From: a virus | Lineage: Duplodnaviria > Heunggongvirae > Uroviricota > Caudoviricetes | Strand: one strand, 5' to 3' | Length of the DNA stretch: 64,000 nt | IMG/VR virus record: IMGVR_UViG_3300032046_000003 | Coordinates: 1 to 64,000 of that record | Part shown: positions 1-64,000 of the stretch, piece by piece | Layout of the letters: every line of letters starts with the position of its first letter | Numbering within the stretch: position 1 is the stretch's first letter | Notes under the pieces: generated by a model | What the model saw: only the letters and a program-made list of their open reading frames with translations | What the model was told of the DNA's origin: nothing | Database searches by the model: none | Translations under genes and position numbers: made by a program

Positions 1-231
1 GCAATAGGCGGAATTCTTGTATTTGTGGGGATAATCGTAGGCCTATACGTTGGAGTTTGGTGGGCTTTTATTGGAGGCATAATTCAAATAATAAATGCCG
101 TTAAAGCAACTCCAGTAGAGGCAATGCCGGTTGTCATAGGCATAGCCAAAATAGTGTTCTCAGGAACATTAGGCTTTATAGCTGGCGCTGTATTATGTAT
201 TCCAGGAATGTTTTTGACACAGTATAAATAG
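1..231 (+). CDS. membrane protein, 5' partial (reading frame open to window start)
   Basis: Hydrophobic 77-aa ORF with no stop upstream in frame; track ORF 25..231. Confidence 0.4.
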   Translation, partial: AIGGILVFVGIIVGLYVGVWWAFIGGIIQIINAVKATPVEAMPVVIGIAKIVFSGTLGFIAGAVLCIPGMFLTQYK

Positions 232-244
232 GAGGTGAAGTAAA

Positions 245-469
245 GTGGGTGAGCTAGCGATATTGAGTTCTAACGGTGATGATAAGTTGATGTGGGACAT
301 TAATAACAAAGATGAAGTTGAAAAAGCTCATAAAGAGTTTGATAAGCTTAAGGATAAAGATTATACTTTCTTTGAAGTATTAAGAAATGGCGATCAAGGC
401 AAAGAAATAAAAAAATTCGATCCTAAAGTAGAGTCTATAATCTGTATTCCTACAACTAGGAAAGGATAA
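245..469 (+). CDS. hypothetical protein
   Basis: GTG start 8 nt after AGGAGGTG SD; 74 aa. Confidence 0.4.
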   Translation: MGELAILSSNGDDKLMWDINNKDEVEKAHKEFDKLKDKDYTFFEVLRNGDQGKEIKKFDPKVESIICIPTTRKG

Positions 470-471
470 AA

Positions 472-630
472 ATGATTTGTCCCAATTGCAAAGAAAAACA
501 ATGGTCTATTATGGACAAGAAATATCTAGAACTTTTTGGTCGTTGCTGGTCCTGTGATAAAAAAGATTGGGAAGCAGGTAAATTAACACTTGAAGAGTTT
601 GAACAAAGAGAAATCGAGGCCTTGAAATGA
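472..630 (+). CDS. small C4 zinc-ribbon protein (52 aa)
   Basis: Own translation MICPNCKEKQW...RCWSCDKKDW; two CxxC pairs; stop overlaps next ATG (ATGA); below track length cutoff. Confidence 0.45.
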   Translation: MICPNCKEKQWSIMDKKYLELFGRCWSCDKKDWEAGKLTLEEFEQREIEALK

Positions 631-1049
631 AAATGTATGAAAATATTTTGATAATGACTGTAGGTTTGCCCAGAAGCGGAAAAAGCACTTGGGCGAAAAA
701 ACAAAATATTCCTATAGTCAATTGTGACAGTATCAGGTTGGCCTTACACGGTCGAGCTTTTATCAAAGAGGCAGAGAAAATGGTATGGACGATAGCTAAA
801 TATATGGTAATAGCTTTATTTTACGCAGGACATAAAAAAGTGATATTAGACGCGACTAATTTTTCACAAGCAAGAAGAGACGAATGGGTTGATGGAAGAT
901 GGTCATGTAAATATATTAATTTTAAAACTTCAAAAAAAGTTTGCTTAAAAAGAGCAGAAGATAATGAAGATTTAAAAGATATTATTGATTGGATGTCAGA
1001 GTTTATAAAATTTCCTACAAAAGATTTATATAATAGGAAAAGAACATGA
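627..1049 (+). CDS. P-loop nucleotide/polynucleotide 5'-kinase-like protein (T4 Pnk kinase-domain-like)
   Basis: Walker A GLPRSGKSTWAKK near N-terminus resembles T4 Pnk kinase domain; no phosphatase domain. Confidence 0.6.
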   Translation: MKMYENILIMTVGLPRSGKSTWAKKQNIPIVNCDSIRLALHGRAFIKEAEKMVWTIAKYMVIALFYAGHKKVILDATNFSQARRDEWVDGRWSCKYINFKTSKKVCLKRAEDNEDLKDIIDWMSEFIKFPTKDLYNRKRT

Positions 1050-1342
1050 TAACTGAAATTTACTGTTCAATTTGTAAAGGCTATAATACAGTCGATATCC
1101 CGGAGCACGTGAATGGTTTACATATTATTATATGTGGCAAATGCAAACATGAGCATTATAGATGCATAAATGACGGGGTTATAACAGATAAAAGATATGA
1201 ATGTGAAGTTTTGGAAAAATTCAAGATAAATTCTTTTAGATATGAAGGAGTATGGAGAGAGAAGCCTTGGGAAAGACCAAAAGAGAGCTTATTTTTAAAT
1301 CAATTATGGGCAAGAGGTGAAGTATATGGTCACGCTAACTAA
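1046..1342 (+). CDS. Cys-rich zinc-finger protein
   Basis: CSICKG...CGKCKHEHYRC motifs. Confidence 0.4.
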   Translation: MITEIYCSICKGYNTVDIPEHVNGLHIIICGKCKHEHYRCINDGVITDKRYECEVLEKFKINSFRYEGVWREKPWERPKESLFLNQLWARGEVYGHAN

Positions 1343-2507
1343 TAATACCCGACTCTATATAGATACTTCAACCACAAATGTTTTTCGTGGTGAAGACGAC
1401 ACTACTGCTCATTGGCAACATGCAGATGCTGGATGGGTGACTTTAGATGGCACTCAAGCTACAGGTGGAACAATAACTAATATATATACTACAGGAACAA
1501 CTTGTTATACATCACCTCAACATCTTCCAGCTAATATAGATATTGATTTAAGAATAAGACGAAATGAAATAGGAATGGCCGAATTGGAAAGTAGAGTTAA
1601 TGTTGAAGGTCTTAAAACTCCATTTTCTAATCATGATTCTATAAGAAGAAGTTATGCTAGTAAAGGTGCTGTGGGATTATCTAATGCTGATTTATATTCT
1701 TTAAAAGAATTATTTGCTGCCCATTTAGTGCAATCAGCTCAACAACACGGTAAAGAAATAGCTAAAGATTTAGCTAAAAATGGATTAAAGTCTTTAGGAA
1801 TTAGTAATAAAAAAGAGGCTATAGATACTGCAATAAAAGAGACGTCAATATCAATTCTTGTTAATGGTGAAATGGTAAAATTACCTCTTTCTCAATTAGT
1901 AAAAAGTAATAAAAATTTCGTTACTGATAGAGACGAATTAGTGTTTGATTTTGACGCAGTTAGATTGGCCATTAGAAAACATAAAAAAGGTATTTATTTA
2001 GATAAGGTAAAAACTATCAATATGAGTAATAATATCGTAAAGGCTCAGATTAAACTAGAAGATGCCTATAAATTCTGGGGCATAAAGACTGCAAAAGACC
2101 TTAAAAACTTCTCTGAAGAGATTATAAATAAAGAATTAAAAGCGTTAACATTATTAAGAAGACTAGTAAGAGATGAAGAGTTTACTAAATATATGATAGA
2201 GAAATTTATAGACGTTCCTGATATTATTAATAATAGGATTTATAGAATACATAGAGATAAAAGAATAGAAGTTATAAATTCAGTTAAAAGAGCAGAAAAT
2301 TGTAAAGAAGGTCAGTCAACTGGAATAGAAGAATATTTATGTATTCATTTAGATAATCCAGGAGGGCCTATAACAGATGAAGTCATAGCTAAGTTAATGT
2401 TTGCTAAAACAAATCCTCAACAATTATTAGATAAAAGTAATAAATATAAAGCAGGACAAAATGAACCATTGCCTCAAGTTGAAGAATTAATAGTCGCAAG
2501 AGCATAA
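1326..2507 (+). CDS. hypothetical protein
   Basis: Long ORF; first ATG at 1326 (track start 1317 is GTG). Confidence 0.5.
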   Translation: MVTLTNNTRLYIDTSTTNVFRGEDDTTAHWQHADAGWVTLDGTQATGGTITNIYTTGTTCYTSPQHLPANIDIDLRIRRNEIGMAELESRVNVEGLKTPFSNHDSIRRSYASKGAVGLSNADLYSLKELFAAHLVQSAQQHGKEIAKDLAKNGLKSLGISNKKEAIDTAIKETSISILVNGEMVKLPLSQLVKSNKNFVTDRDELVFDFDAVRLAIRKHKKGIYLDKVKTINMSNNIVKAQIKLEDAYKFWGIKTAKDLKNFSEEIINKELKALTLLRRLVRDEEFTKYMIEKFIDVPDIINNRIYRIHRDKRIEVINSVKRAENCKEGQSTGIEEYLCIHLDNPGGPITDEVIAKLMFAKTNPQQLLDKSNKYKAGQNEPLPQVEELIVARA

Positions 2508-2569
2508 TTTAACAAGAAGGAGGTTTTTGTTAATTAAGTAAAGTTCAAATAAAGTAAAGGAGTATTAAA

Positions 2570-3499
2570 ATGATAAGTTTTTTAGGATTTTTAGCATTTT
2601 TAGTTTGTATATATTTGGGATATGAGCCGTTCATTAAGGCTGCACGGCATTTGTTCGAGGGTCAAGCACGCGTAACAGTTGCTTATTCATTGCCAAAAGT
2701 GATTATGTTAACTGTTTTAGGAGTATTCGTTTGGTATATGTTCGCTTCAATCATAATAATTCAGGCTGGAGACAGAGCCGTTATATTTAACGCTTTCAAT
2801 GGAGTTCAGAATAAAGTGCTAAATGAAGGTATGCACATAGTACCAAGGTTAGTAAATTCTGTATCACACTATGATGTTTATACTAAAACATGGTCTGATA
2901 TAATTCCTTGTTTATCATCAGACGGACTTCAAATGACTATGGATGTTTCTATTCGATATAGAATCAATGCTCTTAAAGTTGCTGACATAAAAAGGCGAGT
3001 TGGTGAAGATGAAGATATATTGAATAAAATTCTCATCCCGACAGCCAGATCTAAAATGAGAGATGTCACGACAACGTTTACAGCGCAAGAAGGTTACGCT
3101 AGCAAGAGAATGCAATTACAAGAAAGATACAGGGAATTGTTAGAAGAATTCTTCAAAGGGGAGGATTACATCATAGCCGAACAAATTCTTGTAAGACAGG
3201 TTACGCCTCCTCAAGCGGTAACAGATAAGATAACAGAAACTAAGGTTGCCGAACAAGACGTTGTAAAGCAAAAGAACATTTTAGAAGCACAAAAAATGAT
3301 AAAAGAACAAACTATTGTAAAAGCTCAAGCCGAAGCCGAAGCACTAAGGATTAAAGGTAACGCAATAGCACAAAGCCCTAAAATTATTCAACTTGAATGG
3401 ATAAAAGTTTGGGACGGTCACTTACCACAAATCATGACAGGTAGTGGTTCTAACTTATTGCTAAATGTAGGCGACATAAATAAAACTGCCAAGGAATAA
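2570..3499 (+). CDS. SPFH/band-7 (prohibitin/HflC-like) membrane protein
   Basis: N-terminal TM helix then SPFH-like core (AGDRAVIFNAF...DVSIRYRI) and coiled-coil tail. Confidence 0.7.
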   Translation: MISFLGFLAFLVCIYLGYEPFIKAARHLFEGQARVTVAYSLPKVIMLTVLGVFVWYMFASIIIIQAGDRAVIFNAFNGVQNKVLNEGMHIVPRLVNSVSHYDVYTKTWSDIIPCLSSDGLQMTMDVSIRYRINALKVADIKRRVGEDEDILNKILIPTARSKMRDVTTTFTAQEGYASKRMQLQERYRELLEEFFKGEDYIIAEQILVRQVTPPQAVTDKITETKVAEQDVVKQKNILEAQKMIKEQTIVKAQAEAEALRIKGNAIAQSPKIIQLEWIKVWDGHLPQIMTGSGSNLLLNVGDINKTAKE

Positions 3500-3500
3500 A

Positions 3501-3920
3501 ATGAAAAAAATATTATTGTTAACGTTTTTGTTAATTTTGTGTGCAGGCTGCATGAGTTATAAAGACTCAGAAATAAAAGAAGAGACGGCAGAAGTTATAC
3601 AATTGTCCTATATACCAGAGCTTGTTAGCAGTGTCAGTGGAATGTCGATGGGAATGGACGGTAATATAGGTATTGTAGGTGGAACATCCAGACAAGACGA
3701 AGTATGGGCAGTTGTATTAAGATGTACAGCACATAGAAAAACCTTCGCTTTAAAATCTAAAGAGCTATATGACAAAGTAAAAGCCGGGGACATGGTCACA
3801 TTAAAATATTATGAGACTATAAAATACGATAAGGACAATCCGGGCTTAGAAGAGGTCGTAGATGTTCACACAAAGCAAATCATATTTAATGATTACAGCG
3901 TAATAGATAGGAACAGGTAA
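3501..3920 (+). CDS. lipoprotein
   Basis: Signal peptide with lipobox LCAGC; adjacent to SPFH gene (NfeD-like partner position). Confidence 0.55.
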   Translation: MKKILLLTFLLILCAGCMSYKDSEIKEETAEVIQLSYIPELVSSVSGMSMGMDGNIGIVGGTSRQDEVWAVVLRCTAHRKTFALKSKELYDKVKAGDMVTLKYYETIKYDKDNPGLEEVVDVHTKQIIFNDYSVIDRNR

Positions 3921-4139
3921 TGAAAAAAGAAATAAAACCTTGCGAATGTGGCGCAAATAGATGGAAGACAGTAAAAAAGAATAATAAGTATCAAAGAAAA
4001 AAATGTTGAAAACAGCCGAAATGTTTCTGGATGTTATGAACAAAGGAGGGTTGTCAGCTTGAAATCTGTAATATGTTTAAATCAGATTAAAATATTCAAA
4101 ATTAGATCGCCCTTTGAAGGCTAGAGCTGGTACCTGTCC

Positions 4140-4391
4140 ATGAGCAAATCTCTATTTGAGTTTAACGGTCATGTAATAGATTTAAACAAAATGGTCTTAA
4201 TGACTAAAATCATAAGAGACAGACAAGAAAACATTTACGAATTTAATATAGTTTTTGAGGGCGGTTTTAAGCAAGGATTTACACATAGTGACAAAGAAGC
4301 AATTGAAGGAGCATTCGAAATAATTAAAGGCAGTTGGGAGACTTATAAAAAAGACAGGGAAACAGCAGAACTAATAGATGCACCTATATAA
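4140..4391 (+). CDS. hypothetical protein
   Basis: ORF only. Confidence 0.35.
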   Translation: MSKSLFEFNGHVIDLNKMVLMTKIIRDRQENIYEFNIVFEGGFKQGFTHSDKEAIEGAFEIIKGSWETYKKDRETAELIDAPI

Positions 4392-4405
4392 CATTAAGTC
4401 TTCAT

Positions 4406-4434
4406 TTTACATTGTTTAAATTACATGTTATAAT
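4406..4434 (+). promoter_or_regulatory. sigma70-like promoter TTTACA-17nt-TATAAT
   Basis: Hexamers read directly, 17-nt spacer; upstream of ORF 4453. Confidence 0.5.
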
Positions 4435-4452
4435 ATATATAGGAGAGGTATA

Positions 4453-4686
4453 TTGAAACTCTATGAATGCGACAACGGGACTGTAATAGTTTTAGATAAC
4501 GTAGAATTTATAAATGGCGTTAATACGGAAAGATCCAAAACAGGCCATATTTTCTACGCTTTTAAGGTTAGGTTTGTTAGTGGGGAAGAATGTCTAATGA
4601 AAGCAGATTCAAAGAAAGAAGTAGATGAGTTCAGAAAAGACTTTCTTGCAGAATTAAAGAAATATAACATAGATCAATCCATATGA
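4453..4686 (+). CDS. hypothetical small protein (C-term ..IDQSI)
   Basis: TTG start after AGGAGAGG SD; stop overlaps next ATG (ATATGA). Confidence 0.4.
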   Translation: MKLYECDNGTVIVLDNVEFINGVNTERSKTGHIFYAFKVRFVSGEECLMKADSKKEVDEFRKDFLAELKKYNIDQSI

Positions 4687-4922
4687 ACAGATTATATTTT
4701 TTAGAGGATGACAGCTCGTTTATACTATCTGAAGTGCTCGGGGTCAGTGAGATTTATAAGTATAAAGGGATATACAAATATGACATTTATTGCAGAAGTA
4801 AAAGCTTAAATAATTTTCAATTTAATGATACTGAAAAAGAGAACGTAAAGAGATCAAGGGAAAAGTTGATAAAGGCTGTTGACAATTATTTAAGAGATGA
4901 AAAAATAGACCAAAGTATATAA
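4683..4922 (+). CDS. hypothetical small protein (C-term ..IDQSI)
   Basis: ATGA-coupled to previous gene; same C-terminal tetrapeptide. Confidence 0.4.
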   Translation: MNRLYFLEDDSSFILSEVLGVSEIYKYKGIYKYDIYCRSKSLNNFQFNDTEKENVKRSREKLIKAVDNYLRDEKIDQSI

Positions 4923-5001
4923 ACAAATAACAAGCAAAAAGCAGTTATTTCGGGCGGAATCCTGGAGTGACTGTTTTTTTGTTTTTAGAAAGGAGCAAAA
5001 C

Positions 5002-5607
5002 GTGTTAAAGGAAAAATTAAAAGACGAAAATTACTTAAAACAACAGATTAATAGCATTAGAAAAAAATGTGATAATCAAGACTATCAGAAATACAGCAAG
5101 AATGTCACATCTGAATTGGACGCGATATTGAGAAAATGTTACAGGGAAGACCACCCCGAAGAGATAGCCAAAATAGAGGAAGACCTAAAGAAGCAATATA
5201 GGGGCGTTCAATACAATCAAGAGTTCTTGAATAAATTGGTCGATCAAGAAATATTAGCCGATATTCTATTAGAGAGTGAGAGAGCCGCAGGGCAGAATCA
5301 CTCTTCATATGAATGCTTATTAGATAAAATAAACATAGTCACGATGCAGGAATTATCAACTAAATCGAAAGGAGGGGTATTAATGTATGAGTTATTAGAA
5401 GAATTTCTGGATGAACTTTCAATGGAGGACCGAGACCTTATACAAAAAATCTTAGGATTACCCCCATACGATAATCCAATAACTATGGGTGATATAGCAA
5501 CAGAAATGAAGGTAAGCAAAATGACAATATCTAACAAATATAAGCAAATAAAAGACAAATTAAAGCAGAGCTTAATGGAAAAATATGGTAATAAGCCTTG
5601 CCCATAG
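5002..5607 (+). CDS. sigma-70 region-4-like HTH protein (possible transcription factor)
   Basis: GTG start with SD; C-terminal ..DIATEMKVSKMTISNKYKQIKDKLK resembles sigma region 4 HTH. Confidence 0.45.
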   Translation: MLKEKLKDENYLKQQINSIRKKCDNQDYQKYSKNVTSELDAILRKCYREDHPEEIAKIEEDLKKQYRGVQYNQEFLNKLVDQEILADILLESERAAGQNHSSYECLLDKINIVTMQELSTKSKGGVLMYELLEEFLDELSMEDRDLIQKILGLPPYDNPITMGDIATEMKVSKMTISNKYKQIKDKLKQSLMEKYGNKPCP

Positions 5608-5761
5608 TTTTAGTGTAAAGTATGCTTTTTGTTAACATTATAACAAAAATCAATAAAACAGCTTTACAGTCATTACATTAGGATATATATTAGCAGGACA
5701 ATTAAAGTTTTTGTTGCAACGAGTGAAAAAAACATATGAAGCAAAAAGCATATAGAATACA

Positions 5762-6268
5762 ATGGTAAGAATATCTAAGGTAATAGAATTAGGCTTGAGC
5801 GAACAGGTATTAGAAGCGTATAAGAGAACTAATAACTATTCAAAAGTCGCAAAAGAATTCAATTTGGGTGTGAATCATATAAGGAACTTTATATTGAGCA
5901 CTGAAAACAAAACTGATGAACTAATTACACAAGACAAGGTTTCGGCTAAAAAGAATCTCGTTCATTCCAATAATGCTCTTGAAAAGCTAGTAGAAAAACT
6001 AGAGGACATAGAAGGCTTGTTGGTGCAAATGAAGGATGAAGACGGAACCGTGACAGAAGGCAGGATAAGGGAGTACATTGTTGCCTGGAAAGGGGCAACA
6101 GAAACTTTGCAATGGTTTATAGACAAAAAGATCAAACTGCAAGAGACAATCGAGAATCAAGTATTCAGGGACAAGATAATAAAGGCAATCGAGGAGGCGT
6201 CCCCCGAAGTAGCCGCCAAGATAAAAGACGCGATAGAGAAAGAGCGCGACAAGTGGGGACTCGTGTAA
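5762..6268 (+). CDS. HTH domain protein
   Basis: N-terminal YSKVAKEFNLGVNHIRNFI helix-turn-helix, coiled-coil remainder. Confidence 0.4.
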   Translation: MVRISKVIELGLSEQVLEAYKRTNNYSKVAKEFNLGVNHIRNFILSTENKTDELITQDKVSAKKNLVHSNNALEKLVEKLEDIEGLLVQMKDEDGTVTEGRIREYIVAWKGATETLQWFIDKKIKLQETIENQVFRDKIIKAIEEASPEVAAKIKDAIEKERDKWGLV

Positions 6269-6457
6269 ATGGTCATAGACATTGCAATAATACACGATGT
6301 AATTGCAAGTGCAAAGAACAACAACTATTTGGAAGTCAGCGAAGACGTATATACGATATTAGAAAAACACATGAAGAACGGGAAATACCTGGGAATCAAA
6401 GTAGCGCTAAATGCGGCCATGAAAGATGGCTCAGCTAAATTACAACTAGGAGATTAA
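6269..6457 (+). CDS. hypothetical small protein
   Basis: ORF abutting previous stop. Confidence 0.3.
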   Translation: MVIDIAIIHDVIASAKNNNYLEVSEDVYTILEKHMKNGKYLGIKVALNAAMKDGSAKLQLGD

Positions 6458-6458
6458 A

Positions 6459-6905
6459 TTGGCAGACTTAACAAACAGATTCGCCGTATTGTTCGCTAAA
6501 ATAAATCAAGCTCAGCAGCAATTTCAAAATCAGTCTGTTTCTAAATCGGTGCCTGACATGCCCAAGGACGATGCGGAGAACAGAAGAGAGCAGAATCTCT
6601 TATATCCTGAAAAAGTCGGCAAAAAGATACGAGAGAACAAGCTCAAAAAAGAAGCAGAGTATAAGGCATTTGTCAAATCCCTGACCGACGGAGAGATTTC
6701 CAATCTCATGTTGTTAGGTAAAAAAGGCCAGTTGGTTATTTCAAAGGATATGCTTAAATCAATAGGCGAAGACGGAACTGACCTAGAATTAGATAGGTTA
6801 GACGACTACAAATTAATAAAAAGAGAGATTATTCAGGATGACGGGCTGATTCAGTTCAGTCTCACCTCATTAGGTCGCAGAGTATTGGGAGATTTAAATT
6901 TATGA
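6459..6905 (+). CDS. hypothetical protein
   Basis: TTG start after AGGAG. Confidence 0.4.
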   Translation: MADLTNRFAVLFAKINQAQQQFQNQSVSKSVPDMPKDDAENRREQNLLYPEKVGKKIRENKLKKEAEYKAFVKSLTDGEISNLMLLGKKGQLVISKDMLKSIGEDGTDLELDRLDDYKLIKREIIQDDGLIQFSLTSLGRRVLGDLNL

Positions 6906-6983
6906 GCCGTCCAGTAAACAAAGTCATGTTAATGACAAACTATACCGGTTAGGTATAATACAAAGGACGACTCTTTAATAATT

Positions 6984-7613
6984 ATGAAAAATTTATTGCC
7001 AATATTAAAATCTGAAACTATAATCCCCCTTGAGGGTTTCACTCCCGAGCAGTCGGTGAGAATAGAAAAAATACTCGCTAAGGTTCCTAAAAATATTGTA
7101 GCCGGAACTTTCAGCAAGATAGCGATGGATGCCGATATGGGAGACGGCGAAAAGTATAGAGCATATGGACGATATGATTCAAAAACTAAAATCATGATGA
7201 TAAGTCCCAAAGCCTTTAAAACTAATCAAGAATTTGATGATGGCAAAAACAAGATGTCGAAACTTGAGCACGTAATAAGTCATGAAATTGCGCATTATAT
7301 TGATTTAAATCACGGCATATCAGAAGACCCCGAATGGCTAAAGCTCAGCGGATGGTCGCAGAAACCTGAAACTGATGAGCATGTGATGATGGTCATACCA
7401 CAAGAAGGAAAAGATAATTTAAAGAGCGGTTGGTATTACAACAAGAATTCTGATTTTCCGCGTTGGTACGGGAAACGGAGCCCCCGCGATGACTTCGCGG
7501 AGTGCTTTGCTTTTTATGTAGGTGGGCTATATGACAGGTTCAAGGACAAAAACAAATTAAACTATATCAAGAATAAAATGAATAAATTGGGATTAGCGGG
7601 AAATTCAGTATAA
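6984..7613 (+). CDS. HExxH zinc-metallopeptidase-like protein
   Basis: HEIAHYIDLNHG motif. Confidence 0.5.
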   Translation: MKNLLPILKSETIIPLEGFTPEQSVRIEKILAKVPKNIVAGTFSKIAMDADMGDGEKYRAYGRYDSKTKIMMISPKAFKTNQEFDDGKNKMSKLEHVISHEIAHYIDLNHGISEDPEWLKLSGWSQKPETDEHVMMVIPQEGKDNLKSGWYYNKNSDFPRWYGKRSPRDDFAECFAFYVGGLYDRFKDKNKLNYIKNKMNKLGLAGNSV

Positions 7614-7619
7614 AGGAAA

Positions 7620-7829
7620 GTGAAGTTAATGGATCTAGAATCTGCAGAAATTAGTTTTAAATTCAAGATCGCGGTGCTGGTCTTGAATAGGCGGATAACA
7701 GATGGTGATTATATGTTAATGCACGGCCGCATAAAGAGAGAACTGAAAGAATGGGCAGACACCTGCGGCGGCAAGATAATACTACCCAACAGGAAAGTTG
7801 CGGTCGCCAAGTTCGTGGCGAAGAGGTGA
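7620..7829 (+). CDS. hypothetical protein
   Basis: GTG start after AGGAAAGTG; ORF. Confidence 0.3.
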   Translation: MKLMDLESAEISFKFKIAVLVLNRRITDGDYMLMHGRIKRELKEWADTCGGKIILPNRKVAVAKFVAKR

Positions 7830-7838
7830 AAAATAGAT

Positions 7839-8123
7839 ATGTCAAACATACCTGAAGTGCCGTTTATATTCACAGACCGCGGTGATAACGCGGGCAATGG
7901 GATGACACCAGTGGCTATGACAGATAACACGCATAACTCGCAAGAAAAAACATTCATCAATTTCAACATAGAGAAAATACGCAACGGGTTCCTGTTGCAG
8001 CAATCTGATGGTATCAGGAACAAAGTTTACTGTTCTACTATAAGCAATCTTAATAACATCCTCATAGAGGCTATTAAGGCTGCGTTCAGGGAATCTGTTA
8101 TAAAAGAAGGCGAGAGCATATGA
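7839..8123 (+). CDS. small protein, member 1 of coupled array (C-term EGESI)
   Basis: Stop embedded in GAGAGCATATGA junction. Confidence 0.4.
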   Translation: MSNIPEVPFIFTDRGDNAGNGMTPVAMTDNTHNSQEKTFINFNIEKIRNGFLLQQSDGIRNKVYCSTISNLNNILIEAIKAAFRESVIKEGESI

Positions 8124-8533
8124 ACTTGGCAGGTGACTTCGATCCCTGGACAGAACACGAAATGAGACTTGAAAGAGAGCGGGTGACAAACCGAGCGCTG
8201 GACAGGCTGTTGAATGTGCAATTGCCCCAGGAACGTGACAATGATGTAGACAGGTACGGTGCCATAAGGGACGCCATCAGGGGCGGCGCCATGGACAACG
8301 TGCCCTTGAGCCTGGGGAGCAGGCCTTGGCGGACCGAAGAGGCCCTCAAGAAAAGAGACGCCAAAAACAAGACTTTCAACATAGACGCGGAGACGATCAA
8401 GAACGGCTATATCCTGTACTTGGCCGGAGAAAAACTGTTTTGCAGGAGCGTTGACGAGATAATAGCCTGCATAGGCGAGCACATAAGGAAGAGCTACAGC
8501 AACGAGATCGTGAAAGAGGGAGAGTCCCTTTAA
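8120..8533 (+). CDS. small protein of coupled array (C-term EGESL)
   Basis: ATGA overlap upstream, TAATG overlap downstream; GC-rich. Confidence 0.4.
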   Translation: MNLAGDFDPWTEHEMRLERERVTNRALDRLLNVQLPQERDNDVDRYGAIRDAIRGGAMDNVPLSLGSRPWRTEEALKKRDAKNKTFNIDAETIKNGYILYLAGEKLFCRSVDEIIACIGEHIRKSYSNEIVKEGESL

Positions 8534-8757
8534 TGGCATCAAGCGAGAATTTTGCAGTGGAATCACCCGAGGTAGATCCAGACGGCGGAAGGGTGGAAGC
8601 GGCAGACCTTAGGTTTGAAGTCAGGGAGTTCTCAAACGGCTTGAACGTATCAGGTAAAATAGTAATAGGCAGTCTGGACGATTTGATGATAGGCAACAAG
8701 CCTATAATCGAAGCTATAAAAGAAGCCCTATGTAAACCGTTAGACGAGAGCATATGA
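8533..8757 (+). CDS. small protein of coupled array (C-term DESI)
   Basis: Junction GACGAGAGCATATGA. Confidence 0.4.
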   Translation: MASSENFAVESPEVDPDGGRVEAADLRFEVREFSNGLNVSGKIVIGSLDDLMIGNKPIIEAIKEALCKPLDESI

Positions 8758-9143
8758 TAGTCAAAGAGTTCGAAGAGAACAGCTTCGCGCTTGCCGATAT
8801 GTCTAAGATGATAAAAGAGCTCTGGCACTCAGGACTTACCAGAGAAGACATCTATTTTACAATAGGCACCGAAATAGCGAAACATTTAGAATTATTAATA
8901 GGAATGAATTTTTCATATACGTCCAATCCTCATGGTTTATCGCGAGCATTATTGCCCGGCGAGATAGACCGAATCTGGGGGGTCAAGGTGCTGTTGAACT
9001 CATCGCCGGAATTCGCCTGCAGGGTGAAGCTTGACGTCATTTACGACATGCAGAATTTCATTGATGACTTGAATCATGAATTGAAATTCACCGCCTCAAA
9101 GCAGAAAATGAGCGATTGGTGCATCATGGAGGAGAGCCTATGA
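8754..9143 (+). CDS. small protein of coupled array (C-term EESL)
   Basis: Junction GAGGAGAGCCTATGA. Confidence 0.4.
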   Translation: MIVKEFEENSFALADMSKMIKELWHSGLTREDIYFTIGTEIAKHLELLIGMNFSYTSNPHGLSRALLPGEIDRIWGVKVLLNSSPEFACRVKLDVIYDMQNFIDDLNHELKFTASKQKMSDWCIMEESL

Positions 9144-9403
9144 GTTATATGAGTGCTTTGGACGTAGACAGAAGAAACGATGCAGTTTATTCAGACCCTA
9201 TGACTAACGCGATAAAAGACATCGCGATTGACGCTAACGGTTTAATAGAACATAATTTCATCAGGAAAATAGCTCCTATTGAACCATTAAGTAGATATTA
9301 CGCCAAGCCCGTAGAAGAGGTATTATTAGTGATCAGGGCCAAATTGAACGAGATAATCAGGCATGTCAATAAAAACGTAGAGACGCTGGACGAGAGCCTA
9401 TAG
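9116..9403 (+). CDS. small protein of coupled array (C-term DESL)
   Basis: ends GACGAGAGCCTATAG. Confidence 0.4.
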   Translation: MVHHGGEPMSYMSALDVDRRNDAVYSDPMTNAIKDIAIDANGLIEHNFIRKIAPIEPLSRYYAKPVEEVLLVIRAKLNEIIRHVNKNVETLDESL

Positions 9404-9411
9404 GAGGATTT

Positions 9412-9822
9412 ATGAGCACAGCAGACCCAAAAGACACGGAAGCGATAACAGCAAGCATGAGTTTCAGCTCGGCGTCGCCACGCTATCATGCATATACCGA
9501 CACAGGTACAGAGCCTCATACTTATGGGGAATACATAGACAGAAGCAATGCAAATTCCATACAGGACAACAGCAACACAGACTGGACGGTTGCGAGGGAC
9601 AACACGGCAAACCCAAGGGACTACACCATTACGCCCTGGAGACCCGACAGGCAAAGAGAGCAAACAGCCGCAGAAGAGCAATATGCTCCCTATCAAGTCC
9701 CTTATATCGCGCCCAACGTACCGTCGAGAGTGGAAGAGCTGATATTGGAAGAGCTGAAGGCCATAAGGAAATTACTGGGGGAAAGCAAAACCCCGATAAT
9801 CATACGCGATGAGGCTATTTAA
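9412..9822 (+). CDS. small protein of coupled array (C-term DEAI)
   Basis: Next ATG embedded in GATGAGGCT. Confidence 0.4.
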   Translation: MSTADPKDTEAITASMSFSSASPRYHAYTDTGTEPHTYGEYIDRSNANSIQDNSNTDWTVARDNTANPRDYTITPWRPDRQREQTAAEEQYAPYQVPYIAPNVPSRVEELILEELKAIRKLLGESKTPIIIRDEAI

Positions 9823-10129
9823 ATTGCCGAGTGAACAGATAGAACTGAAAAGAGTGCAAGACTCCTTCGAGGGGGAAATGCAGCATCAAGAGTGGATAAG
9901 ACAACAATTAATTGAGCGACAGCAGTCTGCAGAGAGTGAAAGAGAAAAATGGGAACTGAGGCGGGGAATGCAGTTACAGCAAAGATTCTTACCTGAAACA
10001 AGAGAAGAGACGGCTAGACGATTTGAGATAGATTGGAACGCGGCATGGGACGAGGGAAACAAGGCTTTAAATAAGCCCCCTCAAGTAGACAAGCTGAAAG
10101 AGCTGGGTATTGCAGATGAGTCCATCTAA
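9809..10129 (+). CDS. small protein of coupled array (C-term DESI)
   Basis: ends GATGAGTCCATCTAA. Confidence 0.4.
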   Translation: MRLFKLPSEQIELKRVQDSFEGEMQHQEWIRQQLIERQQSAESEREKWELRRGMQLQQRFLPETREETARRFEIDWNAAWDEGNKALNKPPQVDKLKELGIADESI

Positions 10130-10403
10130 TATAGAATCGCTTAAGTGGACGGCCACGGCCTATCAGCCCAATTTGAACGTTTCGCCCGAATTGACAGAGA
10201 CAAACCTGCGAGACGCCTTGGACAACATGAGAGACCAGATGCAGAATCACACGATGACATATGGCGGAGTGCAATTGATAGTGAGTCCCGCCTTAGCAAA
10301 TGAAATAGCTTATTTAATGAATGATAGATCTGTTATTAAAGCAGAGTTCAATAAAAAGGTAGACAATATGACAAAGTATGGAATACAAGATGAGTCAATT
10401 TAG
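10116..10403 (+). CDS. small protein of coupled array (C-term DESI)
   Basis: ATG 10116 embedded in previous DES codons (track start 10110 is TTG). Confidence 0.4.
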   Translation: MSPSNIESLKWTATAYQPNLNVSPELTETNLRDALDNMRDQMQNHTMTYGGVQLIVSPALANEIAYLMNDRSVIKAEFNKKVDNMTKYGIQDESI

Positions 10404-10758
10404 AATAGATTATATTGGTCACAATATGGAAGTTGATTACCATCAAGGCGAACCTGAAACTGAATTAGAGTTTTATAGAGAGCAAGTTGAACTGCTAAGA
10501 CGGGAAAGAGATTCATTAAGTGAAACAGTCGCCAAATTAAGTGTGACTGGCAATGAGGATATTGAAACAGGTAGATTAAGACAAATTGTAAGGATTATGT
10601 ACAAATATCTGTTTCAATACCCCAATCTTATGGACGCGATAAGCAAAGAGATGGAAGAGAGGGAGCTCTTAGTGGACAACAAGTTCAACGTGGGCACGTT
10701 TGACATGTTGAACAAAATGTTCAAGTTAAACATTCTGGCAGAAGACGAAAGCATATGA
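10378..10758 (+). CDS. small protein of coupled array (C-term DESI)
   Basis: Alternative in-frame ATG at 10390 embedded in previous DES codons. Confidence 0.4.
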   Translation: MEYKMSQFRIDYIGHNMEVDYHQGEPETELEFYREQVELLRRERDSLSETVAKLSVTGNEDIETGRLRQIVRIMYKYLFQYPNLMDAISKEMEERELLVDNKFNVGTFDMLNKMFKLNILAEDESI

Positions 10759-11018
10759 CATATCGCACTTTGCCCGACAGACAGGTTGATATGGACTCGA
10801 TACAGAAAGCCTTGGTGCACAGCATAGACGCAGACGCCATAGGGATTATAATCAAGATGAAGGAAAACGCGCCTGAAGGGTATTTAAACATGTTCAGAGA
10901 GTATGTAAACGCCTGTTTCCCGCAGCTCAAGGACAAGATCCTGATAACAGCGGGAGTAGACTACGACATAATACAGATACGCAGCAGGCACCCGCATCTG
11001 TTCGAGGAAAGCCTATGA
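10755..11018 (+). CDS. small protein of coupled array (C-term EESL)
   Basis: Junction GAAAGCATATGA then GAAAGCCTATGA. Confidence 0.4.
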   Translation: MTYRTLPDRQVDMDSIQKALVHSIDADAIGIIIKMKENAPEGYLNMFREYVNACFPQLKDKILITAGVDYDIIQIRSRHPHLFEESL

Positions 11019-11197
11019 CAAAAAGCTTTTATTGCATTGATTGCTTATGTTATTGTGAAATCGAAAGCACAAAAAACGATCTTTCTTATTGTCCCAAATG
11101 CGGAAGCAGCATGATTGAAAAAATAGAAAATAATATTTACAAAGAATACGAAGAAAGTAAATATAGCAGGTATGGTATCGTGCAGGAAAGCCTGTGA
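11015..11197 (+). CDS. small zinc-ribbon protein of coupled array (C-term QESL)
   Basis: CIDC..CYC..CPKCG; junction GAAAGCCTGTGA. Confidence 0.4.
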   Translation: MTKSFYCIDCLCYCEIESTKNDLSYCPKCGSSMIEKIENNIYKEYEESKYSRYGIVQESL

Positions 11198-11388
11198 ACA
11201 AGATAACCCGGTTCCTGCTGGAGAAAGAGATGGAGAAAAACACGGAGGCCATAGAAAAGCTTCAAATTGAACTTGGAGAAGTCACTGTGAACAACCCCAA
11301 ACTAGTCCAAATTGAATCTTTGATAAAATCTAATGAAGCAATGCAGAAAGTCCTAAGCAAAGAGGAGCGGACATGCGAGACACGATAG
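11194..11388 (+). CDS. small coiled-coil protein of array
   Basis: GTG start overlapping previous stop. Confidence 0.35.
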   Translation: MNKITRFLLEKEMEKNTEAIEKLQIELGEVTVNNPKLVQIESLIKSNEAMQKVLSKEERTCETR

Positions 11389-11795
11389 AGCTGATAAGAA
11401 CAAGTAGTGAGAATACTTTTACGGGACACAATACTCAATTAAAGATCAACGGTGTTTTAGTTAGTGGTATAATATCTTTTAATTACGCCTCTAGAGAACA
11501 TGAGTTAGATTCAAGGTATAGCGTTCCTAATGAACCTAGAATAACTTCTTGGGGATTTGATTCAACTGCGCCTATAATATCTCTTGAGGGGGTACATGTT
11601 AATCGTAATGAGAGATTGGAACAATATTTCAAACCTGAGAATATAAAATCTTATAATTACAGGTCAACTGCAGAGAACGTAAATAGAGAATACATAGAAT
11701 TATACGCTAATAGAATAGACATGATATGGTATAAAAACAAAGTTGATATTAAAGAGTATCTTAGGGGCAGTGGCATTCTAGATGAAAGTGTATGA
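11373..11795 (+). CDS. small protein of array (C-term DESV)
   Basis: ends GATGAAAGTGTATGA. Confidence 0.4.
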   Translation: MRDTIELIRTSSENTFTGHNTQLKINGVLVSGIISFNYASREHELDSRYSVPNEPRITSWGFDSTAPIISLEGVHVNRNERLEQYFKPENIKSYNYRSTAENVNREYIELYANRIDMIWYKNKVDIKEYLRGSGILDESV

Positions 11796-11800
11796 TATAG

Positions 11801-11828
11801 GAGGGGGTGCCTAATCACTCCCTCTTTT
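11801..11828 (+). terminator. rho-independent terminator-like hairpin GAGGGGGTG..CACTCCCTC + TTTT
   Basis: GC stem with internal mismatch followed by T tract. Confidence 0.45.
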
Positions 11829-11846
11829 ACCTATTAGGAGGTAAAT

Positions 11847-12221
11847 ATGTTTTGTAAAATATGTGGAATATTTATAAATAAAAATAGTAATAGGCAATTA
11901 TATTGTAAAAAATGTGCTAGATTAAGTCATAATGGAAGTGTGAGAAAATATCGTTATGGTAAATGTGGTCAGGCTTATAATTTAACAGTAGAGCGATATG
12001 AAGAAGCTTTAAGAGCACAAAATAACGAATGTTTAATTTGTGGAATTAATTTTTCAATATTACCAAGCTGTGCTATATGCATAGATCATTGTCATAAAAC
12101 AAATGCAATACGTGGTATTTTATGTAAGAATTGTAATATAGGATTGGGGCTTTTTAAGGATAATATTATAAGTTTACAAAAAGCAGCTGAATATTTAAAA
12201 AAATATGTCCAAATTGGCTAA
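11847..12221 (+). CDS. recombination endonuclease VII (T4 gp49-like Holliday junction resolvase)
   Basis: CxxCG..DHCH..GILCKNCNIGLG signature of Endonuclease_7 family. Confidence 0.75.
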   Translation: MFCKICGIFINKNSNRQLYCKKCARLSHNGSVRKYRYGKCGQAYNLTVERYEEALRAQNNECLICGINFSILPSCAICIDHCHKTNAIRGILCKNCNIGLGLFKDNIISLQKAAEYLKKYVQIG

Positions 12222-12390
12222 GAATAATTGTTTCAAAAAACGATATGATTAGATGCTTTAATCGTATCATAGTACGATTACCCAATCACCTACACTTGTT
12301 GCTAACTGTACATAGTCAGGGAAATCAATATGTTTGAAAAATTCCAGTATTAAACAAGAGAGAGCAAAACAAAGGTGTTATATAAATACG

Positions 12391-12463
12391 CACTAAACTC
12401 CGCTCAGACTCTCTCGAATGCGGTACTGGCAGACTGATTAACTTTATAAAGCGGAGCTTAGTG
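12391..12463 (+). other. structured 5' leader upstream of hsp20 (candidate RNA thermometer / regulatory RNA)
   Basis: CACTAAACTCCGCT pairs with AGCGGAGCTTAGTG (1 mismatch) enclosing about 45 nt with repeated CAGACT. Confidence 0.3.
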
Positions 12464-12472
12464 TAAAAATAG

Positions 12473-12974
12473 CCGCCAGGAGAATACATAAGGAGGCTAA
12501 CATGATTAGAAGTTTAATCCCATTCGGGTCGTTTGACCGAATGGAGAATGAATTTGCAAAAATGGAAAGATTAATAAATGATGTATTCTCAAACGGAAGC
12601 ACGTTCTGGAGTTCAGATTACTCAAACTTCCCTAGAATAAATATAGTGGAAGATGCAAATAGATTCATTATAGAAGCTGGACTAGCAGGATATAATAAAG
12701 AAGATGTAAAGATTACACTGACAAGCAGAGGATTAAAGATTAGTGGAAAGCAGAAAGAGAGCTCAGAGATTAAGAGTGATAATGCAAAATATCACCTTAA
12801 AGAAATGACTTCAAGAGCTTTCGAGAAGCTAATTATAATCCCTGAAACAGTAGAAAAGAAGTTAATTAAATCTAAGCTGAAAGATGGTATCTTAATAATT
12901 GAGCTCCCTAAAAAAGATGCTCAAAATGATACTATAGAGCTTAAGATAGACTAAAGGTAAAAAACTCCTGGCGG
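12473..12974 (+). repeat. perfect 10-bp inverted repeat pair CCGCCAGGAG (12473-12482) / CTCCTGGCGG (12965-12974) flanking hsp20
   Basis: Exact reverse complements read directly; bracket whole Hsp20 ORF plus SD. Confidence 0.55.
12502..12954 (+). CDS. Hsp20/alpha-crystallin family small heat-shock protein
   Basis: ACD core ..VKITLTSRGLKISG..DGILIIELPKK; strong SD AAGGAGG. Confidence 0.8.
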   Translation: MIRSLIPFGSFDRMENEFAKMERLINDVFSNGSTFWSSDYSNFPRINIVEDANRFIIEAGLAGYNKEDVKITLTSRGLKISGKQKESSEIKSDNAKYHLKEMTSRAFEKLIIIPETVEKKLIKSKLKDGILIIELPKKDAQNDTIELKID

Positions 12975-13273
12975 TGACTCATTTTAAAGATACCTTACCT
13001 GAAAGATTGTTGCAAGAACTATTAAATAAATTAGGTATTAAATATAGAAAACATGAACCTATAATCGGGCAACCCGATTTATTCATTGAACCGAATATCT
13101 GTATTTTTGCTGACGGCGATTATTGGCACAATAGACCTGAAGCGATTGAGAGAGATAAGTTGGTTAATAAAGAGTTGATTAATAAAGGATATAAGGTTTT
13201 ACGTTTCTGGGAAAATGAAATAAGGTCGAATATAGATAATTGTGCTAATAGGATTAAGACTGAGGTGAAATAG
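12974..13273 (+). CDS. Vsr-like (DUF559-type) homing endonuclease, nuclease domain only
   Basis: FIEPNICIFADGDYWHNRPE...KVLRFWENEI matches Vsr DGxFWH core; GTG start. Confidence 0.7.
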   Translation: MTHFKDTLPERLLQELLNKLGIKYRKHEPIIGQPDLFIEPNICIFADGDYWHNRPEAIERDKLVNKELINKGYKVLRFWENEIRSNIDNCANRIKTEVK

Positions 13274-13527
13274 TGGCTAAATCGTTGTTTGTAGGTAATC
13301 TTCCGTATTCAGCGACCGAGAATGAGATTAAATCTGCGTTTGAACAACATGTCGAGGTGGTGGCTGTAAGGCTTATTACCGACAAGATGACTGGGAGAGC
13401 GAAAGGATTCGGTTTCGTTGAGGTTGCGGATGGAGATATGGAGAAGGCTGTGACGGCTATGAACGGCATGAAGATAGGGGACAGGGAGATCATTGTGAAT
13501 GAGGCTAGGCCTCGTGTGACCCGCTAA
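13273..13527 (+). CDS. RRM-type RNA-binding protein
   Basis: RNP-2 LFVGNL and RNP-1 KGFGFVEV; GTG start; locally higher GC. Confidence 0.8.
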   Translation: MAKSLFVGNLPYSATENEIKSAFEQHVEVVAVRLITDKMTGRAKGFGFVEVADGDMEKAVTAMNGMKIGDREIIVNEARPRVTR

Positions 13528-13540
13528 GGTAACTTAGAGT

Positions 13541-13568
13541 GAGGGGGTATTAATTTATCCCCTCTTTT
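13541..13568 (+). terminator. rho-independent terminator GAGGGGG-loop-CCCCTC-TTTT
   Basis: 6-bp GC stem, 11-nt loop, T tract. Confidence 0.55.
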
Positions 13569-13571
13569 AAA

Positions 13572-13856
13572 ATGTATAAGGAGAATATGTACGACCTAAA
13601 GAAAAAGATATTGAGGAAAAGACACGACCAAGTAGAGGACGTAATAACACATTACTACCTGATGGAGAGAATGTTCAGTACGGAGTTTACAGTCGAAAAG
13701 CATCCCAATAAGGACAAGCTGATAGAGAGGGCGAAGCTTCACAACAAGATGGGCGAAGGCTTGAAGCAGCACTCTACTTACAGGGTCATAGACAACCTGG
13801 AATACAATCAGATACAAAGAGAGAGAATGGATGAGTTCCTCAAGCAAAAAAAATAG
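13572..13856 (+). CDS. hypothetical protein
   Basis: ORF after SD AAGGAGAAT. Confidence 0.4.
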   Translation: MYKENMYDLKKKILRKRHDQVEDVITHYYLMERMFSTEFTVEKHPNKDKLIERAKLHNKMGEGLKQHSTYRVIDNLEYNQIQRERMDEFLKQKK

Positions 13857-14082
13857 GTTCAAGCAGAAGTTGCTGCCTAGAATTACCCATAAAAAAAGAG
13901 AGGCCGAAAAGCAGGCTCTAAAGACCGTGCTCAACAGCATAAGAACAGATCGTTACGATCAGATAAACAATAAAGAGCTTAAACTCATAATAGAGAACTA
14001 CAGGATAGAAGCTATTGACTTGCTGGAGTGCGTGAGCTTCTTGTTAAGGATAGCCCAAGAATTGGAGAAAATAGGAGGATAA
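13831..14082 (+). CDS. hypothetical protein
   Basis: ORF. Confidence 0.35.
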   Translation: MSSSSKKNRFKQKLLPRITHKKREAEKQALKTVLNSIRTDRYDQINNKELKLIIENYRIEAIDLLECVSFLLRIAQELEKIGG

Positions 14083-14084
14083 AA

Positions 14085-14270
14085 ATGCTATTTCAAAGAG
14101 AAGAGCTGTGGAGAATAAGAGAGGACGCATTAAAAGAGGCCAATGTTCAGGGCTTGAACCTGCAGTGGAAACGTGCTTTTGAAAAATTGGCGGATGCGGC
14201 AGACTATGTAGACGCAATGATAGCGAGGACAGAAGATAAATCGATTACTGAAATAGAGGATATAAAATGA
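14085..14270 (+). CDS. hypothetical protein
   Basis: ATG 14085 after AGGAGGATAAAA; track start 14028 overlaps previous gene. Confidence 0.4.
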   Translation: MLFQREELWRIREDALKEANVQGLNLQWKRAFEKLADAADYVDAMIARTEDKSITEIEDIK

Positions 14271-14467
14271 CATTAAAGAAATTTAGAATTGACGAGAATG
14301 ATAATATAGAGAAGGTAAGAAAAGATACCTATCATTGTTCTAAATGTCAAAAAGAGCATGAATTTAATAGTAAAAAGGGTAGAGAACATTTAGAATATAA
14401 AAATACAAACAAATTTAAAGGTTTTAAGGGAAATCCTAACGCAGATAAACAATATAAGGATAATTAA
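14267..14467 (+). CDS. small zinc-binding protein (MTLKKF.. N-terminus family)
   Basis: ATGA-coupled; HCSKCQKEH. Confidence 0.4.
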   Translation: MTLKKFRIDENDNIEKVRKDTYHCSKCQKEHEFNSKKGREHLEYKNTNKFKGFKGNPNADKQYKDN

Positions 14468-14490
14468 TGAATTTCTGGAAAGATATATAA

Positions 14491-15240
14491 ATGACATCAG
14501 GTAAATATATAAAAACTAAACGGCACATATTAAATCAAATTGCTTCTAGAAGAGAACATGGCTGGAATAAAAACCCTGAAGAGGTTAATAAGAAAATAAG
14601 TAAATCATTAAAAGGGATTAAATCTTCTAAGAAAAGTAAAACTTATGAAGAATTTTATGGTGTGGAAAGATCAAAAGAAATAATAAAAAAACAAAGTGAA
14701 GTTAAATTTATTCCTAGGGAAACTCGAGTTTGCGCGTGTGGATGTGAACAATCATTTAGATGTAAAATTAATTCTATAAAGAGATTTTCTCAAGGTCATT
14801 ATAATAAGGGTAAAACTTATGAACAACTATATGGCATTGAAAAAGCTAAAGAATTAAAATTAAATTATAAAAAGAATAGAGCAATTAGACAATTTCCTTA
14901 TAATGACACAAAGCCAGAATTAGCGTTGGACAAAATTTTACAACAATTAAAATTAAGATATGTTAAACAAAAGTATGAATTAGAGGGCACTCCCGATAGA
15001 TTTATAGAGCCTAATATCTGTATTTTTGTTGACGGTGATTACTGGCATGCTAATCCTAAGTTTTACAAGTCTAAAGATTTAATAGCTAATAATTATACTG
15101 CACGAGAAAAATGGAGCAAAGATAATAAAATAACTAAAGATTTAAAGTCTCAAGGTTTTAAGGTTTTAAGGTTTTGGGAGTATGACATTAAGAATGATAC
15201 AAATAAATGTATTGAGGAGATAAAAAGTTGTTTGACTTAA
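14491..15240 (+). CDS. homing endonuclease: NUMOD3-like repeats + CxCGC zinc motif + Vsr-like nuclease
   Basis: ISKSLKGIK / YGIEKAKEL repeats, RVCACGCEQSFRCKINS..FSQGH, C-term FIEPNICIFVDGDYWH..KVLRFWEYDI. Confidence 0.7.
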   Translation: MTSGKYIKTKRHILNQIASRREHGWNKNPEEVNKKISKSLKGIKSSKKSKTYEEFYGVERSKEIIKKQSEVKFIPRETRVCACGCEQSFRCKINSIKRFSQGHYNKGKTYEQLYGIEKAKELKLNYKKNRAIRQFPYNDTKPELALDKILQQLKLRYVKQKYELEGTPDRFIEPNICIFVDGDYWHANPKFYKSKDLIANNYTAREKWSKDNKITKDLKSQGFKVLRFWEYDIKNDTNKCIEEIKSCLT

Positions 15241-16142
15241 AAAGTATTGCATTAAATGTAGTTAAATGGATAGCAATCGTATTGTTAGCCTTGTTCTTGG
15301 GTTACCAAGGGTGGAGACTCGTGGTTACGTATTACAATCCCTTTACTTTTGTGCAAGAGATACAGAACGCATTGGCCAACAATCATCAGACTGAAGTCGC
15401 CTATGAGAAGCTAAAGGGCGAATTGTCCCAGGCCCAGACTGTTAATACGACCAACAAGAAGTTGTTGACCGAGAAAATCAATCAGATAAGCTTGCTGGTC
15501 AAAGACAAAGAAGCCTTAAAAGCGCAGTTGGACAAGATGAACGCCGAAGGGCAGATTATCAGCGAAGCCGAGACAGGACAAGGAAGCGTCACATTAGAGG
15601 CCTGGCTGGAGAGCAAGATGCCTTTCAAGTTCCATGATGGATGGCAGGACATAGACGTAATAGGACCCAACAAATTACATTATAAATGGCACTTTGATAT
15701 TCATGATATATCGATACAGACCAAGGACGAGAACAACAACGTAACTACCATTTATACTGTGTATCTGCAGAATCGAGACGGAGCCAAACTGTACTTGGAC
15801 TATAAGAAGAGTTTTGTCGATCAAAAACCCGAGTATCATCTGTTGAACTGGTGGGATCCGAAGATAAGAATGACTAATTTTGCTGGAATTAAAGGAGTGG
15901 AGTTCGGAGGAGCTTTATCTTTATGTTCAGTATCACTTTCACAAAAACAAAAAGATTATCTATTAGTTTTTCCAGAAATATCAATGTCATCTAATTTCAG
16001 AGAAGGCATGGATATAGGAATTGGCGGCGGAATAAATATTGCGCACTGGCTCCCACTTTTTGAAAATCTTTGGGTAGACGGTAGACTAGTTTTAACAGAT
16101 TATGATAAAACTTCAGTAATTGGCATAGGAGTTACATTATAA
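15228..16142 (+). CDS. membrane-anchored protein with coiled coil
   Basis: N-terminal TM segment then coiled-coil; function unknown. Confidence 0.45.
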   Translation: MFDLKSIALNVVKWIAIVLLALFLGYQGWRLVVTYYNPFTFVQEIQNALANNHQTEVAYEKLKGELSQAQTVNTTNKKLLTEKINQISLLVKDKEALKAQLDKMNAEGQIISEAETGQGSVTLEAWLESKMPFKFHDGWQDIDVIGPNKLHYKWHFDIHDISIQTKDENNNVTTIYTVYLQNRDGAKLYLDYKKSFVDQKPEYHLLNWWDPKIRMTNFAGIKGVEFGGALSLCSVSLSQKQKDYLLVFPEISMSSNFREGMDIGIGGGINIAHWLPLFENLWVDGRLVLTDYDKTSVIGIGVTL

Positions 16143-16252
16143 ATGCCCCAATGGTGGAACGGGAGACACACTAGCCTTAGAAGCTAGCGCCTTAGCGGGC
16201 ATGCTAGTTCAAATCTAGCTTGGGGTATTGCTTCTAGGCTTGGAGACCTAAT

Positions 16253-16465
16253 TTGAAAAATATCAAAGAACTCTTAGGCCCTATTCTTTTATTTTGTTCG
16301 TTCATATTGCTTATATATATAGTTATATGGGGATTCCGGCTGAAGCAGTGGTATGATTTTAATCAAATGCCCAACGTGTGGCAGATTGATAATGGAAATA
16401 TAATGCAAATTAAACAAGATGGTAAATGGTTAAATAATGGCCCTAAGATTAGTCTAATTAACTAA
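16253..16465 (+). CDS. small membrane protein
   Basis: TM helix ORF. Confidence 0.35.
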   Translation: MKNIKELLGPILLFCSFILLIYIVIWGFRLKQWYDFNQMPNVWQIDNGNIMQIKQDGKWLNNGPKISLIN

Positions 16466-16514
16466 TCGACGGTGCTTGTACACCAAGGGCCTTAATCTAT
16501 ACAAGGAGATTAGC
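16439..16514 (+). repeat. HEG-associated conserved structured element, copy 1
   Basis: ..CTAAGATTAGTCTAATTAACTAATCGACGGTGCTTGTACACCAAGGGCCTTAATCT..AAGGAGATTAGC; outer stem GGCCCT/AGGGCC. Confidence 0.55.
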
Positions 16515-17129
16515 ATGAAATTATGTGAATGTAATTGTGGACAATTAGCTAAAAACAGATTCATTAATGGCCATAATAATAGAGGAAAGCCTTCTACATT
16601 TAAAGGAAGACACCACACAGAAGAAGCAAGAATGAATATAAGTAAAGCTTTAATGGGACATAAATATCCTAAAGAAAGAAACGAAAAAATTAGCAAAACA
16701 ATGAAAGGCAAAAAGAAAGCGCCTTTTACTGAAATACATAAGAATCATATAAGTGAGGCTCGTAAAGGTATTAAATTTTCTAGACAACACACAAGAAAGC
16801 TAAGATTAAAAACTATTGAAAGAATAAATAAAAATTTTGGTATTTGTTTTCCAGCTTATAATAAAAAAGCTTGTGAATTCTTTAAAAGTTATGATAACAT
16901 ACACAACACTCAAGGCCATTATGCAATGTATGGCGGCGGGGAATATCTTATTAAAGAGCTTGGCTATTGGCTAGATTACATCAATTTTGACAAGAAGATA
17001 ATTATAGAGTGGGACGAAATAAAGCATTATAATGAAGGAGGGGAGCTAAAAAGTAAAGATAAAATTAGGCAACAAGAGATTGAGCAAATGTATCCCGATT
17101 TCAAATTTATAAGAATAAGAGAGGTGTAA
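16515..17129 (+). CDS. homing endonuclease-like protein (CxC zinc motif + NUMOD3-like repeats + C-terminal nuclease-like domain)
   Basis: MKLCECNCG..NGHNN; HTEEARMNISKALMG, NEKISKTMKGKK, HISEARKGIKF repeats; ATG 16515 after AAGGAGATTAGC. Confidence 0.6.
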   Translation: MKLCECNCGQLAKNRFINGHNNRGKPSTFKGRHHTEEARMNISKALMGHKYPKERNEKISKTMKGKKKAPFTEIHKNHISEARKGIKFSRQHTRKLRLKTIERINKNFGICFPAYNKKACEFFKSYDNIHNTQGHYAMYGGGEYLIKELGYWLDYINFDKKIIIEWDEIKHYNEGGELKSKDKIRQQEIEQMYPDFKFIRIREV

Positions 17130-17133
17130 TTAA

Positions 17134-17349
17134 ATGGTTATGAGAGACGGAATTTCGATTCAGAGGGACATGAATCTGGTGAACAAGGAATTGGCTAAGC
17201 TGACTGTAGACATGAACAAGTGGAATACAAGAAGGGCGGAGCTTGAATTAGAAGCCGCAGAGATTAGAGAGGTAATGTTTAATCAGCAAGTAGAGGAAAT
17301 GAAGAAAAAGCAGGCCGCAGAAGCTGCTCCTAAGACAGAACAAAAGTAA
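17134..17349 (+). CDS. coiled-coil protein
   Basis: ORF. Confidence 0.35.
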   Translation: MVMRDGISIQRDMNLVNKELAKLTVDMNKWNTRRAELELEAAEIREVMFNQQVEEMKKKQAAEAAPKTEQK

Positions 17350-17364
17350 GGAGTAAAAATAAAA

Positions 17365-17559
17365 ATGTTGAACATAACAGCGTTAAGAGCCGAGCTTCTC
17401 CAGGAGAAAAGAAAGGAGCTCCTTAAAGAGCTCATCAATATGGACATTAAGTCCAGGTTGGACGAATGGATAGACAAAGACTTATATGAGAAGGCCAAGA
17501 AGTCTATAAATGTGATAGAGGACATGCTGCATGACCAGCCCACTCCGCTCGAAAAGTGA
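17365..17559 (+). CDS. hypothetical protein
   Basis: ORF. Confidence 0.35.
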   Translation: MLNITALRAELLQEKRKELLKELINMDIKSRLDEWIDKDLYEKAKKSINVIEDMLHDQPTPLEK

Positions 17560-17725
17560 CTTTGTAAGATACGGAGTTTGCACCGAGTGCGGGAAGCTGT
17601 TCAAGGCCTCTGCGGACAATAAAGAGGCTGAAATAACTATTTTAGACACGATAAGGGAATTCTGGAAGCCCGGCATTTGCGAGACGTGTAAGAAAGAAAA
17701 GGAGGAGTACAGTGGAAGAAGATAA
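17531..17725 (+). CDS. small zinc-ribbon protein
   Basis: CTECGKLF...CETCKK. Confidence 0.35.
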   Translation: MTSPLRSKSDFVRYGVCTECGKLFKASADNKEAEITILDTIREFWKPGICETCKKEKEEYSGRR

Positions 17726-18158
17726 AGCTTTTGATATTGGCGAATTTGTAGTAAGAAATGAGCATTTTGCCGCCACGTATTTTATAGACGCTTTTCTCGA
17801 CCCTACTCTTCTTAAAATAAAGATGAACGATCTGGGACTAAATAAGACCGATTGGACTTTAGATGGTACGCTGTTAGATACAGCAATAAGCGATACGTTA
17901 TATGATATAGACCCTGCTACAATGCTTGATTCTAAATGTAAGATTATCAAGAAAAAAGTGCATAGGGTGATATTAAAGTTTAAAAGATCAGCTAGGGTTA
18001 AGCTCGAGATGTTTAATATTTATTCAATGGGCGACAACGACAAAAAAGAGTACATATTAGAGTCTCTGAAAGAACCTTCAGTTGCTCAAGCAGAAGCCTT
18101 TGTTAAAAAAGTGGTTAATATGTTAATAAAAGAATACGAGGAGTACATAAATGGTTAG
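17712..18158 (+). CDS. hypothetical protein
   Basis: ORF. Confidence 0.4.
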   Translation: MEEDKAFDIGEFVVRNEHFAATYFIDAFLDPTLLKIKMNDLGLNKTDWTLDGTLLDTAISDTLYDIDPATMLDSKCKIIKKKVHRVILKFKRSARVKLEMFNIYSMGDNDKKEYILESLKEPSVAQAEAFVKKVVNMLIKEYEEYING

Positions 18159-18402
18159 GGTTTTAGCATCTATAAGATTCAAAGACGAGGTAATGTTGGA
18201 CAGCGGTAATCCTGCAAGAGACATGAGACAAGCGTATATTGACAAAGCCATATTGACTTTGACAGAGAAAATCATAATTGTCTCGTCTGAGAACAAGGTC
18301 ACCAAGACGGACGTTTATGTGCCTTGGACCAATGTGGTTTCTATGAAGATATACCAGACAATAGAAGGTGATTTGGCTAAATTTCTAGATAATAAGTTAT
18401 AA
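18151..18402 (+). CDS. hypothetical protein
   Basis: ORF. Confidence 0.35.
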   Translation: MVRVLASIRFKDEVMLDSGNPARDMRQAYIDKAILTLTEKIIIVSSENKVTKTDVYVPWTNVVSMKIYQTIEGDLAKFLDNKL

Positions 18403-18407
18403 AATAT

Positions 18408-18704
18408 ATGAGCATTCTCAACATAAAAAACGAAATATCGTCCCTAATATCGACCAAATATGCTGGCAGATTTAATGAGGACATCGAGTCTTCTATCGCG
18501 GCTGACATGACCCAGATATTGGTAAAATATCAGAAAGCGGCGCAGATAAACAATTTTTCAAACGTGACTGTAAAGAAAATGAGCGATATAATAGTCAAGA
18601 GTAGAGTGGTGAAAAGCTATACCAACACGGTTAAAATAAGGGCGGCTATATACCCTTCTTTCGTAGGGTCTATAATCAAGTTTGACTTTGATGTTAGGCT
18701 GTAA
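18408..18704 (+). CDS. hypothetical protein
   Basis: ORF. Confidence 0.35.
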   Translation: MSILNIKNEISSLISTKYAGRFNEDIESSIAADMTQILVKYQKAAQINNFSNVTVKKMSDIIVKSRVVKSYTNTVKIRAAIYPSFVGSIIKFDFDVRL

Positions 18705-18707
18705 TAT

Positions 18708-18736
18708 TTTACAAATAGACAGTTATAAGGTATAAT
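18708..18736 (+). promoter_or_regulatory. sigma70-like promoter TTTACA-17-TATAAT
   Basis: Hexamers and spacing read directly; 20 nt upstream of REC gene. Confidence 0.5.
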
Positions 18737-18756
18737 ATATATATTAGGAGATTATA

Positions 18757-19152
18757 ATGCGAATTTTCATCCTCGAAGACAACAGTGAGAGAGTAAAATC
18801 TTTCAAAAAAATATTCAAAGACCACGAATTGACCATTACAGACAGATCTGACGATGCTATAAAACTCGTCAAAGACAGCAAATACGATTTTATATTCTTG
18901 GACCACGATCTGGGCGGAGAGCAATACGTAGACAGCAAGGAATACGACACGGGCTTTAGAGTGGCCTGCGCGATTCCTTCATCTGTAAATGAGGGCACAG
19001 ACGTTATAATACACTCTTTTAATCCAGTGGGGGCCAAGAACATGCAGAATATCTTGCCTAACGCCAGGTGCATGCCTTTTGGGACATTTAATGAGAACAC
19101 AATACTTGAAATGAAGAAAGACGACTATGAGCAACTGAGGCTGATGATGTGA
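18757..19152 (+). CDS. stand-alone response-regulator receiver (CheY-like REC) domain protein
   Basis: FILEDN..DFIFLDHDL (phospho-acceptor Asp) ..K pattern, 131 aa, no output domain. Confidence 0.7.
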   Translation: MRIFILEDNSERVKSFKKIFKDHELTITDRSDDAIKLVKDSKYDFIFLDHDLGGEQYVDSKEYDTGFRVACAIPSSVNEGTDVIIHSFNPVGAKNMQNILPNARCMPFGTFNENTILEMKKDDYEQLRLMM

Positions 19153-19637
19153 GCAGGTCGGACATAATTCAGCTTATATTTATAGTATTATTCTTAATTA
19201 ATCTCATATGGGCTACCAGAAAAGATTGGTATGCGATGTTTATTATCTGCATGCCTTTTAACGTAGCCAAGTTCATGATGAGGACTCCCGAACTAGTAAG
19301 TTGGGTAATGTCAAAAATACCTTATGCATCTGACAAGACGGTCTATGGCGAGGCGGAGCATTGGGCGACACCACAAGAATTCTGGGATCACAAAAGCGGT
19401 GATTGCGAAGATTATGCAGGATTTGCCATAGGAATACTGAAAGATTACGACTATCAAGGAAATATATACACATACACGGTAGACCCGGTCAAAGGAATAG
19501 GGCACGCTCTCGGCGTGGTCAGCAAGGACTTGAGGAACTGGTATGTGTTTGACCTTAACGAGGTTACGTTAGTTAGGGCAGATAACTGGCAGGCCGCCGG
19601 AGACTGGTATGTCGCGAACGTCTCTAGATTGGTGTAA
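19149..19637 (+). CDS. transglutaminase-like cysteine peptidase with N-terminal TM anchor
   Basis: GDCEDYAGFA (Cys), GIGHALGVV (His), FDLN (Asp) core. Confidence 0.6.
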   Translation: MSRSDIIQLIFIVLFLINLIWATRKDWYAMFIICMPFNVAKFMMRTPELVSWVMSKIPYASDKTVYGEAEHWATPQEFWDHKSGDCEDYAGFAIGILKDYDYQGNIYTYTVDPVKGIGHALGVVSKDLRNWYVFDLNEVTLVRADNWQAAGDWYVANVSRLV

Positions 19638-19771
19638 TGCAAAGCTTCTTAATAGGCGCCTTGTGTTATGCTGTAGGTATAATAATCTATTTATATTTTG
19701 TGCATTTGGCCATTACACAAAAGATCAATAGTGTTATAAAAGATATAAAAAGCAGGTTCAAAAGGAGATAA
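19637..19771 (+). CDS. small single-TM protein (44 aa)
   Basis: Own translation MQSFLIGALCYAVGIIIYLYFVHL..; TAATG overlap with previous stop. Confidence 0.3.
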   Translation: MQSFLIGALCYAVGIIIYLYFVHLAITQKINSVIKDIKSRFKRR

Positions 19772-19773
19772 GT

Positions 19774-19929
19774 ATGAGAAGAGCGAAAGTAAAGCAGCAG
19801 AACAAGAAAAAGTTGTATGAGAAGTGGAAGAAAGAAAGAGGAGAGGCCAGGACAAAGGGTGAGAAGCTGACCGGCATATTAAAGGACTGGGGCGGGTATT
19901 ACTCTAAGAATAAATCAGCAACGAAGTAA
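19774..19929 (+). CDS. small basic protein (51 aa)
   Basis: Own translation MRRAKVKQQNKKKLYEKWKKERGE..; SD AAAGGAGATAAGT. Confidence 0.35.
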   Translation: MRRAKVKQQNKKKLYEKWKKERGEARTKGEKLTGILKDWGGYYSKNKSATK

Positions 19930-20006
19930 AGATAGCGGTAGAGCCTGAATAGCCCCGCTATACACATAAAAAATAGGAGGTGATTTTTTTCTAAGAGGTG
20001 ATATAG

Positions 20007-20189
20007 ATGTCAAATGGTTTTGGTAATAAGAATAGAATGCACTTAAAATTCACTGCTTTCAGATTATGGGGAACTAAAGACGAACGAAAAGAAACCTATC
20101 GTGGTATAAGAAGATATATAAAGCAAACATTGAACAAGATTAAGTTTGATTATAAGGAGAAGCAAAATGAACGACTATACAGAAGGTAA
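20007..20189 (+). CDS. hypothetical small protein
   Basis: ORF. Confidence 0.3.
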   Translation: MSNGFGNKNRMHLKFTAFRLWGTKDERKETYRGIRRYIKQTLNKIKFDYKEKQNERLYRR

Positions 20190-20598
20190 AGATATAGAGG
20201 AAATCGCCGTCCAATTAATAAAGGACAATGAATTATTAAAGAGTAATAAAGCTGATCAATGCAAGATTTATTACTTATTTAAGAACAAGCAAGCGGCCTA
20301 TTTGGGCAAATGCTCGCTGGCGGCAGGCAAGTGGAAGTACCTTACAGGGGCCAACTTCGTCATTGAATTCGTAAAGCCTCAATGGGACGACCTGGATGAC
20401 AATCAGAAAGAAGCCGCCGTATTCCACGAATTGCTGCACATAGGGTTCGATGAGAAAGAAAAAGACGGAAAGCTCGAAATAAAATGGGGAGTCGTAAAGC
20501 ACGACATAGAGGAATTCGGAGCGGTAGTCAAGAAATACGGTGCCTGGCACGATGCTTTACACAGCTTTATAGAAGATGCTAAAAACTCTGATAAGTAA
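20167..20598 (+). CDS. HExxH metallopeptidase-like protein
   Basis: FHELLHIGFDEKE; ATG 20167 after AGGAGAAGC. Confidence 0.45.
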   Translation: MNDYTEGKDIEEIAVQLIKDNELLKSNKADQCKIYYLFKNKQAAYLGKCSLAAGKWKYLTGANFVIEFVKPQWDDLDDNQKEAAVFHELLHIGFDEKEKDGKLEIKWGVVKHDIEEFGAVVKKYGAWHDALHSFIEDAKNSDK

Positions 20599-20875
20599 CA
20601 TATTCTATTTTACATTGCCCCTTATATCCGATAAGGATGTGACAGGGTGGAAAATAAGCCTGGGCAGAATATCGTGGTGGCTGTTGCTCTATACGGCGAC
20701 TAAATACAGCTGGGCATTGTGCAAAGACGCCCCCTCGACGCTGATAGCGGTAATGGGCTTTCTGCTCACGTATATATTCACAGGCAAGGTGCCCGACATG
20801 GCCACTGCGATTAAGGCCAAATTGAATGGCAACGGAAACTCCGCAAAGGGCGTAGACGACAACGCGGCGAAATAA
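20576..20875 (+). CDS. membrane protein
   Basis: Two or three TM helices. Confidence 0.3.
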   Translation: MLKTLISNIFYFTLPLISDKDVTGWKISLGRISWWLLLYTATKYSWALCKDAPSTLIAVMGFLLTYIFTGKVPDMATAIKAKLNGNGNSAKGVDDNAAK

Positions 20876-20876
20876 C

Positions 20877-21044
20877 ATGCTGTATGATTATGAATGCGCT
20901 AAATGCGGCAAGATAGAGATAGACAGAAAACTGGACGAAGAGATCAAAAAGTGCCCTGAATGCGGAAGCAAGATCAAAAGGCTGTACTTCCCGGTATCTG
21001 CCGTTTTCAAAGGCAAGGGGTTTTACAAGACGGACCACAAATGA
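20877..21044 (+). CDS. FmdB-family zinc-ribbon protein (55 aa)
   Basis: Own translation MLYDYECAKCGK...CPECGSKI; below track cutoff. Confidence 0.55.
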   Translation: MLYDYECAKCGKIEIDRKLDEEIKKCPECGSKIKRLYFPVSAVFKGKGFYKTDHK

Positions 21045-21161
21045 AAAAATTATGGGAAAAATTTTTAAACTGGTATTTTTGGAATGTTTTGGTTAAAAGA
21101 GACTTGGAATTTTGGAAAAAAGAAAACAGCCTCCAATGTGAGTTGAGGAAAACAATATAAA

Positions 21162-21467
21162 ATGAGAAGATTAATTTTTATATGTCTGCTGTGTCTGCTG
21201 TCTGTGCCCGCAAGCGGCATGATGTTGACAGGTTGGTATTACACAAGCGAGGCTTCGTATGAAAAAGACTGGCATCCCCAGAATGATTGTAAATATCTCA
21301 TAACTATTTACTGCCACACTAGGGAAGTTCAAGTGTCCAGGTGGCTGCCCGAGAGCAAATTCGAGGTTAAAGATTATAAAGAAAACGGATGCGGCGGCAT
21401 AATATTCTATACGACGAATAATGAGATAATAAATTACAATGGGATTTACACGATAGAAAAAAAATGA
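21162..21467 (+). CDS. secreted protein (signal peptide)
   Basis: MRRLIFICLLCLLSVPASG. Confidence 0.4.
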   Translation: MRRLIFICLLCLLSVPASGMMLTGWYYTSEASYEKDWHPQNDCKYLITIYCHTREVQVSRWLPESKFEVKDYKENGCGGIIFYTTNNEIINYNGIYTIEKK

Positions 21468-21566
21468 ACAAGCAAGAAAAGAAAATGTTTATAGAAGACA
21501 TGAAATGCCTCATTGTGCGAAGAATTTAACGTGATGGATGAAAGCATATAAAGCAAAGGAGACAAT

Positions 21567-21782
21567 ATGAAAGATTTTGATAAATTAGATTTCGGGGATA
21601 TATATATAATAAATGATAGAGGCTTGGGAATGTCTATATACAACAAAAGTGATAATAAAAAATTATGCATTTTCAATGAATTCGGATGTAGAGAATTAAT
21701 GTTATTTTTAACAAGAAAATTTATGCCTATAGGCGCCGAAGAACAGAACGACAAATTTGTATATGATATACACCAAAAATGA
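21567..21782 (+). CDS. hypothetical protein
   Basis: ORF after AAGGAGACAAT. Confidence 0.35.
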   Translation: MKDFDKLDFGDIYIINDRGLGMSIYNKSDNKKLCIFNEFGCRELMLFLTRKFMPIGAEEQNDKFVYDIHQK

Positions 21783-22294
21783 GAGTCACAAGCATTAAAT
21801 ATAACGAACCAGGAGTAAGCAAGTTTTTAATGGCGCTTGCTGAAAATTTCGCTCAAGATAACTTTGTGTATGTTAAGGAGTTCAAAAAACACCTTAAACT
21901 GGGCCCCAAAGATTCGGTAGACGTGATAGTCCTGTTGGAAGATGACAAGAAAATAACGCATCTGTACGACGGCTTGAACTACAAGCTGGGATTTAACGCC
22001 AAAGTGCCTACGTTTTTCAGGGGCAAAGACGGGAAGAGCCTCATGTTCCCGGGCGGATTTAACATATTGTTCGTTAATATAAATCAATTCAGAGCCTTGC
22101 ATCACAGATGGCATATAATCGCCGCAGTCGTAGAGAAAGATTTAATTTCAATAATTAGGGGCCGTATAATAGATGGCTATAAGGAAAGCATGCTGCTGGT
22201 GTTGGACCACAATTCTTATTTTAACGAGGACAAAGAGGTCATAGAGCTGTTCGCAGCCAAGCCCGCGAAAAAGGACTTACGCGAATATCTATGA
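21779..22294 (+). CDS. hypothetical protein
   Basis: ATGA-coupled ORF. Confidence 0.4.
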   Translation: MRVTSIKYNEPGVSKFLMALAENFAQDNFVYVKEFKKHLKLGPKDSVDVIVLLEDDKKITHLYDGLNYKLGFNAKVPTFFRGKDGKSLMFPGGFNILFVNINQFRALHHRWHIIAAVVEKDLISIIRGRIIDGYKESMLLVLDHNSYFNEDKEVIELFAAKPAKKDLREYL

Positions 22295-22497
22295 TAGACT
22301 ATAAAAAACTGAATATAAAGCCGAACACAACGATACACAAGGCGTTCACGGCGATAATCGCGCAATGCGAGCCCGAACTGGACATCAGGGGTATCAACAA
22401 AATATATGAAATAACTTTAAAAGACAGAGAATGCAGAATAGCAATGTTTATGATAGTTATGAAAGCATTAGAAGCAAACAAGGAGGAGCTAAGATGA
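22291..22497 (+). CDS. hypothetical protein
   Basis: ATGA-coupled ORF. Confidence 0.35.
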   Translation: MIDYKKLNIKPNTTIHKAFTAIIAQCEPELDIRGINKIYEITLKDRECRIAMFMIVMKALEANKEELR

Positions 22498-22604
22498 CAT
22501 TAAATAAATATAAAATAGACGTAAATGTCGTTGAAAAATCAACTGAAAACGAAGATAATGAAGAAGAGTCCTCCGTAGAAAAAAGTGAAGAAAATGAAAA
22601 ATAA
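22494..22604 (+). CDS. small acidic protein (MTLNKYKIDVN.. N-terminus family)
   Basis: Own translation; ATGA overlap with previous stop; below track cutoff. Confidence 0.35.
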   Translation: MTLNKYKIDVNVVEKSTENEDNEEESSVEKSEENEK

Positions 22605-22643
22605 TGTAAATCAGTGTATAGAAAAGATAAAGGAGGAAATGTT

Positions 22644-24749
22644 ATGAGCGTTGGACTTGACGTGGGAACTATGTTTGTTTGTTCAGCTAGGAAGACTCAG
22701 GACGGCAGAGTCTCATACAGGAAAGACAGGGATATATTCGTAGAGCTGCCGGCAGATACATCAAATTCTAAACAATTCATGGACATGGCGGGGGCAAAAT
22801 TAGTTACGATAGACAACAAGAATTACGCAGTAGGAGAAGAAGCAGTCAACTTTAGCTCTTTCTTCGGTGAGGATTTTAAGAGACCCTTAAAGAACGGCAT
22901 GATCAACCCCTCAGAAGAAGACTTGGCTATTCAGATATTAGACAACATTATAAGGGGTGTTTTAGGCGCTCCTAAACAGCCTGGAGAATTATGCGTGTTC
23001 TCAGTACCAGCAGAGCCTATAGACGAAAAGAGGAATGTCGTGTATCACCAGAAGACGCTTGAGTATTTAATTAAAAAGCAGGGGTTCACAGCAAAGCCTA
23101 TTAACGAATCTCTAGCCATAGTATACTCGGAACTGGCCAAGAACCAGCTTACGGGATTTGGTATATCATGGGGAGCAGGTTTATGTTTAAGTGGAGATAC
23201 AAAAGTGCCTTTACTTAATGGTCAAATTAAGACAATGAGAGAATTATCTGAAGAATATAAAGATAAAGAGTTTTGGTTATACTCCTGTAAAGAAGACGGG
23301 CAAATTGTTCCAGGGTTAGCTTCTAATCCTCGTAAAGTAAAAGAATCAGAAGTTATTAGAATATGGCTTGATAACAATAAATATTTAGATTGCACTCCAG
23401 ACCATAAAATAATGATGCGCAATGGTGAGTATAGAGAGGCTCAGATGCTAAAAGAAAATGATTCTATAATGCCTTTATATAAAGAAGTTGCGTATAAAGA
23501 AAACAAATATAATAAGGGATATTTGAGAGTAAAAAACAACAAAACAAATAGATTTAATTTTGTTCATAGATTGGTTGCTAGTTTCTTCAATAAAATACCT
23601 AAAAATTATATAGTTCATCATAATGATTTTAATAAACTAAATAATGAACCTAATAATTTATATATTTGTTCTATTATAAAACATGGAAAACTTCACAATG
23701 CCGATCATGTGAGGGGTAGAACATGGGAACAAATACTCGGTAGCGAAGAAAGGTCTGAAGAAAGAAAATTGAAACTTTCAAAATCATTAAAGAAAACATA
23801 TAAAGAGCATCCAGAAATTATAAAGAATGCTGCTGAAAAGAGAACAATAAAAAGAGAAGAAAGAATTTGCTTGTGTAAATGCGGTGAAACATTTATTTGT
23901 AAAGAAAATTCAAAACAAAAATATATACACGGGCATGCTATAAGGTTAAGAGAATATAATGAGAATGCTTATAAAAAGGTGATAGCTACTAGAAGATTGA
24001 AAGATAATTATAAACAATCGGATATCACTAAAAATAAAATAAGCGAAAGTTTAAAAGGCAATATTCCCTGGAATAAGGGCTTAAATGGTAATAATTATTT
24101 ATCTCATTATAAAAATGGAATAAAAAACCAAAACTCTTTATATAATCACAAGATTACCAAGATAGAAAAATTAAATAATAAAATTGAAGTTTATGATTTA
24201 TCAGTAAAAGATTATCATAATTTTGCCATAGACGCTGGAATATTTGTGCATAATTGTAATATAAACTTAAGCTATAAAGGATTTCCAGTGTTTGCTTTCT
24301 CGGTTGCTCGCTCAGGAGACTGGATTGACGAGCAGGTCAAGCAAGCCACTGGCAAGCCCACATCAGAAATTGCCGTTATAAAAGAGAATGAGCTTGACTT
24401 GACTAAAGAAGGAGACAACAGAACATTAAGATATTTGAAGAATTATTATGAGGAGTTGGTAGATTATGTTCTTCGCAACATTGTTAGGAAATTTGAACAG
24501 ACTAAAAGGATTCCTCCTACTTTGGATGCCAAGATGAAGACCGCGGAGGCGATACCGATCGTGCTGGCGGGCGGGACATCTCTTCCGAAAGGGTTCCCCG
24601 AGATGTTCAGGGACAGGTTGGAGAAGATAAACTTCCCGTTCAAGATCAGCGAGATTATAATCGCAAAGGAGCCTCTCTTCACGGTCGCTAAAGGCTGCCT
24701 GATAAGCGCAGAAGCGGAAGAGGGTATAACAGAGGCCAACAAGGTTTAA
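22644..24749 (+). CDS. actin-fold ATPase (ParM/MreB/Alp-like) interrupted by an intein
   Basis: Phosphate-1 GLDVGTMFV, phosphate-2 ISWGAG|..|NINL split by intein, adenosine motif VLAGGTSLP; ATG 22644 after AAGGAGGAAATGTT. Confidence 0.7.
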   Translation: MSVGLDVGTMFVCSARKTQDGRVSYRKDRDIFVELPADTSNSKQFMDMAGAKLVTIDNKNYAVGEEAVNFSSFFGEDFKRPLKNGMINPSEEDLAIQILDNIIRGVLGAPKQPGELCVFSVPAEPIDEKRNVVYHQKTLEYLIKKQGFTAKPINESLAIVYSELAKNQLTGFGISWGAGLCLSGDTKVPLLNGQIKTMRELSEEYKDKEFWLYSCKEDGQIVPGLASNPRKVKESEVIRIWLDNNKYLDCTPDHKIMMRNGEYREAQMLKENDSIMPLYKEVAYKENKYNKGYLRVKNNKTNRFNFVHRLVASFFNKIPKNYIVHHNDFNKLNNEPNNLYICSIIKHGKLHNADHVRGRTWEQILGSEERSEERKLKLSKSLKKTYKEHPEIIKNAAEKRTIKREERICLCKCGETFICKENSKQKYIHGHAIRLREYNENAYKKVIATRRLKDNYKQSDITKNKISESLKGNIPWNKGLNGNNYLSHYKNGIKNQNSLYNHKITKIEKLNNKIEVYDLSVKDYHNFAIDAGIFVHNCNINLSYKGFPVFAFSVARSGDWIDEQVKQATGKPTSEIAVIKENELDLTKEGDNRTLRYLKNYYEELVDYVLRNIVRKFEQTKRIPPTLDAKMKTAEAIPIVLAGGTSLPKGFPEMFRDRLEKINFPFKISEIIIAKEPLFTVAKGCLISAEAEEGITEANKV
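23184..24254 (+). mobile_element. intein (357 aa) with HNH endonuclease and CxCxCG zinc motif
   Basis: Starts CLSGDTKV (block A), ends ..FVHN followed by extein Cys (HN/C junction); internal HHNDFNKLNNEPNNLYICSIIKHGKLH (HNH) and ICLCKCGETFICKENSKQKYIHGH. Confidence 0.7.
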
Positions 24750-24759
24750 GGAGTAATAC

Positions 24760-25047
24760 ATGACAGATAAAATATGCTTTACTAAAGAAGAACTTATAAA
24801 AGAACATAGTAAATTGGTTCATACGCTTAAACAACAGCCTAATAAAACTACTGAATTAAAAGAAGAGGCCGCCGACCAGTCAAAAGAATTAGGTCGTTAT
24901 AAGAGAGGCCAAAAGTCAATTGAAGACCTGCCCTTGTTAAAGTCAGACGGTGGAATGAGTGGATTAAGCACGGCCCAGGGCAGCGGTGGGGCAGTGACGA
25001 CGGTAGGAATGGGAAGCTATCCCCGCAGAAGAAAGAAACGAAAATAA
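24760..25047 (+). CDS. hypothetical protein with basic C-terminal tail (RRRKKRK)
   Basis: ORF after AAGGAGTAATAC. Confidence 0.4.
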   Translation: MTDKICFTKEELIKEHSKLVHTLKQQPNKTTELKEEAADQSKELGRYKRGQKSIEDLPLLKSDGGMSGLSTAQGSGGAVTTVGMGSYPRRRKKRK

Positions 25048-25050
25048 CAG

Positions 25051-25079
25051 TTCAAATCTCCTGAAATATACATTATAGT
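25051..25079 (+). promoter_or_regulatory. sigma70-like promoter (CAGTTCAAATCT family) TTCAAA-17-TATAGT at head of tRNA array
   Basis: Shares extended motif with promoters at 29883, 49143, 51318. Confidence 0.5.
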
Positions 25080-25167
25080 ATATAAAGTATATACTTTGTG
25101 GTGTATAATAATAACGTTGTACAAAATCACAATTACGTGTTATAATATATATGAGGCAACAATTCAT

Positions 25168-25253
25168 CTGGGTGTGGGTCAACTTGGTAGATCACTCGGC
25201 TTGGGACCGAGAGCGTATACGCTTTAATGCAGGTTCAAATCCTGTCACCCAGA
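25168..25253 (+). tRNA. tRNA-Pro(TGG)-like carrying a 12-nt palindromic hairpin (AGCGTATACGCT) in the variable loop
   Basis: Hand-folded cloverleaf: 7-bp acceptor CTGGGTG/CACCCAG, D arm, anticodon loop CTTGGGA, T loop TTCAAAT; removing 25212-25223 restores a 5-nt V loop. Confidence 0.5.
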
Positions 25254-25264
25254 TAAATTAGTAA

Positions 25265-25343
25265 AAGTCGGCTTAGTGTAACGGTAGCATCCAGAATGCT
25301 CGCAAGAGCCAACTGGAGAGTGGTTCGATTCCACAGCCGAAAC
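25265..25343 (+). tRNA. tRNA-like sequence, aberrant fold (possible pseudo-tRNA)
   Basis: T arm GTGG-TTCGATT-CCAC and GCTCGCAAGAGC GNRA hairpin, but no clean acceptor/anticodon arms by hand. Confidence 0.3.
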
Positions 25344-25351
25344 GAATTTAT

Positions 25352-25423
25352 CGCAGGGTGGAGCAGTGGCAGCTCGCTGGGCTCATACCCCGGAGGTCGC
25401 GGGTCCGATTCCCGTCCCTGCTA
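25352..25423 (+). tRNA. tRNA-fMet-like (CAT), initiator features
   Basis: C1:T72 mismatch, three GC pairs in anticodon stem, loop CTCATAC, T loop TCCGATT. Confidence 0.7.
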
Positions 25424-25437
25424 TAAATTAAATATAC

Positions 25438-25505
25438 GGCAGAAGACGTAAGGTGGGATTCCTTACAGCGGCAATAGCTGCTTAGTTTAGTATAGAACGT
25501 CTGCC
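25438..25505 (+). other. structured intergenic RNA candidate (three-helix element)
   Basis: GGCAGA..TCTGCC outer stem enclosing GTAAGG-TGGGATT-CCTTAC and CAGC..GCTG hairpins. Confidence 0.3.
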
Positions 25506-25528
25506 ATTGAATTGAAAAGGAGATTGAA

Positions 25529-25603
25529 ATGAACTCGAACGATTGTTGTAGATTGACCTGGTGGCTGAATGGCCTAGGCGACGATCTGCAAAATCGTATA
25601 TGA
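25529..25603 (+). CDS. leader-peptide-like ORF MNSNDCCRLTWW.. (tandem Cys and Trp codons) preceding/overlapping tRNA-Cys
   Basis: SD AAAAGGAG 6 nt before ATG; TGT TGT at 25544-25549, 5 nt before tRNA-Cys 5' end. Confidence 0.5.
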   Translation: MNSNDCCRLTWWLNGLGDDLQNRI

Positions 25604-25626
25604 GAGTTCGATTCTCTTCCAGGTCT
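25555..25626 (+). tRNA. tRNA-Cys(GCA)
   Basis: Acceptor GACCTGG/CCAGGTC, anticodon stem ACGAT/ATCGT, loop CTGCAAA, T loop TTCGATT. Confidence 0.75.
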
Positions 25627-25639
25627 CAAAAAATAAATT

Positions 25640-25728
25640 AACTAGGTGTGAGGCCGACGGTAATGCGGCAGGGGTAGTTGAAGGCTACATAAGTGATGCT
25701 TCACATCAACCTTTTGTGACACCTAGTT
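25640..25728 (+). other. structured intergenic element bounded by perfect 10-bp inverted repeat AACTAGGTGT / ACACCTAGTT
   Basis: Exact IR read directly; internal GCCG..CGGC and TGATG..CATCA hairpins; not tRNA-like. Confidence 0.35.
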
Positions 25729-25750
25729 TAAAATAAGGAGTAATATAAAA

Positions 25751-25801
25751 ATGTTTTACAAGGGTTACACGACGACAACAACTACGGGGACCAGCAACTA
25801 A
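25751..25801 (+). CDS. leader-peptide-like ORF MFYKGYTTTTTTGTSN (six consecutive Thr codons) preceding tRNA-Thr
   Basis: SD AAGGAG upstream; ACG ACG ACA ACA ACT ACG at 25769-25786. Confidence 0.55.
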   Translation: MFYKGYTTTTTTGTSN

Positions 25802-25821
25802 GCTGGCGTAGTCGACTGCGT

Positions 25822-25902
25822 GCCGGTGTAGCTCAAAATAAAAGGCAGAGCAACGGTTTTGTAAACCGAAGGTTGGGGGTTCAAGTCCTCTCGCCGGCCC
25901 CA
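25822..25902 (+). tRNA. tRNA-Thr(TGT) with encoded CCA
   Basis: Acceptor GCCGGTG/CGCCGGC, anticodon loop TTTGTAA, T loop TTCAAGT, long D loop; CCA at 25900-25902. Confidence 0.6.
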
Positions 25903-25922
25903 AATTTAAAGGAGATTACAAA

Positions 25923-25979
25923 ATGAATTCGACGGATTATCATCATAGCACACTTGCCATCATGGTGAGCGTAGCTTAG
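25923..25979 (+). CDS. leader-peptide-like ORF MNSTDYHHSTLAIMVSVA (His-His) preceding/overlapping tRNA-His
   Basis: SD AAAGGAGATT; CAT CAT at 25941-25946; N-terminus and SD near-identical to the Cys leader. Confidence 0.5.
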   Translation: MNSTDYHHSTLAIMVSVA

Positions 25980-26036
25980 TGGTAAAGCGCCTGCCTGTGA
26001 AACAGGAGAGGTGAGTTCGATTCTCGCCGTTCACAT
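25964..26036 (+). tRNA. tRNA-His(GTG) with G-1
   Basis: Extra 5' G before GTGAGCG, anticodon loop CTGTGAA, T loop TTCGATT. Confidence 0.8.
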
Positions 26037-26041
26037 AAAAT

Positions 26042-26494
26042 ATGAATAAGAAAAAAGATATGGTAATTGTTTCTGGAATTGATGCTTTAAGCCCTTTACT
26101 TGAACAATATAATAAGCGGTTTAAAATTTATAGAGACAGATACTATAAGTTATCTAAGCAGAAAAAAGAAATGATTGATGTACATACAAGTGAAATTATA
26201 GGTATATATAGCCTTAAAAAAGAGTTTAAAAAAATTGGTTTTGTGGTTGAGGATATGAAAAAAACATTAGAGGATGACACTCTAAAACATATTCCTAAAC
26301 TTCGTAAATCTTTAATGAAAGATTTTAGCAAAGATATAATATTTAAGTTAAAACTCGACGAATTAGATAATTGTTTCGGGAAATCTAAAGTAATTTTAAC
26401 ATCGACATTTGAAACATATATTAGTGATGAAGCAGTAAAAAAAGATTTTATTTTAGTGGTGATATTAAAATTAACTGAATGGGTGAAAAAATAA
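26042..26494 (+). CDS. hypothetical protein embedded in tRNA array
   Basis: 150-aa ORF. Confidence 0.45.
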   Translation: MNKKKDMVIVSGIDALSPLLEQYNKRFKIYRDRYYKLSKQKKEMIDVHTSEIIGIYSLKKEFKKIGFVVEDMKKTLEDDTLKHIPKLRKSLMKDFSKDIIFKLKLDELDNCFGKSKVILTSTFETYISDEAVKKDFILVVILKLTEWVKK

Positions 26495-26508
26495 AGGAGA
26501 GTAGTAAA

Positions 26509-26622
26509 ATGAGTATCGAACCATATTATACTGAGGGTAGTTGGCAGAGTGGTCAATTGCAGCTGCCTGTAGAGCAGCCGGCTTTACGCCTTCAGAGGTT
26601 CGAATCCTTTACTACCCAATAA
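26509..26622 (+). CDS. leader-peptide-like ORF MSIEPYYTEGSW.. (Tyr-Tyr) reading into tRNA-Tyr
   Basis: SD AAAGGAGAG; TAT TAT at 26524-26529, 5 nt before tRNA-Tyr. Confidence 0.5.
   Translation: MSIEPYYTEGSWQSGQLQLPVEQPALRLQRFESFTTQ
26535..26618 (+). tRNA. tRNA-Tyr(GTA), class II (long variable arm)
   Basis: Acceptor GGGTAGT/ACTACCC, anticodon stem GCTGC/GCAGC loop CTGTAGA, T loop TTCGAAT. Confidence 0.8.
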
Positions 26623-26634
26623 ACATAGGAGAAC

Positions 26635-26730
26635 ATGATAATGGACACAGACGATAATAATCGAATTAGTAGCAACTCATTCCTGAGTAGAACAATGGTA
26701 GTTCAATGCACTGTTAATGCATCTATGTAG
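26635..26730 (+). CDS. leader-peptide-like ORF MIMDTDDNNRISS.. (Asp x3, Asn x2) preceding tRNA-Asn and tRNA-Asp
   Basis: SD TAGGAGAAC; GAC ACA GAC GAT AAT AAT at 26644-26661. Confidence 0.5.
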   Translation: MIMDTDDNNRISSNSFLSRTMVVQCTVNASM

Positions 26731-26751
26731 GTTCAATTCCTGCCTCAGGAG
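26681..26751 (+). tRNA. tRNA-Asn(GTT)
   Basis: Acceptor TCCTGAG/CTCAGGA, anticodon stem ATGCA/TGCAT loop CTGTTAA, T loop TTCAATT. Confidence 0.8.
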
Positions 26752-26764
26752 TTGGTCGTTACCT

Positions 26765-26836
26765 GGGGTCATGGTATAACGGTTATTACGACTGATTGTC
26801 GATCAGTAAATCGGAGTTCAATTCTCCGTGGCCCCG
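26765..26836 (+). tRNA. tRNA-Asp(GTC)
   Basis: Acceptor GGGGTCA/TGGCCCC, anticodon stem ACTGA/TCAGT loop TTGTCGA, T loop TTCAATT. Confidence 0.8.
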
Positions 26837-26908
26837 TTAAAGCGTTGTTTTAATCTAGTTGATAGGGTAAAAAATTAAAGCTTATATAAGAGTATCAACA
26901 CAATACAT

Positions 26909-26980
26909 TCTCGAGTAGTTCAGCGGGAGAATAACTCCCCTACAAGGAGAAGGTCGCTGGTTCGATCCCAGCCTCGAGAA
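26909..26980 (+). tRNA. tRNA, anticodon TAC (Val?) with unusual C33
   Basis: Acceptor TCTCGAG/CTCGAGA, T loop TTCGATC; anticodon loop read as CCTACAA. Confidence 0.5.
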
Positions 26981-26985
26981 TTTAT

Positions 26986-27056
26986 GGGCCAATAGTTCAG
27001 TGGTAGAACACTCGGCTCATAACCGAAATAGCTTGGTCCGATTCCAGGTTGGCCCA
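26986..27056 (+). tRNA. tRNA(CAT), Ile2(LAU)-like (or elongator Met)
   Basis: Acceptor GGGCCAA/TTGGCCC with C4:G69, C5:G68 and anticodon-stem C29:G41 (TilS-type identity set); loop CTCATAA. Confidence 0.7.
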
Positions 27057-27080
27057 GTTAAATTAAAGGAGATGGTAAAA

Positions 27081-27152
27081 ATGATAGACATAGGAAACAT
27101 AAATATATATAACATTATTGCCGTATCCTGGTCGAGCTCAAGTAGTAATTAA
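27081..27152 (+). CDS. leader-peptide-like ORF MIDIGNINIYNIIAVSWSSSSSN (Ile x7 incl. 4 ATA, Ser x5, Trp) between tRNA-CAT and tRNA-Trp
   Basis: SD AAAGGAGATGG; own translation. Confidence 0.4.
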   Translation: MIDIGNINIYNIIAVSWSSSSSN

Positions 27153-27160
27153 TTACTTTT

Positions 27161-27231
27161 GGGTTCGTAGTTTAATGGAAAAATCATCGTCTCCAAAACG
27201 ATAGTTGTAGGTTCGATTCCTACCGAGCCCG
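27161..27231 (+). tRNA. tRNA-Trp(CCA)
   Basis: Acceptor GGGTTCG/CGAGCCC, anticodon loop CTCCAAA, T arm GTAGG-TTCGATT-CCTAC. Confidence 0.8.
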
Positions 27232-27245
27232 TAATATTTGGAGAG

Positions 27246-27848
27246 ATGGCAGAATGGCTATTGCGCTAACTAAGGAGTAATATGGCTAAAAAGGGTTGCA
27301 TTCCCTGGAATAAAAATTTAACCAAAGAAACAGACGAGAGAGTTAAGAAAAACGGAGAAAATGTTAGTAAAGCAATGACTGGTAGAAAATGGAAACCAAA
27401 AACTTCAGAATCGGCTTTATTACGAATTGAAAGAATTAAAAACGCTGCTAAGAAATATGGAAGAATGGGCGGATATAGAGAAAGAAGTGGTAGGGGTAAA
27501 CAAGGCAGATATAAAGGATATTGGTGTCAAAGTAGTTGGGAATTAGCTTATGTTATTTATAATTTAGAACATGCAATAAAATTCGAAAGGAATAAAGAAG
27601 GGTTTGAATATATTTTTGAAGGCAAAAAACATCTTTATTTCCCAGATTATATAGAAAATAGTTTTTACGTAGAGATTAAAGGTTATTTAACTAAACAAAT
27701 GCAAGTAAAAATAGCTAGTTTTAATAAACCATTAAGAGTTTTGCGAGAGGAAGATATACGGTCTATTTTAAATTATGTGACTCAAAAATATGGTAATGAT
27801 TTTATAAGACTATATGAGCCGTAGGTTCGAATCCTTCTCTCTCCGCCA
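27246..27848 (+). tRNA. class-II (Ser-like) tRNA gene interrupted by a 0.56-kb insertion carrying a homing-endonuclease ORF; 5' part 27246-c.27283, 3' part c.27806-27848 (GCCA end)
   Basis: 5' GGAGAGA-TG-GCAGAATGGCTATTGC and 3' GTAGG-TTCGAAT-CCTTC-TCTCTCC-G-CCA; acceptor halves perfectly complementary; closely resembles neighbouring tRNA-Ser(GCT). Confidence 0.45.
27282..27824 (+). CDS. homing endonuclease-like protein (NUMOD-like N-terminus + PD-(D/E)xK-like nuclease) inserted in tRNA gene
   Basis: GCIPWNKNL motif; FPDYIENSFYVEIKG (PD..ExK); SD AAGGAG. Confidence 0.6.
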   Translation: MAKKGCIPWNKNLTKETDERVKKNGENVSKAMTGRKWKPKTSESALLRIERIKNAAKKYGRMGGYRERSGRGKQGRYKGYWCQSSWELAYVIYNLEHAIKFERNKEGFEYIFEGKKHLYFPDYIENSFYVEIKGYLTKQMQVKIASFNKPLRVLREEDIRSILNYVTQKYGNDFIRLYEP

Positions 27849-27851
27849 ATT

Positions 27852-27936
27852 GGAGAGGTGGCCGAGCGGTTTAAGGCGCTTGTTTGCTAAACAAGTATAT
27901 CGAAAGGTATCATAGGTTCAAATCCTATTCTCTCCG
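27852..27936 (+). tRNA. tRNA-Ser(GCT), class II
   Basis: Acceptor GGAGAGG/TCTCTCC, D loop GCCGAGCGGTTTAAGGC, anticodon loop TTGCTAA, long V arm, T loop TTCAAAT. Confidence 0.8.
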
Positions 27937-27954
27937 TTTTTTTAAAGGAGTAAT

Positions 27955-28734
27955 ATGCCTGGTACTTCAAATGGTAATTATGGAAGAAGTATGTATTCCG
28001 ATCCAAAATGGAGAAGAAAAATAGCAGTAGGACATGTATATAAGAGAATAAATATTAAGAAAATATGTTCTAAATGCAATAATATATTTATAATTGAAAG
28101 AAAAATAGATAAAAATGGTAATGAAGTAGTTTATAATAAAGAAAAGAAATATTGTTTTAGGAAGTGTGCCAATTCTCACGTTCAAACAAAAGAAATAAAT
28201 GATAAAAGAGCAATAAAATTAAGAAAAAAACAGCATAAAATACACTATATAGAGTGTAAATTTTGTCATAAAATTTTTATAGGTAAACTTAAAAGTAGAT
28301 TTTGTAGCAGAAAATGTGTTAACTTAATGCGTAGAATTGAACTTGATGAATATAATAAATACAAAGCAAATTGTCAGTTTAAATTTTCTTTAAATGAATA
28401 TAAAAATAGATTTAATTTTTTATTAATTGAAAAGTTTGGTTGGTATAAGGCTAAAAATAGAGGTAATAATTTAAAAGGTATTTCAAGAGATCATATTATT
28501 TCTATAAATTATGGATTTGAAAATAATATTTCTCCTGAAATTATTTCTCATCCGGCTAATTGTCAACTATTAAGACATAACGAGAATATTTCTAAGGGTA
28601 AAAAATGTGGCTTAACACTAGATCAGCTATTGGACAAAATAGCAAAATGGGATTGTGGTGTAAATGGGAACACTTCTGACTTGCAATCAGAGGATCCGAG
28701 TTCGAGCCTCGGCTATTCCAATAATAGCGTATGA
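27955..28734 (+). CDS. HNH homing endonuclease with Cys-rich zinc fingers; ORF reads through tRNA-Ala at its 3' end
   Basis: CSKCNN..CFRKCANSH zinc motifs; GISRDHIISINYG..NCQLLRHNENISKG HNH; true stop may be earlier than track. Confidence 0.6.
   Translation: MPGTSNGNYGRSMYSDPKWRRKIAVGHVYKRINIKKICSKCNNIFIIERKIDKNGNEVVYNKEKKYCFRKCANSHVQTKEINDKRAIKLRKKQHKIHYIECKFCHKIFIGKLKSRFCSRKCVNLMRRIELDEYNKYKANCQFKFSLNEYKNRFNFLLIEKFGWYKAKNRGNNLKGISRDHIISINYGFENNISPEIISHPANCQLLRHNENISKGKKCGLTLDQLLDKIAKWDCGVNGNTSDLQSEDPSSSLGYSNNSV
28649..28720 (+). tRNA. tRNA-Ala(TGC) (G3:U70 present; one acceptor mismatch)
   Basis: Acceptor GGGATTG/CTATTCC, D stem GTGT/ACAC, anticodon stem TCTGA/TCAGA loop CTTGCAA, T arm CCGAG-TTCGAGC-CTCGG. 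Confidence 0.6.
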
Positions 28735-28754
28735 AATTAAAAAAGAGAATTAAA

Positions 28755-28883
28755 ATGAGAGTATGGGGATTGCCTTGCACAAGGAAAGTTGGTACTCAAG
28801 TCATAGAATCTAAGAAGAATAAACTTAATACGCGTAGAGCACTTAAGAGGAAACTTCAAAAAGAAATTGCGGGTATAGTATAA
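28755..28883 (+). CDS. small basic ORF (42 aa) ending inside tRNA-Gly
   Basis: Own translation MRVWGLPCTRKVGTQ..; weak SD. Confidence 0.25.
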   Translation: MRVWGLPCTRKVGTQVIESKKNKLNTRRALKRKLQKEIAGIV

Positions 28884-28940
28884 TTGGAAGTATACTTGCC
28901 TTCCAAGCAGGTGGAGCAGGTTCGAAACCTGTTACCCGCT
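28870..28940 (+). tRNA. tRNA-Gly(TCC)
   Basis: Acceptor GCGGGTA/TACCCGC, anticodon loop CTTCCAA, T loop TTCGAAA. Confidence 0.8.
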
Positions 28941-28946
28941 TAAAAT

Positions 28947-29017
28947 GCGGATGTAATTTAATGGTAGAATTCCTGGTTGCCAACTAGGATATACGGGTTC
29001 GAGTCCCGTCAACCGCT
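28947..29017 (+). tRNA. tRNA-Gly(GCC)
   Basis: Acceptor GCGGATG/CAACCGC (1 mismatch), anticodon loop TTGCCAA, T loop TTCGAGT. Confidence 0.7.
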
Positions 29018-29043
29018 CAAATAAAGTAGAAGGGGGTGTTAAA

Positions 29044-29136
29044 ATGGTAGACGCTGCCCCAGAAGATTACAAGTTGGCTGAGGAACAGATGAACGAAGAG
29101 TTATTAAATTTAGCAGAAGTAGAAATAATAGAATAA
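29044..29136 (+). CDS. leader-peptide-like ORF MVDAAPEDYKLAEEQMNEELLNLAEVEIIE (Glu x8)
   Basis: Own translation; no Glu tRNA seen downstream in window. Confidence 0.35.
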   Translation: MVDAAPEDYKLAEEQMNEELLNLAEVEIIE

Positions 29137-29145
29137 GGAGATAAA

Positions 29146-29202
29146 ATGTTCCAATTAGTTATAAAGCGAAAACGCAGGAGATGCGCTCGAAAGAGCGCAT
29201 AA
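29146..29202 (+). CDS. leader-peptide-like ORF MFQLVIKRKRRRCARKSA (Arg x5 incl AGG AGA, Lys x3) preceding tRNA-Arg(TCT) and tRNA-Lys(TTT)
   Basis: SD AAGGAGATAAA; 3' end folds as TGCGCTC-GAAA-GAGCGCA hairpin. Confidence 0.5.
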   Translation: MFQLVIKRKRRRCARKSA

Positions 29203-29210
29203 TGCGTCAC

Positions 29211-29283
29211 GCCCATATAGCTCAATTGGATAGAGTATCGGATTTCTAATCCGAAAATGTAAGTTCAAGTCTTACTATGGGCA
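29211..29283 (+). tRNA. tRNA-Arg(TCT)
   Basis: Acceptor GCCCATA/TATGGGC, anticodon loop TTTCTAA, T loop TTCAAGT. Confidence 0.8.
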
Positions 29284-29291
29284 TACTTTTT

Positions 29292-29362
29292 GTGCCTATA
29301 ACTTAATGGTAAAGTAGGTGGCTTTTAACCATCAAATGAAAGTTCGATTCTTTCTAGGCACA
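29292..29362 (+). tRNA. tRNA-Lys(TTT)
   Basis: Acceptor GTGCCTA/TAGGCAC, anticodon loop CTTTTAA, T loop TTCGATT. Confidence 0.8.
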
Positions 29363-29370
29363 TAAAAAAT

Positions 29371-29877
29371 ATGAAATTTAAATACATAGATCAATACATA
29401 TCTAAAAATAGAGAAGATAGAAGAAAACATTTAAATCTTAAAGAAAAGTGCATTGAAATAGGCGGAAATTCTACGAAATTTCAAGCTTTATTGGCTTACT
29501 TTCTTAAAACGACTATTCCTATTAACAAGAAAATTAACTTATGCCATGCATGTAATAACGGTAAATGTTCAAATGTTAAACATTTATATTGGGGCACCTC
29601 ACAAGACAATGTTCAAGATATAAAAGAAAGTGGTAAATGGAGCTCTTTATATTCAAGAACTGTTAAAAAATATGGTATAAATTATATGAAAGATATTTGT
29701 AGGAAAAACGGCCAAAATAATAAAGGCAAAAGATTATTGAAAAAAGATGAAATAAATAGAAGATTAAATTTAATAGAAAAAATTAATTTAAATGAATGGG
29801 GTTCTACAAATAAAGTAGCAGAAGTATTAAATATTAGTCACACTCAAGCCAGAAGATTTATTAATAAATATATATAA
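29371..29877 (+). CDS. HNH-type homing endonuclease with C-terminal HTH
   Basis: LCHACNNGKCSNVKHLYWGTSQDN; C-terminal WGSTNKVAEVLNISHTQARRF. Confidence 0.6.
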   Translation: MKFKYIDQYISKNREDRRKHLNLKEKCIEIGGNSTKFQALLAYFLKTTIPINKKINLCHACNNGKCSNVKHLYWGTSQDNVQDIKESGKWSSLYSRTVKKYGINYMKDICRKNGQNNKGKRLLKKDEINRRLNLIEKINLNEWGSTNKVAEVLNISHTQARRFINKYI

Positions 29878-29882
29878 ATCAG

Positions 29883-29911
29883 TTCAAATCTTCCAATATA
29901 TGCATTATAAT
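29883..29911 (+). promoter_or_regulatory. sigma70-like promoter TTCAAA-17-TATAAT; predicted start at or next to the ATG (leaderless)
   Basis: -10 ends 7 nt before ATG 29918. Confidence 0.5.
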
Positions 29912-29917
29912 ATATAT

Positions 29918-31096
29918 ATGGAAAACAAACTAAGTAAATTTATAATCGAAAGACATAAGAAGGATGGGACAGAAATTGCCCCAGTCAAGGTTAAGAAAGG
30001 CTATTGGATAGAGCTTCATAAAGAGAAGCAAGAAGGATTCATTTATTATCCTGGAACATTGGTACCCCACATACACTTCATGGAATGCAAAAAACACGAC
30101 AAGTATAACCAGCTCAAAGGCGGACCGATGCCTTGGACCAATCCCGAGACTATTGAGATAAACAAAGAGCTTTTGGCCACGCCTAATATATATGAAAAGA
30201 TGCTGAAAGCACAGAAAGATAACGACACTAAAACAATCGAATTCCTTTCAAAGCCTCTGGTGACCTGGGTATGCCCTCAAACATTAGGTAAAAAATCAAT
30301 ATATGCAGCTGATGTCACAGTGCATAATCGAAACGCCAAGAGTGAATATGTATTCGATCAAATAGATAGATTCGAAGAAGGCATAAAGAGGCTTGAAGGC
30401 ATATACAATAAAGAACGAGTAAAGACAACTCGAGGAATTGCCGCATTGGTCAACTTGCTATCAGCCAAATTCTGCTTCAGGGTCGGGAACAACACAGACA
30501 AAAAGACCTCCGGCATAGGAGTCACGACATTCAGGCCGCACAACATAAAGGTGGATAAGCGTAGCATAATACACTTTGTATTCAGAGGCAAGAAGAAAGT
30601 CAAGTGGCACAAGGTGCTGAGGCCTCATACAGACCTCGAGAATAAAATGTATGATGATTTAGTAGCCCTTAAGAACAGAGACAAAGAGTTCCTATTCACG
30701 AATGGTGAAAGAGTAGATAGTGGAGTAGCAAACGAACTGTTCAGAGAGGCAATGGATGTCAAAGAAGACGAAAGAGACTTCTTGTCATTCCACAGTTGGA
30801 GGCATTGGAACGCCTCTAAAGCCATCACTGAACAGGTCGCCAAATTGAGACTCAACAGGAAGCTTAATAAGATAATGAGAAGCAAACGTTCAGGCAACAA
30901 GGACCTCTCCAAGGCGCGATTAATAAATAAGAGTATAAATACATTATTCAAGAAGGTTGCAAAGATTCTGAATGATACGCCGGGAGTTGTTAAGTCGACC
31001 TACGGTGGAGCTCAACCGATCAGGAAATTATATGAGGACAATGGAATAAAATACGACGAGAAACGCAGATCGTTTGACAAGGAGATAATAAAATGA
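29918..31096 (+). CDS. type IB DNA topoisomerase (poxvirus/bacterial type)
   Basis: Blocks VHNRNAKSEY, ..FCFRVG, GVTTFRPHNIKV..FVFRGKKKV, EFLFTNG, HSWRHW, VKSTYGG align with vaccinia TopIB conserved blocks (recalled from memory). Confidence 0.65.
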   Translation: MENKLSKFIIERHKKDGTEIAPVKVKKGYWIELHKEKQEGFIYYPGTLVPHIHFMECKKHDKYNQLKGGPMPWTNPETIEINKELLATPNIYEKMLKAQKDNDTKTIEFLSKPLVTWVCPQTLGKKSIYAADVTVHNRNAKSEYVFDQIDRFEEGIKRLEGIYNKERVKTTRGIAALVNLLSAKFCFRVGNNTDKKTSGIGVTTFRPHNIKVDKRSIIHFVFRGKKKVKWHKVLRPHTDLENKMYDDLVALKNRDKEFLFTNGERVDSGVANELFREAMDVKEDERDFLSFHSWRHWNASKAITEQVAKLRLNRKLNKIMRSKRSGNKDLSKARLINKSINTLFKKVAKILNDTPGVVKSTYGGAQPIRKLYEDNGIKYDEKRRSFDKEIIK

Positions 31097-31698
31097 CACT
31101 TAAAAAATATACGATTAATATAAATTCAGCGGAAAAGTCTCAAAAGCAGCATATCAGAGTGTCCTCAACAGGAAAGCCATTTAGTGCCGGTAAAGGATCA
31201 AGTAAAATTATTGGGACTACTAGAGATGGTAGAACCAATGTTATAGCTAATACTTCTCGTGTTTCATATGATGAATTTATAGCATCATCACAGAAAAAAA
31301 ATGAATATAATGATACTAAATCTTTTATAAAAGACCCTATAATGGAAGCAATTGATGAAGCTATTATGGCAAAAGAAGACTGGAAGAGTTTAGTAGACAA
31401 TTTGGACTATGATATAGTTGAACAAATAATGACTGAAAACGAAGTACCAGAAAAGACTGCTCAAAATATCGTTGATGAAGCTAAAAAAGAATTGATTGAA
31501 TATGGTAATGAAAGAATGAATGCTAAAATAATTAAATTTGACGACCTTATGGATTCAGTTAAATATGTGGCTAAACCAATGAGAAGCGGTGAAGAACCTT
31601 TCTATATGTTTAGATTAGGTGGCAAAAGCTATAGGGTTCAGGACACTGCAGAAGTGCCTAAGATTGCTAAAAAAATGGGCTATAAGATAATATACTAG
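31093..31698 (+). CDS. protein of KQHIRVSSTGKPFSAGKG family (MTLKKY N-terminus)
   Basis: ATGA-coupled; shares 25-aa module with ORFs at 34641, 50316, 52520. Confidence 0.5.
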   Translation: MTLKKYTININSAEKSQKQHIRVSSTGKPFSAGKGSSKIIGTTRDGRTNVIANTSRVSYDEFIASSQKKNEYNDTKSFIKDPIMEAIDEAIMAKEDWKSLVDNLDYDIVEQIMTENEVPEKTAQNIVDEAKKELIEYGNERMNAKIIKFDDLMDSVKYVAKPMRSGEEPFYMFRLGGKSYRVQDTAEVPKIAKKMGYKIIY

Positions 31699-31744
31699 TC
31701 CCCTGCAAACGTTCAACCGGAGTGACCCCAGAGGCATCTAATAA

Positions 31745-31942
31745 ATGATTAAATCAGACATATACCTTATTGATATAGCCAGGACCTCAAAAAGACATCA
31801 TGACATTATAGACAGATATTTCAATCCTAATCATGCTTGTTTTGGATGTTTGCCTTTAGCGTACGCGACCTTAAAGAACGCATGCGAGATTAGAGGATAT
31901 AATATAGAAGAGATACTAAAGGAGCTCAATAATGACTCTTAA
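31745..31942 (+). CDS. hypothetical small protein
   Basis: ORF. Confidence 0.3.
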   Translation: MIKSDIYLIDIARTSKRHHDIIDRYFNPNHACFGCLPLAYATLKNACEIRGYNIEEILKELNNDS

Positions 31943-32153
31943 AAAGTTTAAATTTGATGAAAATTCAACCAAAATAGAAAAATCTAAAACTTATTTTTGC
32001 AATTCTTGTCAAGAGAATCACGAAATTGATAGCGCAATTGGTAAGAAACACGCTAACAAAATTAAAAACAAAATGAAACCAAAATTAGAAAGTAAAGAAT
32101 TTAGAGCTGGTTATATGAAAGAAAAATTAGAGGACACAGTTAATGAAAGATAA
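31932..32153 (+). CDS. small zinc-binding protein (MTLKKFKFDEN N-terminus)
   Basis: Paralog of 14267 ORF (FCNSCQENH). Confidence 0.4.
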   Translation: MTLKKFKFDENSTKIEKSKTYFCNSCQENHEIDSAIGKKHANKIKNKMKPKLESKEFRAGYMKEKLEDTVNER

Positions 32154-32457
32154 ATTGCTTATACTTAAATCATCTCAAAGAATGCATAGACGTGTCAGTA
32201 AAAACGGCAAGGTGTTCTATGCAGGTACGGATGCAAACGAGGAATACGAGGAAGAGAAGCTTAAGCATCCTGTAAATTATAAAGTTAAACCTTTATCGGG
32301 TTTTGATAAGGGTGATAAAGTAGTTGTTGATGGTAAAAAAGGCGAAATACAGCACAAAAGTACTTCATTATTAGGTTATTCAGAATATGCTGTAGACTTT
32401 GAAGACGGAACTAGAAGATGGGTTAAAGAGGAAAAGTTGCGTTCAGAAGGAAAGTGA
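32143..32457 (+). CDS. hypothetical protein
   Basis: ORF. Confidence 0.4.
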   Translation: MKDKLLILKSSQRMHRRVSKNGKVFYAGTDANEEYEEEKLKHPVNYKVKPLSGFDKGDKVVVDGKKGEIQHKSTSLLGYSEYAVDFEDGTRRWVKEEKLRSEGK

Positions 32458-32696
32458 TTAACGTGGATAACAAAGAACATTGCTTCGCGTGCCCGTTTTG
32501 TAGATGCTCTAAAGATATGAATAAATTTAAAGGCATTCCCGGCATAGCAGAACTTGGATGTTATACGTGTCCTAATAAAACATGTTCATATTTATGGGGT
32601 GAAGACGCCTTGAAAAAACATTTAAAAAATGTGCATAATATTCATGAACCTCATCATATGAGAATAGATGGCCAGATTCACACTATAGACGATTAA
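32454..32696 (+). CDS. zinc-ribbon protein
   Basis: CFACPFCRCS..CYTCPNKTCS; GTG start. Confidence 0.4.
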   Translation: MINVDNKEHCFACPFCRCSKDMNKFKGIPGIAELGCYTCPNKTCSYLWGEDALKKHLKNVHNIHEPHHMRIDGQIHTIDD

Positions 32697-32706
32697 AGGA
32701 TAAATT

Positions 32707-33348
32707 ATGACAGAGAACATATTGACACTATTTGGATTATGGACCGGCAACTTGATTCCTGAACTATTGAAAGGATTGGGTTTCGGTCTCATAACATTAA
32801 TACCTCTTTATATTGTAGGCGGATTAATAGGCAAAATCACCTATACAATAGGAGCTCTTAAAGATTGGATTGATGGTTTAATTTTAACTGCCAGTGGATT
32901 GCTGACAGCAATAGGGGAAGAAGTAATATTCAGAGGCGTTGTAATGCACCTACTGTTCTATATTCTAGGGGTAATGCTTGTAATATCAAATATAGATTCA
33001 GGAATAGCGGTTGATGTTTCGATATTTATAACGGCTTTGTTATTCGCATGGGCGCATTTCACCTTGGGCATGTACAAGGACGAAAATGCACTAAGTCCTA
33101 AAGGATTAGGCCTGACAATTCTAGGAATAGTATTAGGATGCTCGGTCGCGATAACAGGAAACATATGGACAGGTGTGGGAATACATTGGGGATGGATAAC
33201 AGTTGTTTCAATAATGCCTAATTGGTTTTGCGCAAAAGTTGACAAAGGCTGGACAGAGTGGTTCAATGAAACTCATCCAGTTGTAGGAACTATAGGCGGA
33301 ATATTGGCCGCTGTTATTGCCTGGGTAACTCTTCGAGACTCCATCTAA
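32707..33348 (+). CDS. CPBP (CAAX protease/Abi) family intramembrane metalloprotease
   Basis: EEVIFRG, FAWAHF, IHWGW motifs across multiple TM helices. Confidence 0.65.
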   Translation: MTENILTLFGLWTGNLIPELLKGLGFGLITLIPLYIVGGLIGKITYTIGALKDWIDGLILTASGLLTAIGEEVIFRGVVMHLLFYILGVMLVISNIDSGIAVDVSIFITALLFAWAHFTLGMYKDENALSPKGLGLTILGIVLGCSVAITGNIWTGVGIHWGWITVVSIMPNWFCAKVDKGWTEWFNETHPVVGTIGGILAAVIAWVTLRDSI

Positions 33349-33431
33349 ACTAATAAGTGTAGGTTAATAGACTGCACAAATCGACAGTTGTAAAACCGTC
33401 ACACCAAGCTTTCTTTAGAAAGCCCTCAGCT

Positions 33432-33482
33432 CAACTGTATTGTAAACTATTGTAAACTTCATATCAACTGTATTGTAAACTA
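33432..33482 (+). promoter_or_regulatory. direct repeats CAACTGTATTGTAAACTA x2 plus TTGTAAACT (operator/promoter-like)
   Basis: Repeats read directly; further GTTGTAAAAC copy at 33388. Confidence 0.4.
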
Positions 33483-33504
33483 ACTAGTAAAGAGGGGAGT
33501 AACT

Positions 33505-34644
33505 TTGAATTATAATGTATTGATGTGGAAGGCAGATTTAGCGGGATGCGGTTGGGCACGCATAGAGATGATAGCCAAGTACTTGAACAAGTACTGTAGT
33601 GGCGACATCAAGGCCACATCTTCAATGGTAATGGACCCTGCTAGTTGGGTCGTAACAGACAATAAGGGCCAGGTTGTAAAGAGAAATTACGATCTAACGG
33701 TTCATCAAAGGCAATATGGGGACAACAACTTAAGGAATTTTAACTTTTTAAAAAACACTTTAAAGATACCCTGCATATACGAGATAGACGATTATCTGCA
33801 CGGTGTCAGCAAAGAGAGCACGGCTTATTTCGCTTATAATCCCAATAGGAATCCGGAGAGATTCGCAAACATAGAGGCCTATCTGAGGCAGGCGGACCTC
33901 GTTACCGTTACGACGGAATATTTGAAAAAACTGTATTCGTTGTACAGCAAAAACATAGTCGTTCTTCCCAACTGCATTGATTTCGAGGATGTGTTCACCG
34001 AAGAGGCGACCAAAAAGACTGATCACGGGGACGAAATATGGCTGGGCTGGGCCGGAAGCAACACCCACCTGCCGGACATAAAACTGATAAATGACGTTAT
34101 AAAGCAGATTCTAGATGACTATCCCAACGTGAAATTGGCCCTGGGCGGTTGGGACGGCAAGATGAGGGACAAGGAAGGCAAGTTCGTTTTAGAGAATCTT
34201 TATCCTTGGAAAGACATACCCGACAGCAGGATAGTTAACATACCATGGGCCAAAGAGATGAAAGACTACCCCAAGATGATAGCCCAGTTTGATATAGGTA
34301 TCGCTCCACTAGAAGACACTGATTTCAATAGAGCTAAATCTAATATTAAGTTCTTGGAATACGCCTCGTGCGGGGTTGCGGTGGTGGCCTCAGATGTCGA
34401 GCCTTATACTGCAACTATAATAAATGGTGAAACTGGTTATTTGTGCAAAACCAGGGGGGCGCTATTTGCAGACTGGTATAAAAAGCTCAAGAAACTAATA
34501 GAGAGCAAGGAATTAAGATTGACAATGGGCGCTAATGCCAAAAAATATGTTAAAGAGAATTTTGACATTAAAAACAATATTTATAAGTGGAAGGACTGCT
34601 ATACAGAATTAATAGAGAAATTTCGCAAGGAGAATAACTTATGA
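33505..34644 (+). CDS. GT-B fold (GT1/GT4-like) glycosyltransferase
   Basis: C-terminal FLEYASCGVAVVASDVEPYTATIINGETGYL typical of GT4 nucleotide-sugar site; TTG start. Confidence 0.6.
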   Translation: MNYNVLMWKADLAGCGWARIEMIAKYLNKYCSGDIKATSSMVMDPASWVVTDNKGQVVKRNYDLTVHQRQYGDNNLRNFNFLKNTLKIPCIYEIDDYLHGVSKESTAYFAYNPNRNPERFANIEAYLRQADLVTVTTEYLKKLYSLYSKNIVVLPNCIDFEDVFTEEATKKTDHGDEIWLGWAGSNTHLPDIKLINDVIKQILDDYPNVKLALGGWDGKMRDKEGKFVLENLYPWKDIPDSRIVNIPWAKEMKDYPKMIAQFDIGIAPLEDTDFNRAKSNIKFLEYASCGVAVVASDVEPYTATIINGETGYLCKTRGALFADWYKKLKKLIESKELRLTMGANAKKYVKENFDIKNNIYKWKDCYTELIEKFRKENNL

Positions 34645-35708
34645 CAGTAAAAACTTACAGATCACGTGAATTCAGCGCTTATCAAGATAACAGGGGCATA
34701 GAAAAGTCCAGCGGTATTTCCACGGACGCCAGGGAGCTGAAACTGGGTGCTGATTCTGACAGACCAAAAAATATATTAGAAAGTTTACTGAACGCATATA
34801 GAGGGCAGTCGCAAGGCGCGAACCTGAAAATGAGGGCTTTTGAGATAGCCACTTCGGCCTTTAACGATCCTGGGCTGAGGGACGAACTGTACAAAAAGTG
34901 GGGGACCGCGGACAAAGTTAAAGTTATTGACAGTTTAGCTCAGCTCATATATGATGTGTTCTTTGAAAGTAAACCCGAAGCGCCTGGAGTAGTTGTTCAA
35001 CCTGAGATGGTCATGCCCAAATTGAATATTGATATAACCGTCAGGCAGGAGCCCACCGAGAAGGCCCAAAAGAGGCATATAAGAGTGTCATCCACAGGTA
35101 AACCTTTCAGCGCTGGCAAAGGCGCGAGTAAAATCAAATTCAATTGGACTGAAACAGATGTAATACCAGTTAGAGGACTATCGAACAAAGAAGATAAAAA
35201 AGAACCATTAGTTCACCCAGCAAAAAAACAATCTGGTAATGGACCTCTTCCTAAAAATGCTTTGCAATATAAAGATGTACCATTAGATCGTTTACCTTTT
35301 GATAAATGGTTAGAGAAAATCGACTCCACTCCTGAAACAGGATTGAGAGAATATTTCAAACAACATGGTATGGAATACATAGACACTCCCGGTAATTATC
35401 ACGAAGAGAAAGATCAATATGAAAGTATACAAGAGTTCATGGAACAAGGAATGGGAACAGAGGAATTTAATAAATTGAAAGATGCTTATAATAAGATACG
35501 AGAAAAATCAATTGATGATTTAGATGTAGAAAAAGTATATTCAAAGAAACAAGCCAGATTATTTGGTGCAATTGCCGGTGGAGTAAAAGTTCCTGGAGTT
35601 GATATATCTCCCTCTAAAGCAAGAGACGAATTGAGAGATGTTAAAGTAAGTAAGCTGCCTGAAACATCACATAAGAAAAAATCATTGCCAGTGTTAAAAG
35701 GAAATTAA
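34641..35708 (+). CDS. protein with internal KQHIRVSSTGKPFSAGKG-like module
   Basis: EKAQKRHIRVSSTGKPFSAGKGASK at mid-protein. Confidence 0.5.
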   Translation: MTVKTYRSREFSAYQDNRGIEKSSGISTDARELKLGADSDRPKNILESLLNAYRGQSQGANLKMRAFEIATSAFNDPGLRDELYKKWGTADKVKVIDSLAQLIYDVFFESKPEAPGVVVQPEMVMPKLNIDITVRQEPTEKAQKRHIRVSSTGKPFSAGKGASKIKFNWTETDVIPVRGLSNKEDKKEPLVHPAKKQSGNGPLPKNALQYKDVPLDRLPFDKWLEKIDSTPETGLREYFKQHGMEYIDTPGNYHEEKDQYESIQEFMEQGMGTEEFNKLKDAYNKIREKSIDDLDVEKVYSKKQARLFGAIAGGVKVPGVDISPSKARDELRDVKVSKLPETSHKKKSLPVLKGN

Positions 35709-35709
35709 T

Positions 35710-35883
35710 ATGACACTTAAAAAACAAATATCTACATATTGGAACAGCTCATTTGAGAAGGCACGCGGGGTAGAGATGAAGAAATATGGAGATAAAATCA
35801 AAATAGAAGGTTATCCCAATTATACTTTCCCTGATGTTAAATCAGCAAAGGAATTTTTAGACAAAGCAAGCAAGATTAAGTAA
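35710..35883 (+). CDS. small protein (MTLKKQ N-terminus), 57 aa
   Basis: Own translation; ATGA-coupled. Confidence 0.35.
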   Translation: MTLKKQISTYWNSSFEKARGVEMKKYGDKIKIEGYPNYTFPDVKSAKEFLDKASKIK

Positions 35884-35978
35884 AGAGGAGTGAATGATTT
35901 ATCGAATACACGTTCAACGATGCAATTAACGATATTGGAGTTGTATTAAGAAAGAAGTCCTCTTTTAGTCAAGAAACA

Positions 35979-37442
35979 ATGCCTATAGATTTAGAGACTT
36001 TCTTATACGCCGAAGATTATCTTCATATGCCTAAATTATCTGCAGAACAGTTCAGGGTTCTCAGGGAACTGGACGATGATAATCCTGACACCAACAAGAT
36101 ACTAGAGGCTGTTTTGGTATGGGGTAAAGGTGGCGGTAAGGACTGGATTTCTGCTATATTCATATCGCGCAGAGTGTATAAGTTATTATGTAGAGCCAAT
36201 CCTCAAGCTTTTTACGGGCTGCCGCAAGGCGAGCCTATAGACATTTTGAATGTTGCTGTTTCAGCAGAACAAGCAAATTCCGTATTCTTTACGAAATTAA
36301 CCAACATAATAAAACACGCAGGTAAAAAGACATTCATTGAGTTTGGTTTCGATCCTATTAAAGACATCAAGGCCAATAAGATAGTTTTCCCGAAAGAAAT
36401 AAGAGTCTTCTCAGGTCACTCAGAACAAGAGTCAATGGAAGGTAAAAACTTATTTGCCGCAATAATGGACGAAGCGGCTGCTTTCAAAACAGAATCTGAA
36501 CTGAAAGGCAAAGGCCCTAGAGCTAAAAGAAGCGCTAAAGCTCTATATGATTCTTTGTCTTCCTCTATCAGGTCTCGTTTTCCTAAAGTTGGCAAACTAG
36601 TAATAATCTCATATCCTAGGTTTACTAATGACTTCATACTACAAAGATATGATGCCTGTAAAAACAAGCCTGATGCTTTAATTAGTTTTGGAGCTACATG
36701 GGACATTAATCCTCTTGTTAAAAGAGAAGATTTTACTAAAGATTACAGAGACAATCCCGAACAGTCTAAATCAATGTATGAGTGCGTTCCCCCTAAGGCT
36801 AAAGAGCCGTTCATACGAGAGCAAGAGAAAGTAGACTTAATAATAGACAGGACGGTAAGAACGCCTTACGATATGTGGGGGCAATACTTTCCTGAGTTCA
36901 GAGGCAAGCCATTCTCTTATTCAATAGGGATAGATTTATCATTAACGGGCGACTCTACCGGATTCGCTCTATTGCATAAAGAGAAAAGACAGGACAAAGA
37001 CATTGTTGTTATCGACCTGTTAAAGAAATGGACTGCCGAGCCCGGCAGAGAAATAGACTTGGAAGAGATCAAAAGGGAAATTGTATTTTTAAGGTCCAGG
37101 GGGTTCAATATAGCCTCTATATTATTCGATCAATTTCAATCTGCTCACATGATCCAGGAACTCAAGAAACAAGGTTTCAACGTAGACACCCAGTCTATAG
37201 AGAGAAACTTGGACATATGGAATTCGGTCAAGGCCTTGATTTATAACGGTGAACTGAAAATATACGACAGCGAAATTTCTTACGAGCTAATCGAGGAACT
37301 GAAAGGGCTCAGCCTGATAGCCGGCAATAGAGTAGACCACATAGGGGATTTTAGTGCTAAGGATTTATCTGATGCAGTTGTAAGAGCAGTTCACGGATTG
37401 GTTCAAACGCAAGGCAACGATTTTTCATGGAAAGTTATGTGA
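35979..37442 (+). CDS. terL: terminase large subunit
   Basis: Walker A-like WGKGGGKD, Walker B IMDEAAAF, nuclease domain IGIDLSLTGDSTGFALL. Confidence 0.8.
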   Translation: MPIDLETFLYAEDYLHMPKLSAEQFRVLRELDDDNPDTNKILEAVLVWGKGGGKDWISAIFISRRVYKLLCRANPQAFYGLPQGEPIDILNVAVSAEQANSVFFTKLTNIIKHAGKKTFIEFGFDPIKDIKANKIVFPKEIRVFSGHSEQESMEGKNLFAAIMDEAAAFKTESELKGKGPRAKRSAKALYDSLSSSIRSRFPKVGKLVIISYPRFTNDFILQRYDACKNKPDALISFGATWDINPLVKREDFTKDYRDNPEQSKSMYECVPPKAKEPFIREQEKVDLIIDRTVRTPYDMWGQYFPEFRGKPFSYSIGIDLSLTGDSTGFALLHKEKRQDKDIVVIDLLKKWTAEPGREIDLEEIKREIVFLRSRGFNIASILFDQFQSAHMIQELKKQGFNVDTQSIERNLDIWNSVKALIYNGELKIYDSEISYELIEELKGLSLIAGNRVDHIGDFSAKDLSDAVVRAVHGLVQTQGNDFSWKVM

Positions 37443-37451
37443 GGAGTTAAA

Positions 37452-38558
37452 ATGGAGCAAATAAATCTTTTTAAAGTGTTCATGGCCGAATCCGTTATAG
37501 ACGAGTTAAAGCAGGTTTTATACTCTGGATTCATAGGCGAAGGCAAGAAAGTAATTGAATTTGAAAAACAAATATCCGAAAAATTCAATACTCCTTATGC
37601 TTTGGCGGTTAACAGCGGCACATCAGCCTTACATTTAGCGTATCAGATTATAGCCGATTATGATGAAGACTCGGAGTTTATAGTAAGTCCTCAAACATGC
37701 TCAGCCACTCTTACGCCTATTATTGCCAATAGATGCAAGATTGTTTGGGCGGATATTGACCCTATTTCTGGTAATATAGACCCTATGGATATTGAAAGAA
37801 AAATCACTCCGAAGACCAAGGCAATCATAATGGTGCACTGGGGCGGCAATCCTTGCAATATAAAAAAAATAAATGAAATAGCCAAAAAATATAACATTAA
37901 AACAGTGGAAGACGCGGCTCACTCATTAGGTACTAAATATGATGGACAGTATTTGGGTAAGTTCTCTGATTTTACAATGTTTTCTTTACAGGCCATAAAG
38001 CATATTACAAGCGTAGACGGCGGAATATTGTGCTGTAAGGATAAAGATAATTATGACAGAACTAAATTATTGCGTTGGTATGGAATTGATAGGTCAGAAA
38101 ATAGACAGGTCAAAGACTTAAGATGCGAATTGGACCTAAAAGAATGCGGCCACAAATTCCATATGAATGACGTAAACGCGACTATAGGCATAGAGAATTT
38201 AAAGCATTTAGACACAACGGTCGCGGCCCACAAAGCTAACGCTGAATTTTATAATGAAGCATTTAAAGACAAGATTCAATATGCTAAGCCAGAAGAAAAC
38301 GTAGAGTGTTCTTATTGGCTTTACACTATTCATGTTAACAACAGAGATGAGCTGATGGAGAAACTAAAAGAGAACAACATAATGTCTTCTAAGGTTCACG
38401 CCAGAAACGATGTTCACAGCTGCTTTAGCCGATTCAACAAGATACTGCCAAACGTAGATTTATTCAACAAAACTCATCTATGCATTCCGGTTCACTGGGG
38501 AATAACCCACGAACAAAGAGAATATGTGGCAGAACAAGTCTTAAAATATGCGAGATGA
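37452..38558 (+). CDS. DegT/DnrJ/EryC1-family PLP-dependent sugar aminotransferase
   Basis: Fold-type I aminotransferase blocks (..SGTSALHLA.., ..VDGG lysine region). Confidence 0.8.
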   Translation: MEQINLFKVFMAESVIDELKQVLYSGFIGEGKKVIEFEKQISEKFNTPYALAVNSGTSALHLAYQIIADYDEDSEFIVSPQTCSATLTPIIANRCKIVWADIDPISGNIDPMDIERKITPKTKAIIMVHWGGNPCNIKKINEIAKKYNIKTVEDAAHSLGTKYDGQYLGKFSDFTMFSLQAIKHITSVDGGILCCKDKDNYDRTKLLRWYGIDRSENRQVKDLRCELDLKECGHKFHMNDVNATIGIENLKHLDTTVAAHKANAEFYNEAFKDKIQYAKPEENVECSYWLYTIHVNNRDELMEKLKENNIMSSKVHARNDVHSCFSRFNKILPNVDLFNKTHLCIPVHWGITHEQREYVAEQVLKYAR

Positions 38559-39286
38559 GCATGAAGATAAACTATTTTTGTAAAGTATACAACGAAGAAA
38601 GAATCTTACCGTATGTATTTAGGCATTATGACCAATTTGTAGATCACTACTTTATTTGGAATCACGCGTCAACGGATAAGACTAGAGAACTATTAGCTAA
38701 AAATCCAAAAGTTACCATAATCGATCTGTCTGCAGGACTATTTGACGACACAGAAAATATGAATATAAAGAATAGCGGCTGGCAGCAATATGCCAAAGAT
38801 TGCGACTGGGTCATCATTTGCGATTTTGACGAGTTTTTATATCACCCAGATTTGCTCAATATACTAGAAAAATACAAAACTGAAGGAATCACTTTTCCTT
38901 ATATAGACGGTTATCAAATGTTCGCCGAAGAGTTCCCCAAAACAGACAAGCAGATTTATGATGTCGTTAAGACTGGTAAAAAGGCTTCAAACTATTGCAA
39001 ACATATGATATTCAATCCTAGCGTATCTCCTAACTATTATTACGGAGCGCACCAAGCTTTTCCAACGGGGCTTAATGTAAAATACAGTGCCAGCGCCGAA
39101 TTGAAGCTTTTGCATTATAAAATTTTTGGAGAAAGCTTTGTTAATGAAATGATGCAGAGAAATGATAGATTAAGCCCAAAGAACAAGTCTCTAGGACAAG
39201 GGGCATACAGTTTAAATCCCGGTTGTTTGTTTAATCCAAAAACTGAATATGAATTGTTAAAAAAAGAGGCAGTGCAGATAATATGA
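38555..39286 (+). CDS. GT-A glycosyltransferase, GT92/DUF23-like (DxDEF motif)
   Basis: RHYDQFV.. and DWVIICDFDEFLYHP blocks; ATGA overlap with DegT stop. Confidence 0.55.
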   Translation: MSMKINYFCKVYNEERILPYVFRHYDQFVDHYFIWNHASTDKTRELLAKNPKVTIIDLSAGLFDDTENMNIKNSGWQQYAKDCDWVIICDFDEFLYHPDLLNILEKYKTEGITFPYIDGYQMFAEEFPKTDKQIYDVVKTGKKASNYCKHMIFNPSVSPNYYYGAHQAFPTGLNVKYSASAELKLLHYKIFGESFVNEMMQRNDRLSPKNKSLGQGAYSLNPGCLFNPKTEYELLKKEAVQII

Positions 39287-41112
39287 AAATTGTTTCAAAG
39301 ATAAAGTTACTGTTGAATTGGAAACACCCTAAAAAAACCTATTCATTTTTACCCAACCTAGAATACGATCTATCAGAAGATATAGTCAATTATTTGTTAT
39401 GTGCATATAAAGATAAATTTGTAAAGACTATTGAAATAAAACAAAAAAAAGAAGAATCACTTTTTCTTAGAAAAAACTACGTAAAGCCTACGATAAACAA
39501 CAAAGAGATTTTATGGACAGTAGGAATAGTCAACTACAAAAGTCTAGATTTTATAAAGCACCAATTGAAGATTTTGCACAACTTTAATTCTTTGCCGTTT
39601 AAATTGATTATTGTAGATAATTCCATTCCTTCAGAGAAAAAGCAGCTAATGGAAATGTGCAGCGAGTATAACGATGTTACAGTTGTAACAAACAAACCCA
39701 AGCAAAATGAGACCAGCAATCAACATTCTGAGGGCTTAGAGATAATTTTAAGCCTTACAAACACCAAGTACTTATTAGTAAACGACCCAGATTTTTTCTG
39801 GGTTCAAAAAGAATATTTATACACTCTTCAAAAATTGCTAGAAGAGGGATATGTTTGCGTCGGGGCTCCTTTTTACAGAGCAACGTTCACTAAAAATGAC
39901 ACGCCTGCTGTTTGGGGATGCGCTTATCAAACAAGAATTTTAGAAAAAGGCATTTTTGAAACTTTTAAGGGTTGTTCACATGATGATATTCATAGACTGT
40001 TAACAGAAGGCAAAGATACGGCCTGGAGATTAAGAGAAAAATATCTAAACGAGAATCTAAGAACATTTTCATTTGAGGATCATTTAGGCATCACACTTGA
40101 TAATGACTTTTCTGCGAATATAAAACATTTTTCAGACGCCACTGTAAAAGACATTCACGAGTACAGATATAATGGAAAAATAATAGCTTATCATTTATAT
40201 CACGCCTGTCATGACGACCCAGACCCATGGCCGTCTAAATCCAAAAGAAGAAAAACAATAGTGCCTGCAGAATGGCAGGACATAAGAAAGCAGTATTCAA
40301 ATTTTTTTTATAACGTTATTTGTAAAGAAGTAGAGATAAAGCCACTTAGAATACACTTGCATTTTCTTTGCAAAAATGAAGAAGACGTGCTGCCTTTCTT
40401 TTTTAGGCATTATGACCAATTTGTAACGCAATATTTTTGCCACTTCAATATTCACTCTACTGATAAAAGCTTAGAAATATTAAAAAACAAAAAGAGCTTA
40501 AAGATTATAGAATACAATAATAAGCTAATTGACGACAGGCTTTATTTAAACATCAAGAACTACATATGGAAGGAATATTCAACAAGAGATAACTGCGACT
40601 GGGTTATTATATGCGACGCAGATGAATTTCTATACCATCCAAATATATTGAATTTACTAAACAGATATGATAACGCGGGAGTGGATATTCCTAAAATTAG
40701 GGGTTATCAAATGTTCGCCGAAGAGTTCCCGATTGACGATAAACAAAGTCAGATTTATAAATTAGTCAACAAAGGAGTTTATGCTCCAAGCTATAACAAA
40801 TACATTTTGATGAAACCGCATATATTTCCAGAATACGCGTACGGATGTCATTCTCTTTCTCCTTGTTCCATCAAACTAATAAAATTTAGCGATGATTACC
40901 ATATTGATAATACAGAAAAAGCGGAATTAAAATTATTTCATTATGCTGTTTTTGGAGAAAAATTTGTGAAAGACATGATGAACAGAAATAATAAATTGAG
41001 CGAATTAAATAAAGCAATAGGATTAGGTGTTTATTCTTTAGAACCTGGTACGAAATTTAATCCACAAAAGATATATGAAGATGTAAAAAAGAATTGTGCA
41101 GTAGTAGTATAA
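39283..41112 (+). CDS. two-domain glycosyltransferase (N-terminal GT2-like + C-terminal GT92-like paralog)
   Basis: N-term IVNYKS..IIVDNSIP; C-term FFRHYDQFV, DWVIICDADEFLYHP, GYQMFAEEFP. Confidence 0.6.
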   Translation: MKIVSKIKLLLNWKHPKKTYSFLPNLEYDLSEDIVNYLLCAYKDKFVKTIEIKQKKEESLFLRKNYVKPTINNKEILWTVGIVNYKSLDFIKHQLKILHNFNSLPFKLIIVDNSIPSEKKQLMEMCSEYNDVTVVTNKPKQNETSNQHSEGLEIILSLTNTKYLLVNDPDFFWVQKEYLYTLQKLLEEGYVCVGAPFYRATFTKNDTPAVWGCAYQTRILEKGIFETFKGCSHDDIHRLLTEGKDTAWRLREKYLNENLRTFSFEDHLGITLDNDFSANIKHFSDATVKDIHEYRYNGKIIAYHLYHACHDDPDPWPSKSKRRKTIVPAEWQDIRKQYSNFFYNVICKEVEIKPLRIHLHFLCKNEEDVLPFFFRHYDQFVTQYFCHFNIHSTDKSLEILKNKKSLKIIEYNNKLIDDRLYLNIKNYIWKEYSTRDNCDWVIICDADEFLYHPNILNLLNRYDNAGVDIPKIRGYQMFAEEFPIDDKQSQIYKLVNKGVYAPSYNKYILMKPHIFPEYAYGCHSLSPCSIKLIKFSDDYHIDNTEKAELKLFHYAVFGEKFVKDMMNRNNKLSELNKAIGLGVYSLEPGTKFNPQKIYEDVKKNCAVVV

Positions 41113-41870
41113 TGACATTAGAAGAAAAAATAAAAAATAAAGCTTTACAGTTTAAATTAGAAAGAAACGATGAAGTAGATCATTGGTGGAATTATAGAAA
41201 TCATTTTTTGAATAATATTCAAACAAAAGATCTAACAAATTTTTTAAATTGGGAAGAATGCATAAATGCATTTGTAGTTACATACGAATCAACAATGAAA
41301 GTTGAATTTGATTCATTAGATGAAAATTATTGGAAAGAAATTATAAAAGAATCGAATACGGGAAATCCAGTATTAGCTTCTTTTGCTCCATATACGAGTC
41401 CGAACATGATTCATTATGCATATCATGTAGATGTTTTTCAAAAAAAATATGATAAAAAAATAATAGATTATAACACTATTATTGAATTTGGTGGTGGATA
41501 TGGAGGAATGTGTCGTTTAATTAGAAAGATGGGATTCAAAGGCAAATATATTCTTTATGATTTGCCTGAATTAAATTTATTACAAGAGTATTATTTAATA
41601 AAAGAAAATTGTATGGAAAATACTGTTATTACAAATAATTTTTCTATTTTTAATGATAAATATGATTTATTAATTGCAACATGGAGTTTAAGTGAAATAC
41701 CCCTTTCGATAAGAGAAAAAGTAGCACAGAGCGCCAAAAATTTTATAATGGCCTCTCAATTTGAATTTGCTGGAATAGATAATATAAAATACTTTAATTC
41801 ATTGAAACTAGATGTGTTTAATATTGAGCATTTGCTTGGTAATTTTTACATTATGGGAGTAAATAAATGA
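41112..41870 (+). CDS. class I SAM-dependent methyltransferase (MTLEEK N-terminus)
   Basis: EFGGGYGGM glycine-rich motif; ATG 41112 overlaps previous stop. Confidence 0.5.
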   Translation: MTLEEKIKNKALQFKLERNDEVDHWWNYRNHFLNNIQTKDLTNFLNWEECINAFVVTYESTMKVEFDSLDENYWKEIIKESNTGNPVLASFAPYTSPNMIHYAYHVDVFQKKYDKKIIDYNTIIEFGGGYGGMCRLIRKMGFKGKYILYDLPELNLLQEYYLIKENCMENTVITNNFSIFNDKYDLLIATWSLSEIPLSIREKVAQSAKNFIMASQFEFAGIDNIKYFNSLKLDVFNIEHLLGNFYIMGVNK

Positions 41871-42649
41871 GAGTGCACGTGCATTCGGTTATTAGAAACG
41901 AGGAAGTAATGCTTCCATATTTTTTAAGACACTATGAAACATTCTGCGAAAAGATTTTTTTAAGAATACAACCATCTACAGACAATACTTTAAATATCGC
42001 TAAAGCTCATCCAAAAGTAATTATTATTGACTATAAAACCGAGTTTTCAGGCACTGAAGACATGTATCACATTATGGACATGATGGAAGTAAGAAATAAT
42101 GATTGGAAGAAATATTCAACTTCAAAGAATTGTGATTGGATTATAAATGCTGATTGCGATGAGTTTTTGTATCATCCAAACATTCTTGATATATTAAAAA
42201 TATATACAGACAAAGGAATTACTTTTCCTAAAATAAATGGATTCCAAATGTATTCAGAAAAACCGCCAACTACAAATAAACAAATATATGATGAAATTAA
42301 AACAGGCTTTCCTTTATATGAATATTGTAAAAGAGCCATAATTCATCCTGATATTGATCCAAATTATTCTCCAGGAAGTCATGATTGCACCCCTAAAGGA
42401 AACATCGTTGAAAGTAGTGTAGCTGATTTAAAGTTTTTGCATTATTCAAAACAAATTTTTGGTAAAGATGCTTTAATAAATTTTTGGAAGTTCCGCTTAA
42501 GACATAGCGGAAAATTTAAAGAAGAGAATATGAGCAGCGACTTGCTTGATGGGGTTTATTATCTATATGAATTAACTATGAAGAGTTTTATGAGGTACGC
42601 AAATACAGGTAAGGTTGATTATAAACAAAAGTTTTTGGAAGTTATATAG
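41867..42649 (+). CDS. GT92/DUF23-like glycosyltransferase paralog
   Basis: MLPYFLRHYETF, DWIINADCDEFLYHP. Confidence 0.55.
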   Translation: MRVHVHSVIRNEEVMLPYFLRHYETFCEKIFLRIQPSTDNTLNIAKAHPKVIIIDYKTEFSGTEDMYHIMDMMEVRNNDWKKYSTSKNCDWIINADCDEFLYHPNILDILKIYTDKGITFPKINGFQMYSEKPPTTNKQIYDEIKTGFPLYEYCKRAIIHPDIDPNYSPGSHDCTPKGNIVESSVADLKFLHYSKQIFGKDALINFWKFRLRHSGKFKEENMSSDLLDGVYYLYELTMKSFMRYANTGKVDYKQKFLEVI

Positions 42650-43401
42650 TGATCGTAAGTAAAGTTTATGGTGGGATCGGCAATCAACTGTTTATGTACG
42701 CCTTCGGACTCTCACAAGCAAGAAGATTAAATACTGAACTTAAATTAGATATAGATATTTTGTTATACAATCCTTATCATTATACTCCATATAATTTTGA
42801 ATTAGTAAATTTCACTGGAGTTGTAGAACAACTAGCAAGCAATGTTAAAGGATTAATTTCAGTAGAAGAAAGCAAGATGGGGACTAATGAAATTAAAAAT
42901 AACTCTATCTTAGACGGATATTGGCAAGATGAGAATCTTTTTGATAATATAAAAGCTGAGTTAAGAAATAAGTTGATATTTAAACAGAAGCCTATATTAA
43001 ATATAAACTCAAATTCAGTCTCTATACACGCCAGAAGAGGCGACTATTTAAATGGTGATTATTTCGTAGACTTGGCTAAAACAGATTATTATAAGAAAGC
43101 GATTGAATACGTTTTAAGTAAAGCTGAAAATCCAACATTTTATATCTTTTCTAATGATATTAATTGGGCTAAAGAATATTTTAGTTTTATAAAACAAAAC
43201 AAAGTATTTTTAAACAATAATACTATAGAAGATTTGTATTTGATGAGTTTATGTAAACATAACATAACAGCAAATAGTACTTATAGTTGGTGGGCAGCTT
43301 GGCTTAACAGTAATCCTGATAAAATTGTTATACAGCCGCATAAGTGGTATGAAACAAAGAATATAGAAAAATTAAAGCAAAGAGGAAGTGTTATAATATG
43401 A
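42649..43401 (+). CDS. GT11 alpha-1,2-fucosyltransferase
   Basis: N-terminal GGIGNQLFMYAFG motif; HARRGDY block. Confidence 0.75.
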   Translation: MIVSKVYGGIGNQLFMYAFGLSQARRLNTELKLDIDILLYNPYHYTPYNFELVNFTGVVEQLASNVKGLISVEESKMGTNEIKNNSILDGYWQDENLFDNIKAELRNKLIFKQKPILNINSNSVSIHARRGDYLNGDYFVDLAKTDYYKKAIEYVLSKAENPTFYIFSNDINWAKEYFSFIKQNKVFLNNNTIEDLYLMSLCKHNITANSTYSWWAAWLNSNPDKIVIQPHKWYETKNIEKLKQRGSVII

Positions 43402-44084
43402 AAAAAAATGCTGCTTTAAAAGTCGTCATTTGTAAAAAATGTAACATAACTTTTCAGGTAAAAGATACAAAGAGAAATATTAACAGACAATTTTGTTCAT
43501 CATTTTGTGCTAAATCTTCAAATGGTAAATTAAATAAGGGTAGAAAGCACTCAAATAGAGTAACTCCGCTTATTACAATAATATGCTTACAATGTAAAAA
43601 TAATTTTGAAGTTAAATATAAACAAAGAAATAGAAAATTTTGTTGTAGAAATTGTTCAGATAAGTTTTATTCTGGTGATAAAAATCCTTCTAAAAGACCT
43701 GAAGTAAGAGAGAAGATTGGTAAAAGAGTGTCAGAAACGCATTGGGATTCATCAGGAAAAAATAATCCTATGTTTAATAAAGGTTATAAATTAAGGGGAA
43801 ACAAAAATGGTGCATGGAAAGGCGGAATAAGTTTTGGAGAATATGGTGAAAATTTTTCAAAAGAATTAAAAACACAAATTAGAAAAAGAGATAATTTTGT
43901 TTGTAAAATATGTGGTAAAAATGGATTCATTATCCATCACATTGACTATGATAAGAAAAATAATGAAGAAAATAATTTGATTAATTTATGTAGATCTTGC
44001 CACGCTAAAACAGGATTTAATAGAAAATATTGGGTAAATTATTTAAAAGGAAAAGAATTATGTCAAAGTCAAAAACTTGTTTAA
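43398..44084 (+). CDS. HNH homing endonuclease with zinc fingers, inserted in glycan island
   Basis: CKKCN..CSSFC, CLQCKN..CCRNC; RDNFVCKICGKNGFIIHHIDYDKKNNEENNLINLCRSCH. Confidence 0.65.
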   Translation: MKKNAALKVVICKKCNITFQVKDTKRNINRQFCSSFCAKSSNGKLNKGRKHSNRVTPLITIICLQCKNNFEVKYKQRNRKFCCRNCSDKFYSGDKNPSKRPEVREKIGKRVSETHWDSSGKNNPMFNKGYKLRGNKNGAWKGGISFGEYGENFSKELKTQIRKRDNFVCKICGKNGFIIHHIDYDKKNNEENNLINLCRSCHAKTGFNRKYWVNYLKGKELCQSQKLV

Positions 44085-45070
44085 TAACCGGGGTGACAGG
44101 CCAAGATGGAAGTTATCTTACTGAATTACTTCTTGACAAAGGATATGAAGTCTGGGGAGTGAAAAGAAGATCAAGCTCTTTTAACACCGCCAGAATAAAT
44201 CATATTTTTGATAAAATACAATTATTATACGGCGATTTAACCGATTCAAGCATAGTTTCTATTATTCAAGACGTAATGCCTGATGAGATTTACAATCTAG
44301 CGGCTCAAAGTCACGTTAAGGTCAGTTTTGATATTCCTGAATATACAGTGAACTCTATAGCTCTTGGAACCTTAAGAATTTTAGAGACTATTAGGTCTAT
44401 TAAAGACAAACAAATAAAAATGTACCAGGCTTCAAGCAGTGAAATGTTCGGCTCAAGTCTTCCGCCCCAAAACGAAAATACTCTTTTCAATCCACAGAGT
44501 CCGTATGCCTGTGCAAAAGTCTTTTCATATAACCTTACAAGAAACTACAGGAAAGCTTATAACGTGTTTGTTTCTAACGGTATTTTATTTAATCATGAAA
44601 GTCCAAGAAGAGGAGAGACTTTTGTTACCAAAAAAATAACAAGAGGGTTGGCAAGAGTCGCAGCGGGATTAGAAGATAAAATAACTTTAGGAAACTTGGA
44701 TGCCAAAAGAGATTGGGGGCATTCTAAAGATTACTGCGAGGCGATGTATTTAATGTTGCAGCAAGATACGCCAGATGATTTCGTTGTAGCTACTGGTGAA
44801 AGTCATTCAGTTAGAGAGTTTTTAATAAAGTGTCTAGAGTGGATAGGCACAGATTACGAGTTTGTAGGAACCGGACTGCAGGAGAAAGTGGTAGACAAAA
44901 AGACCGGACAGGTAATCGTAGATATAGACGAGAAATTTTTTAGGCCGTCTGAGGTTAATTATTTATGCGGTGATTCAAGCAAAGCGAGAAAATTGTTAGG
45001 CTGGAATCCAAAAGTAACTTTTGACGAATTGGTCAGCTCAATGATGGAAGAAGACTTTAAAAATGTTTGA
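44060..45070 (+). CDS. gmd: GDP-mannose 4,6-dehydratase
   Basis: LITGVTGQDGSYL Rossmann motif; SDR YxxxK region; overall Gmd-like. Confidence 0.85.
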   Translation: MSKSKTCLITGVTGQDGSYLTELLLDKGYEVWGVKRRSSSFNTARINHIFDKIQLLYGDLTDSSIVSIIQDVMPDEIYNLAAQSHVKVSFDIPEYTVNSIALGTLRILETIRSIKDKQIKMYQASSSEMFGSSLPPQNENTLFNPQSPYACAKVFSYNLTRNYRKAYNVFVSNGILFNHESPRRGETFVTKKITRGLARVAAGLEDKITLGNLDAKRDWGHSKDYCEAMYLMLQQDTPDDFVVATGESHSVREFLIKCLEWIGTDYEFVGTGLQEKVVDKKTGQVIVDIDEKFFRPSEVNYLCGDSSKARKLLGWNPKVTFDELVSSMMEEDFKNV

Positions 45071-45989
45071 ACAGACTAAAAAAACGCTCATTACGGGCGC
45101 TCACGGAATGGTGGGGAACTGCCTAACCGAAAAGCTAAAAGAGTTCGGGTACAATGATTTGCTAACTCCAACAAGACATGATTTAGATTTAACCGATTCA
45201 AAGCAAGTAGATAATTACATATATGAAACTAGACCGAAATACGTTTTTCATCTGGCAGCGGTTGTCGGAGGCATTCAATTTAACATTGACAATCCTGTTA
45301 AAATGCTAAAAGATAACTTAAAAATAAATATAAACGTGTTTGAATCCTGTAATAAATACAAGATTGAAAAAATGTTATATTTGGGTTCATCTTGCACATA
45401 TCCCGCCGAATGCAAACAACCTATGAAGGAAGAATACTTGCTGACAGGCAAATTAGAACCCACTAATGAGGGATATGCCTTGGCAAAGATTATAGGTTTA
45501 AAATTGGCAGAATATTATAAAAAACAAAACGGTTTGAATGTTGTATGCTTAATACCCCCCAATTTATATCACGAGAATAAAATAGCAGATTCAAAATCTC
45601 ATGTTCTTGAAGCTTTAGTAAAAAAAATATGTGAAGCAAAGATCAACAGTTTTTCAAACGTAATTGTATGGGGAGATGGAGAATCACGCAGAGAATTAAT
45701 GCACGCAGATGATATAGCAGATGCAATGTTATATTTCATAGATAAGAATCCCGGTTTAATAAACGTTGGAACTGGTTTAGACTGCTCAATAAAAGAATTA
45801 ACGCAAATGATCGCCGAAGAGACTGAATACGCCGGTGAGATTACCTGGGATAAAACGAAGCCAAACGGAATGCGCAAGAAGCTAATGAATGTAGACAAAA
45901 TGAAGAGTTTTGGATTCAAACCAAAAATTAGTATTCGCGAGGGTATTAAAAGAAGCATTAAAAAATATATGGAGTTGAGCAAAGTATGA
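45063..45989 (+). CDS. fcl: GDP-L-fucose synthase (GDP-4-keto-6-deoxymannose 3,5-epimerase/4-reductase)
   Basis: LITGAHGMVG; immediately downstream of gmd. Confidence 0.8.
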   Translation: MFEQTKKTLITGAHGMVGNCLTEKLKEFGYNDLLTPTRHDLDLTDSKQVDNYIYETRPKYVFHLAAVVGGIQFNIDNPVKMLKDNLKININVFESCNKYKIEKMLYLGSSCTYPAECKQPMKEEYLLTGKLEPTNEGYALAKIIGLKLAEYYKKQNGLNVVCLIPPNLYHENKIADSKSHVLEALVKKICEAKINSFSNVIVWGDGESRRELMHADDIADAMLYFIDKNPGLINVGTGLDCSIKELTQMIAEETEYAGEITWDKTKPNGMRKKLMNVDKMKSFGFKPKISIREGIKRSIKKYMELSKV

Positions 45990-47152
45990 TACCATTAATG
46001 AAAAATGCTTTTAGCAATGAAGTAGACACCTGCCAAAAACTTTCGCAGTTTATTGCATCTGTCCCCAAATTATCTATGGGTGATAAATGCGAACAATTTG
46101 AGCAAGAATTCGCCAAGTATCAAGAAAGAAAATATTGTATATTAGTTAACAGCGGTGGAAGCGCCAATCTTCTTTTAATACAAACGCTAAAGAATATGGG
46201 CAAAATAAAGAAACACGCAAAAGTTGGATTTTCTTCTTTAACCTGGTCTACAAACGTGATGCCTATAATACAACAGGGATTAATTCCAATTCCCATAGAC
46301 TGCTCAATAAAAACCTTGAATGTGATGTCGGATGAATTAGAAAAGACAATAAAAAATCATCATATAGACGTGTTCTTTTCTACGAATGTTCTAGGCTTTA
46401 TGGGTGATTTATATGCGATTAAGAGGATATGCGAAGAAAACAATGTATTATATATTGAAGATAACTGCGAAGCATTAGGTTCGGAATCTAATGCAATTAA
46501 AGCCGGCAATTTTGGCTTGGCCTCTACATTCAGCTTTTTCGTAGCGCACCACCAAAGCTCTATAGAAGGTGGTATAATTGCTACTGACGATGAAGAGCTG
46601 GCCATGAATTTAACATTAAGCAGAGCTAATGGGTGGGATCGTAATTTGCCGGCTGATAAGCAAGAATTGCTTAGAAAAAACAATAACATCAAATCTGAAT
46701 TTCACTCAAAATATATATTTTATGATTTGGGCTTCAATTTTCGTCCTACAGAAATTACAGGCTTTCTCGGATTAAATCAATTAGTATATTTAAAGTCTAA
46801 CTTAAAAATACGTGAAAATAATTATAAAGAGATAGATGCCGTTATTAAAAACAACGACGAACTGGCGTCTATTAATACAAATTATTACGATTTTATTCCT
46901 GCATTCTCTACTCCAATTGTTGCTAAAACTAAAGAATTAAGAGACAAGTACTTTGAGCGATTTAAAGATAACGTAGAAATAAGGCCTATTATTGCGGGTA
47001 ATATAACCAATCAGCCATTTTGGAATAAATATGTCAATGCCAATTACGATTTGCCTGGCACAGATTTTATTGATCAAAATGGGTTTTACTTCACTAACGA
47101 CCCGGCGCTTAAGCGAAAAGAAATAGATTTAATAAAAGATTTATTGAGGTAA
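45986..47152 (+). CDS. DegT-like PLP-dependent aminotransferase (second copy)
   Basis: ..VNSGGSANLL..; DegT-like length and block order. Confidence 0.65.
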   Translation: MIPLMKNAFSNEVDTCQKLSQFIASVPKLSMGDKCEQFEQEFAKYQERKYCILVNSGGSANLLLIQTLKNMGKIKKHAKVGFSSLTWSTNVMPIIQQGLIPIPIDCSIKTLNVMSDELEKTIKNHHIDVFFSTNVLGFMGDLYAIKRICEENNVLYIEDNCEALGSESNAIKAGNFGLASTFSFFVAHHQSSIEGGIIATDDEELAMNLTLSRANGWDRNLPADKQELLRKNNNIKSEFHSKYIFYDLGFNFRPTEITGFLGLNQLVYLKSNLKIRENNYKEIDAVIKNNDELASINTNYYDFIPAFSTPIVAKTKELRDKYFERFKDNVEIRPIIAGNITNQPFWNKYVNANYDLPGTDFIDQNGFYFTNDPALKRKEIDLIKDLLR

Positions 47153-47160
47153 AGCTGGCA

Positions 47161-48000
47161 ATGGCACCACTGTGGACTATTGGAACGGTTAATTATAAAA
47201 CAGAATCCTATTTGCCTTGGAAGCTCAAAATGATGTATGAAAACGAAGACAGCTCCAAGTTTGAATATGTAATTGTAGACAACTCCCCGGTACACAATGA
47301 ACAATTCTTTAGTTTCTTAAAGCAAAAATATCCTCTGATAAAAGTTATTCCATTCGTTCCAAAAGACGTTAACAGAACTTCAGGAGAACATGGCGAAGGA
47401 TTAAACGTAATATTAGACGAAGCGAGAAAAAACGGTTCTACATATTTAATGGTATACGACCCAGACTTCTTTTGGGTACAAAAATATCTATTAGATTATT
47501 TCGAAAGAGCAATCAAGATTGAAAATTACGTTGCGATAGGCGCTCCGTATACTATTCATATAGGACACGGTAATCCTTTATTTCCTGTAGCATTTGGGTG
47601 TGTTTATCCTGTGAAAGCTTTGGACGGGCTAGATTTTTCAACCTCTAAAGACCCACATGAATTGCTGATTGGTGGTAAGGATGTCGGCTGGAAAATAAGA
47701 GTCAATTTATCTGACAAAAAGTTTTTAACATTTATTCAATCAGATGTTCCAGCTAATGAAAGAATGCCAGGACAATATAGCTTCGAATGTATTCTTAGAC
47801 AATATTTTTTATACGGAAAAAGAATAGCATATCATTTACATAGGGGCTCGTTTGATGATGGTTTGGCAAAATTTCAAGCAGAAAATTGGCGTTCGGATAG
47901 AAATAAAGATTTACACGAACCTCCAACAAATTGGATTGCATTAAGAGAGGCCTATTGCCAAAAATATTATGAGGAGTTAACCAAAAGTGCAAGATTTTAA
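47161..48000 (+). CDS. GT2-like glycosyltransferase
   Basis: WTIGTVNYK..YVIVDNSP; paralog of N-domain of 39283 ORF. Confidence 0.55.
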   Translation: MAPLWTIGTVNYKTESYLPWKLKMMYENEDSSKFEYVIVDNSPVHNEQFFSFLKQKYPLIKVIPFVPKDVNRTSGEHGEGLNVILDEARKNGSTYLMVYDPDFFWVQKYLLDYFERAIKIENYVAIGAPYTIHIGHGNPLFPVAFGCVYPVKALDGLDFSTSKDPHELLIGGKDVGWKIRVNLSDKKFLTFIQSDVPANERMPGQYSFECILRQYFLYGKRIAYHLHRGSFDDGLAKFQAENWRSDRNKDLHEPPTNWIALREAYCQKYYEELTKSARF

Positions 48001-48505
48001 AATTAGATTAATTGAAAGAGAAGACTTAGATTTTATAAGAGAAATTAGAAGTAACCCGGAAACTACAAAATATCTTGGTACATTTGAATTATTAAGCAAA
48101 GAAAAACAAGAAAAATGGTTTGAAGGTTTGTTGAATGACAATAGCAGAATGTATTTTATATTCGAGCTTAATAAAAAAAGAATAGGCTACCTTAGAATAA
48201 CAGCTATTGATTATATAAATCGTTCAATGTGCGTCGGGGGAGATATACACAAGAAGTTTAGAGGCAAGGGCTACAGCAAGAAAATGTTTGACTTGATATT
48301 CGATCTTGGATTTTATAAAATGAATTTTAATAAGATGTGGCTTTATGTGCTTGAATCAAACGCAAGAGCCCGACACATTTATAAAAAACTCGGATTCAAA
48401 GAAAATGGAATATCCCGCGAAGCTGTATATAAAGATGGTAAGTATTTGGACTATATCTATATGGATATTCTTTGTAAGGAAATGCAAATAGAAAAGGAGA
48501 GATAA
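47987..48505 (+). CDS. GNAT family N-acetyltransferase
   Basis: GNAT-like motif A region (..VGGDIHKKFRGKGYSKKM..); GTG start. Confidence 0.6.
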   Translation: MQDFKIRLIEREDLDFIREIRSNPETTKYLGTFELLSKEKQEKWFEGLLNDNSRMYFIFELNKKRIGYLRITAIDYINRSMCVGGDIHKKFRGKGYSKKMFDLIFDLGFYKMNFNKMWLYVLESNARARHIYKKLGFKENGISREAVYKDGKYLDYIYMDILCKEMQIEKER

Positions 48506-48507
48506 AA

Positions 48508-48759
48508 ATGGAAGAACAAAAGATAGAAAAGAAAGAGGTAAAGATTGAGTCTAAAGAGGACGCAATAAAAATCCTGGAGAATCTGCACATTACTATATAT
48601 TCAAGAATGAAGGGCAAAGGATTGGGACTTATAGAAAAAATAATGGGAGAAAGTGACGAGGCATTAGAGGCCAACAAGACGCTATATACTTCTTATGTAA
48701 GCTCGGTGGCTAACGACGTGTCTAAGACCATAAAGAAAGCTCTCGAGTTCTTAAAATAG
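48508..48759 (+). CDS. hypothetical protein
   Basis: ORF after SD GGAGAGATAAAA. Confidence 0.4.
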   Translation: MEEQKIEKKEVKIESKEDAIKILENLHITIYSRMKGKGLGLIEKIMGESDEALEANKTLYTSYVSSVANDVSKTIKKALEFLK

Positions 48760-48760
48760 C

Positions 48761-49147
48761 ATGCCGCTAAATAGATTCAATAATTTTGATAATGCCGGAG
48801 AACACAAGCTCTCAGAACTTTTTGATATACAAAAAAGAGACGGAGAAGGTCCATCTCAGTATAGACAAAGATTAAGAGGAGTCGCAGACCATTACCAAGC
48901 GACATACGAGGTGAAAGCAATGCCAATGATCGAGCAAATTCAAGACGTAGAATACGAGGTTACCGGGCACGATACCCATTTGTCGGAATATATTAGGAAA
49001 AGGGGCATAACTTTAAAGTCGGTTACGATAGGCACGAGAAGACCTGCCGAAAAGGTTTTAACCAGTCAATTGGCTAAAGAGAATAAGCCTCGAATGTTTA
49101 TAGACGCTTTCGGGAACATATGGGAGGCTAGAAAAAAGTTAGTTTAA
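48761..49147 (+). CDS. hypothetical protein
   Basis: ORF. Confidence 0.4.
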   Translation: MPLNRFNNFDNAGEHKLSELFDIQKRDGEGPSQYRQRLRGVADHYQATYEVKAMPMIEQIQDVEYEVTGHDTHLSEYIRKRGITLKSVTIGTRRPAEKVLTSQLAKENKPRMFIDAFGNIWEARKKLV

Positions 49148-49171
49148 ATCTTCAAACAAGTGCATTATAAT
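49143..49171 (+). promoter_or_regulatory. sigma70-like promoter TTTAAA-17-TATAAT (CAGTTTAAATCT family)
   Basis: Conserved extended motif. Confidence 0.5.
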
Positions 49172-49205
49172 AGTAATATAAGCAAAGTAAAGGAAGGTGG
49201 ATAAA

Positions 49206-49520
49206 ATGAACAAAGGCGTAAAAGAGTTGAAGTCGGAGTTGAAAAAATATTTTCCTGAACATAAATTCAGTTTGAAATATGATAAATATGCCGGCGGCTC
49301 AAATATTGCTGTTTTTGTAGATCCCCCTTTTATGTATAATAATGGAGAAAGTGATGATAAAAAAATAGATAGAGTAGAAGCGATATGTAAGCAATATCAA
49401 GCGTATAAAGATACTAATGCTGAAGACGATTCTATAATTTATGCTACTGAAAATGAGCGTCCTAAAAAATGTGCAACTTATGTTACTTTTCATAATTTCA
49501 CTAAGAGTGTATGTATATGA
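49206..49520 (+). CDS. hypothetical protein
   Basis: ATG 49206 after AAGGAAGGTGG. Confidence 0.4.
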   Translation: MNKGVKELKSELKKYFPEHKFSLKYDKYAGGSNIAVFVDPPFMYNNGESDDKKIDRVEAICKQYQAYKDTNAEDDSIIYATENERPKKCATYVTFHNFTKSVCI

Positions 49521-49708
49521 TAAATTGCAGTAAAAAGAAAAAGTTAAGTGGCGGATTATTTTGCATGAAAAGACTAGAAAGAACAATCGAGGAAGATTGC
49601 GCTAAATGTGAATTAGCCGATGGCGGAAAATATAAAGAAAAGAAAGCTCATAGGCGAAGAAAGATTGGTAGAGAATACTCCCTAGGTGGAAAAGTTATAA
49701 AAGTATAA
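49511..49708 (+). CDS. small basic protein
   Basis: ORF. Confidence 0.3.
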   Translation: MYMINCSKKKKLSGGLFCMKRLERTIEEDCAKCELADGGKYKEKKAHRRRKIGREYSLGGKVIKV

Positions 49709-49723
49709 AGGAGTTGAAGTAAA

Positions 49724-50314
49724 GTGGCTATAAGAGACGGATCGAATTTAATGAATAGAAGCTGGAACTGCAGGAATTGTAGTAGAGAACCAAACTGGGG
49801 AAAAAGAAATTGTAAAAAATGTGCTAACTATTATACTTCAGAATTTAAAGACGCATCTAAAATAAGAGCAATAAAAGATCGAAGAGAAAAACGAGAAGCT
49901 AGAATAAATTCACCTAAAGAGCTTATAGATGCGTATAATTATATAAGAGATGCTTTAAATTTACAAGGTTATCTGCCTGTTGCTGAATCGATAACATTTA
50001 GGTGGAATAGCAAAAGAGCAACCACGGGATTAGGAACATGTTGGAAAGATAAGAAGCTTATTGCGGTAACGTGGAAATACAGAGATTTTGCAGATAGAAT
50101 GGAAACATACAATAGACAGAATTTACTTGAGACAATGTTGCACGAGGCGCTTCATTTAAGAATGCCTCATCACAAGAAATCATTTAAGAGAAAAGAGCAA
50201 GAACTAATAATCAAATTGAGAAAAATAACCGGGCATACGGGACATATCGAATTCAAAACAGAAAACAATGAAGTACTAGAACAACTAGAACAAATCGTAC
50301 AAGGAGCAAACTAA
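49724..50314 (+). CDS. zinc-ribbon + HExxH metallopeptidase-like protein
   Basis: CRNCSREPNWGKRNCKKC; MLHEALHLRMPHH; GTG start after AAGGAGTTGAAGTAAA (same start context as ORF 245). Confidence 0.5.
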   Translation: MAIRDGSNLMNRSWNCRNCSREPNWGKRNCKKCANYYTSEFKDASKIRAIKDRREKREARINSPKELIDAYNYIRDALNLQGYLPVAESITFRWNSKRATTGLGTCWKDKKLIAVTWKYRDFADRMETYNRQNLLETMLHEALHLRMPHHKKSFKRKEQELIIKLRKITGHTGHIEFKTENNEVLEQLEQIVQGAN

Positions 50315-50315
50315 A

Positions 50316-51314
50316 ATGGCATTAAGTAAATATACAACTAGCGATAATACATTTGAAGATTACGTTGCAAAGTCGGGTATAAACTTGGAGAAATCTAAAG
50401 GTCCTTGGAAAAAGGGAAAGAAGTATATAGATTCAGATAGAATATCTAGTGATGAAGATAGAAAGGCAGATAGATTATTTGTAAAAGAACATGAAAAAGA
50501 ATTTAATAAGATTCCAGAACGTAAATTTAGACAACAACAGGAAAAATGGGTTAAGGAGCATTTTCAAAAAGAGTCGGGTGAGACATTGGAAGTAGAGAAA
50601 GCTCAACAAGAGGCGCATATTAGAGTCTCCTCAGCTGGTAAACCTTTTTCTGCTGGTAAAGGAGCTAAAAAAGTAGAAGTTCCTATTAAATTCAAAAAGT
50701 TGGTTGATGATGTAATATTAACAGAATTTTCCGGACATCATATCATAAAAGAAAAGTTACAAGAAACCCACGCTAAAATAGGTAATTACTCTTTGAGAAG
50801 TTATGATAATAGTCAATATTTAGTTAGAAGTTTAAAAAATGCAGGTTTTCCAGATTTGAATAAAATAAATGCCTCTCTTGAGAAAAAAGGTTATACACTA
50901 GATGAAGGCTGGCAAGATGACAAAGGCAGGATTAACGAAGAGCAGTTTAACAATCTGTTTTGGGATGACGTAAGAATAACCGCCGAAGAACTAGAACAGA
51001 AATATCCCGGATTTGCAGTAGTTGGTAGAACAGGCGGATGGTGGGGAATTAATGCCGATGAAATAGAATCTTATGTAGACATATTTGTCAATTACAATAA
51101 AATACTTAAACAAATGGGCCCTAATGCAACTTATGATGATATATATGAATATGTTCAAGGCCATCAAGATAACGTGTTAGGAAACATTACTTTACAAGAA
51201 GGCGCAAAACTCAAAGCCTTAGATTTAGACCTAAATTCAATGGTAAAGCATTTTGAATCAACTGACCGATGGGTAGAACAGCTTATAGAAAACAATTACG
51301 CAACAAAAAATTAA
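50316..51314 (+). CDS. protein with internal KQHIRVSS-like module (AHIRVSSAGKPFSAGKGAKK)
   Basis: Own alignment to 31093/34641/52520 ORFs. Confidence 0.5.
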   Translation: MALSKYTTSDNTFEDYVAKSGINLEKSKGPWKKGKKYIDSDRISSDEDRKADRLFVKEHEKEFNKIPERKFRQQQEKWVKEHFQKESGETLEVEKAQQEAHIRVSSAGKPFSAGKGAKKVEVPIKFKKLVDDVILTEFSGHHIIKEKLQETHAKIGNYSLRSYDNSQYLVRSLKNAGFPDLNKINASLEKKGYTLDEGWQDDKGRINEEQFNNLFWDDVRITAEELEQKYPGFAVVGRTGGWWGINADEIESYVDIFVNYNKILKQMGPNATYDDIYEYVQGHQDNVLGNITLQEGAKLKALDLDLNSMVKHFESTDRWVEQLIENNYATKN

Positions 51315-51317
51315 CAG

Positions 51318-51346
51318 TTTAAATCTTGCAATAAGTGCATTATAAT
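51318..51346 (+). promoter_or_regulatory. sigma70-like promoter TTTAAA-17-TATAAT (CAGTTTAAATCT family)
   Basis: Conserved extended motif. Confidence 0.5.
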
Positions 51347-51387
51347 TAATATAGATTATAATGTTGACCCAAAAGGAGAGAATAAAA

Positions 51388-52518
51388 ATGGTATTAAATG
51401 TAAACAGATCGAGAGAGGCGAACATACATCAAGAGAATGAGTTAAGTATTGAGAAATCAGCTAGGACACAGACTATAGAGAAGGCAAGTAAGTATGGAGA
51501 GGGCAAAAAAGAGGTTTCAGTTACAGTTCATCCATCAGAAGGTTTACCATTCCAAAGGAAGCAAAAGGTTGGTAGAGCTAATTCAAAGCATCAAGATAAT
51601 TACGAATCAAGAGTAGATGATGCTAATAAAAAAATGGCTAAAGAATATTTAAAGAAAAACTATCCTAATACATATTTATCAGATAAAAAAATAATGTCAA
51701 TAGCACAATTATCTATGAAAGTTCCTCCTAAACCACAATATGAAGGCGATACTGTTTTATTAAAACATGAAACTGCAACAAAAGAAACTCGTTTAGCTGC
51801 AACAATGACTAATTTTATCTCAGTGCTTACACATGCAAATAATGAATTGGCTGAAAATGGCATTATAACAGCTATATATGATGAACTTGGAATTAAGCAT
51901 AAAGAAGGCTGGAGTGGAAAGCCAGATATGGACACAGAAGAAAATTATAAAGACAACGAGCCAAATACAAATAAATGGTATAGTCCTAAAAAACTAGTTA
52001 CAGTTACAGATATTCAAACTAAATATAATGGATTACCTTTCGAAAAGGTAGAAGATAATTATAATTATAGACAACATGTTGAATATTTTACTAAACAAAA
52101 AGCTAGAGACGAAATGGTTGATATGAAGAAAATAAAGAATCCAAAGTATTATAATAGATTATCTGGGTCAATACCTAAATTAAACAGATTAGTTTCAAAT
52201 GCTTTAGGAATGGATATTAAATTTGAAATGTTTGATGCTGAAGAAGATAGACGCGGTGGTTTAAGTGGTTATTTAAAAAGCAAAACATTTGCAGGTAAAG
52301 AATCATTAGGAATAATGTCTCATTCATTATCAAAAGTAGAATTTAATGTTCGCTTTGAAAGAACTAACGAGCATAATAAAGTATGGTGTCCTTTGCACAT
52401 GAGTTGGGAACATCATGATCGTGGTTCAAACGGTTCAGATGCATATACAACAGATGGCAAAAGATTAACCGCATATTACGATCAAATAGCTAATACATGG
52501 ACTTTGGAGGGAGAATAA
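51388..52518 (+). CDS. hypothetical protein (376 aa; possible virion protein)
   Basis: ATG 51388 after AAAAGGAGAGAATAAAA; first gene after promoter. Confidence 0.5.
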   Translation: MVLNVNRSREANIHQENELSIEKSARTQTIEKASKYGEGKKEVSVTVHPSEGLPFQRKQKVGRANSKHQDNYESRVDDANKKMAKEYLKKNYPNTYLSDKKIMSIAQLSMKVPPKPQYEGDTVLLKHETATKETRLAATMTNFISVLTHANNELAENGIITAIYDELGIKHKEGWSGKPDMDTEENYKDNEPNTNKWYSPKKLVTVTDIQTKYNGLPFEKVEDNYNYRQHVEYFTKQKARDEMVDMKKIKNPKYYNRLSGSIPKLNRLVSNALGMDIKFEMFDAEEDRRGGLSGYLKSKTFAGKESLGIMSHSLSKVEFNVRFERTNEHNKVWCPLHMSWEHHDRGSNGSDAYTTDGKRLTAYYDQIANTWTLEGE

Positions 52519-52519
52519 G

Positions 52520-53071
52520 ATGACACTTAAAAAATATAAAACTGACGATAATATTTCAATTGAGAAAACTCAAAAGCAGCATGTAAGGGTTTCATCTACA
52601 GGTAAACCATTCTCGGCCGGCAAAGGAGCTTCTAAGACTCAAGATAAATTAGAGAAAGAATTTACTAATAAAGAAGCTCACAGAACGTCTGGTACATTAT
52701 ATTGGCCAGGAGATAAGACAGTAGTACCTGATACTAGAGAACTTTTTAATGATAAGATGGATAGAAAAGAAGAGTTTGAAGATACTAATGAAAGATCGTA
52801 TAAATTGCATGAATTTACCTCTGAACAAATTGAAGCATTAAGACATATATACAAACACAGATTGCTATTAGTTGGTGAAAAAACTTCAGCATTTGATAAT
52901 ATATTTGTTGAAGACACTTCCGATCCAAAGAATCCTCATGTTAAAAGTCTTGAATGGATTATAAATCATCCTGCAAAAGGATATTTCTATGTTGATAATG
53001 AAGGTTATAAATATTCAAGATATTCTATTCCTTTAAGTAAAGAAGTAATTGATGAAATAAGCAAGGTTTAG
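52520..53071 (+). CDS. protein of KQHIRVSSTGKPFSAGKG family (MTLKKY N-terminus)
   Basis: N-terminal 40 aa nearly identical to 31093 ORF. Confidence 0.5.
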   Translation: MTLKKYKTDDNISIEKTQKQHVRVSSTGKPFSAGKGASKTQDKLEKEFTNKEAHRTSGTLYWPGDKTVVPDTRELFNDKMDRKEEFEDTNERSYKLHEFTSEQIEALRHIYKHRLLLVGEKTSAFDNIFVEDTSDPKNPHVKSLEWIINHPAKGYFYVDNEGYKYSRYSIPLSKEVIDEISKV

Positions 53072-53075
53072 TTTC

Positions 53076-53489
53076 ATGTATTATGTCTGCGCCGGCAAGG
53101 TGAACTATTACTCCACAACAAGCAAGCCGCTTTACAATTTCGGCAACCTGCAGGGATTCAAGGGAAAGTTCATAGACTACAAGGACGATATGGCGGGCTA
53201 CAAGAAAACTCCCCAAGAATTAAATGCGGTCCAACCATATCCCGGTTCTATTACTGATGGCGATGGAAGACTTTGGATAAAACAAGACGGAGAATTAAAC
53301 TCTAGAAGCAATATACAGTTCAATTATGTCGGCAGACAAGGCCCGTTCAACAGGGTGGGCTCGCACGGAGACACTTTTATCCCAAGAACCAGGGTGAAGC
53401 TTAATCAGGACGACGATCCTTTTCCTGATACTTTTAACTTTAGTAATACAATTGCTAATCTAAAAAGACGAGGATTATTAAAAAAATAA
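53076..53489 (+). CDS. hypothetical protein
   Basis: ORF. Confidence 0.4.
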   Translation: MYYVCAGKVNYYSTTSKPLYNFGNLQGFKGKFIDYKDDMAGYKKTPQELNAVQPYPGSITDGDGRLWIKQDGELNSRSNIQFNYVGRQGPFNRVGSHGDTFIPRTRVKLNQDDDPFPDTFNFSNTIANLKRRGLLKK

Positions 53490-53670
53490 AAAGATCATCT
53501 TTTTAATCTTTTGCAGACCTTCCATTTTTCACACCAGCTTCATCCAATATCACAGGATTAGCTTAAAAAATCTCATAAAATCATCCAGGTCACTCCAGGA
53601 GCATCTTTAATTAAAAACAATATATGTCTACATACTTCAATAAAAACATAACCGGGGTCATTTAATAATT

Positions 53671-54351
53671 ATGAAAAAATCAATAGTTTATGACAATTAC
53701 GGAATCATGTTAGGACGAATAGAAGTTCGCGGAAGCGAAACTTTTGTATATGATAAGAATGGAGTTTATCAAGGAATGACAAGCAATGGAAATACTTATA
53801 ACGAAAATGGAGTTTTAGTAACAATAGGCGAAGCACCTGGAATTTTATTAAAATCTAATAAGGAGGAAAGGAACATGTTAGTAAACGAATTGCCGATCGA
53901 AAAATCTAAAAAGCCAACTAGATCAGCGGAAAAGAAAGCCGGCAGATATATAGGGTTTCAAAAGTTGGTGTCTAAATTAAAAAATAAAAAAGGTATACAA
54001 GAACAATCACTAGAAAAATCTATAAATGATCTGACTGTTGATGACTTTATGCAAGTTATGTTTGAAGAGAATTATGACGGAGTTATAATGAATGCTCCAG
54101 AACAAATATCAGAATTTGGAAAGGCTCAAGTGAAAGATCCTGCAGCTTTGGCAGCTTATATTGGCAGAAAGAAATACGGCAAAGAAAAATACACAAAAAT
54201 GTCAGCTGAAGGTAAAAAGAAAAGTATTGAACCAAATCCAGAGTCAGACACCGCGGACATAAAAGATATGACAGCTAAACCTGTAACAAATGCTGACCTA
54301 GTCGAAACCGCCAAAAAAGTTCCTGTAAAAGACCCAAAGATGACGGAATAG
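53671..54351 (+). CDS. hypothetical protein
   Basis: ORF. Confidence 0.45.
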   Translation: MKKSIVYDNYGIMLGRIEVRGSETFVYDKNGVYQGMTSNGNTYNENGVLVTIGEAPGILLKSNKEERNMLVNELPIEKSKKPTRSAEKKAGRYIGFQKLVSKLKNKKGIQEQSLEKSINDLTVDDFMQVMFEENYDGVIMNAPEQISEFGKAQVKDPAALAAYIGRKKYGKEKYTKMSAEGKKKSIEPNPESDTADIKDMTAKPVTNADLVETAKKVPVKDPKMTE

Positions 54352-54353
54352 TC

Positions 54354-54755
54354 GTGCCTTACATGGATGGGAGAGCACCAATAACACCCATTCAATCTTA
54401 TGGGAAACCTAGATTAGATACTTCAGATTTTTTATTTGATAAGTGGGTTCAGCACGGACCCCATTCTCCAGATAGATTGAAAATGGGTGTGACATATGAT
54501 AATGTGAAACAAGTTAATCCTATAGTTCATGACCAAACGAGATTCGATTTGGGACAATCTTCCAGCATTCAAGGTTATGAAAAAAGAGGTTTTCCTATAG
54601 GTGATTTGAACGGACCGCCTACTGCGCACGAAATAAATCCACAACTTTCAAAATTTGATTTTTATAAACCAAGATTTGCTCCCCCGGCCGCAGCAGTAGG
54701 AGATTTACACGGATCGAGATTAGATGAAATGAAAAAACGAGGCCTTATAAAATGA
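54354..54755 (+). CDS. hypothetical protein
   Basis: ORF. Confidence 0.4.
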   Translation: MPYMDGRAPITPIQSYGKPRLDTSDFLFDKWVQHGPHSPDRLKMGVTYDNVKQVNPIVHDQTRFDLGQSSSIQGYEKRGFPIGDLNGPPTAHEINPQLSKFDFYKPRFAPPAAAVGDLHGSRLDEMKKRGLIK

Positions 54756-55177
54756 CTTTGGCAAAATTCAAAATAGATTTAAATATAGAAAAAGGAAAGC
54801 CTTGGATATTACAATTAAGAAAACCTGGTAAAGGTAAAGGTAAATTAGGTAGTGAGCGAGAACAAAAGAAAATTTCAAGATATTTAAGAAAAGAACATAA
54901 TCTTTTAGAAAAAAAATATCAAAGGTGGAGAGGATCTTGGGAAGTAGAAAATATGCCAGTTTCAATTTATGAAAGTTATGTTAAAGATTTAAAAAGGCAC
55001 TATTTAGATACTGTAAAATTATTAGGAGAATTTCGTACTGAGATAATTAATAATAGATTCACTAAGGTTGATGAACATTTTTACAAAGGGCATACTACAA
55101 CTGCTATGGGATTATTAGAAAGTATCATAATGGATATACACGAAAAAATAAGAAAACACTATTTGGAGATTAATTAA
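54752..55177 (+). CDS. hypothetical protein (MTLAKFKIDLN N-terminus)
   Basis: ATGA-coupled. Confidence 0.4.
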   Translation: MTLAKFKIDLNIEKGKPWILQLRKPGKGKGKLGSEREQKKISRYLRKEHNLLEKKYQRWRGSWEVENMPVSIYESYVKDLKRHYLDTVKLLGEFRTEIINNRFTKVDEHFYKGHTTTAMGLLESIIMDIHEKIRKHYLEIN

Positions 55178-55579
55178 ATGACACTACGACAATGGACACG
55201 CGATATGTTTTCAATAGTAACCGATAAAGTAGGAGTCAAAACTCCGACGTTCGATCCTGCTCCAGACTATTATAAAAGAAAAAACATAATAGACAAAGTA
55301 ATCTATTTAAGAGACACGTCTAGAGACAGGGGGTCAATATATGGCTACAATATAACATTTAATGAATTACAGAATTTCGCGATTCCCCTATCAGATATAA
55401 AAATGAATTTAGAATCTCATATTGCCGCAGCGAAAATTAAAGAAAAAGAGGCTAGAGCGACAAGAGGAATGGATGACGCACTTTATTACCAAAATTCCAT
55501 AAAAGCCCTAGACAACATTTTAAAGTTTGTGGAAGACAACATGATGGGAGAAGAAAAACGTTTGTATTCCAAAGGATGA
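55178..55579 (+). CDS. hypothetical protein (MTLRQW N-terminus)
   Basis: ORF. Confidence 0.4.
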   Translation: MTLRQWTRDMFSIVTDKVGVKTPTFDPAPDYYKRKNIIDKVIYLRDTSRDRGSIYGYNITFNELQNFAIPLSDIKMNLESHIAAAKIKEKEARATRGMDDALYYQNSIKALDNILKFVEDNMMGEEKRLYSKG

Positions 55580-55583
55580 GAAT

Positions 55584-56309
55584 ATGCCAAAAATAGGATA
55601 TAAACAAACTGAAAATCATAGAAAAATACACTTGGGTGAAAAGCAATCACAGGAAACTATCCAAAAAAAAGCTAATAAACTTAGAGGACAAATAAGAGTA
55701 AAAAGAGAAATAAGAACTTGTATTTGTGGTTGTAAAGAGATATTTGAATGCAGAAAAACATCTAAGCAAAAATATAAAAATTCAAATCATTATAATCACA
55801 AAACAATGTTGGGAAAAATCTTCACCAAACAACATTGTAAAAATATAGCAAAAGAAACTAAAGGTAAACATTTTGATAGAAATAATAAAACTTATGAACA
55901 AATAGTAGAAATAGAAATAGCTAATCAATGGAAAAGAAAACAAAGTGAAGTTCATAAAGGTATAAAATTCACTGAAGAACATCATAAAAATTTAAGTAAA
56001 TCTAAAAAACTACAAAATCATCCTAATTGGCTAGGCGGAAAATCTTTTGAATTATATGGTTTAGAATTTAACAATAACTTAAAAAAACAAGTTAAAGAAC
56101 GTGACGATTATACTTGTCAAATATGTAAATTGAATGAAAAACAATTAAAATTTTTATTTAAAAGAAATAAGCAAATTTTTCACGCACATCACATAGACTA
56201 TAACAAGAAAAACAATAATGAAAATAATTTACTTACTCTTTGCTATTCTTGTCATCCAAAGACTAATTCTAATAGAGAATATTGGATTAGTACTTTAAAA
56301 AGGAGATAA
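55584..56309 (+). CDS. HNH homing endonuclease with CxCGC zinc motif
   Basis: RTCICGCKEIFECRKTSKQKYKNSNH; YTCQICKLNE..FHAHHIDYNKKNNNENNLLTLCYSCH. Confidence 0.65.
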   Translation: MPKIGYKQTENHRKIHLGEKQSQETIQKKANKLRGQIRVKREIRTCICGCKEIFECRKTSKQKYKNSNHYNHKTMLGKIFTKQHCKNIAKETKGKHFDRNNKTYEQIVEIEIANQWKRKQSEVHKGIKFTEEHHKNLSKSKKLQNHPNWLGGKSFELYGLEFNNNLKKQVKERDDYTCQICKLNEKQLKFLFKRNKQIFHAHHIDYNKKNNNENNLLTLCYSCHPKTNSNREYWISTLKRR

Positions 56310-56312
56310 TTC

Positions 56313-57008
56313 ATGACATTACAGTCTTACGTTTTACACGAAAATTTTCTATCAAAATGTGATGGAACCGAAACAAAAACTTTAGACGTTTCTATGTGGC
56401 TTCCTCCAAAAATGTTAGGAATTCAATATAGTCCTGATGACGTAGTTGAAACGCCAGGCGCGCCTTTAGACGCAATTGAATTAAAACAAAGGCAATTAGA
56501 TCAAACTGCAAAAAAACTAGACGAGCCTAAAGAGCATATAGACGAAGTATCTAATAAACTTCCTTACGCTAAAGACGATTCAAGAGTTCTTTTAGAAAAC
56601 AAGTTTCCAACCTCATTAGAATTAGAAGATCAAAATGAAATTAGATCAAAATTTATAACTCTAATAACTGAAGCAGCCAACGATACGGAAAGAAACAAAA
56701 TGCAAGCTTATAATGATAAACGAAAAATAGCTTATGTCCTGGGCGTAAAAGAAGCTTTATTATCCGCGCAAAAAGATATGCAGGAGGGATTTAATTTATA
56801 TACTCTGGTTAATAAATACGCTGAGTTGTCTGGTAAATTTAAAAACGTGTTAGATAGCGAGCAAGACAGCGAGGAATTAAACTACCCTCAATCCAGGCAC
56901 AAAGGTTCTGCAAGCGCTTATTTAAACTTAAGTAATATATTGAGAGATAAATTAGCTGAATATGAACTAATGAAATTTAAGCAAAATATAAAGCCGTCAG
57001 TTCGATAA
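56313..57008 (+). CDS. hypothetical protein (MTLQSY N-terminus)
   Basis: ORF. Confidence 0.4.
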   Translation: MTLQSYVLHENFLSKCDGTETKTLDVSMWLPPKMLGIQYSPDDVVETPGAPLDAIELKQRQLDQTAKKLDEPKEHIDEVSNKLPYAKDDSRVLLENKFPTSLELEDQNEIRSKFITLITEAANDTERNKMQAYNDKRKIAYVLGVKEALLSAQKDMQEGFNLYTLVNKYAELSGKFKNVLDSEQDSEELNYPQSRHKGSASAYLNLSNILRDKLAEYELMKFKQNIKPSVR

Positions 57009-57011
57009 TTT

Positions 57012-57089
57012 GGGGCTAAGATTGAATTAATTACTCAATCGACGGTGCCTTTAACACCCAGCCCCGTAATCTTTAAAGGAGATTAAAAT
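57012..57089 (+). repeat. HEG-associated conserved structured element, copy 2
   Basis: GGGGCTAAGATTGAATTAATTACTCAATCGACGGTGCCTTTAACACCCAGCCCCGTAATCTTTAAAGGAGATTAAA. Confidence 0.55.
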
Positions 57090-57761
57090 ATGATTAAAAC
57101 AACTAGAAAAGGTAAGACTTATGAGGATATTTACGGTGTAGAAAAAGCCAAAGAAATAAGAAAAAGCTTAAGTAAATCTATGAAATCGAATCCTAAAATT
57201 ATTGGTAAAAATAATAGCTTTTATGGAAAGCATCACACTAAAATAGTTTGTAAAGCTATAAGTGAAGCTCATAAAAATAAATTTGGTTCAGAAAGTTCTC
57301 ATTGGGTATCTAGAGAGATTAGAATTTGCAAATGCGGTTGTAAACAAACATTTGAATGCAGAATAAATTCTAATCAAAAATTTATACACGGACATCATAG
57401 AAAAGATAAGTGTCATACAAAAGAAACAATAAGAAAACAAAGACTTGCTGCTATTAAACGTATAGAACAAAATAACGGTCAATGTTGGCCCAATTATAAT
57501 TTAAAAGCCTGTGAATTTTTTAAGAGTTACGACGAGAAATATAATACAAAAGGATTTTACGCCATTTACGGTGGCGGAGAATACTATATAAAAGAGTTAG
57601 GTTACTGGCCGGATTATATTAACTTTGACAAGAAAATTATAATTGAATATGATGAAAATCATCATAATAAACTAAAAGATAAAGACGTTAAAAGACAGCA
57701 AGAAATCCAAGATTTATATCCTGACTTTAAATTTATAAGAATAAAGGAAAATGAATATTAA
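57090..57761 (+). CDS. homing endonuclease-like protein, paralog of 16515 ORF
   Basis: RICKCGCKQTFECRINSNQKFIHGHH; C-terminal block near-identical to 16515 ORF. Confidence 0.6.
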   Translation: MIKTTRKGKTYEDIYGVEKAKEIRKSLSKSMKSNPKIIGKNNSFYGKHHTKIVCKAISEAHKNKFGSESSHWVSREIRICKCGCKQTFECRINSNQKFIHGHHRKDKCHTKETIRKQRLAAIKRIEQNNGQCWPNYNLKACEFFKSYDEKYNTKGFYAIYGGGEYYIKELGYWPDYINFDKKIIIEYDENHHNKLKDKDVKRQQEIQDLYPDFKFIRIKENEY

Positions 57762-57788
57762 ACCGAGTGTAAAATAGGAGGTAAAATC

Positions 57789-58094
57789 ATGTCAATGACA
57801 AATTCTAGTATTACGGCAACCCAAGTTACAAGGCCTACCCAAAGGCTAAAAAGTACAGACGAGAAGATAGAAGAATTAAAACAGCATTTTGCAGAAAATG
57901 CTATAAAAATGGACTTTATGAGGAAGTCAGATGGCTATTTCTATGTTTTAGGACGTATTGGATTAACAGAAAACGATTCTGATTGGCGCATATGGAAAAC
58001 AATTGACGCATCTAAACAAAAAAATGTAGAATATTTATTTAAAAGTAATAATAAAGAAGATGCAAATAATAAATTTAATGAAATAATTAAGTAA
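57789..58094 (+). CDS. hypothetical protein
   Basis: ORF after AGGAGGTAAAATC. Confidence 0.4.
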   Translation: MSMTNSSITATQVTRPTQRLKSTDEKIEELKQHFAENAIKMDFMRKSDGYFYVLGRIGLTENDSDWRIWKTIDASKQKNVEYLFKSNNKEDANNKFNEIIK

Positions 58095-58173
58095 GGGGCT
58101 AAGTTTAAATTGGCTATTTAAACGATGGTGCCTCTAACACCCAGCCCCCAAATCTTTAGAGGAGATAAATAAG
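58095..58173 (+). repeat. HEG-associated conserved structured element, copy 3
   Basis: GGGGCTAAGTTTAAATTGGCTATTTAAACGATGGTGCCTCTAACACCCAGCCCCCAAATCTTTAGAGGAGATAAATAAG. Confidence 0.55.
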
Positions 58174-58863
58174 ATGCCAAAATTAGGATATAAGCGATGC
58201 GTAGAACATCAAATAAAATTAAACCAATCGCACACTTTACCTAGAGAGTCTAGATTTTGTGAGTGTAAATGTGGTAAAACTTTTATATGTCGAGTAAATT
58301 CCACACAAAGATTTATTAGTGGGCATAATACTAAACTTAGGACAAAAGAAGAATATATAAAAATAGGTAAAAAAGTAAGTAAATCTAAAATTGGACATGT
58401 TGTAATTTTAGAAACAAGAGAAAGAATAAAATTAAAACTCAAAGGACATATTTCTCTTAGAAAAGGTTTAACTAATGTAGAATATTATGGCTTAGAAAAA
58501 GCTGAATCAATAAGTACAAAAATTAGAGAAAAGCGAGTTAAACAAAAATTTCCTTTTACTAATACTAGTATTGAGGTTGCTTTACAGAAACAACTTAAAA
58601 TAAAAGATATAGATTTTATTACTAATTATTATAAATTAAAAGGAACTCCAGATATATTTATAGAATCAAATAATGTCAACTATAAAGGAGTTTGTATTTT
58701 TGCTGACGGCGATTATTGGCATAGTAGACATGGGGCGCAGCAATATGATAAACAGATAAATGAATATTTATTTTGTAAAGGATATAAGGTTTTAAGGTTC
58801 TGGGAAAAAGACATAAAACAAGATATAAATAAGTGTATAAACATAATAGAAATAAATTTATAA
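58174..58863 (+). CDS. homing endonuclease: CxCxCG zinc motif + Vsr-like nuclease
   Basis: RFCECKCGKTFICRVNSTQRFISGHN; C-term FIESNNVNYKGVCIFADGDYWHSRHG..KVLRFWEKDI. Confidence 0.7.
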   Translation: MPKLGYKRCVEHQIKLNQSHTLPRESRFCECKCGKTFICRVNSTQRFISGHNTKLRTKEEYIKIGKKVSKSKIGHVVILETRERIKLKLKGHISLRKGLTNVEYYGLEKAESISTKIREKRVKQKFPFTNTSIEVALQKQLKIKDIDFITNYYKLKGTPDIFIESNNVNYKGVCIFADGDYWHSRHGAQQYDKQINEYLFCKGYKVLRFWEKDIKQDINKCINIIEINL

Positions 58864-58882
58864 GAATAAAGGAGGAGTATAA

Positions 58883-59290
58883 ATGCGAATATACAGAGCG
58901 ATAGAGAATGGTAGTGGCACTACAATCCAACAGCAAGATGGAGTATTTGGTCCTAGGACAGAAAAGAGCATTGAAAAATTATCAGGTGATGGGGAGTGGG
59001 TGCATTTACACGGTGTTAAATTAATGGTAGACCCATCTGGTATAATAATTAAGGGGCCAGATGTATTCATAGGCAGAAAATTTGAAGACGTGAAAAGACT
59101 CAACTATTCAGATACGTTCGGAGTTATGAGATCGGTTGCAAGAGCCACCATGCAGACCAACAAAGCTTATGAAGATGATATAGACAAACTGGCGAGACAA
59201 GGCGCATGGAAAGAAGCCCATGATCTTTTGGATTCCATGATTAAGGCGCATAAAGAAGCTGCAGAAAAATTTGAGAATTACAAAAAATAA
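58883..59290 (+). CDS. hypothetical protein
   Basis: ORF after AAGGAGGAGTATAA. Confidence 0.4.
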   Translation: MRIYRAIENGSGTTIQQQDGVFGPRTEKSIEKLSGDGEWVHLHGVKLMVDPSGIIIKGPDVFIGRKFEDVKRLNYSDTFGVMRSVARATMQTNKAYEDDIDKLARQGAWKEAHDLLDSMIKAHKEAAEKFENYKK

Positions 59291-59300
59291 GGGGTGTAAT

Positions 59301-59759
59301 ATGAGTAAAGAAAAGTTTAAGTGTTTGATATGCGGTACATTTTTCTATAAAACCAAGGAAGAATGGAATAAATACAACACAGAATTAGCCAAGGTTGACG
59401 ACCCCGATAAGATAACAAACAAGATAATGTGTCCTAATGAAACATGCAAAAGTACAAAGCTTCAACATTTAATAGCAGTGCCTAAGAACTATATTGATCA
59501 AATTGTGTTAAAGCCGGCATTTAAGATATGGGATTATATTACAGATGTTTTAGGTATGGTGTCTGCAGAAATAGTAATAATAATTAGATTTTTATGGGAT
59601 AAAACAATTGCCGAATCAATAATAAATATAGTCACGTTTTTTGCGTTTATCATAGCGATAAAAATTGTAAAGAATTACCTTTCGTTAGATACTCTATATA
59701 GCTGCGGTCTAGTTCTGATTTTCTACTTATTTAAAGTTCTATTAAAGTTTAGGCGATAA
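59301..59759 (+). CDS. zinc-ribbon protein with C-terminal TM helices
   Basis: CLICG..CPNETC; ATG 59301 after AAGGGGTGTAAT. Confidence 0.4.
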   Translation: MSKEKFKCLICGTFFYKTKEEWNKYNTELAKVDDPDKITNKIMCPNETCKSTKLQHLIAVPKNYIDQIVLKPAFKIWDYITDVLGMVSAEIVIIIRFLWDKTIAESIINIVTFFAFIIAIKIVKNYLSLDTLYSCGLVLIFYLFKVLLKFRR

Positions 59760-59771
59760 GGATAAAATAAC

Positions 59772-61454
59772 ATGGCATTTAATAAATCATTTAACAAAAA
59801 TATCAATAAATCATCAGCTTCTAGCAGTCCTATAAGTATTGACAAGTCTTATGAACCTAGTATGGCTAAGTCCATGACTGCGTATCTGCCCACGTACAAG
59901 GCAGAAAATTTATATGGTCAGAGTCAGGAAGCTGGATTTGAGTATAAATTACCATCATCTATGCTTAGAAAAATGTACGAAAGAAACGTTGTTGTTAGGG
60001 CCGCTATCGATACAATTATAAACGAAGTTGTGTCCGCGAATTGGGTTATAAAGCCTGTTAAAGAAGACGTTGAGCTGGATGAGGGCAAGAAGAAAGAACA
60101 ACAAGAGGCTATAGACAAAATAACAAATTTCTTACATCATCCGAACGAGAACAGGGAGAGTTTTAGGTATGTTCTTGAAAAAATGATGTGGGACCTTCTA
60201 ATATATGACGCCGGCGTGTTGGAAAAAGTAAGGAATATGGGCGGAGACAAGCTGAAAGAGCTATATGCTATTCCCGGAGACACAATAAAAATAAAGGTTG
60301 ACGAGCACGGCAAACTATTGGGATATTGGCAGGTTATTCCCGGCAGCAAATGGCAACCCAAGTTCTTTGGTCCTGATGATTTAACATATATCATAATGAA
60401 TCCGCGTTCACATACTCCTTATGGATTCTCACCTCTTCATACTTTAGAAAATATGGTAACTGCGTTCCTTTATAGCGAACACTACAATATTAAATATTTT
60501 GAAAATAACGCTACACCTCGAGGAATACTCGAAGTTGGCACAATGAATGAAACTCAGCTGGATAGGTTCAGAGAATATTGGAGACAAGAGCACATTCAGC
60601 AGCCTCACAGGGTTATGGTATTAAGTAATCCATACGCGCATGAGGGCAAGGGCGGAGTTAAGTGGGTTCCATTAGCAATGTCGTCTAAAGATATGGAATT
60701 AATGCAATATCTCAATTGGTTAATGAAAATGATATTGATGGTATTTGGCGTAACTCCCTCTGAAGTTGGTTGGACTGAAGACACTGCAAGGGCGCCAGGC
60801 ATGGGTCAAATGCTTCAATCACAGGCCTTTAAAAATAAAGCCATATACCCTATGATGCAAAGAATATCAACGTTTTTAACCGAAGAAGTTATACTAGAGG
60901 AGTTCGACAGAAAAGACCTTAAGTTTGAATTCGTAGAGGAACAATCTGCGCAAGACAAATTAATCAAGGCCCAGCTGGACACGCTATTAGTAAATGCAGG
61001 AATAATGACGGTTGATGAAATAAGAAAAGAAAGAGGATTAAAGCCCCAACAAGAAATGGGCGGAATGGGTGGACCTGGTGGGGGCGGTCTTGATGATATA
61101 TTGAGAGGCTTGCAAGGTAAAGGGCCTGAAGAAGATTTTGGAACCGAATCAGCCTTAAATATTGAAAACACTTCTAAAGAGCCTAACGTAGTCGATTTAG
61201 CGTTTAATCAAATAAAGACGGCGGTTTACGATCATCTTGGATTAAATGACGAGGCTGCGAAAAATCCAAAATTTCAAGACGCGATGACAAATGCCTATAA
61301 TGAATTGAAAAACTCCATAATGGATTATGTTGGCAAGAACAAAAAGGGCGAAACTGGTTCATTAATAAAAAATGCATTTAATAATTTAGTTAAAGAAATA
61401 AAACTGCTCACGTCTATGAAAACAATAGATAATATATTGGGAGGTGGCCAATGA
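59772..61454 (+). CDS. phage portal protein
   Basis: 560 aa; portal-like central blocks (..PRGILEVG.., ..VKWVPLAMSSKDMELMQY..) and Gly-rich C-terminal region. Confidence 0.7.
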   Translation: MAFNKSFNKNINKSSASSSPISIDKSYEPSMAKSMTAYLPTYKAENLYGQSQEAGFEYKLPSSMLRKMYERNVVVRAAIDTIINEVVSANWVIKPVKEDVELDEGKKKEQQEAIDKITNFLHHPNENRESFRYVLEKMMWDLLIYDAGVLEKVRNMGGDKLKELYAIPGDTIKIKVDEHGKLLGYWQVIPGSKWQPKFFGPDDLTYIIMNPRSHTPYGFSPLHTLENMVTAFLYSEHYNIKYFENNATPRGILEVGTMNETQLDRFREYWRQEHIQQPHRVMVLSNPYAHEGKGGVKWVPLAMSSKDMELMQYLNWLMKMILMVFGVTPSEVGWTEDTARAPGMGQMLQSQAFKNKAIYPMMQRISTFLTEEVILEEFDRKDLKFEFVEEQSAQDKLIKAQLDTLLVNAGIMTVDEIRKERGLKPQQEMGGMGGPGGGGLDDILRGLQGKGPEEDFGTESALNIENTSKEPNVVDLAFNQIKTAVYDHLGLNDEAAKNPKFQDAMTNAYNELKNSIMDYVGKNKKGETGSLIKNAFNNLVKEIKLLTSMKTIDNILGGGQ

Positions 61455-61783
61455 ATTTAGATATTGGATATACCAATTTATCGTGGTTTTTAATTAATAA
61501 AAACACAGCCATAGGACTTGGAGATTTTACAGGTTTAGTAGCCCACAAAGATGAAGTGCGCAAATTTTTTAAAGCGCAATTTGATGCAGAAAAACAAAAT
61601 TATGTAGGCTGCAAAACAGTGAACAAAGAACAGATAATGAGTGCCGTGAGAGTTTGCATTGATCAAAGCGTTAAAGCGCTAGACAATGCAGGAATAGACG
61701 CAGAAGAATTTATAGAGGAGTTATTGCACGATGAAACAGTCGGAAAAAATAACACCAGAAATAAAAAACATAAAACTACATGA
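61451..61783 (+). CDS. hypothetical protein
   Basis: ATGA-coupled to portal. Confidence 0.4.
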   Translation: MNLDIGYTNLSWFLINKNTAIGLGDFTGLVAHKDEVRKFFKAQFDAEKQNYVGCKTVNKEQIMSAVRVCIDQSVKALDNAGIDAEEFIEELLHDETVGKNNTRNKKHKTT

Positions 61784-61933
61784 AGATATAAAGTCAACCT
61801 ATTCTTCTTTCAATCAGTCTAAAGAAAGAGAACGAGTTGACGCCCCTCTGCAAAAATTAGAATCTTATTATTATAAATTATTATTAAGTAGCAAAGAAAA
61901 AATTAAGAAAGAGTTTAACAAATACATAAATAA

Positions 61934-62761
61934 ATGATAAAATTTCAATTCAATGACGCAATATTTTTAGCCAGCTTGTTTCTTCTTATGATGGATGATT
62001 TAATGGCAGAAACGCTAGATTTGCCCGAAAAGTCTTTTTTATTGGGGGCCCAGATTCTTCAAGAGCAAATTGAACCTAATTCTAAAATTGATATAGGCGA
62101 AATGAAAAAAAAGTATGAACCTGTGGTTGAACAGCTTAAATTAAAGCATTATTGGAATGTTCAAAATTTAACAGATTCTTCTCGTGATAAATTGATGAAG
62201 ATTTTAACACAAAGCAAAGAGAACAATTTAACTCCTAGTGAAATATCTAAACAACTTAATACAGAAGTTTTTGGTAAATATGATGCAAAGGCTTTATTAA
62301 TAGCCAGAACATTTGTTACAGAAGCCGAAACTTTAGGCAGAATATCTAACGCAGAGATTATGGCTGAAAAAAGAGGATTAAAAGAAGCCTATTTACAAGC
62401 CAACTCGGCACCTGATTGTTGCTTTTTATGTAAAACTTATTTAAATTATGTTGATGGAAATGGGAAAATAATAGAGGGTAAGATATTTCCTGTAAGTTTT
62501 TTAAAGAATCAAGATAGTAATTTAGGAAAAAATCCTAAAGAAATGAAATCCAATATTCCTCAGCATTTTAATTGTAGATGCGTTTTTAAACTGTCTACTG
62601 AAAGTGAATATAAAAAACAACAAGAACGCCTAAAGAATGGAGAATTAAAGAAGAGAAACTTAGAAGAAGTTACTTCAATATTAAAATCTTATGATATAGA
62701 CTTTATGAAATCTTTTGAAAATATAGTTCTAGAGAAAGCATTTGAGATAAGTAGTAAGTAA
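61934..62761 (+). CDS. head morphogenesis protein (SPP1 gp7 / Mu gpF family)
   Basis: C-terminal ..PQHFNCRCVF matches the NCRC motif of the gp7/F family; position just after portal. Confidence 0.6.
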   Translation: MIKFQFNDAIFLASLFLLMMDDLMAETLDLPEKSFLLGAQILQEQIEPNSKIDIGEMKKKYEPVVEQLKLKHYWNVQNLTDSSRDKLMKILTQSKENNLTPSEISKQLNTEVFGKYDAKALLIARTFVTEAETLGRISNAEIMAEKRGLKEAYLQANSAPDCCFLCKTYLNYVDGNGKIIEGKIFPVSFLKNQDSNLGKNPKEMKSNIPQHFNCRCVFKLSTESEYKKQQERLKNGELKKRNLEEVTSILKSYDIDFMKSFENIVLEKAFEISSK

Positions 62762-62780
62762 TAATAAACGAGGTAAATAA

Positions 62781-64000
62781 ATGAATAACGATTTAGAAAT
62801 AGCTTACAACGAAATAATGCAACAATTTTTCCCTGAAACTTTACATAGAATACCTATTGTAAAATCAATGCCTGTGCTCAAGGCTAAACAGGGAGTTCCT
62901 TTAACCGAGGTTCATAAGAGACACATAAGCGAGGCCCTTAAAAATAAATACGGAGTGGAATCTTATAATGATGTATATAAGAATTTTATAGAAGAACACT
63001 CAGGAATGATTAATAAAATAGTTAACAAATACGCGGGACTTGTTAAAGACAAACAAGATTTAATGCAAGAAGCATTAGTTAGAGTTTACGAAAACCTACA
63101 CAGATATAAACCCGAACTGGGGGCCCCGACCACTTGGTTGAATAAGGTCGTAGGCCTTCATTTACATAGCTATGTATTGCCCGAAACATTGAGAAAAAGA
63201 TCGGCATATGTCGCTTTATTAAAGCTTAGAAGAGCGGCAGAGGATTATAAAAAGAAAACGGGTAAAGAGCCCACATTGGAAGATTTATCTAAATTAAGTG
63301 GTATTCCTCTAGAAAAAGTAATAAATATAAAAACTATAGCTGGGGGTATGTTGAGTTTAAATGAGCCAACAAAATTCAAAGACGATGAGGGTTCATTATT
63401 GGGAGATTTTGTTGCTGACGAGAAGACTAGCACTCCTGAGCAGTTATATGAACATCTAGAATTAAAAGAAATGATTGATAGCGGATTGAACAAATTAGAT
63501 GAAAGAGAACAACATATTATAAAAGAAGAATTTGGAATGAATGATGGTGTTCCTAAAAATGATTCTCAAATTGCTAGAGAAATGAAAATAACAAGTACGT
63601 ATGTTGCTAAATTGAGAAAAAAAGCTTTTCAGCAATTAAGAAAATTTTATGAATCTGCGAATTATGTTTCTAAATCTGAAGATGAGATGAGGGTCGATGA
63701 CAGAATGATTCAAATATATTTAAAATATCTGAGTGATATAGAAAGAGATCTGGATAAAATGAATGAAACAGAAAATGTAAAGAATATGATAAAGACTCTA
63801 ATGAAAGCGATAGGCCCTCAATCAATGACAAGACCTGTAAATATATATGATACAAAAAAGAGACTTGACAGATTTAAAAAATTAACAGAGCCATATGGAG
63901 AAATACCTAAATCATATGACTCAATTAGAATACGACAAAGAGACCCGCAAATATTTGATAGAAAAACAATGAGAACAATAGAGCTGTCCAAATCCCTATC
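62781..64000 (+). CDS. sigma-70 family RNA polymerase sigma factor, 3' partial (runs off window)
   Basis: Own translation, no stop to window end; region 2-like ..QDLMQEALVRVYENL.. and region 4 ..EREQHIIKEEFGMNDG..IAREMKITSTYVAKLRKKAFQQLRK. Confidence 0.65.
   Translation, partial: MNNDLEIAYNEIMQQFFPETLHRIPIVKSMPVLKAKQGVPLTEVHKRHISEALKNKYGVESYNDVYKNFIEEHSGMINKIVNKYAGLVKDKQDLMQEALVRVYENLHRYKPELGAPTTWLNKVVGLHLHSYVLPETLRKRSAYVALLKLRRAAEDYKKKTGKEPTLEDLSKLSGIPLEKVINIKTIAGGMLSLNEPTKFKDDEGSLLGDFVADEKTSTPEQLYEHLELKEMIDSGLNKLDEREQHIIKEEFGMNDGVPKNDSQIAREMKITSTYVAKLRKKAFQQLRKFYESANYVSKSEDEMRVDDRMIQIYLKYLSDIERDLDKMNETENVKNMIKTLMKAIGPQSMTRPVNIYDTKKRLDRFKKLTEPYGEIPKSYDSIRIRQRDPQIFDRKTMRTIELSKSL

Follow-up and report, generated by a model that had tools for sequence, protein, structure and literature searches.

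Small genes with a shared C-terminal end

The window, that is the whole 64-kb stretch of phage DNA that was analyzed, contains 14 + strand ORFs ending in [D/E/Q/G]-[E/Q]-[S/A]-[I/L/V]-stop (here called the tail), all confined to positions 4453-4922 and 7839-11795, and a 15th tail-bearing ORF lies just 5' of the window. The features of the region are the following.

4140-4391, +, small ORF of 83 aa with ELIDAPI at its end; probably a degenerate tail ORF, its IDAPI resembling the IDQSI of its two downstream neighbors
4406-4434, +, sigma-70-like promoter match TTTACA-17-TG-TATAAT (11/12, consensus match only), 5' of the 4453-4922 gene pair
4453-4686, +, tail ORF of 77 aa ending NIDQSI; ATGA overlap with the next gene
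4683-4922, +, tail ORF of 79 aa ending KIDQSI; a gap and then a terminator-like hairpin (4936-4979) come next
6984-7613, +, HExxH metallopeptidase-like protein of 209 aa; first gene of a putative operon
7620-7829, +, small ORF without the tail, ending FVAKR; conserved in the close relative L074
7839-8123, +, tail ORF of 94 aa ending IKEGESI (EGES family); predicted disordered N-terminus, beta-beta-beta-alpha domain and free tail
8120-8533, +, tail ORF of 137 aa ending VKEGESL; EGES-family paralogue
8533-8757, +, tail ORF of 74 aa ending PLDESI; divergent EGES-family paralogue
8754-9143, +, tail ORF of 129 aa ending IMEESL; no EGES profile homology
9140-9403, +, tail ORF of 87 aa ending TLDESL; followed by an 8-nt spacer holding its own GGAGG
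9412-9822, +, tail ORF of 136 aa ending IRDEAI, with Ala at P-1; Thr/Asp/Asn/Pro-rich over most of its length; next ATG within GATGAG
9809-10129, +, tail ORF of 106 aa ending GIADESI, Ser codon TCC; its 51-nt 3' end is repeated in the next gene
10116-10403, +, tail ORF of 95 aa ending GIQDESI, Ser codon TCA, stop TAG
10378-10758, +, tail ORF of 126 aa (122 aa from the ATG at 10390) ending AEDESI
10755-11018, +, tail ORF of 87 aa ending LFEESL; homologue at 370-621 of the contig L086, ending VRDESI
11015-11197, +, tail ORF of 60 aa with CxxC...CxxC (zinc-ribbon-like), ending GIVQESL
11194-11388, +, ORF of 64 aa without the tail, ending CETR; uncertain status, absent from the ENA gene calls
11373-11795, +, last tail ORF, 140 aa, ending GILDESV; 51-nt gap downstream, hence no coupled gene
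12502-12954, +, phage small heat-shock protein (HSP20); in both the window and the contig L081 a conserved neighbor, downstream of the tail-gene slot

Thirteen tiled + strand ORFs occupy 7839-11795, and 12 of them carry the tail (GESI, GESL, DESI, EESL, DESL, DEAI, DESI, DESI, DESI, EESL, QESL and DESV). A sequence-only reading had given it to all 13 consecutive ORFs; the number of ORFs stands, and 11194-11388 is the sole one without a tail. The shared tails on tandem short ORFs were confirmed, as were the two further members at 4453-4922, and the strict formula (D/E)(E/Q)S(I/L) of that reading holds with four departures (two GES, one DEA and one final V). Six-frame translation of the window gives 330 ORFs of 40 aa or more, of which 14, each on the + strand, carry the tail, against a composition-based expectation of about 0.1. 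No match was found among 2,217 control ORFs from 553 kb of other phage and bacterial loci, and none of 65 IMG/VR loci chosen for carrying GAYGAGAGCATATGA had more than one match. Enrichment of the tail by chance is excluded. The tail is seen on a clustered subset only of the small early-region genes, and its known carriers are four independent genomes or fragments, three of them short contigs.

Conservation at the peptide and nucleotide levels

Position and codon tallies were made on 27 pooled tails. The last residue, P0, is Ile, Leu or Val in 27/27, with Ser at P-1 in 24/27, Glu at P-2 in 23/27 and Asp at P-3 in 17/27; at P-5, Ile is found in 13/27 and any of Ile, Leu and Val in 17/27. The codons behind these residues are mixed. 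Serine is drawn from both codon boxes (AGC 10, AGT 8, TCC 3, TCA 3; AGY 18, TCN 6), Glu is encoded by GAA (11) or GAG (12) and Asp by GAT (9) or GAC (8), nine different codons are used for P0, and the stops that follow are TGA (14), TAA (9) and TAG (4). Each synonymous site of the tail is variable. This variety of Ser, Glu, Asp and P0 codons and of stops places selection at the amino-acid level; the conserved element is the peptide and not the RNA or the junction. Homologous arrays without junction conservation exist at the nucleotide level in the contigs L081 and L086, and there the peptide is kept.

The opposite had been proposed in the sequence-only reading, where a conserved junction string (GAGAGC-MT-ATGA) would act as the Shine-Dalgarno site of the next gene and form the stop/start overlap, the peptide being a by-product; this is now extremely improbable and largely refuted by the codon data. 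The geometry of the junctions is in its favor. In a tally of 15 (the window tails and the upstream member), seven are ATGA or GTGA overlaps, one is TAATG, four have the next ATG inside GAT-GAR and three are gapped; the next start lies in or at the tail codons in 12/15 cases. The tight packing described earlier is borne out. Purine-rich Asp, Glu and Gly codons also yield GAGG, GGAG or AGGA at a suitable spacing, but this 4-nt Shine-Dalgarno core is present in only 3/7 of the ATGA/GTGA junctions, and canonical AGGAG sites are used elsewhere by the phage. Moreover, all that an ATGA overlap dictates in the last codon is its third base, which cannot explain the Ser or the aliphatic end. The tail is kept at the 9403-9412 junction though the spacer has its own canonical GGAGG, before gaps of ~50 nt after 11795 and ~80 nt after 4922, and in relatives with no coupled downstream gene (L081 after 4646, L086 after 1192); at other junctions the next start is upstream of the tail. 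Because the tail is thus kept where a ribosome-binding role is impossible, an RNA or Shine-Dalgarno account of its conservation is not supported. Nucleotide repeats at the junctions do not exceed 19 nt, a 51-nt repeat is common to the 3' ends of the 9809 and 10116 genes, and no Rfam family was found at gathering score. Translational coupling along the array, also suggested earlier, is plausible as a secondary feature, since the next start lies in or at tail-coding sequence at most junctions.

The array region was correctly described as GC-richer (42-47% vs ~33%). The excess is mainly at third codon positions (GC3 0.49 vs 0.30), and the tail is also found on low-GC3 genes of the window (4453-4922 and 11015-11795) and in relatives of 32-34% GC; the GC patch is therefore unrelated to the tail.

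Turnover of the protein bodies

The tail proteins are 60-140 aa long and all acidic (pI 4.3-6.2). Apart from the tail they had been described as dissimilar, and this is true for most of them but not for the products of 7839, 8120 and 8533, which are detectable paralogues. All-against-all BLAST of the tail proteins gave few related pairs only, an HMM of the EGES family recruited no further array member, and hhalign against three other tail proteins gave probabilities below 1%. Their architectures differ too, from a beta-beta-beta-alpha domain to a CxxC...CxxC protein and a compositionally biased one. The only invariant columns of the EGES-family alignment are the initial Met, an N-G and the terminal E-S. 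Compared with close relatives, synonymous:nonsynonymous changes were 14:30, 9:16 and 1:15, mostly in the N-terminal parts with tails unchanged; the bodies evolve fast while the tails stay. An AF2 model of the EGES family from a 10-sequence alignment has residues 42-91 folded (pLDDT ~90), with confidence falling over the last residues, as in the first model, which is consistent with an exposed tail outside the folded domain. Duplication of 3' ends, as in the 51-nt repeat, and not independent acquisition, could explain some of the tail's spread.

An exhaustive profile search retrieved distant homologues of the EGES family, at up to 50% identity and all ending EGES[L/V], on contigs of relatives at ~40-50% protein identity and with a GC content of 32%. 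L081 shares synteny with the window (metallopeptidase 42%, HSP20 42%, a 76-aa protein 50% identity), and homology between L086 and the window was shown for EGES-family and tail proteins only. The metallopeptidase gene is a neighbor of the EGES-family gene in L081 also, but does not precede it in L086 or L080. Further tail-bearing small ORFs, four in L081 and five in L086, end in IYDESI, IINESI, ILDESL and the like; nearly all are without window homologues, and the L086 618 and L086 923 products are paralogues. Between relatives, the tail persists while the bodies turn over.

The tail as a candidate docking tag

The tail is probably a modular C-terminal docking or targeting tag by which one common receptor would recognize interchangeable phage proteins (probability about 0.7). 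The conserved element, with the consensus [I/L]-x-[D/N/E/G]-E-S-[I/L/V]-COOH, is a C-terminal short linear peptide motif, borne as a flexible tail by small proteins of a lineage of large, uncultured phages; it matches no known motif and looks like an undescribed address tag. The free C-terminus would dock in a pocket of a single receptor through its carboxylate, the aliphatic residue at P0, the invariant Glu-Ser pair and the upstream Ile, and docking of this kind would make the tail a modular address tag. A small body gaining the tail would be recruited to the same machine, and related phages could rapidly exchange, duplicate and diversify the bodies, with tag and reader fixed. Among precomputed Pfam matches over 82 kb of the phage, no receptor candidate of the PDZ, TPR or tail-specific protease type was found.

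Given a docking tag, the purpose could tentatively be to pass the proteins on to an AAA+ unfoldase or protease, the tail serving as degron or adaptor tether; more doubtfully, procapsid loading for co-injection, by analogy with the T4 capsid-targeting sequence but at the C-terminus; and, with less likelihood still, binding to a hub protein conserved in the host. This ranking presupposes the docking tag and is on a different scale from the absolute confidences given below. Counted against the docking tag are the poor fit of acidic tail proteins with co-packaging beside DNA, the early-looking position of the genes, remote from the head genes, and the non-polar character of known Clp degrons, unlike D-E-S-I.

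On the absolute scale, a degron or tether for an AAA+ machine (a phage ClpB/ClpC-like ATPase or host Clp, FtsH or Lon) is unlikely. It would serve the timed removal of early host-takeover proteins, or their use as adaptors, and the phage does encode an 839-aa ClpB/ClpC-like protein (Clp_N and two AAA+ domains) ~7 kb 5' of the first tail-bearing gene, in the same region as the tail genes, which looks early and has sigma-70-like promoters. Recognition by ClpX/ClpA (ssrA LAA, MuA ...KKAI) and by SspB-type tethers classically goes through a C-terminal tail whose carboxylate is free and whose end is aliphatic, but D-E-S-I does not resemble known Clp degrons in its chemistry, ClpB-type enzymes feed no proteases, and the clustering of the tail on a subset of small early-region genes is a further objection. 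A capsid-loading signal on virion cargo, co-injected as an interchangeable anti-defense arsenal, is slightly less likely still. Fast-evolving bodies, an S78 prohead protease with an HK97-type capsid gene, and the targeting by a C-terminal propeptide that has been proposed for a giant-phage prohead protease would agree with it, as would an evolutionary pattern like that of T-even internal-protein loci (PMC3012670; PMC7411985) and the loading of HK97-fold encapsulin shells by C-terminal peptides (PMC7355545). However, the genes lie ~50 kb from the head module, no tail was found on the prohead protease or scaffold protein, the tail proteins are all acidic, and at least 16 cargo species would be many.

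Other readings dispense with docking. That the tail genes are extremely diverged paralogues of one small ancestor, the tail being a structural C-terminal cap, is quite improbable, even though the genes are tandem, alike in size and all acidic, and tandem duplication is clearly at work (three demonstrable window paralogues, the L086 618/923 pair, the 51-nt repeat). Homology beyond few pairs is undetected even by profile methods, features differ sharply (zinc-ribbon-like CxxC, compositionally biased, beta-beta-beta-alpha), the tail is outside the confident fold at low pLDDT in the one family modeled, and a buried cap could do without a free carboxyl end kept in one register across proteins of 60-140 aa. 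Very unlikely is a role of the P-1 Ser as a modification site (AMPylation by a phage Fic protein, or phosphorylation), with the tail as the enzyme recognition motif. The frequency of the Ser and a 14-nt overlap between a Fic-domain gene and the most upstream tail-bearing gene speak for it; a functional-looking member with Ala (DEAI), other variants with Pro or Thr, a site without precedent and a Fic adjacency seen once speak against it, and the strict placement of the motif with respect to the C-terminal carboxyl favors recognition of the end itself.

Among known systems, T4 PeSL (promoter-early stem-loop) cassettes and the boundary sequences of lambdoid genes extend over tens of bases of DNA and include a promoter or hairpin. 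They too place a repeated short sequence beside small phage genes that vary, in a region of high plasticity, but in the array DNA identity does not go beyond 19 nt, synonymous sites are free to vary and what is conserved is the peptide. PDZ class III ligands (x-[D/E]-x-hydrophobic-COOH) share with the tail the Glu at P-2, the aliphatic P0 and the free carboxylate, and like PDZ, SSB-tip, ClpX and SspB ligands the tail would bring many clients to one pocket; unlike PDZ systems, no PDZ or comparable reader domain is found in 82 kb of the phage. The last residue of the SSB tip is aromatic and Clp degrons are non-polar, whereas the tail end is aliphatic, D-E-S-I. Encapsulin C-terminal cargo-loading peptides suffice for loading and address unrelated cargo to an HK97-fold shell (PMC7355545). 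The consensus differs, and encapsulin cargo genes adjoin the shell gene, unlike the far-off capsid genes here. The cargo peptides of encapsulins are rich in Gly, Ser and Leu rather than acidic. The T4-type capsid-targeting sequence is a short terminal peptide common to diverse small phage proteins (IPI, IPII, IPIII and Alt; PMC3012670; PMC7411985). It is N-terminal, 10-20 aa long and cut off by the prohead protease, whereas the tail comprises the last 4-6 C-terminal residues, is without sequence likeness to it and is carried by acidic proteins whose association with the virion is hypothetical. In both, bodies are replaced between related phages, genes are clustered and group membership is set by the peptide and not by the body; by analogy, the T4 sequence and encapsulin cargo peptides are conceptually closest to the tag.

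Tail-bearing genes and their products

The genes concerned share a C-terminal peptide, here the tail, of the approximate form (I/L)-x-(D/N/E/G)-E-S-(I/L/V)-COOH, whose last residue is counted as P0 and the preceding ones as P-1, P-2 and so on. Genes are named by their start coordinate, and those that define the set, with their neighbours, are the following (window positions, except for L002, the stretch upstream of the window).

L002 7096-7485: tail gene upstream of the window, ending GLLDESL and overlapping a Fic gene
4140-4391: ORF with a degenerate IDAPI end
4453-4686, + strand: tail gene ending IDQSI
4683-4922, + strand: tail gene ending IDQSI
6984-7613: HExxH metallopeptidase-like gene
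7839-11795, + strand: array of 13 tiled ORFs, 12 of which end in a related tetrapeptide
11194-11388, + strand: the exception within the array, ending CETR and absent from the ENA gene calls
12502-12954: HSP20 gene

According to the ORF list and its 3' ends, the tails of the array run, in order, GESI, GESL, DESI, EESL, DESL, DEAI, DESI, DESI, DESI, EESL, QESL and DESV. The sequence-only reading had counted 13 consecutive tail-bearing ORFs here, and the 13 tiled ORFs are indeed present, but only 12 carry the tail; the two further ORFs that it placed at 4453-4922 were confirmed. A relaxed tail pattern matches 14 of the 330 six-frame ORFs (>=40 aa) in the window, all on the + strand and within 4453-4922 and 7839-11795, against about 0.1 expected from composition, and it matches 0 of 2,217 ORFs (553 kb) in other phage and bacterial loci. 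As a control only, 65 IMG/VR loci were picked by the DNA string encoding DESI-stop (GAYGAGAGCATATGA); these chance loci never had more than one match per locus and contained no arrays. A chance origin of the tail set can therefore be excluded. A 15-codon open frame ending MDESI-stop (21507-21551), which lacks a start codon, is due to chance or is what remains of a tail-bearing gene that has decayed. At the most upstream tail-bearing gene, the start of the Fic-domain protein overlaps the gene by 14 nt (L002 7096-8062).

The array proteins had been described as otherwise dissimilar, and this holds for most of them, between which no homology was detected, but not for 7839, 8120 and, weakly, 8533, which are the only detectable paralogues and form, with distant homologues, the EGES family. 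An HMM of this family, run over 82 kb of the contig, picks up no further ORF, and comparison of a 10-sequence EGES profile with three other tail proteins (hhalign) gave probabilities below 1%. For the 10 array proteins scanned, no Pfam match was obtained at the curated cut-off and the best PHROG match had E = 0.024. Searches of 50,697 phage records by tblastn, with all 16 proteins and with a second concatenated protein set, yielded no match, and a word-indexed search with 8120-8533 returned near-identical sequences only. The bodies also differ in kind, 11015 being a zinc-ribbon-like 60-mer (CxxC...CxxC), 9412 a compositionally biased 136-mer and the EGES family a beta-beta-beta-alpha domain, while all tail proteins are acidic (pI 4.3-6.2).

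The AF2 model of the 7839 protein, built on a 10-sequence alignment, has a disordered segment at residues 1-35 and a beta-beta-beta-alpha domain at residues 42-91 with pLDDT of about 90, and the model of 8120 agrees with it. No fold could be assigned by comparison of the EGES domain with PDB structures, where the best match had E = 0.8. Model confidence falls over the final residues, and the tail of the EGES family is therefore predicted to behave like an exposed linear motif.

Peptide conservation and carrier turnover

Twenty-seven tails, from the window and its relatives, were pooled for comparison of residues and codons. The residue profile is sharp, with I, L or V at P0 in 27/27, Ser at P-1 in 24/27, Glu at P-2 in 23/27, Asp at P-3 in 17/27 (Gly in the EGES family) and Ile at P-5 in 13/27. 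Synonymous sites vary throughout: Ser is encoded by AGC (10), AGT (8), TCC (3) and TCA (3), from two codon boxes that no single synonymous change interconverts; Glu by GAA (11) and GAG (12); Asp by GAT (9) and GAC (8); and the last residue by nine different codons. The stops that follow are likewise mixed (TGA 14, TAA 9, TAG 4).

It had been proposed that a conserved nucleotide string at the junctions doubles as the Shine-Dalgarno site of the next gene, within a tightly coupled array. Coupling is well supported, as the next start lies in or at the tail codons at 12/15 junctions in the phage, four of them with the ATG inside the Asp-Glu codons GAT-GAR, and overlap or abutment also occurs at 6/9 junctions after tail-bearing genes in two distant-relative contigs, L081 and L086. 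The conserved string did not hold up, given the varying codons and stops and the presence of a 4-nt Shine-Dalgarno core in only 3/7 ATGA/GTGA junctions; ribosome-binding sites elsewhere in the phage are canonical AGGAG. The tail is also kept where no coupled gene follows (after 4922, where a terminator-like hairpin lies 3', after 11795, and at L081 4646 and L086 1192), and at 9403-9412 it is kept although the next gene comes with a canonical GGAGG of its own. Coupling cannot explain the Ser and the aliphatic end. An explanation of the tail at the RNA level was rejected on the grounds that no repeat of junction DNA exceeds 19 nt except a 51-nt pair, and that an Rfam scan brought no family to threshold. 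The sole Rfam match, an S15 leader at 4721-4835 within gene 4683-4922 (33.5 bits against a gathering threshold of 39.5, E = 8e-5), is probably due to chance. Since codons vary under a sharp residue profile, tails persist without a coupled gene, Shine-Dalgarno cores are few and repeats are short, the object under selection is the peptide.

The 51-nt pair is a direct repeat of 71% identity (10085-10135 and 10359-10409) at the 3' ends of the neighbouring tail genes 9809 and 10116, spanning in both genes 14 terminal codons with the stop and the six bases after it, which suggests that tail-containing 3' ends have been copied between genes.

The higher GC content of the region, earlier taken to hint at a distinct origin or an RNA-level constraint, is real (42-47% against about 33%), but it is mainly a third-position effect (GC3 0.49 against 0.30). 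As a cause of the tail it was rejected: the non-tail genes upstream (5762-7613) and several other window genes also have high GC3, the tail genes 4453-4922 and 11015-11795 do not, and tail-carrying relatives have 32-34% GC. The motif is independent of the GC patch. Across the window GC3 is mosaic, at 0.41-0.70 in 5762-11388, 15228-16142, 19149-20598, 21779-22294, 29900-31096 and 33505-34644 against a mean of 0.30 elsewhere; a different origin and a different expression class are both possibilities.

Close variants (L003, L074 and L077-L079; 83-99.99% nucleotide identity) keep gene order and tails and, being too close for a test of tail conservation, were used for substitution counts only. Synonymous to nonsynonymous counts were 14:30, 9:16 and 1:15, with changes concentrated N-terminally. 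Between 7839-8008 and L074 3185-3355 there are 15 nonsynonymous changes and 1 synonymous change, with the C-terminal domain and tail conserved; these counts indicate that evolution of the disordered N-terminus of 7839 is very fast or diversifying.

Five distant homologues, all ending (R/Q/E/D)-E-G-E-S-(L/V), were recovered when 1.84 billion representative proteins were searched exhaustively with an HMM of the 7839/8120/8533 family, and the only invariant columns of the family are the initial Met, N-G and the terminal E-S. Synteny with the window is seen in L081 (6.5 kb, JGI 3300018080), where genes for a metallopeptidase-like protein (42% identity), an EGES protein, HSP20 (42%) and a 76-aa protein (50%) follow one another in the same order; this contig has four tail-bearing small ORFs (EEGESV, IYDESI, IYNESI, IINESI). 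L086 (3.7 kb) has five (IIDESI, VRDESI, ILDESI, ILDESL, DEGESV), and a variant there ends DDTI. The tail proteins of these contigs lack homologues in the window, with the exceptions of the EGES family and of L086 370, which pairs with window 10755. No close relatives were revealed in IMG/VR, either by single-protein scans (metallopeptidase, HSP20, Band_7) or by scans with the family alignments A3 and A4. The tail is known from only four independent genomes or fragments; over a protein divergence of about 40-50%, the tag stays constant while its carrier proteins are replaced.

Phage setting and candidate readers

The window lies in a 178-kb metagenomic contig (ENA ERZ27247683 k141_4014911), its position 1 corresponding to record position 28304, and the analysis covered record positions 18930-101064 (82 kb). 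The genome is that of a large, uncultured tailed phage, with a terminase large subunit (35979-37442), a portal (59772-61454) and, directly past the window end, an S78 prohead protease and capsid gene. Essentially all genes lie on the + strand, and 17 tRNA genes occupy 16144-29363, the majority clustered at 25167-29363 among small ORFs. With the portals of SPO1-like phages the portal shares only about 26% identity, and no DNA-level relative was found among deposited phages. Pfam Phage_capsid matches fall in two separate short ORFs of L008, the stretch downstream of the window (15439-15660 and 16495-17103), with another ORF between them, suggesting a split or interrupted major capsid gene (L008 15439-17103). 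The terminase gene is embedded in a sugar-modification cluster of about 15 kb (33505-48505) containing glycosyltransferases, two DegT-type aminotransferases, epimerases/dehydratases and an acetyltransferase. A Volactin-family actin-like gene (22614-24749) is split by an intein with HNH and NUMOD3 homing-endonuclease motifs; such an intein-bearing actin homologue is unusual in a phage.

The HExxH metallopeptidase adjoins the EGES gene in both the window and L081. As an obligatory reader or processor of the tail it was rejected, an unrelated ORF replacing it in L086 and the gene being absent from L080, a further contig with an EGES homologue. Its more distant homologues, on three IMG/VR contigs and in three Bdellovibrionota/Oligoflexia MAGs, have no tails nearby. 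The sole genome matches of the family (L125-L127; 27-38% identity) are MAGs of Bdellovibrionales, Oligoflexia and Bacteriovoracaceae, a weak hint of host range or gene origin. Among the precomputed Pfam matches of genes called in record positions 18930-101064 (82 kb), no PDZ, TPR or tail-specific protease occurs. An 839-aa ClpB/ClpC-like double-AAA+ protein is encoded upstream of the window (L002 1-133; together with the Fic locus at L002 7096-8062, this spans record positions of about 18930-26990). The phage also encodes an Rce1-like (CPBP family) intramembrane protease (32707-33348), and relatives in the CPBP/Rce1 family process protein C-termini.

Function and comparison with known systems

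A peptide that is selected at the protein level, sits on non-homologous bodies, persists across relatives and is exposed in one family is best interpreted as a modular C-terminal tag for docking or targeting. We infer that a single conserved receptor reads it, which would contact the aliphatic residue at P0 with its free carboxylate, Glu-Ser at P-2 and P-1, and the upstream Ile. What such recruitment achieves may likewise be inferred in several ways. The tagged proteins could be handed over to an AAA+ machine, with the tail as degron or adaptor tether, for which the ClpB/ClpC-like ATPase encoded by the phage would be a candidate. Alternatively, they could bind a host hub, as the tail has the form of a class III PDZ ligand. 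They might also be loaded into the procapsid for co-injection, a reading that finds a likeness in the C-terminal cargo peptides of encapsulins (PMC7355545) and against which stand the acidity of the proteins and the early-type location of their genes. Tentatively, with a probability of about 0.3, the tail would be the recognition element of an undescribed phage protein-addressing system, in which small effectors across the lineage plug into one conserved receptor (the procapsid, with co-injection, or a phage AAA+ machine), giving a rapidly exchangeable arsenal for host takeover or anti-defence.

No unexplored reservoir of such functions is larger than that of small phage ORFs without database relatives, and a handle for grouping them is usually missing. 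Here, a C-terminal signature of 4-6 residues groups at least 27 of these proteins from at least four phage genomes or fragments and predicts one common partner; a simple search for ORFs ending ES(I/L/V), several to each 10 kb, could retrieve the lineage and its effector repertoire from metagenomes. Should it prove to be a targeting tag, it would provide a compact, transferable tool to load or recruit proteins, and a new case of an arms race in which phages fix an interface and cycle their effectors.

Among targeting peptides and degrons described in the literature, none was found to match the motif. In their arrangement the genes are translationally coupled overlapping genes. They differ from mobile junction cassettes at the nucleotide level (PeSL, boundary sequences), which comprise tens of conserved bases with a promoter or stem-loop and are independent of coding, because repeats are short save for one pair, synonymous sites vary and no Rfam family is present. 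The C-motif degrons of ssrA/ClpX are non-polar (LAA-like) or basic (MuA-like, RRKKAI), whereas the tail is acidic-Ser-aliphatic and only DEAI ends in A-I. The class III PDZ ligand, x-(D/E)-x-hydrophobic-COOH, does correspond to the tail (Glu at P-2 in 23/27; I/L/V at P0 in 27/27). In encapsulin systems the gene for the cargo peptide lies beside the shell gene, whereas no encapsulin shell gene is found near the array and the nearest Phage_capsid Pfam matches are more than 50 kb downstream. T4-type capsid-targeting sequences, borne by proteins that are packaged in the virion and ejected with the DNA, are N-terminal and cut by the prohead protease at (L/I)-x-E; here there is no common N-terminal motif and the peptide is at the extreme C-terminus. 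The tail would work on a principle like that of T4 capsid targeting and encapsulin cargo peptides while differing in terminus, sequence and gene context and, if the addressing system is real, would be the first counterpart of the T4 sequence that is C-terminal and not cleaved. It is classed as a terminal address peptide that diverse phage proteins have in common, and the 10 array proteins scanned fall outside Pfam and PHROG families.

Follow-up and report, generated by a model that had tools for sequence, protein, structure and literature searches.

The hsp20 message of an uncultured large phage appears to be linked, start to end, by a conserved RNA helix. In the 64-kb stretch of DNA that we analysed (the window), the ribosome binding site and open reading frame (ORF) of the gene are bracketed by a 10-bp inverted repeat, and its counterparts in related phages pair across the gene in the same way, between the 5' and 3' untranslated regions (UTRs). 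On comparative sequence evidence, we regard the reading of this repeat as an RNA helix (helix A) as well supported. Helix A and the gene it encloses comprise the following features.

12473..12482, + strand: 5' arm of helix A, CCGCCAGGAG, in the hsp20 5'UTR, ending 19 nt upstream of the AUG
12490..12496, + strand: Shine-Dalgarno (SD) sequence AAGGAGG, 5 nt upstream of the AUG
12502..12954, + strand: hsp20 coding sequence, 150 aa (Pfam PF00011, E 2.8e-17)
12965..12974, + strand: 3' arm of helix A, CTCCTGGCGG, beginning 10 nt past the hsp20 stop codon

Pairing between the flanks of hsp20

CTCCTGGCGG is the exact reverse complement of CCGCCAGGAG at an inter-arm distance of 482 nt, and a G12472.U12975 wobble offers an optional extension of the helix. 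The initial annotation had described an exact 10-bp inverted repeat flanking the SD and ORF, which we confirmed and found to be far beyond chance. It had also suggested a search for other copies of the 10-mer; allowing up to one mismatch, the 64-kb window holds two sites only, and both are the arms. When the 201 ORFs of at least 60 aa on both strands were ranked by the energy of the duplex between their upstream and downstream flanks, hsp20 came first with -24.7 kcal/mol (ORF mean -10.5, s.d. 4.0; runner-up -22.2). Taken alone, this within-window rank is only suggestive. The window's helix A is present in the minimum free energy (MFE) fold.

We compared eleven lineages for which DNA was available: the window, L003-L009, L012, L093, L096 and the outgroup L017, with L008 and L096 paired as one entry. 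The relatives lie at 33-65% protein identity; the alpha-crystallin domain of the window Hsp20 covers residues 48-144. A helix occupies the matching two places in 10/10 other lineages, where it is 9-19 bp long and carries compensatory changes. It is G+C-rich, with its 5'UTR side 13-28 nt upstream of the AUG and its 3'UTR side 6-14 nt past the stop codon, and it measures 10-13 bp in most lineages, 15-16 bp in L012 and L093, and 19 bp in L017. With 9 sequences aligned by MAFFT, 88% of cells were paired over 13 pairs and 10 of the 13 pairs had changed on both sides; none of 500 shuffles scored as high, and slid controls reached 38-48%. An alignment of 11 sequences that was anchored on helix A itself gave 94.7% paired cells, with both-side changes in 12/12 pairs (0/500 shuffles as high; slid controls 39-47%). 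MFE folds contained helix A in each of the nine clade lineages tested and in L017, and its predicted probability is about 1 over 15-55 C, the exception being L003 (0.75-0.85). The bracket is maintained while the genes neighbouring hsp20 vary among lineages.

These comparative data, and not the within-window statistics, decide in favour of 5'UTR-3'UTR pairing, which the initial annotation had raised as one option and which is now strongly supported by covariation in 11 lineages, by G.U pairs on the sense strand and by the predicted MFE folds. They also refute chance complementarity in an AT-rich genome, a reading to which we attach next to no probability. The 1.8-kb stretch around hsp20 does hold three perfect 10-nt inverted pairs, and the second-best ORF flank duplex of the window comes close in energy, but chance would hardly place pairing at the same two positions in eleven lineages with differing sequences, a pattern that no shuffle matched.

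Screening of 47 more distant phage hsp20 loci for bracket helices yielded one convincing case, L017; the signal at L073 was a local terminator. Searches of GenBank phages and IMG/VR for close relatives returned none closer than about 33% identity, and the pattern GAGAATACAT-N(1-4)-AGGAGG gave chance matches only in IMG/VR and GTDB genomes.

A DNA-level account had also been put forward, in which the arms are the terminal inverted repeats of a mobile hsp20 mini-cassette with a Vsr-like gene beside it; the adjacent HNH or Vsr-like endonucleases would possibly have moved it. The perfect 10-bp repeat around the gene, the homing-type nuclease genes (HNH, Vsr-like) on either side of hsp20 in the window phage and the varying gene neighbourhood among relatives would all suit such a cassette. 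However, HNH and Vsr genes do not lie beside hsp20 in any relative with readable flanks, the outer edges of the arms carry no direct repeats or target-site duplication (the window flanks, ATAG...TGAC, differ in every lineage), and there is a single arm pair per 64 kb; on these three grounds, we rejected the mobile cassette, which we hold to be very remote. The mismatches in helix A point the same way. Nearly all non-Watson-Crick pairs are G.U on the sense strand (one in L096, two in L093 and two in L017, plus flanking pairs), with one C-A mismatch only, in L003. Sense-strand G.U mismatches would be A-C on the opposite strand, and thus argue for pairing at the RNA level and not at the DNA level. 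A second helix, described below, pairs the UTR with coding sequence, for which a cassette offers no DNA-level rationale.

The Vsr-like ORF opens with a GTG whose first base is also the final G of the 3' arm. The CCWGG core of the arms prompted a look at a link to Vsr/Dcm, which was dropped: CCWGG is common in the window (68 sites), and the arms of 7/10 relatives lack it.

Leader and surroundings of the element

Upstream of helix A, the window has a leader hairpin, and two further hairpins lie at a greater distance on either side of the gene.

12391..12463, + strand: leader hairpin, 13/14-bp stem with a 45-nt loop
11801..11827, + strand: terminator-like hairpin GAGGGGGT-N-CCCTCTTT
13541..13567, + strand: second copy of the 11801 hairpin, after the RRM gene

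The initial annotation had reported a 14-bp imperfect stem in the leader. The stem exists: its arms, CACTAAACTCCGCT (12391-12404) and AGCGGAGCTTAGTG (12450-12463), match at 13/14 positions around the 45-nt loop. It is not conserved in relatives, however. The leader fold has z = -2.0, with 9/200 shuffles folding equally well, and stems of this quality number 6 matches (4 distinct) in the window versus a shuffle mean of 1.3. The three closest relatives, L003-L005, have no counterpart of the stem, and their conservation begins just a few bases upstream of the 5' arm of helix A. BLAST detected no match to the stem in any of the loci retrieved. The leader as a whole has no repeat in the window or in these loci apart from a 32-nt match to an L004 gene, which was not significant when checked at the protein level, and a search of the leader for tRNA and tmRNA found none. 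On these sequence comparisons, the leader hairpin is specific to the window phage and probably lies outside the conserved element.

The terminator-like hairpin occurs in two copies only in the window, where 0.01 would be expected; the copy at 11801..11827 is a possible upstream boundary, and that at 13541..13567 a possible downstream boundary, of the transcription unit containing hsp20. Scans for sigma-70-type promoters and terminators returned background level only. A T4-type late promoter, TATAAATA, at 12381-12388 was discarded as a candidate, the motif not being enriched (16 sites vs 11.8 expected) and its sites having no shared context. Helix A as a long-range intrinsic terminator was rejected on the U-tracts 3' of the 3' arm, which are inconsistent across lineages: a T-run follows the arm in L005, L009 and L017 and in part in L096, and is absent from the window, L003, L004, L006, L007, L012 and L093. 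Rfam searches, run over the whole window with the gathering score as cut-off and over 12150-13050 with E values of up to 10, gave tRNAs and chance-level matches only, and the thermometer families had no match in 12150-13050 beyond chance level. Every gene around hsp20 is on the + strand.

A second helix and the fold of the message

The comparison also brought out an AU-rich helix of 8-11 bp (helix B), whose 5' side follows and overlaps the 5' arm of helix A and whose 3' side lies inside the gene.

12480..12489, + strand: 5' strand of helix B, GAGAAUACAU, sharing GAG with helix A and ending 1 nt before the SD
12581..12590, + strand: 3' strand of helix B, AUGUAUUCUC, within the hsp20 ORF at codons 27-30

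Pairing in helix B is maintained in 10/10 clade lineages (L093 judged by inspection), and five of these carry compensatory changes (L006, L008/L096, L009, L012 and L093). All 72 of 72 cells are paired and three pairs changed on both sides; one of 500 shuffles scored as high. Codons 27-30 encode D-V-F-S, of which F29 and S30 are invariant within the clade, and where GUA is replaced by GUG, GUU, AUA or UUA, which are synonymous or conservative replacements, the 5'UTR strand changes to match. Helix B is in the nascent-RNA MFE structure of 10/10 lineages. For the full-length RNA it is predicted to be marginally stable, with a cost of 0-8 kcal/mol when it is forced.

On the 5'UTR strand, helices A and B are contiguous over ~17 nt, with 3 nt shared in the window (3-4 across lineages), and together with the remaining ORF they would form a three-way junction in the modelled fold. 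In the consensus fold, helix B closes a 91-nt loop in which the SD and AUG are unpaired. The RNA from arm to arm has an MFE z of -6.5 and its interior a z of -4.6, compared with a mean of -0.12 (s.d. 0.99) for 15 control windows. Folding z-scores of the coding sequence were negative in 10/10 relatives, and hsp20 coding RNA is, by these predictions, unusually structured.

A classical RNA thermometer, the other form of control suggested for the leader, is not borne out, because the SD and AUG are open in the consensus fold and helix A is predicted to be stable up to 55 C. By the folding models, only the AU-rich helix B could be a heat-labile candidate. The 5'UTR could instead serve as a regulatory switch that alternates between an early hairpin (helix B with a weak pairing of the A-arm to codons 31-35) and the final helix A; melting of helix B by heat, or its opening by ribosomes, would raise translation with temperature, or confine it to completed transcripts, much as in a thermometer or in hok-type refolding. 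We consider such a switch unlikely, for all that several observations lean towards it. The AU-rich helix B sits directly against the SD and overlaps helix A; in L003, L004 and L009, warming from 15 to 37 C lowers its predicted probability from 0.8-1.0 to 0.07-0.5. Nascent-RNA MFE structures pair the A-arm region with codons ~31-35 in every lineage, and this A-arm/codon pairing is stronger within than across lineages (-6.6 vs -5.3 kcal/mol, permutation p = 0.0045). Cyanobacterial host-type small heat-shock genes are under RNA thermometers (PMC4152365). However, the consensus fold does not bury the SD or AUG, and the predicted unpaired probability of the SD (0.2-0.85) has no consistent trend with temperature and no consistent change between nascent and full-length RNA. 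In 6/10 lineages the predicted probability of helix B is near 0 at all temperatures, 37 C included, and the alternative A-arm pairing is weak (3-7 bp) and of marginal significance only.

Candidate roles and known counterparts

Our preferred reading is an end-clamp on the hsp20 message that would give it protection and insulation; its structure is well supported, and for its function, which we infer, we would put the chances at about even. Helix B would form first, once transcription has passed codon 30, and helix A would then close the entire message upon emergence of the 3'UTR. The clamp would hide the two termini of the hsp20 unit within duplex RNA, blocking 5'-end-dependent attack and 3' exonucleases, would shield the AU-rich leader against endonucleases, and would let the unit fold regardless of flanking sequence in long phage transcripts. 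Judged by typical footprint sizes, ribosomes at initiation and at termination would be expected to end close to the arms, so helix A could persist during translation, and helix B would be opened by every passing ribosome. The expected outcome would be a long-lived, translation-competent hsp20 mRNA.

The same pairings might act as a closed-loop device that senses completion of the transcript. Here, a nascent hairpin with codons 27-35 would give way to a handover of the 5'UTR to the 3'UTR after full transcription, placing the stop codon a few nanometres from the message's own SD, and terminating ribosomes would re-initiate in cis. We judge this improbable; if true, a phage clade would have conserved a bacterial parallel to the closed-loop mRNA of eukaryotes, made by RNA pairing only.

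RNase III processes 16S and 23S rRNA at long-range stems on either side of them, and helix A stacked on helix B could similarly be an RNase III-type cleavage site that excises the hsp20 unit from a polycistronic phage transcript or, as in icaR, marks it for decay. Flank-to-flank long-range pairing is the geometry of rRNA processing, and the contiguous paired bases of the 5'UTR strand, some 17, rise to 21-24 in L012 and L093 and 19 in L017. Typical RNase III substrates extend over about two helical turns, however, for which a helix A of 10-13 bp, as in most lineages, is short, and a cut inside helix A would leave stubs too short for continued pairing. The 5'/3'UTR pairing of icaR does generate an RNase III substrate (PMC3868564). 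On balance, we think a processing stem quite improbable.

The A/B junction near the SD might also be an operator, a putative site at which a protein would set the level of hsp20 translation, either Hsp20 itself or the RRM protein that the phage encodes nearby. Escherichia coli IbpA binds its own 5'UTR and represses itself through R93, R97 and K98 (PMC10474464), and the S-R-A-F-E-K of phage Hsp20 can be aligned by eye to the E-R-N-F-E-R-K of IbpA. An RRM gene lies 0.3-1.7 kb from hsp20 in the window, L003, L005 and L012. However, most small heat-shock proteins share the arginine in question, K takes its place in one clade member, and the RRM linkage may merely mirror a shared accessory region. 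Covariation, moreover, indicates selection on pairing and not on a sequence-specific protein site, and we give the operator slender credence.

5'/3'-UTR pairing in bacterial-type mRNA has been dissected experimentally in few cases, in one species each, and compensatory changes in eleven phage lineages are unusually strong comparative support for an mRNA structure spanning ~500 nt. If the clamp reading is right, phage auxiliary genes such as hsp20 can bring a post-transcriptional control of their own, one that outlasts the shuffling of genes and the insertion of homing endonucleases. The hsp20 element would also make a compact test system of ~500 nt for effects of end pairing on mRNA life-time, ribosome recycling and the heat response.

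Several known RNAs resemble the element in part. In rRNA processing stems, gene-flanking sequences pair across hundreds of nucleotides, but these longer stems are cut by RNase III, whereas the phage helix is 9-19 bp and surrounds a protein-coding unit. The hok mRNA of the hok/sok system of plasmid R1 has a fbi-tac 5'-3' fold-back, and its 5' element has an alternative internal partner. In likeness to it, the two ends of the full-length phage mRNA would pair with each other, the 5' arm would have an alternative internal partner, and folding order would count. In contrast, hok encodes a toxin, has an antisense RNA and is activated by 3' trimming, phage hsp20 has neither toxin nor antisense RNA, and the alternative pairing of the phage A-arm is only tentative at the permutation p given above.

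Like the phage element, the ROSE, fourU and cyanobacterial hsp17 thermometers (PMC4152365) give an hsp20-family gene a structured leader, with an AU-rich helix next to the SD. The phage differs in having its SD and AUG outside any hairpin and a main helix that is G+C-rich, perfect and long-range, with no Rfam match.

The closest known cases are B. subtilis hbs and S. aureus icaR. As in these, complementary segments lie upstream of the start and downstream of the stop codon; in the phages, compensatory changes indicate that the pairing itself is under selection. The icaR 3'UTR pairs with the SD, blocks initiation and makes an RNase III site (Ruiz de los Mozos et al. 2013, PMC3868564); an anti-SD arrangement of this kind was not found for phage hsp20, whose SD is free, outside helix A and downstream of it. 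For B. subtilis hbs, the abstract of Braun, Durand and Condon (2017, PMC5737220) describes a 14-bp pairing between the two UTRs that modulates how RNase Y cleaves the leader. That work is a mutational study of a cellular gene in one species, whereas the phage element is known from covariation in uncultured phages only, and a helix between the UTR and codons 27-30 is not among the hbs features given in that abstract. By the same summary, the two nevertheless have in common a short mRNA, a strong SD and a long-range 5'UTR-3'UTR helix of similar length (14 bp in hbs), and pairing that in hbs shields the leader from endonucleolytic cleavage and ties stability to initiating ribosomes, as we propose it may do for phage hsp20.

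Genomic setting of hsp20

The phage is large and uncultured, and its window carries portal, terminase and glycosyltransferase genes together with 17–18 tRNA genes (18 by Rfam and 17 by ARAGORN, the Rfam-only match lying at 25822–25899; ARAGORN also calls a tRNA-Cys at 26908–26981 whose anticodon, ACA, is unusual). A 178-kb contig from ENA and one of 31 kb from Logan carry identical sequence, and the single weak DNA match among GenBank phages, with the 1.8 kb around hsp20 (11800–13600) as query, was a Leptolyngbya phage. All genes around hsp20 lie on the + strand:

11847–12221, +, HNH/endonuclease VII gene
280-nt spacer between the HNH gene and hsp20
12502–12954, +, hsp20 (PF00011, E = 2.8e-17)
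12974–13273, +, 99-aa ORF with a Vsr/DUF559 nuclease domain
13273–13527, +, RRM protein gene

Exactly this block, from HNH through leader, hsp20 and Vsr to RRM, is bracketed by a terminator-like hairpin, GAGGGGGT-N11/12-CCCTCTTT, at 11801–11827 and 13541–13567 (the only two copies in 64 kb, 0.01 expected by chance); the pair could delimit a transcription unit or be the scars that recombination of a module left behind. In four lineages hsp20 has an RRM-type RNA-binding protein gene 0.3–1.7 kb away (window 13273–13527; related phage loci L003 1389–1631, L005 1595–1837 and L012 5174–5419), a proximity that may reflect a functional link or merely a common accessory region. Nine successive small + strand ORFs at 8400–11795 (ends 8757, 9143, 9403, 10129, 10403, 10758, 11018, 11197 and 11795) end in one common motif, [ILV]-x-[D/E/Q]-E-S-[I/L/V]-stop, as in LGIADESI, YGIQDESI and GILDESV. 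Because codons vary among the copies, the motif is preserved at the protein level, and it may be a common docking or recognition tail of a small phage protein family. One of these ORFs (10378–10758) contains an inverted repeat, GGATATTGAAACAGGTA ... TATCTGTTTCAATACCC, at 10557–10640 (~17 nt per arm, one mismatch).

Pairing between the hsp20 untranslated regions

The initial annotation described a 10-bp inverted repeat around hsp20, which we recovered: CCGCCAGGAG (12473–12482, 5'UTR) is the exact reverse complement of CTCCTGGCGG (12965–12974, 3'UTR) at a spacing of 482 nt, with zero copies elsewhere in the 64 kb when up to one mismatch was allowed. No other ORF among the 201 of the window has upstream and downstream flanks that pair as strongly as those of hsp20 (−24.7 kcal/mol; mean −10.5, s.d. 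4.0, runner-up −22.2), a rank that is suggestive of selected pairing and not decisive. In a profile search, 12 Hsp20 protein clusters formed a tight clade (122–304 bits, followed by a drop to 81 bits). Relatives with DNA were L003–L007, L008 (same lineage as L096), L009–L011 and L012 (same contig as L095), to which a metagenome scan added L093 and L094, and an IMG/VR scan the outgroup L017 (~33% identity). Every lineage with DNA had a helix at the same two positions, here called helix A.

Table. Arms of helix A (locus; 5' arm; 3' arm; helix)
Window; CCGCCAGGAG; CUCCUGGCGG; 10 bp
L004, L005; CCGCCGAGAG; CUCUCGGCGG; 10 bp
L003; CCACCGAGAG; CUCUCGGUGA; 9 bp + CUUGC/GCAAG across a one-base bulge
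L006; CCACCGAGAGA; UCUCUCGGUGG; 11 bp
L007; UAACCGCCAAGAG; CUCUUGGCGGUUA; 13 bp
L008/L096; GACCGUCAGAGA; UCUCUGGCGGUC; 12 bp, one U·G
L009; CCACCAGGAG; CUCCUGGUGG; 10 bp
L012; GUAGGUUGCUAGGAG; CUCCUAGCAACCUAC; 15 bp
L093; CCACAUCGCUAGGGAA; UUCCCUAGUGGUGUGG; 16 bp, two G·U
L017; AUAUGGGUAAUGGGUGUUA; UGGCACCCAUUACCCAUAU; 19 bp, two U·G

In a MAFFT alignment (n = 9), 88% of cells were paired over 13 pairs, 10 of which had changed on both sides; in a gap-free alignment of 11 lineages, which was anchored on helix A and hence biased towards the structure, 94.7% of cells were paired and 12 of 12 pairs had changed on both sides. For either alignment 0 of 500 shuffles scored as high, which leaves chance complementarity of the arms a negligible prospect, and slid controls reached 38–48% and 39–47%, respectively. 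The non-Watson–Crick pairs are G·U or U·G on the sense strand, apart from a single C–A in L003. Because a sense-strand G·U would turn into an A–C mismatch in duplex DNA or on the complementary strand, the selected object is the + strand RNA. The suggested 5'UTR–3'UTR pairing is thus borne out by covariation on the sense RNA in 11 lineages, and we are confident that the RNA structure is real and selected.

For each of the nine clade lineages tested, and for L017 too, the minimum-energy fold contained helix A, and partition-function calculations gave it a probability of ~1 at 15–55 °C, except in L003 (0.75–0.85). Across lineages its 5' arm ends 13–28 nt (usually 19–23 nt) upstream of the AUG and its 3' arm starts 6–14 nt past the stop codon; with typical ribosome footprint sizes, the arms would coincide with the margins of the initiating and terminating ribosome or lie just outside them. 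Separately, L096 carries a motif, AAAATATATAAATT, on both sides of the hsp20 unit (~1395–1420 upstream and 1975–1990 downstream), the upstream copy being separated from the 5' arm by a hairpin and T-run; it may be a phage promoter motif.

The inverted repeat had also been read as the termini of a mini-cassette that mobilized hsp20 with a Vsr-like gene beside it. In relatives with readable flanks, the neighbours of hsp20 are an RRM gene, tRNA-Met, a peptidase gene and a RecA-like gene, with HNH and Vsr genes absent next to hsp20 throughout, and we found no target-site duplications or extra arm copies, all of which argues against the cassette. Repeats acting at the DNA level are very improbable, given also the sense-strand G·U pairs and a helix between UTR and coding sequence (described below) that has no DNA-level rationale. 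In L004, the gene downstream of hsp20 is homologous to window ORF 15228–16142 (E = 4e-9); in the window ~2.3 kb, including both Vsr-domain genes, lies between hsp20 and that homologue, and the nuclease genes therefore appear to have inserted later, without disrupting the bracket. The 99-aa Vsr ORF is a domain-only paralogue of the 249-aa ORF at 14491–15240 (40% identity, 1.2 kb apart), and its GTG start begins on the last base of the helix A 3' arm.

A second helix, the ribosome-binding site and the leader

A second helix, unnoticed in the initial annotation, pairs GAGAAUACAU (12480–12489) with AUGUAUUCUC (12581–12590). The 5' strand of this helix B shares GAG with the helix A arm and ends 1 nt upstream of the Shine–Dalgarno sequence (SD), so that A and B are contiguous on the 5'UTR strand (~17 nt in total); its 3' strand covers codons 27–30 (D-V-F-S), with F29 and S30 unchanged throughout the clade. 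Pairing was kept in 10 of 10 clade lineages (72 of 72 cells paired, three pairs with both bases changed; 1 of 500 shuffles did as well), with the UTR tracking the codon changes opposite it.

Table. Changes in helix B (locus; UTR; codon)
L006; UAC to CAC; GUA to GUG
L008/L096; AAUAC to AAAAC; GUA to GUU
L009; C to U; GUA to AUA
L012 and L093; C to A; GUA to UUA
L093; G to A; opposite UUU

For RNA ending just past codon 34, helix B was in the minimum-energy fold of 10 of 10 lineages, lengthened by pairing between codons ~31–35 and the A-arm region. This additional pairing, which we regard as tentative, was stronger within than between lineages (permutation p = 0.0045). By partition function, helix B reached a substantial probability in L003, L004 and L009 alone, and there at low temperature only.

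A codon-aware alignment gives a consensus fold that leaves the SD (12490–12496) and AUG unpaired, and SD accessibility had no consistent dependence on temperature or transcript completion in partition-function calculations. The RNA-thermometer control once proposed is therefore unsupported in its classical SD-occluding form, helix A being predicted to stay paired throughout 15–55 °C; a temperature- or translation-responsive switch more generally is unlikely. The message itself is over-structured: its minimum-free-energy z-score is −6.5 when both arms are included and −4.6 when they are left off (12482–12964), whereas 15 windows of 502 nt, spread over the phage as controls, gave −0.12 ± 0.99 (minimum −1.47); the coding sequences of 10 relatives were all negative (−0.9 to −5.0). 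Candidate internal long-range helices, such as 12546–12558 with 12654–12666, have pairs conserved at 78–91%.

The structured leader reported earlier is present as a stem (12391–12404/12450–12463; 13 of 14 matches, 45-nt loop, fold z-score −2.0) and is not conserved in relatives: conservation among the closest begins only ~6 nt upstream of the 5' arm, and some others have, by eye, unrelated small hairpins at this position. The stem is real yet specific to this phage. A tRNA-Met (CAT) lies just upstream of hsp20 in L004 (123–197) and L005 (2644–2718), where the window has its unrelated leader hairpin. The leader sequence had no repeat elsewhere in the window or in the relatives' loci, save a 32-nt match (12291–12322 to L004 933–964, in the gene after hsp20; 87.5% identical, E = 4e-5) that was not significant at the protein level (tblastn) and may be a rearrangement remnant.

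Possible function and known systems

Comparison and folding show that two helices covary on the sense RNA, that the ribosome-binding site is left open and that the ORF carries excess structure. Helix B would form co-transcriptionally and helix A would then clamp the 5' to the 3' end, which would keep RNases away from both ends and from the AU-rich leader and insulate the hsp20 unit from the flanking sequence of long phage transcripts. We give such a protective clamp about an even chance of being the function. That the pairing serves as an RNase III-type processing site is improbable, and that it is a protein operator slightly more so.

Our searches found no literature on RNA structure around phage hsp20 genes. 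End-to-end mRNA pairing is already known, and the phage hsp20 element shares it with the hok mRNA, which has the fbi–tac fold-back. It is likewise common to Bacillus subtilis hbs, whose reported 14-bp 5'/3'-UTR interaction modulates cleavage of the leader by RNase Y (PMC5737220), and to Staphylococcus aureus icaR, whose 3'UTR pairs with the SD (PMC3868564). The phage form is a variant of these nearest systems and, as far as the published summary of hbs goes, differs from all three in that it keeps the SD free, has a further conserved helix that joins the UTR to codons 27–30, and is defined by phylogenetic covariation in phages rather than by experiment.

Follow-up and report, generated by a model that had tools for sequence, protein, structure and literature searches.

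The prevailing view is that homing-endonuclease genes invade intergenic sites and introns as independent units. To our knowledge, their means of sparing the neighbouring genes has been described only in T-even phages, for a few gene-specific hairpins. Structures that sequester the ribosome-binding site (RBS) have been described for T-even I-TevI, I-TevII, I-TevIII, segB and mobE and for T4 genes 49, e and soc (PMC2988022). The rationale offered for the T4 hairpins is that they limit nuclease synthesis and exclude ribosomes from the intron core, and splicing of td drops when the I-TevI hairpin is lost (PMC2988022). These structures are simple, gene-specific hairpins that are relieved by a late promoter lying inside them.

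The window (the whole stretch of phage DNA analysed, 64 kb) carries an RNA fold of ~75 bases in three full copies, all on the + strand and each ending at the ATG of a nuclease gene (Table 1). Unlike the T4 hairpins, this leader is a conserved four-helix fold that occurs with at least four nuclease types in six phage contigs and moves with its gene. We propose, with a probability of roughly 65%, that it is a cis-acting translational damper of a mobile homing-endonuclease gene (HEG) cassette, insulating the operon or intron that hosts it.

Results

Anatomy of the leader

In each window copy, helix P1 closes a three-way junction from which hairpins P2 and P3 branch, and hairpin P4 follows. An earlier note on this DNA had placed three copies at these positions, and all three were found there, on the + strand and running into the nuclease-gene ATG. 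The covariation that it described in the outer stem was also confirmed, two copies having GGGGCU/AGCCCC and the other GGCCCU/AGGGCC. The two stems that it named are real, but four helices and a loop-loop kiss are present. The features it lacked are P2, which lies inside the outer stem and covaries (GAUUAGU/ACUAAUC, GAUUGA/UCAAUC and GUUUAAAU/AUUUAAAC); P4 (AAUCU/AGAUU), the downstream hairpin that holds the Shine-Dalgarno (SD) sequence; and full complementarity between the P3 and P4 loops (CCUUUAA:UUAAAGG, CCUCUAA:UUAGAGG and CUUGUA:UACAAG). The copies have a 22-mer in common, for which 0 chance matches are expected, and single-sequence folding gave the same P1-P4 fold for all three (z = -3.2, -3.1 and -1.0). 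In c1, which scored 93-97 bits against the covariance model and has a kiss of 6 bp, the SD GGAG is split between L4 and P4.

Table 1. Leader copies, candidate minimal relative and downstream nuclease genes, in window coordinates
Feature	Coordinates	Strand	ATG	Helices (5′ strand/3′ strand)	Joints and loops	Remarks
Leader copy c1	16439..16514	+	16515	P1 16439-16444/16486-16491; P2 16447-16453/16461-16467; P3 16471-16474/16481-16484; P4 16493-16498/16507-16512	J1/2 AA 16445-16446; J2/3 GAC 16468-16470; L3 CUUGUA 16475-16480; L4 AUACAAGG 16499-16506	Basis: sequence, fold, covariance model, kiss
Leader copy c2	57012..57089	+	57090	P1 57012-57017/57060-57065; P2 57020-57025/57035-57040; P3 57044-57047/57055-57058; P4 57067-57072/57080-57085	L3 CCUUUAA 57048-57054; L4 UUAAAGG 57073-57079	
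Leader copy c3	58095..58173	+	58174	P1 58095-58100/58143-58148; P2 58103-58110/58116-58123; P3 58127-58130/58138-58141; P4 58152-58155/58163-58166	L3 CCUCUAA 58131-58137; L4 UUAGAGG 58156-58162	
Candidate stripped-down relative c0	11800..11846	+	11847	Hairpin 11800-11809/11816-11825; P4 UUACCU/AGGUAA 11827-11832/11839-11844	Hairpin loop CCUAAU 11810-11815; P4 loop AUUAGG 11833-11838, complementary to CCUAAU	No P2
Nuclease gene, 124 aa	11847..12221	+				Endonuclease VII-type (HNH); downstream of c0
Nuclease gene, 204 aa (P0017)	16515..17129	+				NUMOD3 motif, weak DUF559-like C-terminal domain
Nuclease gene, 223 aa	57090..57761	+				Family of 16515-17129; weak DUF559 match
Nuclease gene, 229 aa	58174..58863	+				Vsr/DUF559-type domain, unlike genes behind c1 and c2

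Covariation across 16 copies

Sixteen full copies from six phage contigs were collected with the covariance model and aligned over 21 pairs (336 cells). Pairing was kept in 98.8% of the cells, and 17/21 pairs were altered on both sides. None of 500 shuffles matched this pairing and two-sided change, and slid controls were only 32-55% paired. RNAalifold independently predicted the same structure, and the MFE of each single copy is the same fold. P4 was 96.3% paired, with 5/5 pairs covarying. The inner stem GGUG/CACC, earlier described as invariant, is so within the window but covaries in relatives (GGAG/CUCC, GGUUG/CAACC and GACUG/CAGUC). The outcome that the earlier note had named as counting against the structure, additional copies with non-compensatory stem changes, did not materialise: just 4 of 336 cells are unpaired, and one of these is the sole break in P1, in the L210 copy at 5948, whose nuclease gene is degenerate.

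In the junction, U6, A7, A8 and G9 are invariant (16/16), as is the GA after the 3′ strand of P2 (16/16), and this GA is followed by GG in most copies (G34 in 15/16, G35 in 12/16). L2 varies in sequence and in length (5-10 nt). Since the copies resemble each other rather closely (mean column identity ~80% for the first five), part of the junction conservation may stem from recent common ancestry. With Rfam 15 at gathering scores, the window yielded tRNAs alone and no match to the element; at E ≤ 10, nothing among riboswitches, ribozymes or leaders overlapped the element between 56950 and 58250. The type I hammerhead was considered separately as a candidate and rejected: of its conserved core at the junction (CUGANGA / GAA / H), CUGANGA is absent, with the C and U paired in P1 and covarying, J1/2 is only AA, and J3/1 can be any base, including G.

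A loop-loop kiss covers the Shine-Dalgarno sequence

In all 16 copies L3 and L4 are complementary over 6-7 contiguous Watson-Crick pairs. There are 14 distinct L3 sequences, each complementary to its own L4; non-cognate combinations average 3.05 nt, and the observed total was reached in 0/20000 permutations. The SD GGAG lies within L4 and P4 in 16/16 copies, with the ATG 2-7 nt past P4, and the kiss and P4 jointly pair the entire Shine-Dalgarno sequence. P4 by itself is worth 1.7-5.5 kcal/mol and the kiss duplex -3.6 to -8.3, compared with -7.7 to -12.3 for SD:anti-SD pairing. The sum of P4 and kiss is thus of the same order as the energy of SD:anti-SD pairing, which fits a damper and not an absolute block.

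From this pairing we infer translational repression, and repression as the selected function. The transcribed 5′ leader of the HEG cassette would act in cis on the mRNA, with P1, P2 and P3 forming a compact three-way junction that presents L3. This pyrimidine-rich loop of 6-7 nt, which resembles the anti-SD sequence, would pair over its full length with the P4 loop; the kiss would mask the first G(s) of GGAG and the P4 stem the remainder. With the SD so covered, 30S loading would be rare and the nuclease level low.

The T4 seg and mob genes, to which the locus had been compared earlier, and the T4 intron endonuclease genes are alike in having a structure built around the RBS of a nuclease gene, but no promoter was found inside the hairpin here. 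This bears on a T4-style temporal switch, in which the element would fold on read-through transcripts only and a late promoter within or just before it would free the SD; P1-P3 or the P4 5′ strand would then be missing from late transcripts, and the nuclease would be made late. Such a switch has been documented for I-TevI/II/III, segB and mobE (PMC2988022), and in the relative L179 a sigma-like gene lies close to the portal gene. Sigma-70-like sites in the copies did not exceed chance, although the late promoters of the phage may follow another consensus than the one searched. No recurrent TATAAT box was found inside the element, and the recurrent intergenic GGTATAAT/CATTATAAT boxes are absent from it. 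Moreover, pairing or the UAA/GA junction accounts for all conserved positions, the free variation of L3 and L4 between copies would wreck any overlapping promoter, and the copies in capsid-gene introns already lie within late transcripts. We therefore consider the temporal switch unlikely.

The leader is part of a mobile cassette

The nuclease types behind the leader differ (weak DUF559-like, Vsr, HNH and Endo VII). In L179, a related phage, window genes 56313, 57789 and 58883 have homologues that adjoin, 15-26 nt apart, so the blocks of motif plus nuclease gene are insertions. The 5′ edge of the inserted blocks relative to L179 is the first base of P1, and the cassette at 57009-57788 is missing at the syntenic site. 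Synteny thus bears out the earlier proposal of a self-contained nuclease-gene cassette, with the element as its 5′ part. Such a gene can be carried without the leader, since the window nuclease genes at 14491, 43398 and 55584 lack it. One copy is fully intact before a 21-aa gene remnant, which could mean either that a deletion was recent or that the leader has a role that does not depend on the nuclease gene.

By marking the 5′ edge of the cassette, and with a conserved sequence that could supply homology for cassette exchange, the element might instead act at the DNA level, as a hairpin-forming recombination or recognition site like integron attC. The alignment contains five G-U pairs, however, which the opposite strand would carry as C-A mismatches, and this makes the fold specific to the sense strand. 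A pairing scheme built around the SD and a loop like the anti-SD also makes sense only in mRNA. A DNA site is accordingly highly improbable.

A loop-kiss descriptor matched 4 sites on the + strand of the window, versus ~0.3 in shuffles. The c0 element scored 19.2 bits against the covariance model (E 0.046, filters off), and its P4 core, UACCU/AGGUA, is identical to that of the L152 copy at 14036. Pfam Endonuclease_7 matches an identical copy, in L200/L201, of the gene downstream of c0. Element c0 is probably a relative of the full leader; its hairpin plus UUUU is also terminator-like, which makes its membership less certain.

Copies inside group I introns

The free-standing setting described earlier is not the only one, since in relatives the major capsid gene has group I introns that contain the leader cassette, at either of two intron positions. 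Intron-borne copies were found in L179, L210, L216, L152 and L217, and at least 9 of the 16 full copies are in capsid-gene introns. Rfam Intron_gpI matches directly upstream of both L179 copies (63.6 and 47.2 bits), where the element follows P9 and the complete group I model precedes it. In L210, L152 and L216 the element is in the 5′ half of the intron, before core elements Q/R/S, and in L210 and L216 the 3′ ends of the ORFs encode core elements R and S.

This abundance in introns is what might be expected of a peripheral group I intron domain that aids splicing, with the free-standing window copies as relics of former introns. Its placement after P9 in L179 versus before Q/R/S in the other three phages, however, gives it no fixed place in the ribozyme, and it always abuts an ORF start and pairs the SD of that ORF. 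No group I intron core element was found near the window copies, yet these are fully paired, and changes between them are compensatory. We regard an intron domain as very unlikely.

The position of the element directly upstream of the endonuclease ORF, in introns too, would also suit a small self-cleaving ribozyme or a nuclease-processing site that severs the nuclease mRNA from upstream RNA, a functional parallel to the lariat-capping ribozyme of twin-ribozyme introns. It also shares the three-way-junction topology of the type I hammerhead, running P1, 2 nt, hairpin, GAN, hairpin, 1 nt, P1. Very few of its nucleotides are both invariant and unpaired, however, and no Rfam ribozyme matched it at E ≤ 10, making cleavage extremely unlikely.

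As a translational damper that moves with the gene, the leader would allow the cassette to occupy both kinds of site. Highly expressed late operons (portal, tail tube) would tolerate it, as would capsid-gene group I introns, even with an ORF overlapping the ribozyme core, and neither would suffer nuclease over-production or ribosomes unfolding the intron.

The conserved junction

Since a plain hairpin would suffice to hide the SD, conservation of the junction may point to an additional role. One improbable reading is that its UAA/GAN motif senses a signal, making the leader a new class of portable riboregulator, co-mobilised with homing-endonuclease genes and toggling the kiss that buries the SD. 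The signal could be a metabolite, a protein of phage or host origin, the state of splicing or the termination of ribosomes upstream. If this were true, nuclease synthesis would be timed to when homing is possible, and any site would be open to the cassette, even within a ribozyme core.

A responsive switch in general, in which the junction would bind a small molecule or a protein (of phage or host, or the nuclease itself) or sense terminating ribosomes, and so open or lock the kiss, seems to us unlikely. The invariance of U-AA-G and GA in 16/16 copies is in its favour, and an aptamer-like junction with an SD-pairing pseudoknot recalls translational riboswitches. P1 of c2 begins 3 nt past the stop codon of gene 56313-57008, the first base of c3 directly follows that of gene 57789-58094, and a 70-aa ORF extends into P1-P2 of c1. 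Ribosomes terminating at these sites would therefore melt P1; the intron copies, however, have no adjacent upstream stop codon. Alternative pairing between the 5′ strands of P2 and P4 gave a weak signal (40/5000 permutations), but roughly half of the copies lack it, and energetically it is not favoured. Some 6 unpaired junction nucleotides and a variable L2 leave scant room for a pocket, no Rfam riboswitch matched at E ≤ 10, and the different families of the downstream proteins argue against autoregulation by one protein.

Discussion

One conserved fold accompanies at least four nuclease types, both free-standing and in two intron positions. This is direct sequence evidence that the regulatory leader belongs to the mobile unit. 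If the leader is a constitutive damper and nothing else, it is a neat extension of known biology and no surprise. Its three-way junction and seven-base kiss on the SD make up a compact module in which translational insulation could be studied or engineered, and as a clean new RNA family the leader would suit Rfam-type curation.

Several described systems share features with it. UAA/GAN and UA_handle junction motifs occur in rRNA, ribozymes and riboswitches, and in 3D they are characterised by a trans Watson-Crick/Hoogsteen U:A pair and a cross-strand A stack. The UAA/GAN signature is ccUAAg/uGAagg, and helices inserted at its bulge give UA_h three-way junctions (PMC2615604). The leader has the corresponding junction strands, (c/u)c-UAA-g and c-GA(N)-gg, in 16/16 copies; the likeness is one of sequence signature alone, and here the motif lies in an mRNA leader, not in a stable RNA. 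In the preQ1-II and SAM-II translational riboswitches and the guanidine-II loop-loop riboswitch, a loop or tail pairs with the SD and blocks initiation. Like these platforms, the leader places an SD-pairing pseudoknot or kiss in a compact, junction-containing fold, but it matches no Rfam family and its unpaired junction is only ~6 nt. The lariat-capping (GIR1) ribozyme, of ~180-190 nt, is found in twin-ribozyme group I introns of protist nuclear rDNA. It too is a structured module directly upstream of an intron-encoded homing-endonuclease ORF, the expression of which it serves; the leader, in contrast, is ~75 nt long, with no ribozyme core and no Rfam match. Like the T4 hairpins, the leader is a cis-acting RNA structure that pairs the SD of the phage nuclease gene immediately behind it, and it precedes both intron-borne and free-standing genes. 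It is most likely a new, more elaborate form of the trick known from phage T4.

Leader copies in the window form four helices with two complementary loops

A structured element had been described in the earlier note as three copies, each leading into a homing-endonuclease gene. The coordinates held, all three copies (c1 to c3) lie on the + strand, and a nuclease-gene ATG follows each one as claimed (see the table). The outer-stem covariation reported there, GGGGCU/AGCCCC versus GGCCCU/AGGGCC, was genuine. Both stems of that description are present, but the copies contain four helices. P1, of 6 bp, bounds a three-way junction. The P2 hairpin, 6 to 8 bp long, covaries in the window copies (GAUUAGU/ACUAAUC, GAUUGA/UCAAUC, and GUUUAAAU/AUUUAAAC), P3 (GGUG/CACC) forms a short hairpin whose loop, L3, has 6 to 7 nt, and a fourth hairpin, P4 (AAUCU/AGAUU), with loop L4, lies 3′ of P1. 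The inner stem, previously called invariant, is constant within the window but reads GGAG/CUCC, GGUUG/CAACC, or GACUG/CAGUC in other copies. In the window copies, L4 is exactly complementary to L3 (CCUUUAA:UUAAAGG, CCUCUAA:UUAGAGG, and CUUGUA:UACAAG). The Shine-Dalgarno (SD) sequence GGAG is divided between L4 and the P4 3′ strand, so it is wholly paired in the full fold. The RNAfold minimum free energy structure of each window copy comprised P1 to P4, and shuffles of the window gave an expectation of 0 chance matches to the core common to the three copies.

An ORF of 70 aa with a hydrophobic segment crosses P1 and P2 of c1, its stop codon falling within the 3′ strand of P2; any ribosomes translating it would unfold the c1 junction. 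Eighteen tRNA genes are present in the window, one of them 210 nt upstream of c1.

Locations of leader copies, associated genes, and other features
Feature	Location	Remark
Leader c1	window 16439-16514, +	gene ATG 16515
Leader c2	window 57012-57089, +	gene ATG 57090
Leader c3	window 58095-58173, +	gene ATG 58174
Probable minimal relative, c0	window 11800-11846, +	endonuclease VII gene directly after
Insertions	window 57009-57788, 58095-58882	
70-aa ORF	window 16253-16465	
tRNA genes	window 16145-16227, 25168-29362	
Leaderless nuclease genes	window 14491-15240, 43398-44084, 55584-56309	one Vsr-like, two HNH
HSP20 gene	window 12502-12954	
Vsr/DUF559 fragment	window 12974-13273	99 aa
RRM_1 gene	window 13273-13527	84 aa
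Intein-containing gene	window ~22644-24749 (= L201 16130-18235)	701 aa; Intein_splicing, HNH_3, NUMOD3
Stretch without long + strand ORF	window 38559-39282	724 nt
NrdD gene, same phage	L204 5267-9996	interrupted by inteins
Leader with remnant ORF, same phage	L202 9281-9420 (= L175 119-260)	91 bits
Divergent leader copy	L152 11650	
Collapsed leader remnant	L122 ~3440-3390, minus strand	before HNH gene
Capsid-intron loci	L179 16800-19681; L210 5800-9533; L216 4300-8600; L152 10000-14814	
Capsid-intron locus	L217	

Sixteen copies covary and match loop to loop

Two covariance models, the first built from five copies and the second from eight, were used to collect 16 full copies, distributed over six phage contigs: three in the window, one in L202 (the same phage, outside the window), two each in the related-phage loci L152, L179, and L217, and three each in L210 and L216. 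Searching the window with filters off yielded no further full copies. The related phages were reached via contigs carrying homologues of the nuclease gene. The window itself belongs to a phage contig of 178 kb, and adding 6514 to an L201 position gives the window position. Homologues of the 57090 nuclease led mostly to loci that lack the leader, so the leader does not belong to that protein family as such. Scans with loose P3/P1′ sequence patterns returned mostly chance matches in GC-rich contigs, and their sole true relative was in L122/L152. GenBank phages contained no near match and no blastn match spanning the element. Identity of the portal protein to its counterparts in SPO1-like phages was just 26%. 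Rfam 15 gave no match at gathering scores and none at an E value of ≤10 on the region.

In the 16-sequence alignment, standard pairs occupied 98.8% of 336 cells, and 17 of 21 pairs had changed on both sides. The observed pairing and covariation values were reached by 0/500 shuffles, and slid partners were 32 to 55% paired. RNAalifold predicted the same four helices, with which single-copy folding agreed in every case; these data establish the leader structure. The sole P1 mismatch was in a copy preceding a degenerate gene. Because fixed alignment columns cannot express the loop-loop (kissing) interaction, it was scored directly, outside the alignment. L3 was Watson-Crick complementary to L4 over its whole length (6 to 7 nt) in 16/16 copies, among which there were 14 distinct L3 sequences. 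Noncognate pairs averaged 3.05 complementary nt, and the observed total was reached in 0/20,000 permutations. Five G-U pairs tie the fold to the sense strand and point to an RNA rather than a DNA element.

A structural descriptor, which required a hairpin followed by another whose loop complements the first and then an SD and start codon, matched four + strand sites in the window, versus ~0.3 per shuffle; across related loci totaling 165 kb, its matches were family members only, apart from one weak AT-rich chance match. The fourth window site, c0, lacks P2 and follows the same loop-loop logic as full copies. Its P4 core, UACCU/AGGUA, is identical to that of the L152 copy at 14036. This site is probably a minimal relative of the leader; its first hairpin could alternatively serve as a terminator. 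In L122, a related-phage locus, a collapsed remnant (GGGCUAAUUCGGUGAACACCCAA) without P2, P4, or SD suggests decay of the leader module.

The junction matches a UA_handle signature, and several other readings fail on specific points

The constant junction nucleotides are U-AA-G and GA, followed mostly by GG. The UAA/GAN UA_handle, with the signature ccUAAg/uGAagg, organizes junctions and makes A-minor contacts (PMC2615604). The leader junction fits this signature at the sequence level, a lead that would account for the P1-closing U-A pair never covarying and for a junction being kept instead of a plain hairpin.

Copies contained no terminators beyond chance and no sigma-70-like promoters beyond chance, although that consensus may not be this phage's late-promoter type. 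The TATAAT-type boxes of other intergenic regions were also absent, leaving a T4-type late promoter inside the hairpin unsupported. Readings as a ribozyme, a riboswitch, an intron domain, or a DNA site each failed on specific points. A hammerhead ribozyme was rejected for lack of its core. Likewise rejected was a tRNA-like or RNase P substrate, with P1 and P3 mimicking the acceptor and T arm, since the element lacks both a T-loop sequence and CCA and its P2 is variable. A short upstream ORF whose AUG overlaps P1 was dismissed, being confined to a subset of copies and lacking an SD.

In the alignment of 16 copies, J1/2 together with the 5′ strand of P2 can often pair with the linker and the 5′ strand of P4, over as many as 8 bp in the L210 copy at 6504 (40/5,000 permutations). 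As an "antisequestor" that frees the SD, this pairing was rejected: the signal is weak, GUUU-class copies have a U-U mismatch, and folding energies do not favor it. It is a possible alternative conformer.

Leader and nuclease gene are inserted as one cassette

The association of the leader with nuclease genes is firm, and the nuclease domains that follow it differ (weak DUF559-like with NUMOD3, Vsr/DUF559, HNH, and Endo VII). In L179, homologues of the window genes at 55178, 56313, 57789, 58883, and 59271 and of the portal gene are collinear. There, homologues of 56313, 57789, and 58883 are only 15 to 26 nt apart, so the two corresponding window segments are insertions. P1 coincides with the 5′ edge of both, indicating that leader and gene form one cassette. 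This synteny bears out the mobile cassette proposed in the earlier note.

In the same phage outside the window, a short way upstream of the tail-tube gene, an intact leader is followed by nothing more than a remnant ORF of 21 aa (MSSFIKGHIAWNKGLTKETNE). Three window nuclease genes are leaderless; they start 4 to ~25 nt past the upstream stop or overlap it (ATGA), which suggests a second route of embedding nuclease genes, by translational coupling. Genes for HSP20, a Vsr/DUF559 fragment, and an RRM_1 RNA-binding protein lie side by side. RRM proteins are unusual in phage, and this one could have structured RNAs such as the leader among its targets. The genome, which also carries intein-interrupted genes, is heavily colonized by selfish elements. 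A further stretch without a long + strand ORF by crude gene call may be a frameshifted or decayed gene.

Cassettes also lie within group I introns of capsid genes

In L179, L210, L216, L152, and L217, the cassette is within group I introns interrupting the major capsid gene. Related-phage capsid genes are split by two to five such introns, each with a nuclease gene. The full Rfam Intron_gpI model matched directly upstream of both L179 copies (63.6 and 47.2 bits), placing the cassette 3′ of P9. The Rfam search detected no group I intron in L122 or L210 because the ORF interrupts the core. Since Rfam cannot bridge the ORF, the position of the cassette within the intron in such loci was read from the ribozyme R and S elements, which the ORF 3′ end encodes in several of them. 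Judged by sequence motifs, L210, L216, and L152 have the cassette in the 5′ half of the intron, preceded by a UAUCGG(U/G)GAAC segment, with ...LETTR... corresponding to R and ...DDIVRT to S. No group I core was found near the leader copies in the window.

A proposed translational damper and its relation to T4 hairpins

Arguing from structure to function, we consider the best-supported reading of the leader to be a cis-acting translational damper, with a probability of about 0.65. The three-way junction would preorganize L3, an anti-SD-like loop, which would then kiss L4 in the hairpin that holds the SD. By itself, P4 contributes only 1.7 to 5.5 kcal/mol, and the kiss adds roughly 4 to 8 kcal/mol by a bimolecular estimate. 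Added together, these energies are of similar size to that of SD:anti-SD pairing (−7.7 to −12.3), and initiation is accordingly expected to be low and leaky. The leader would gain in interest should the junction turn out to sense a signal.

T-even phages sequester the SDs of I-TevI/II/III, segB, and mobE, and td splicing is impaired when the I-TevI hairpin is lost (PMC2988022). By analogy, the logic of a damper would carry most weight for ORFs that overlap the capsid-intron core. The fold is not described in Rfam or in the literature searched. The proposed mode of working would match that of the T4 regulatory hairpins. Unlike those hairpins, however, the leader is a module of four helices and a loop-loop kiss that is conserved and common to several nuclease families, to several phages, and to both intron and intergenic sites.
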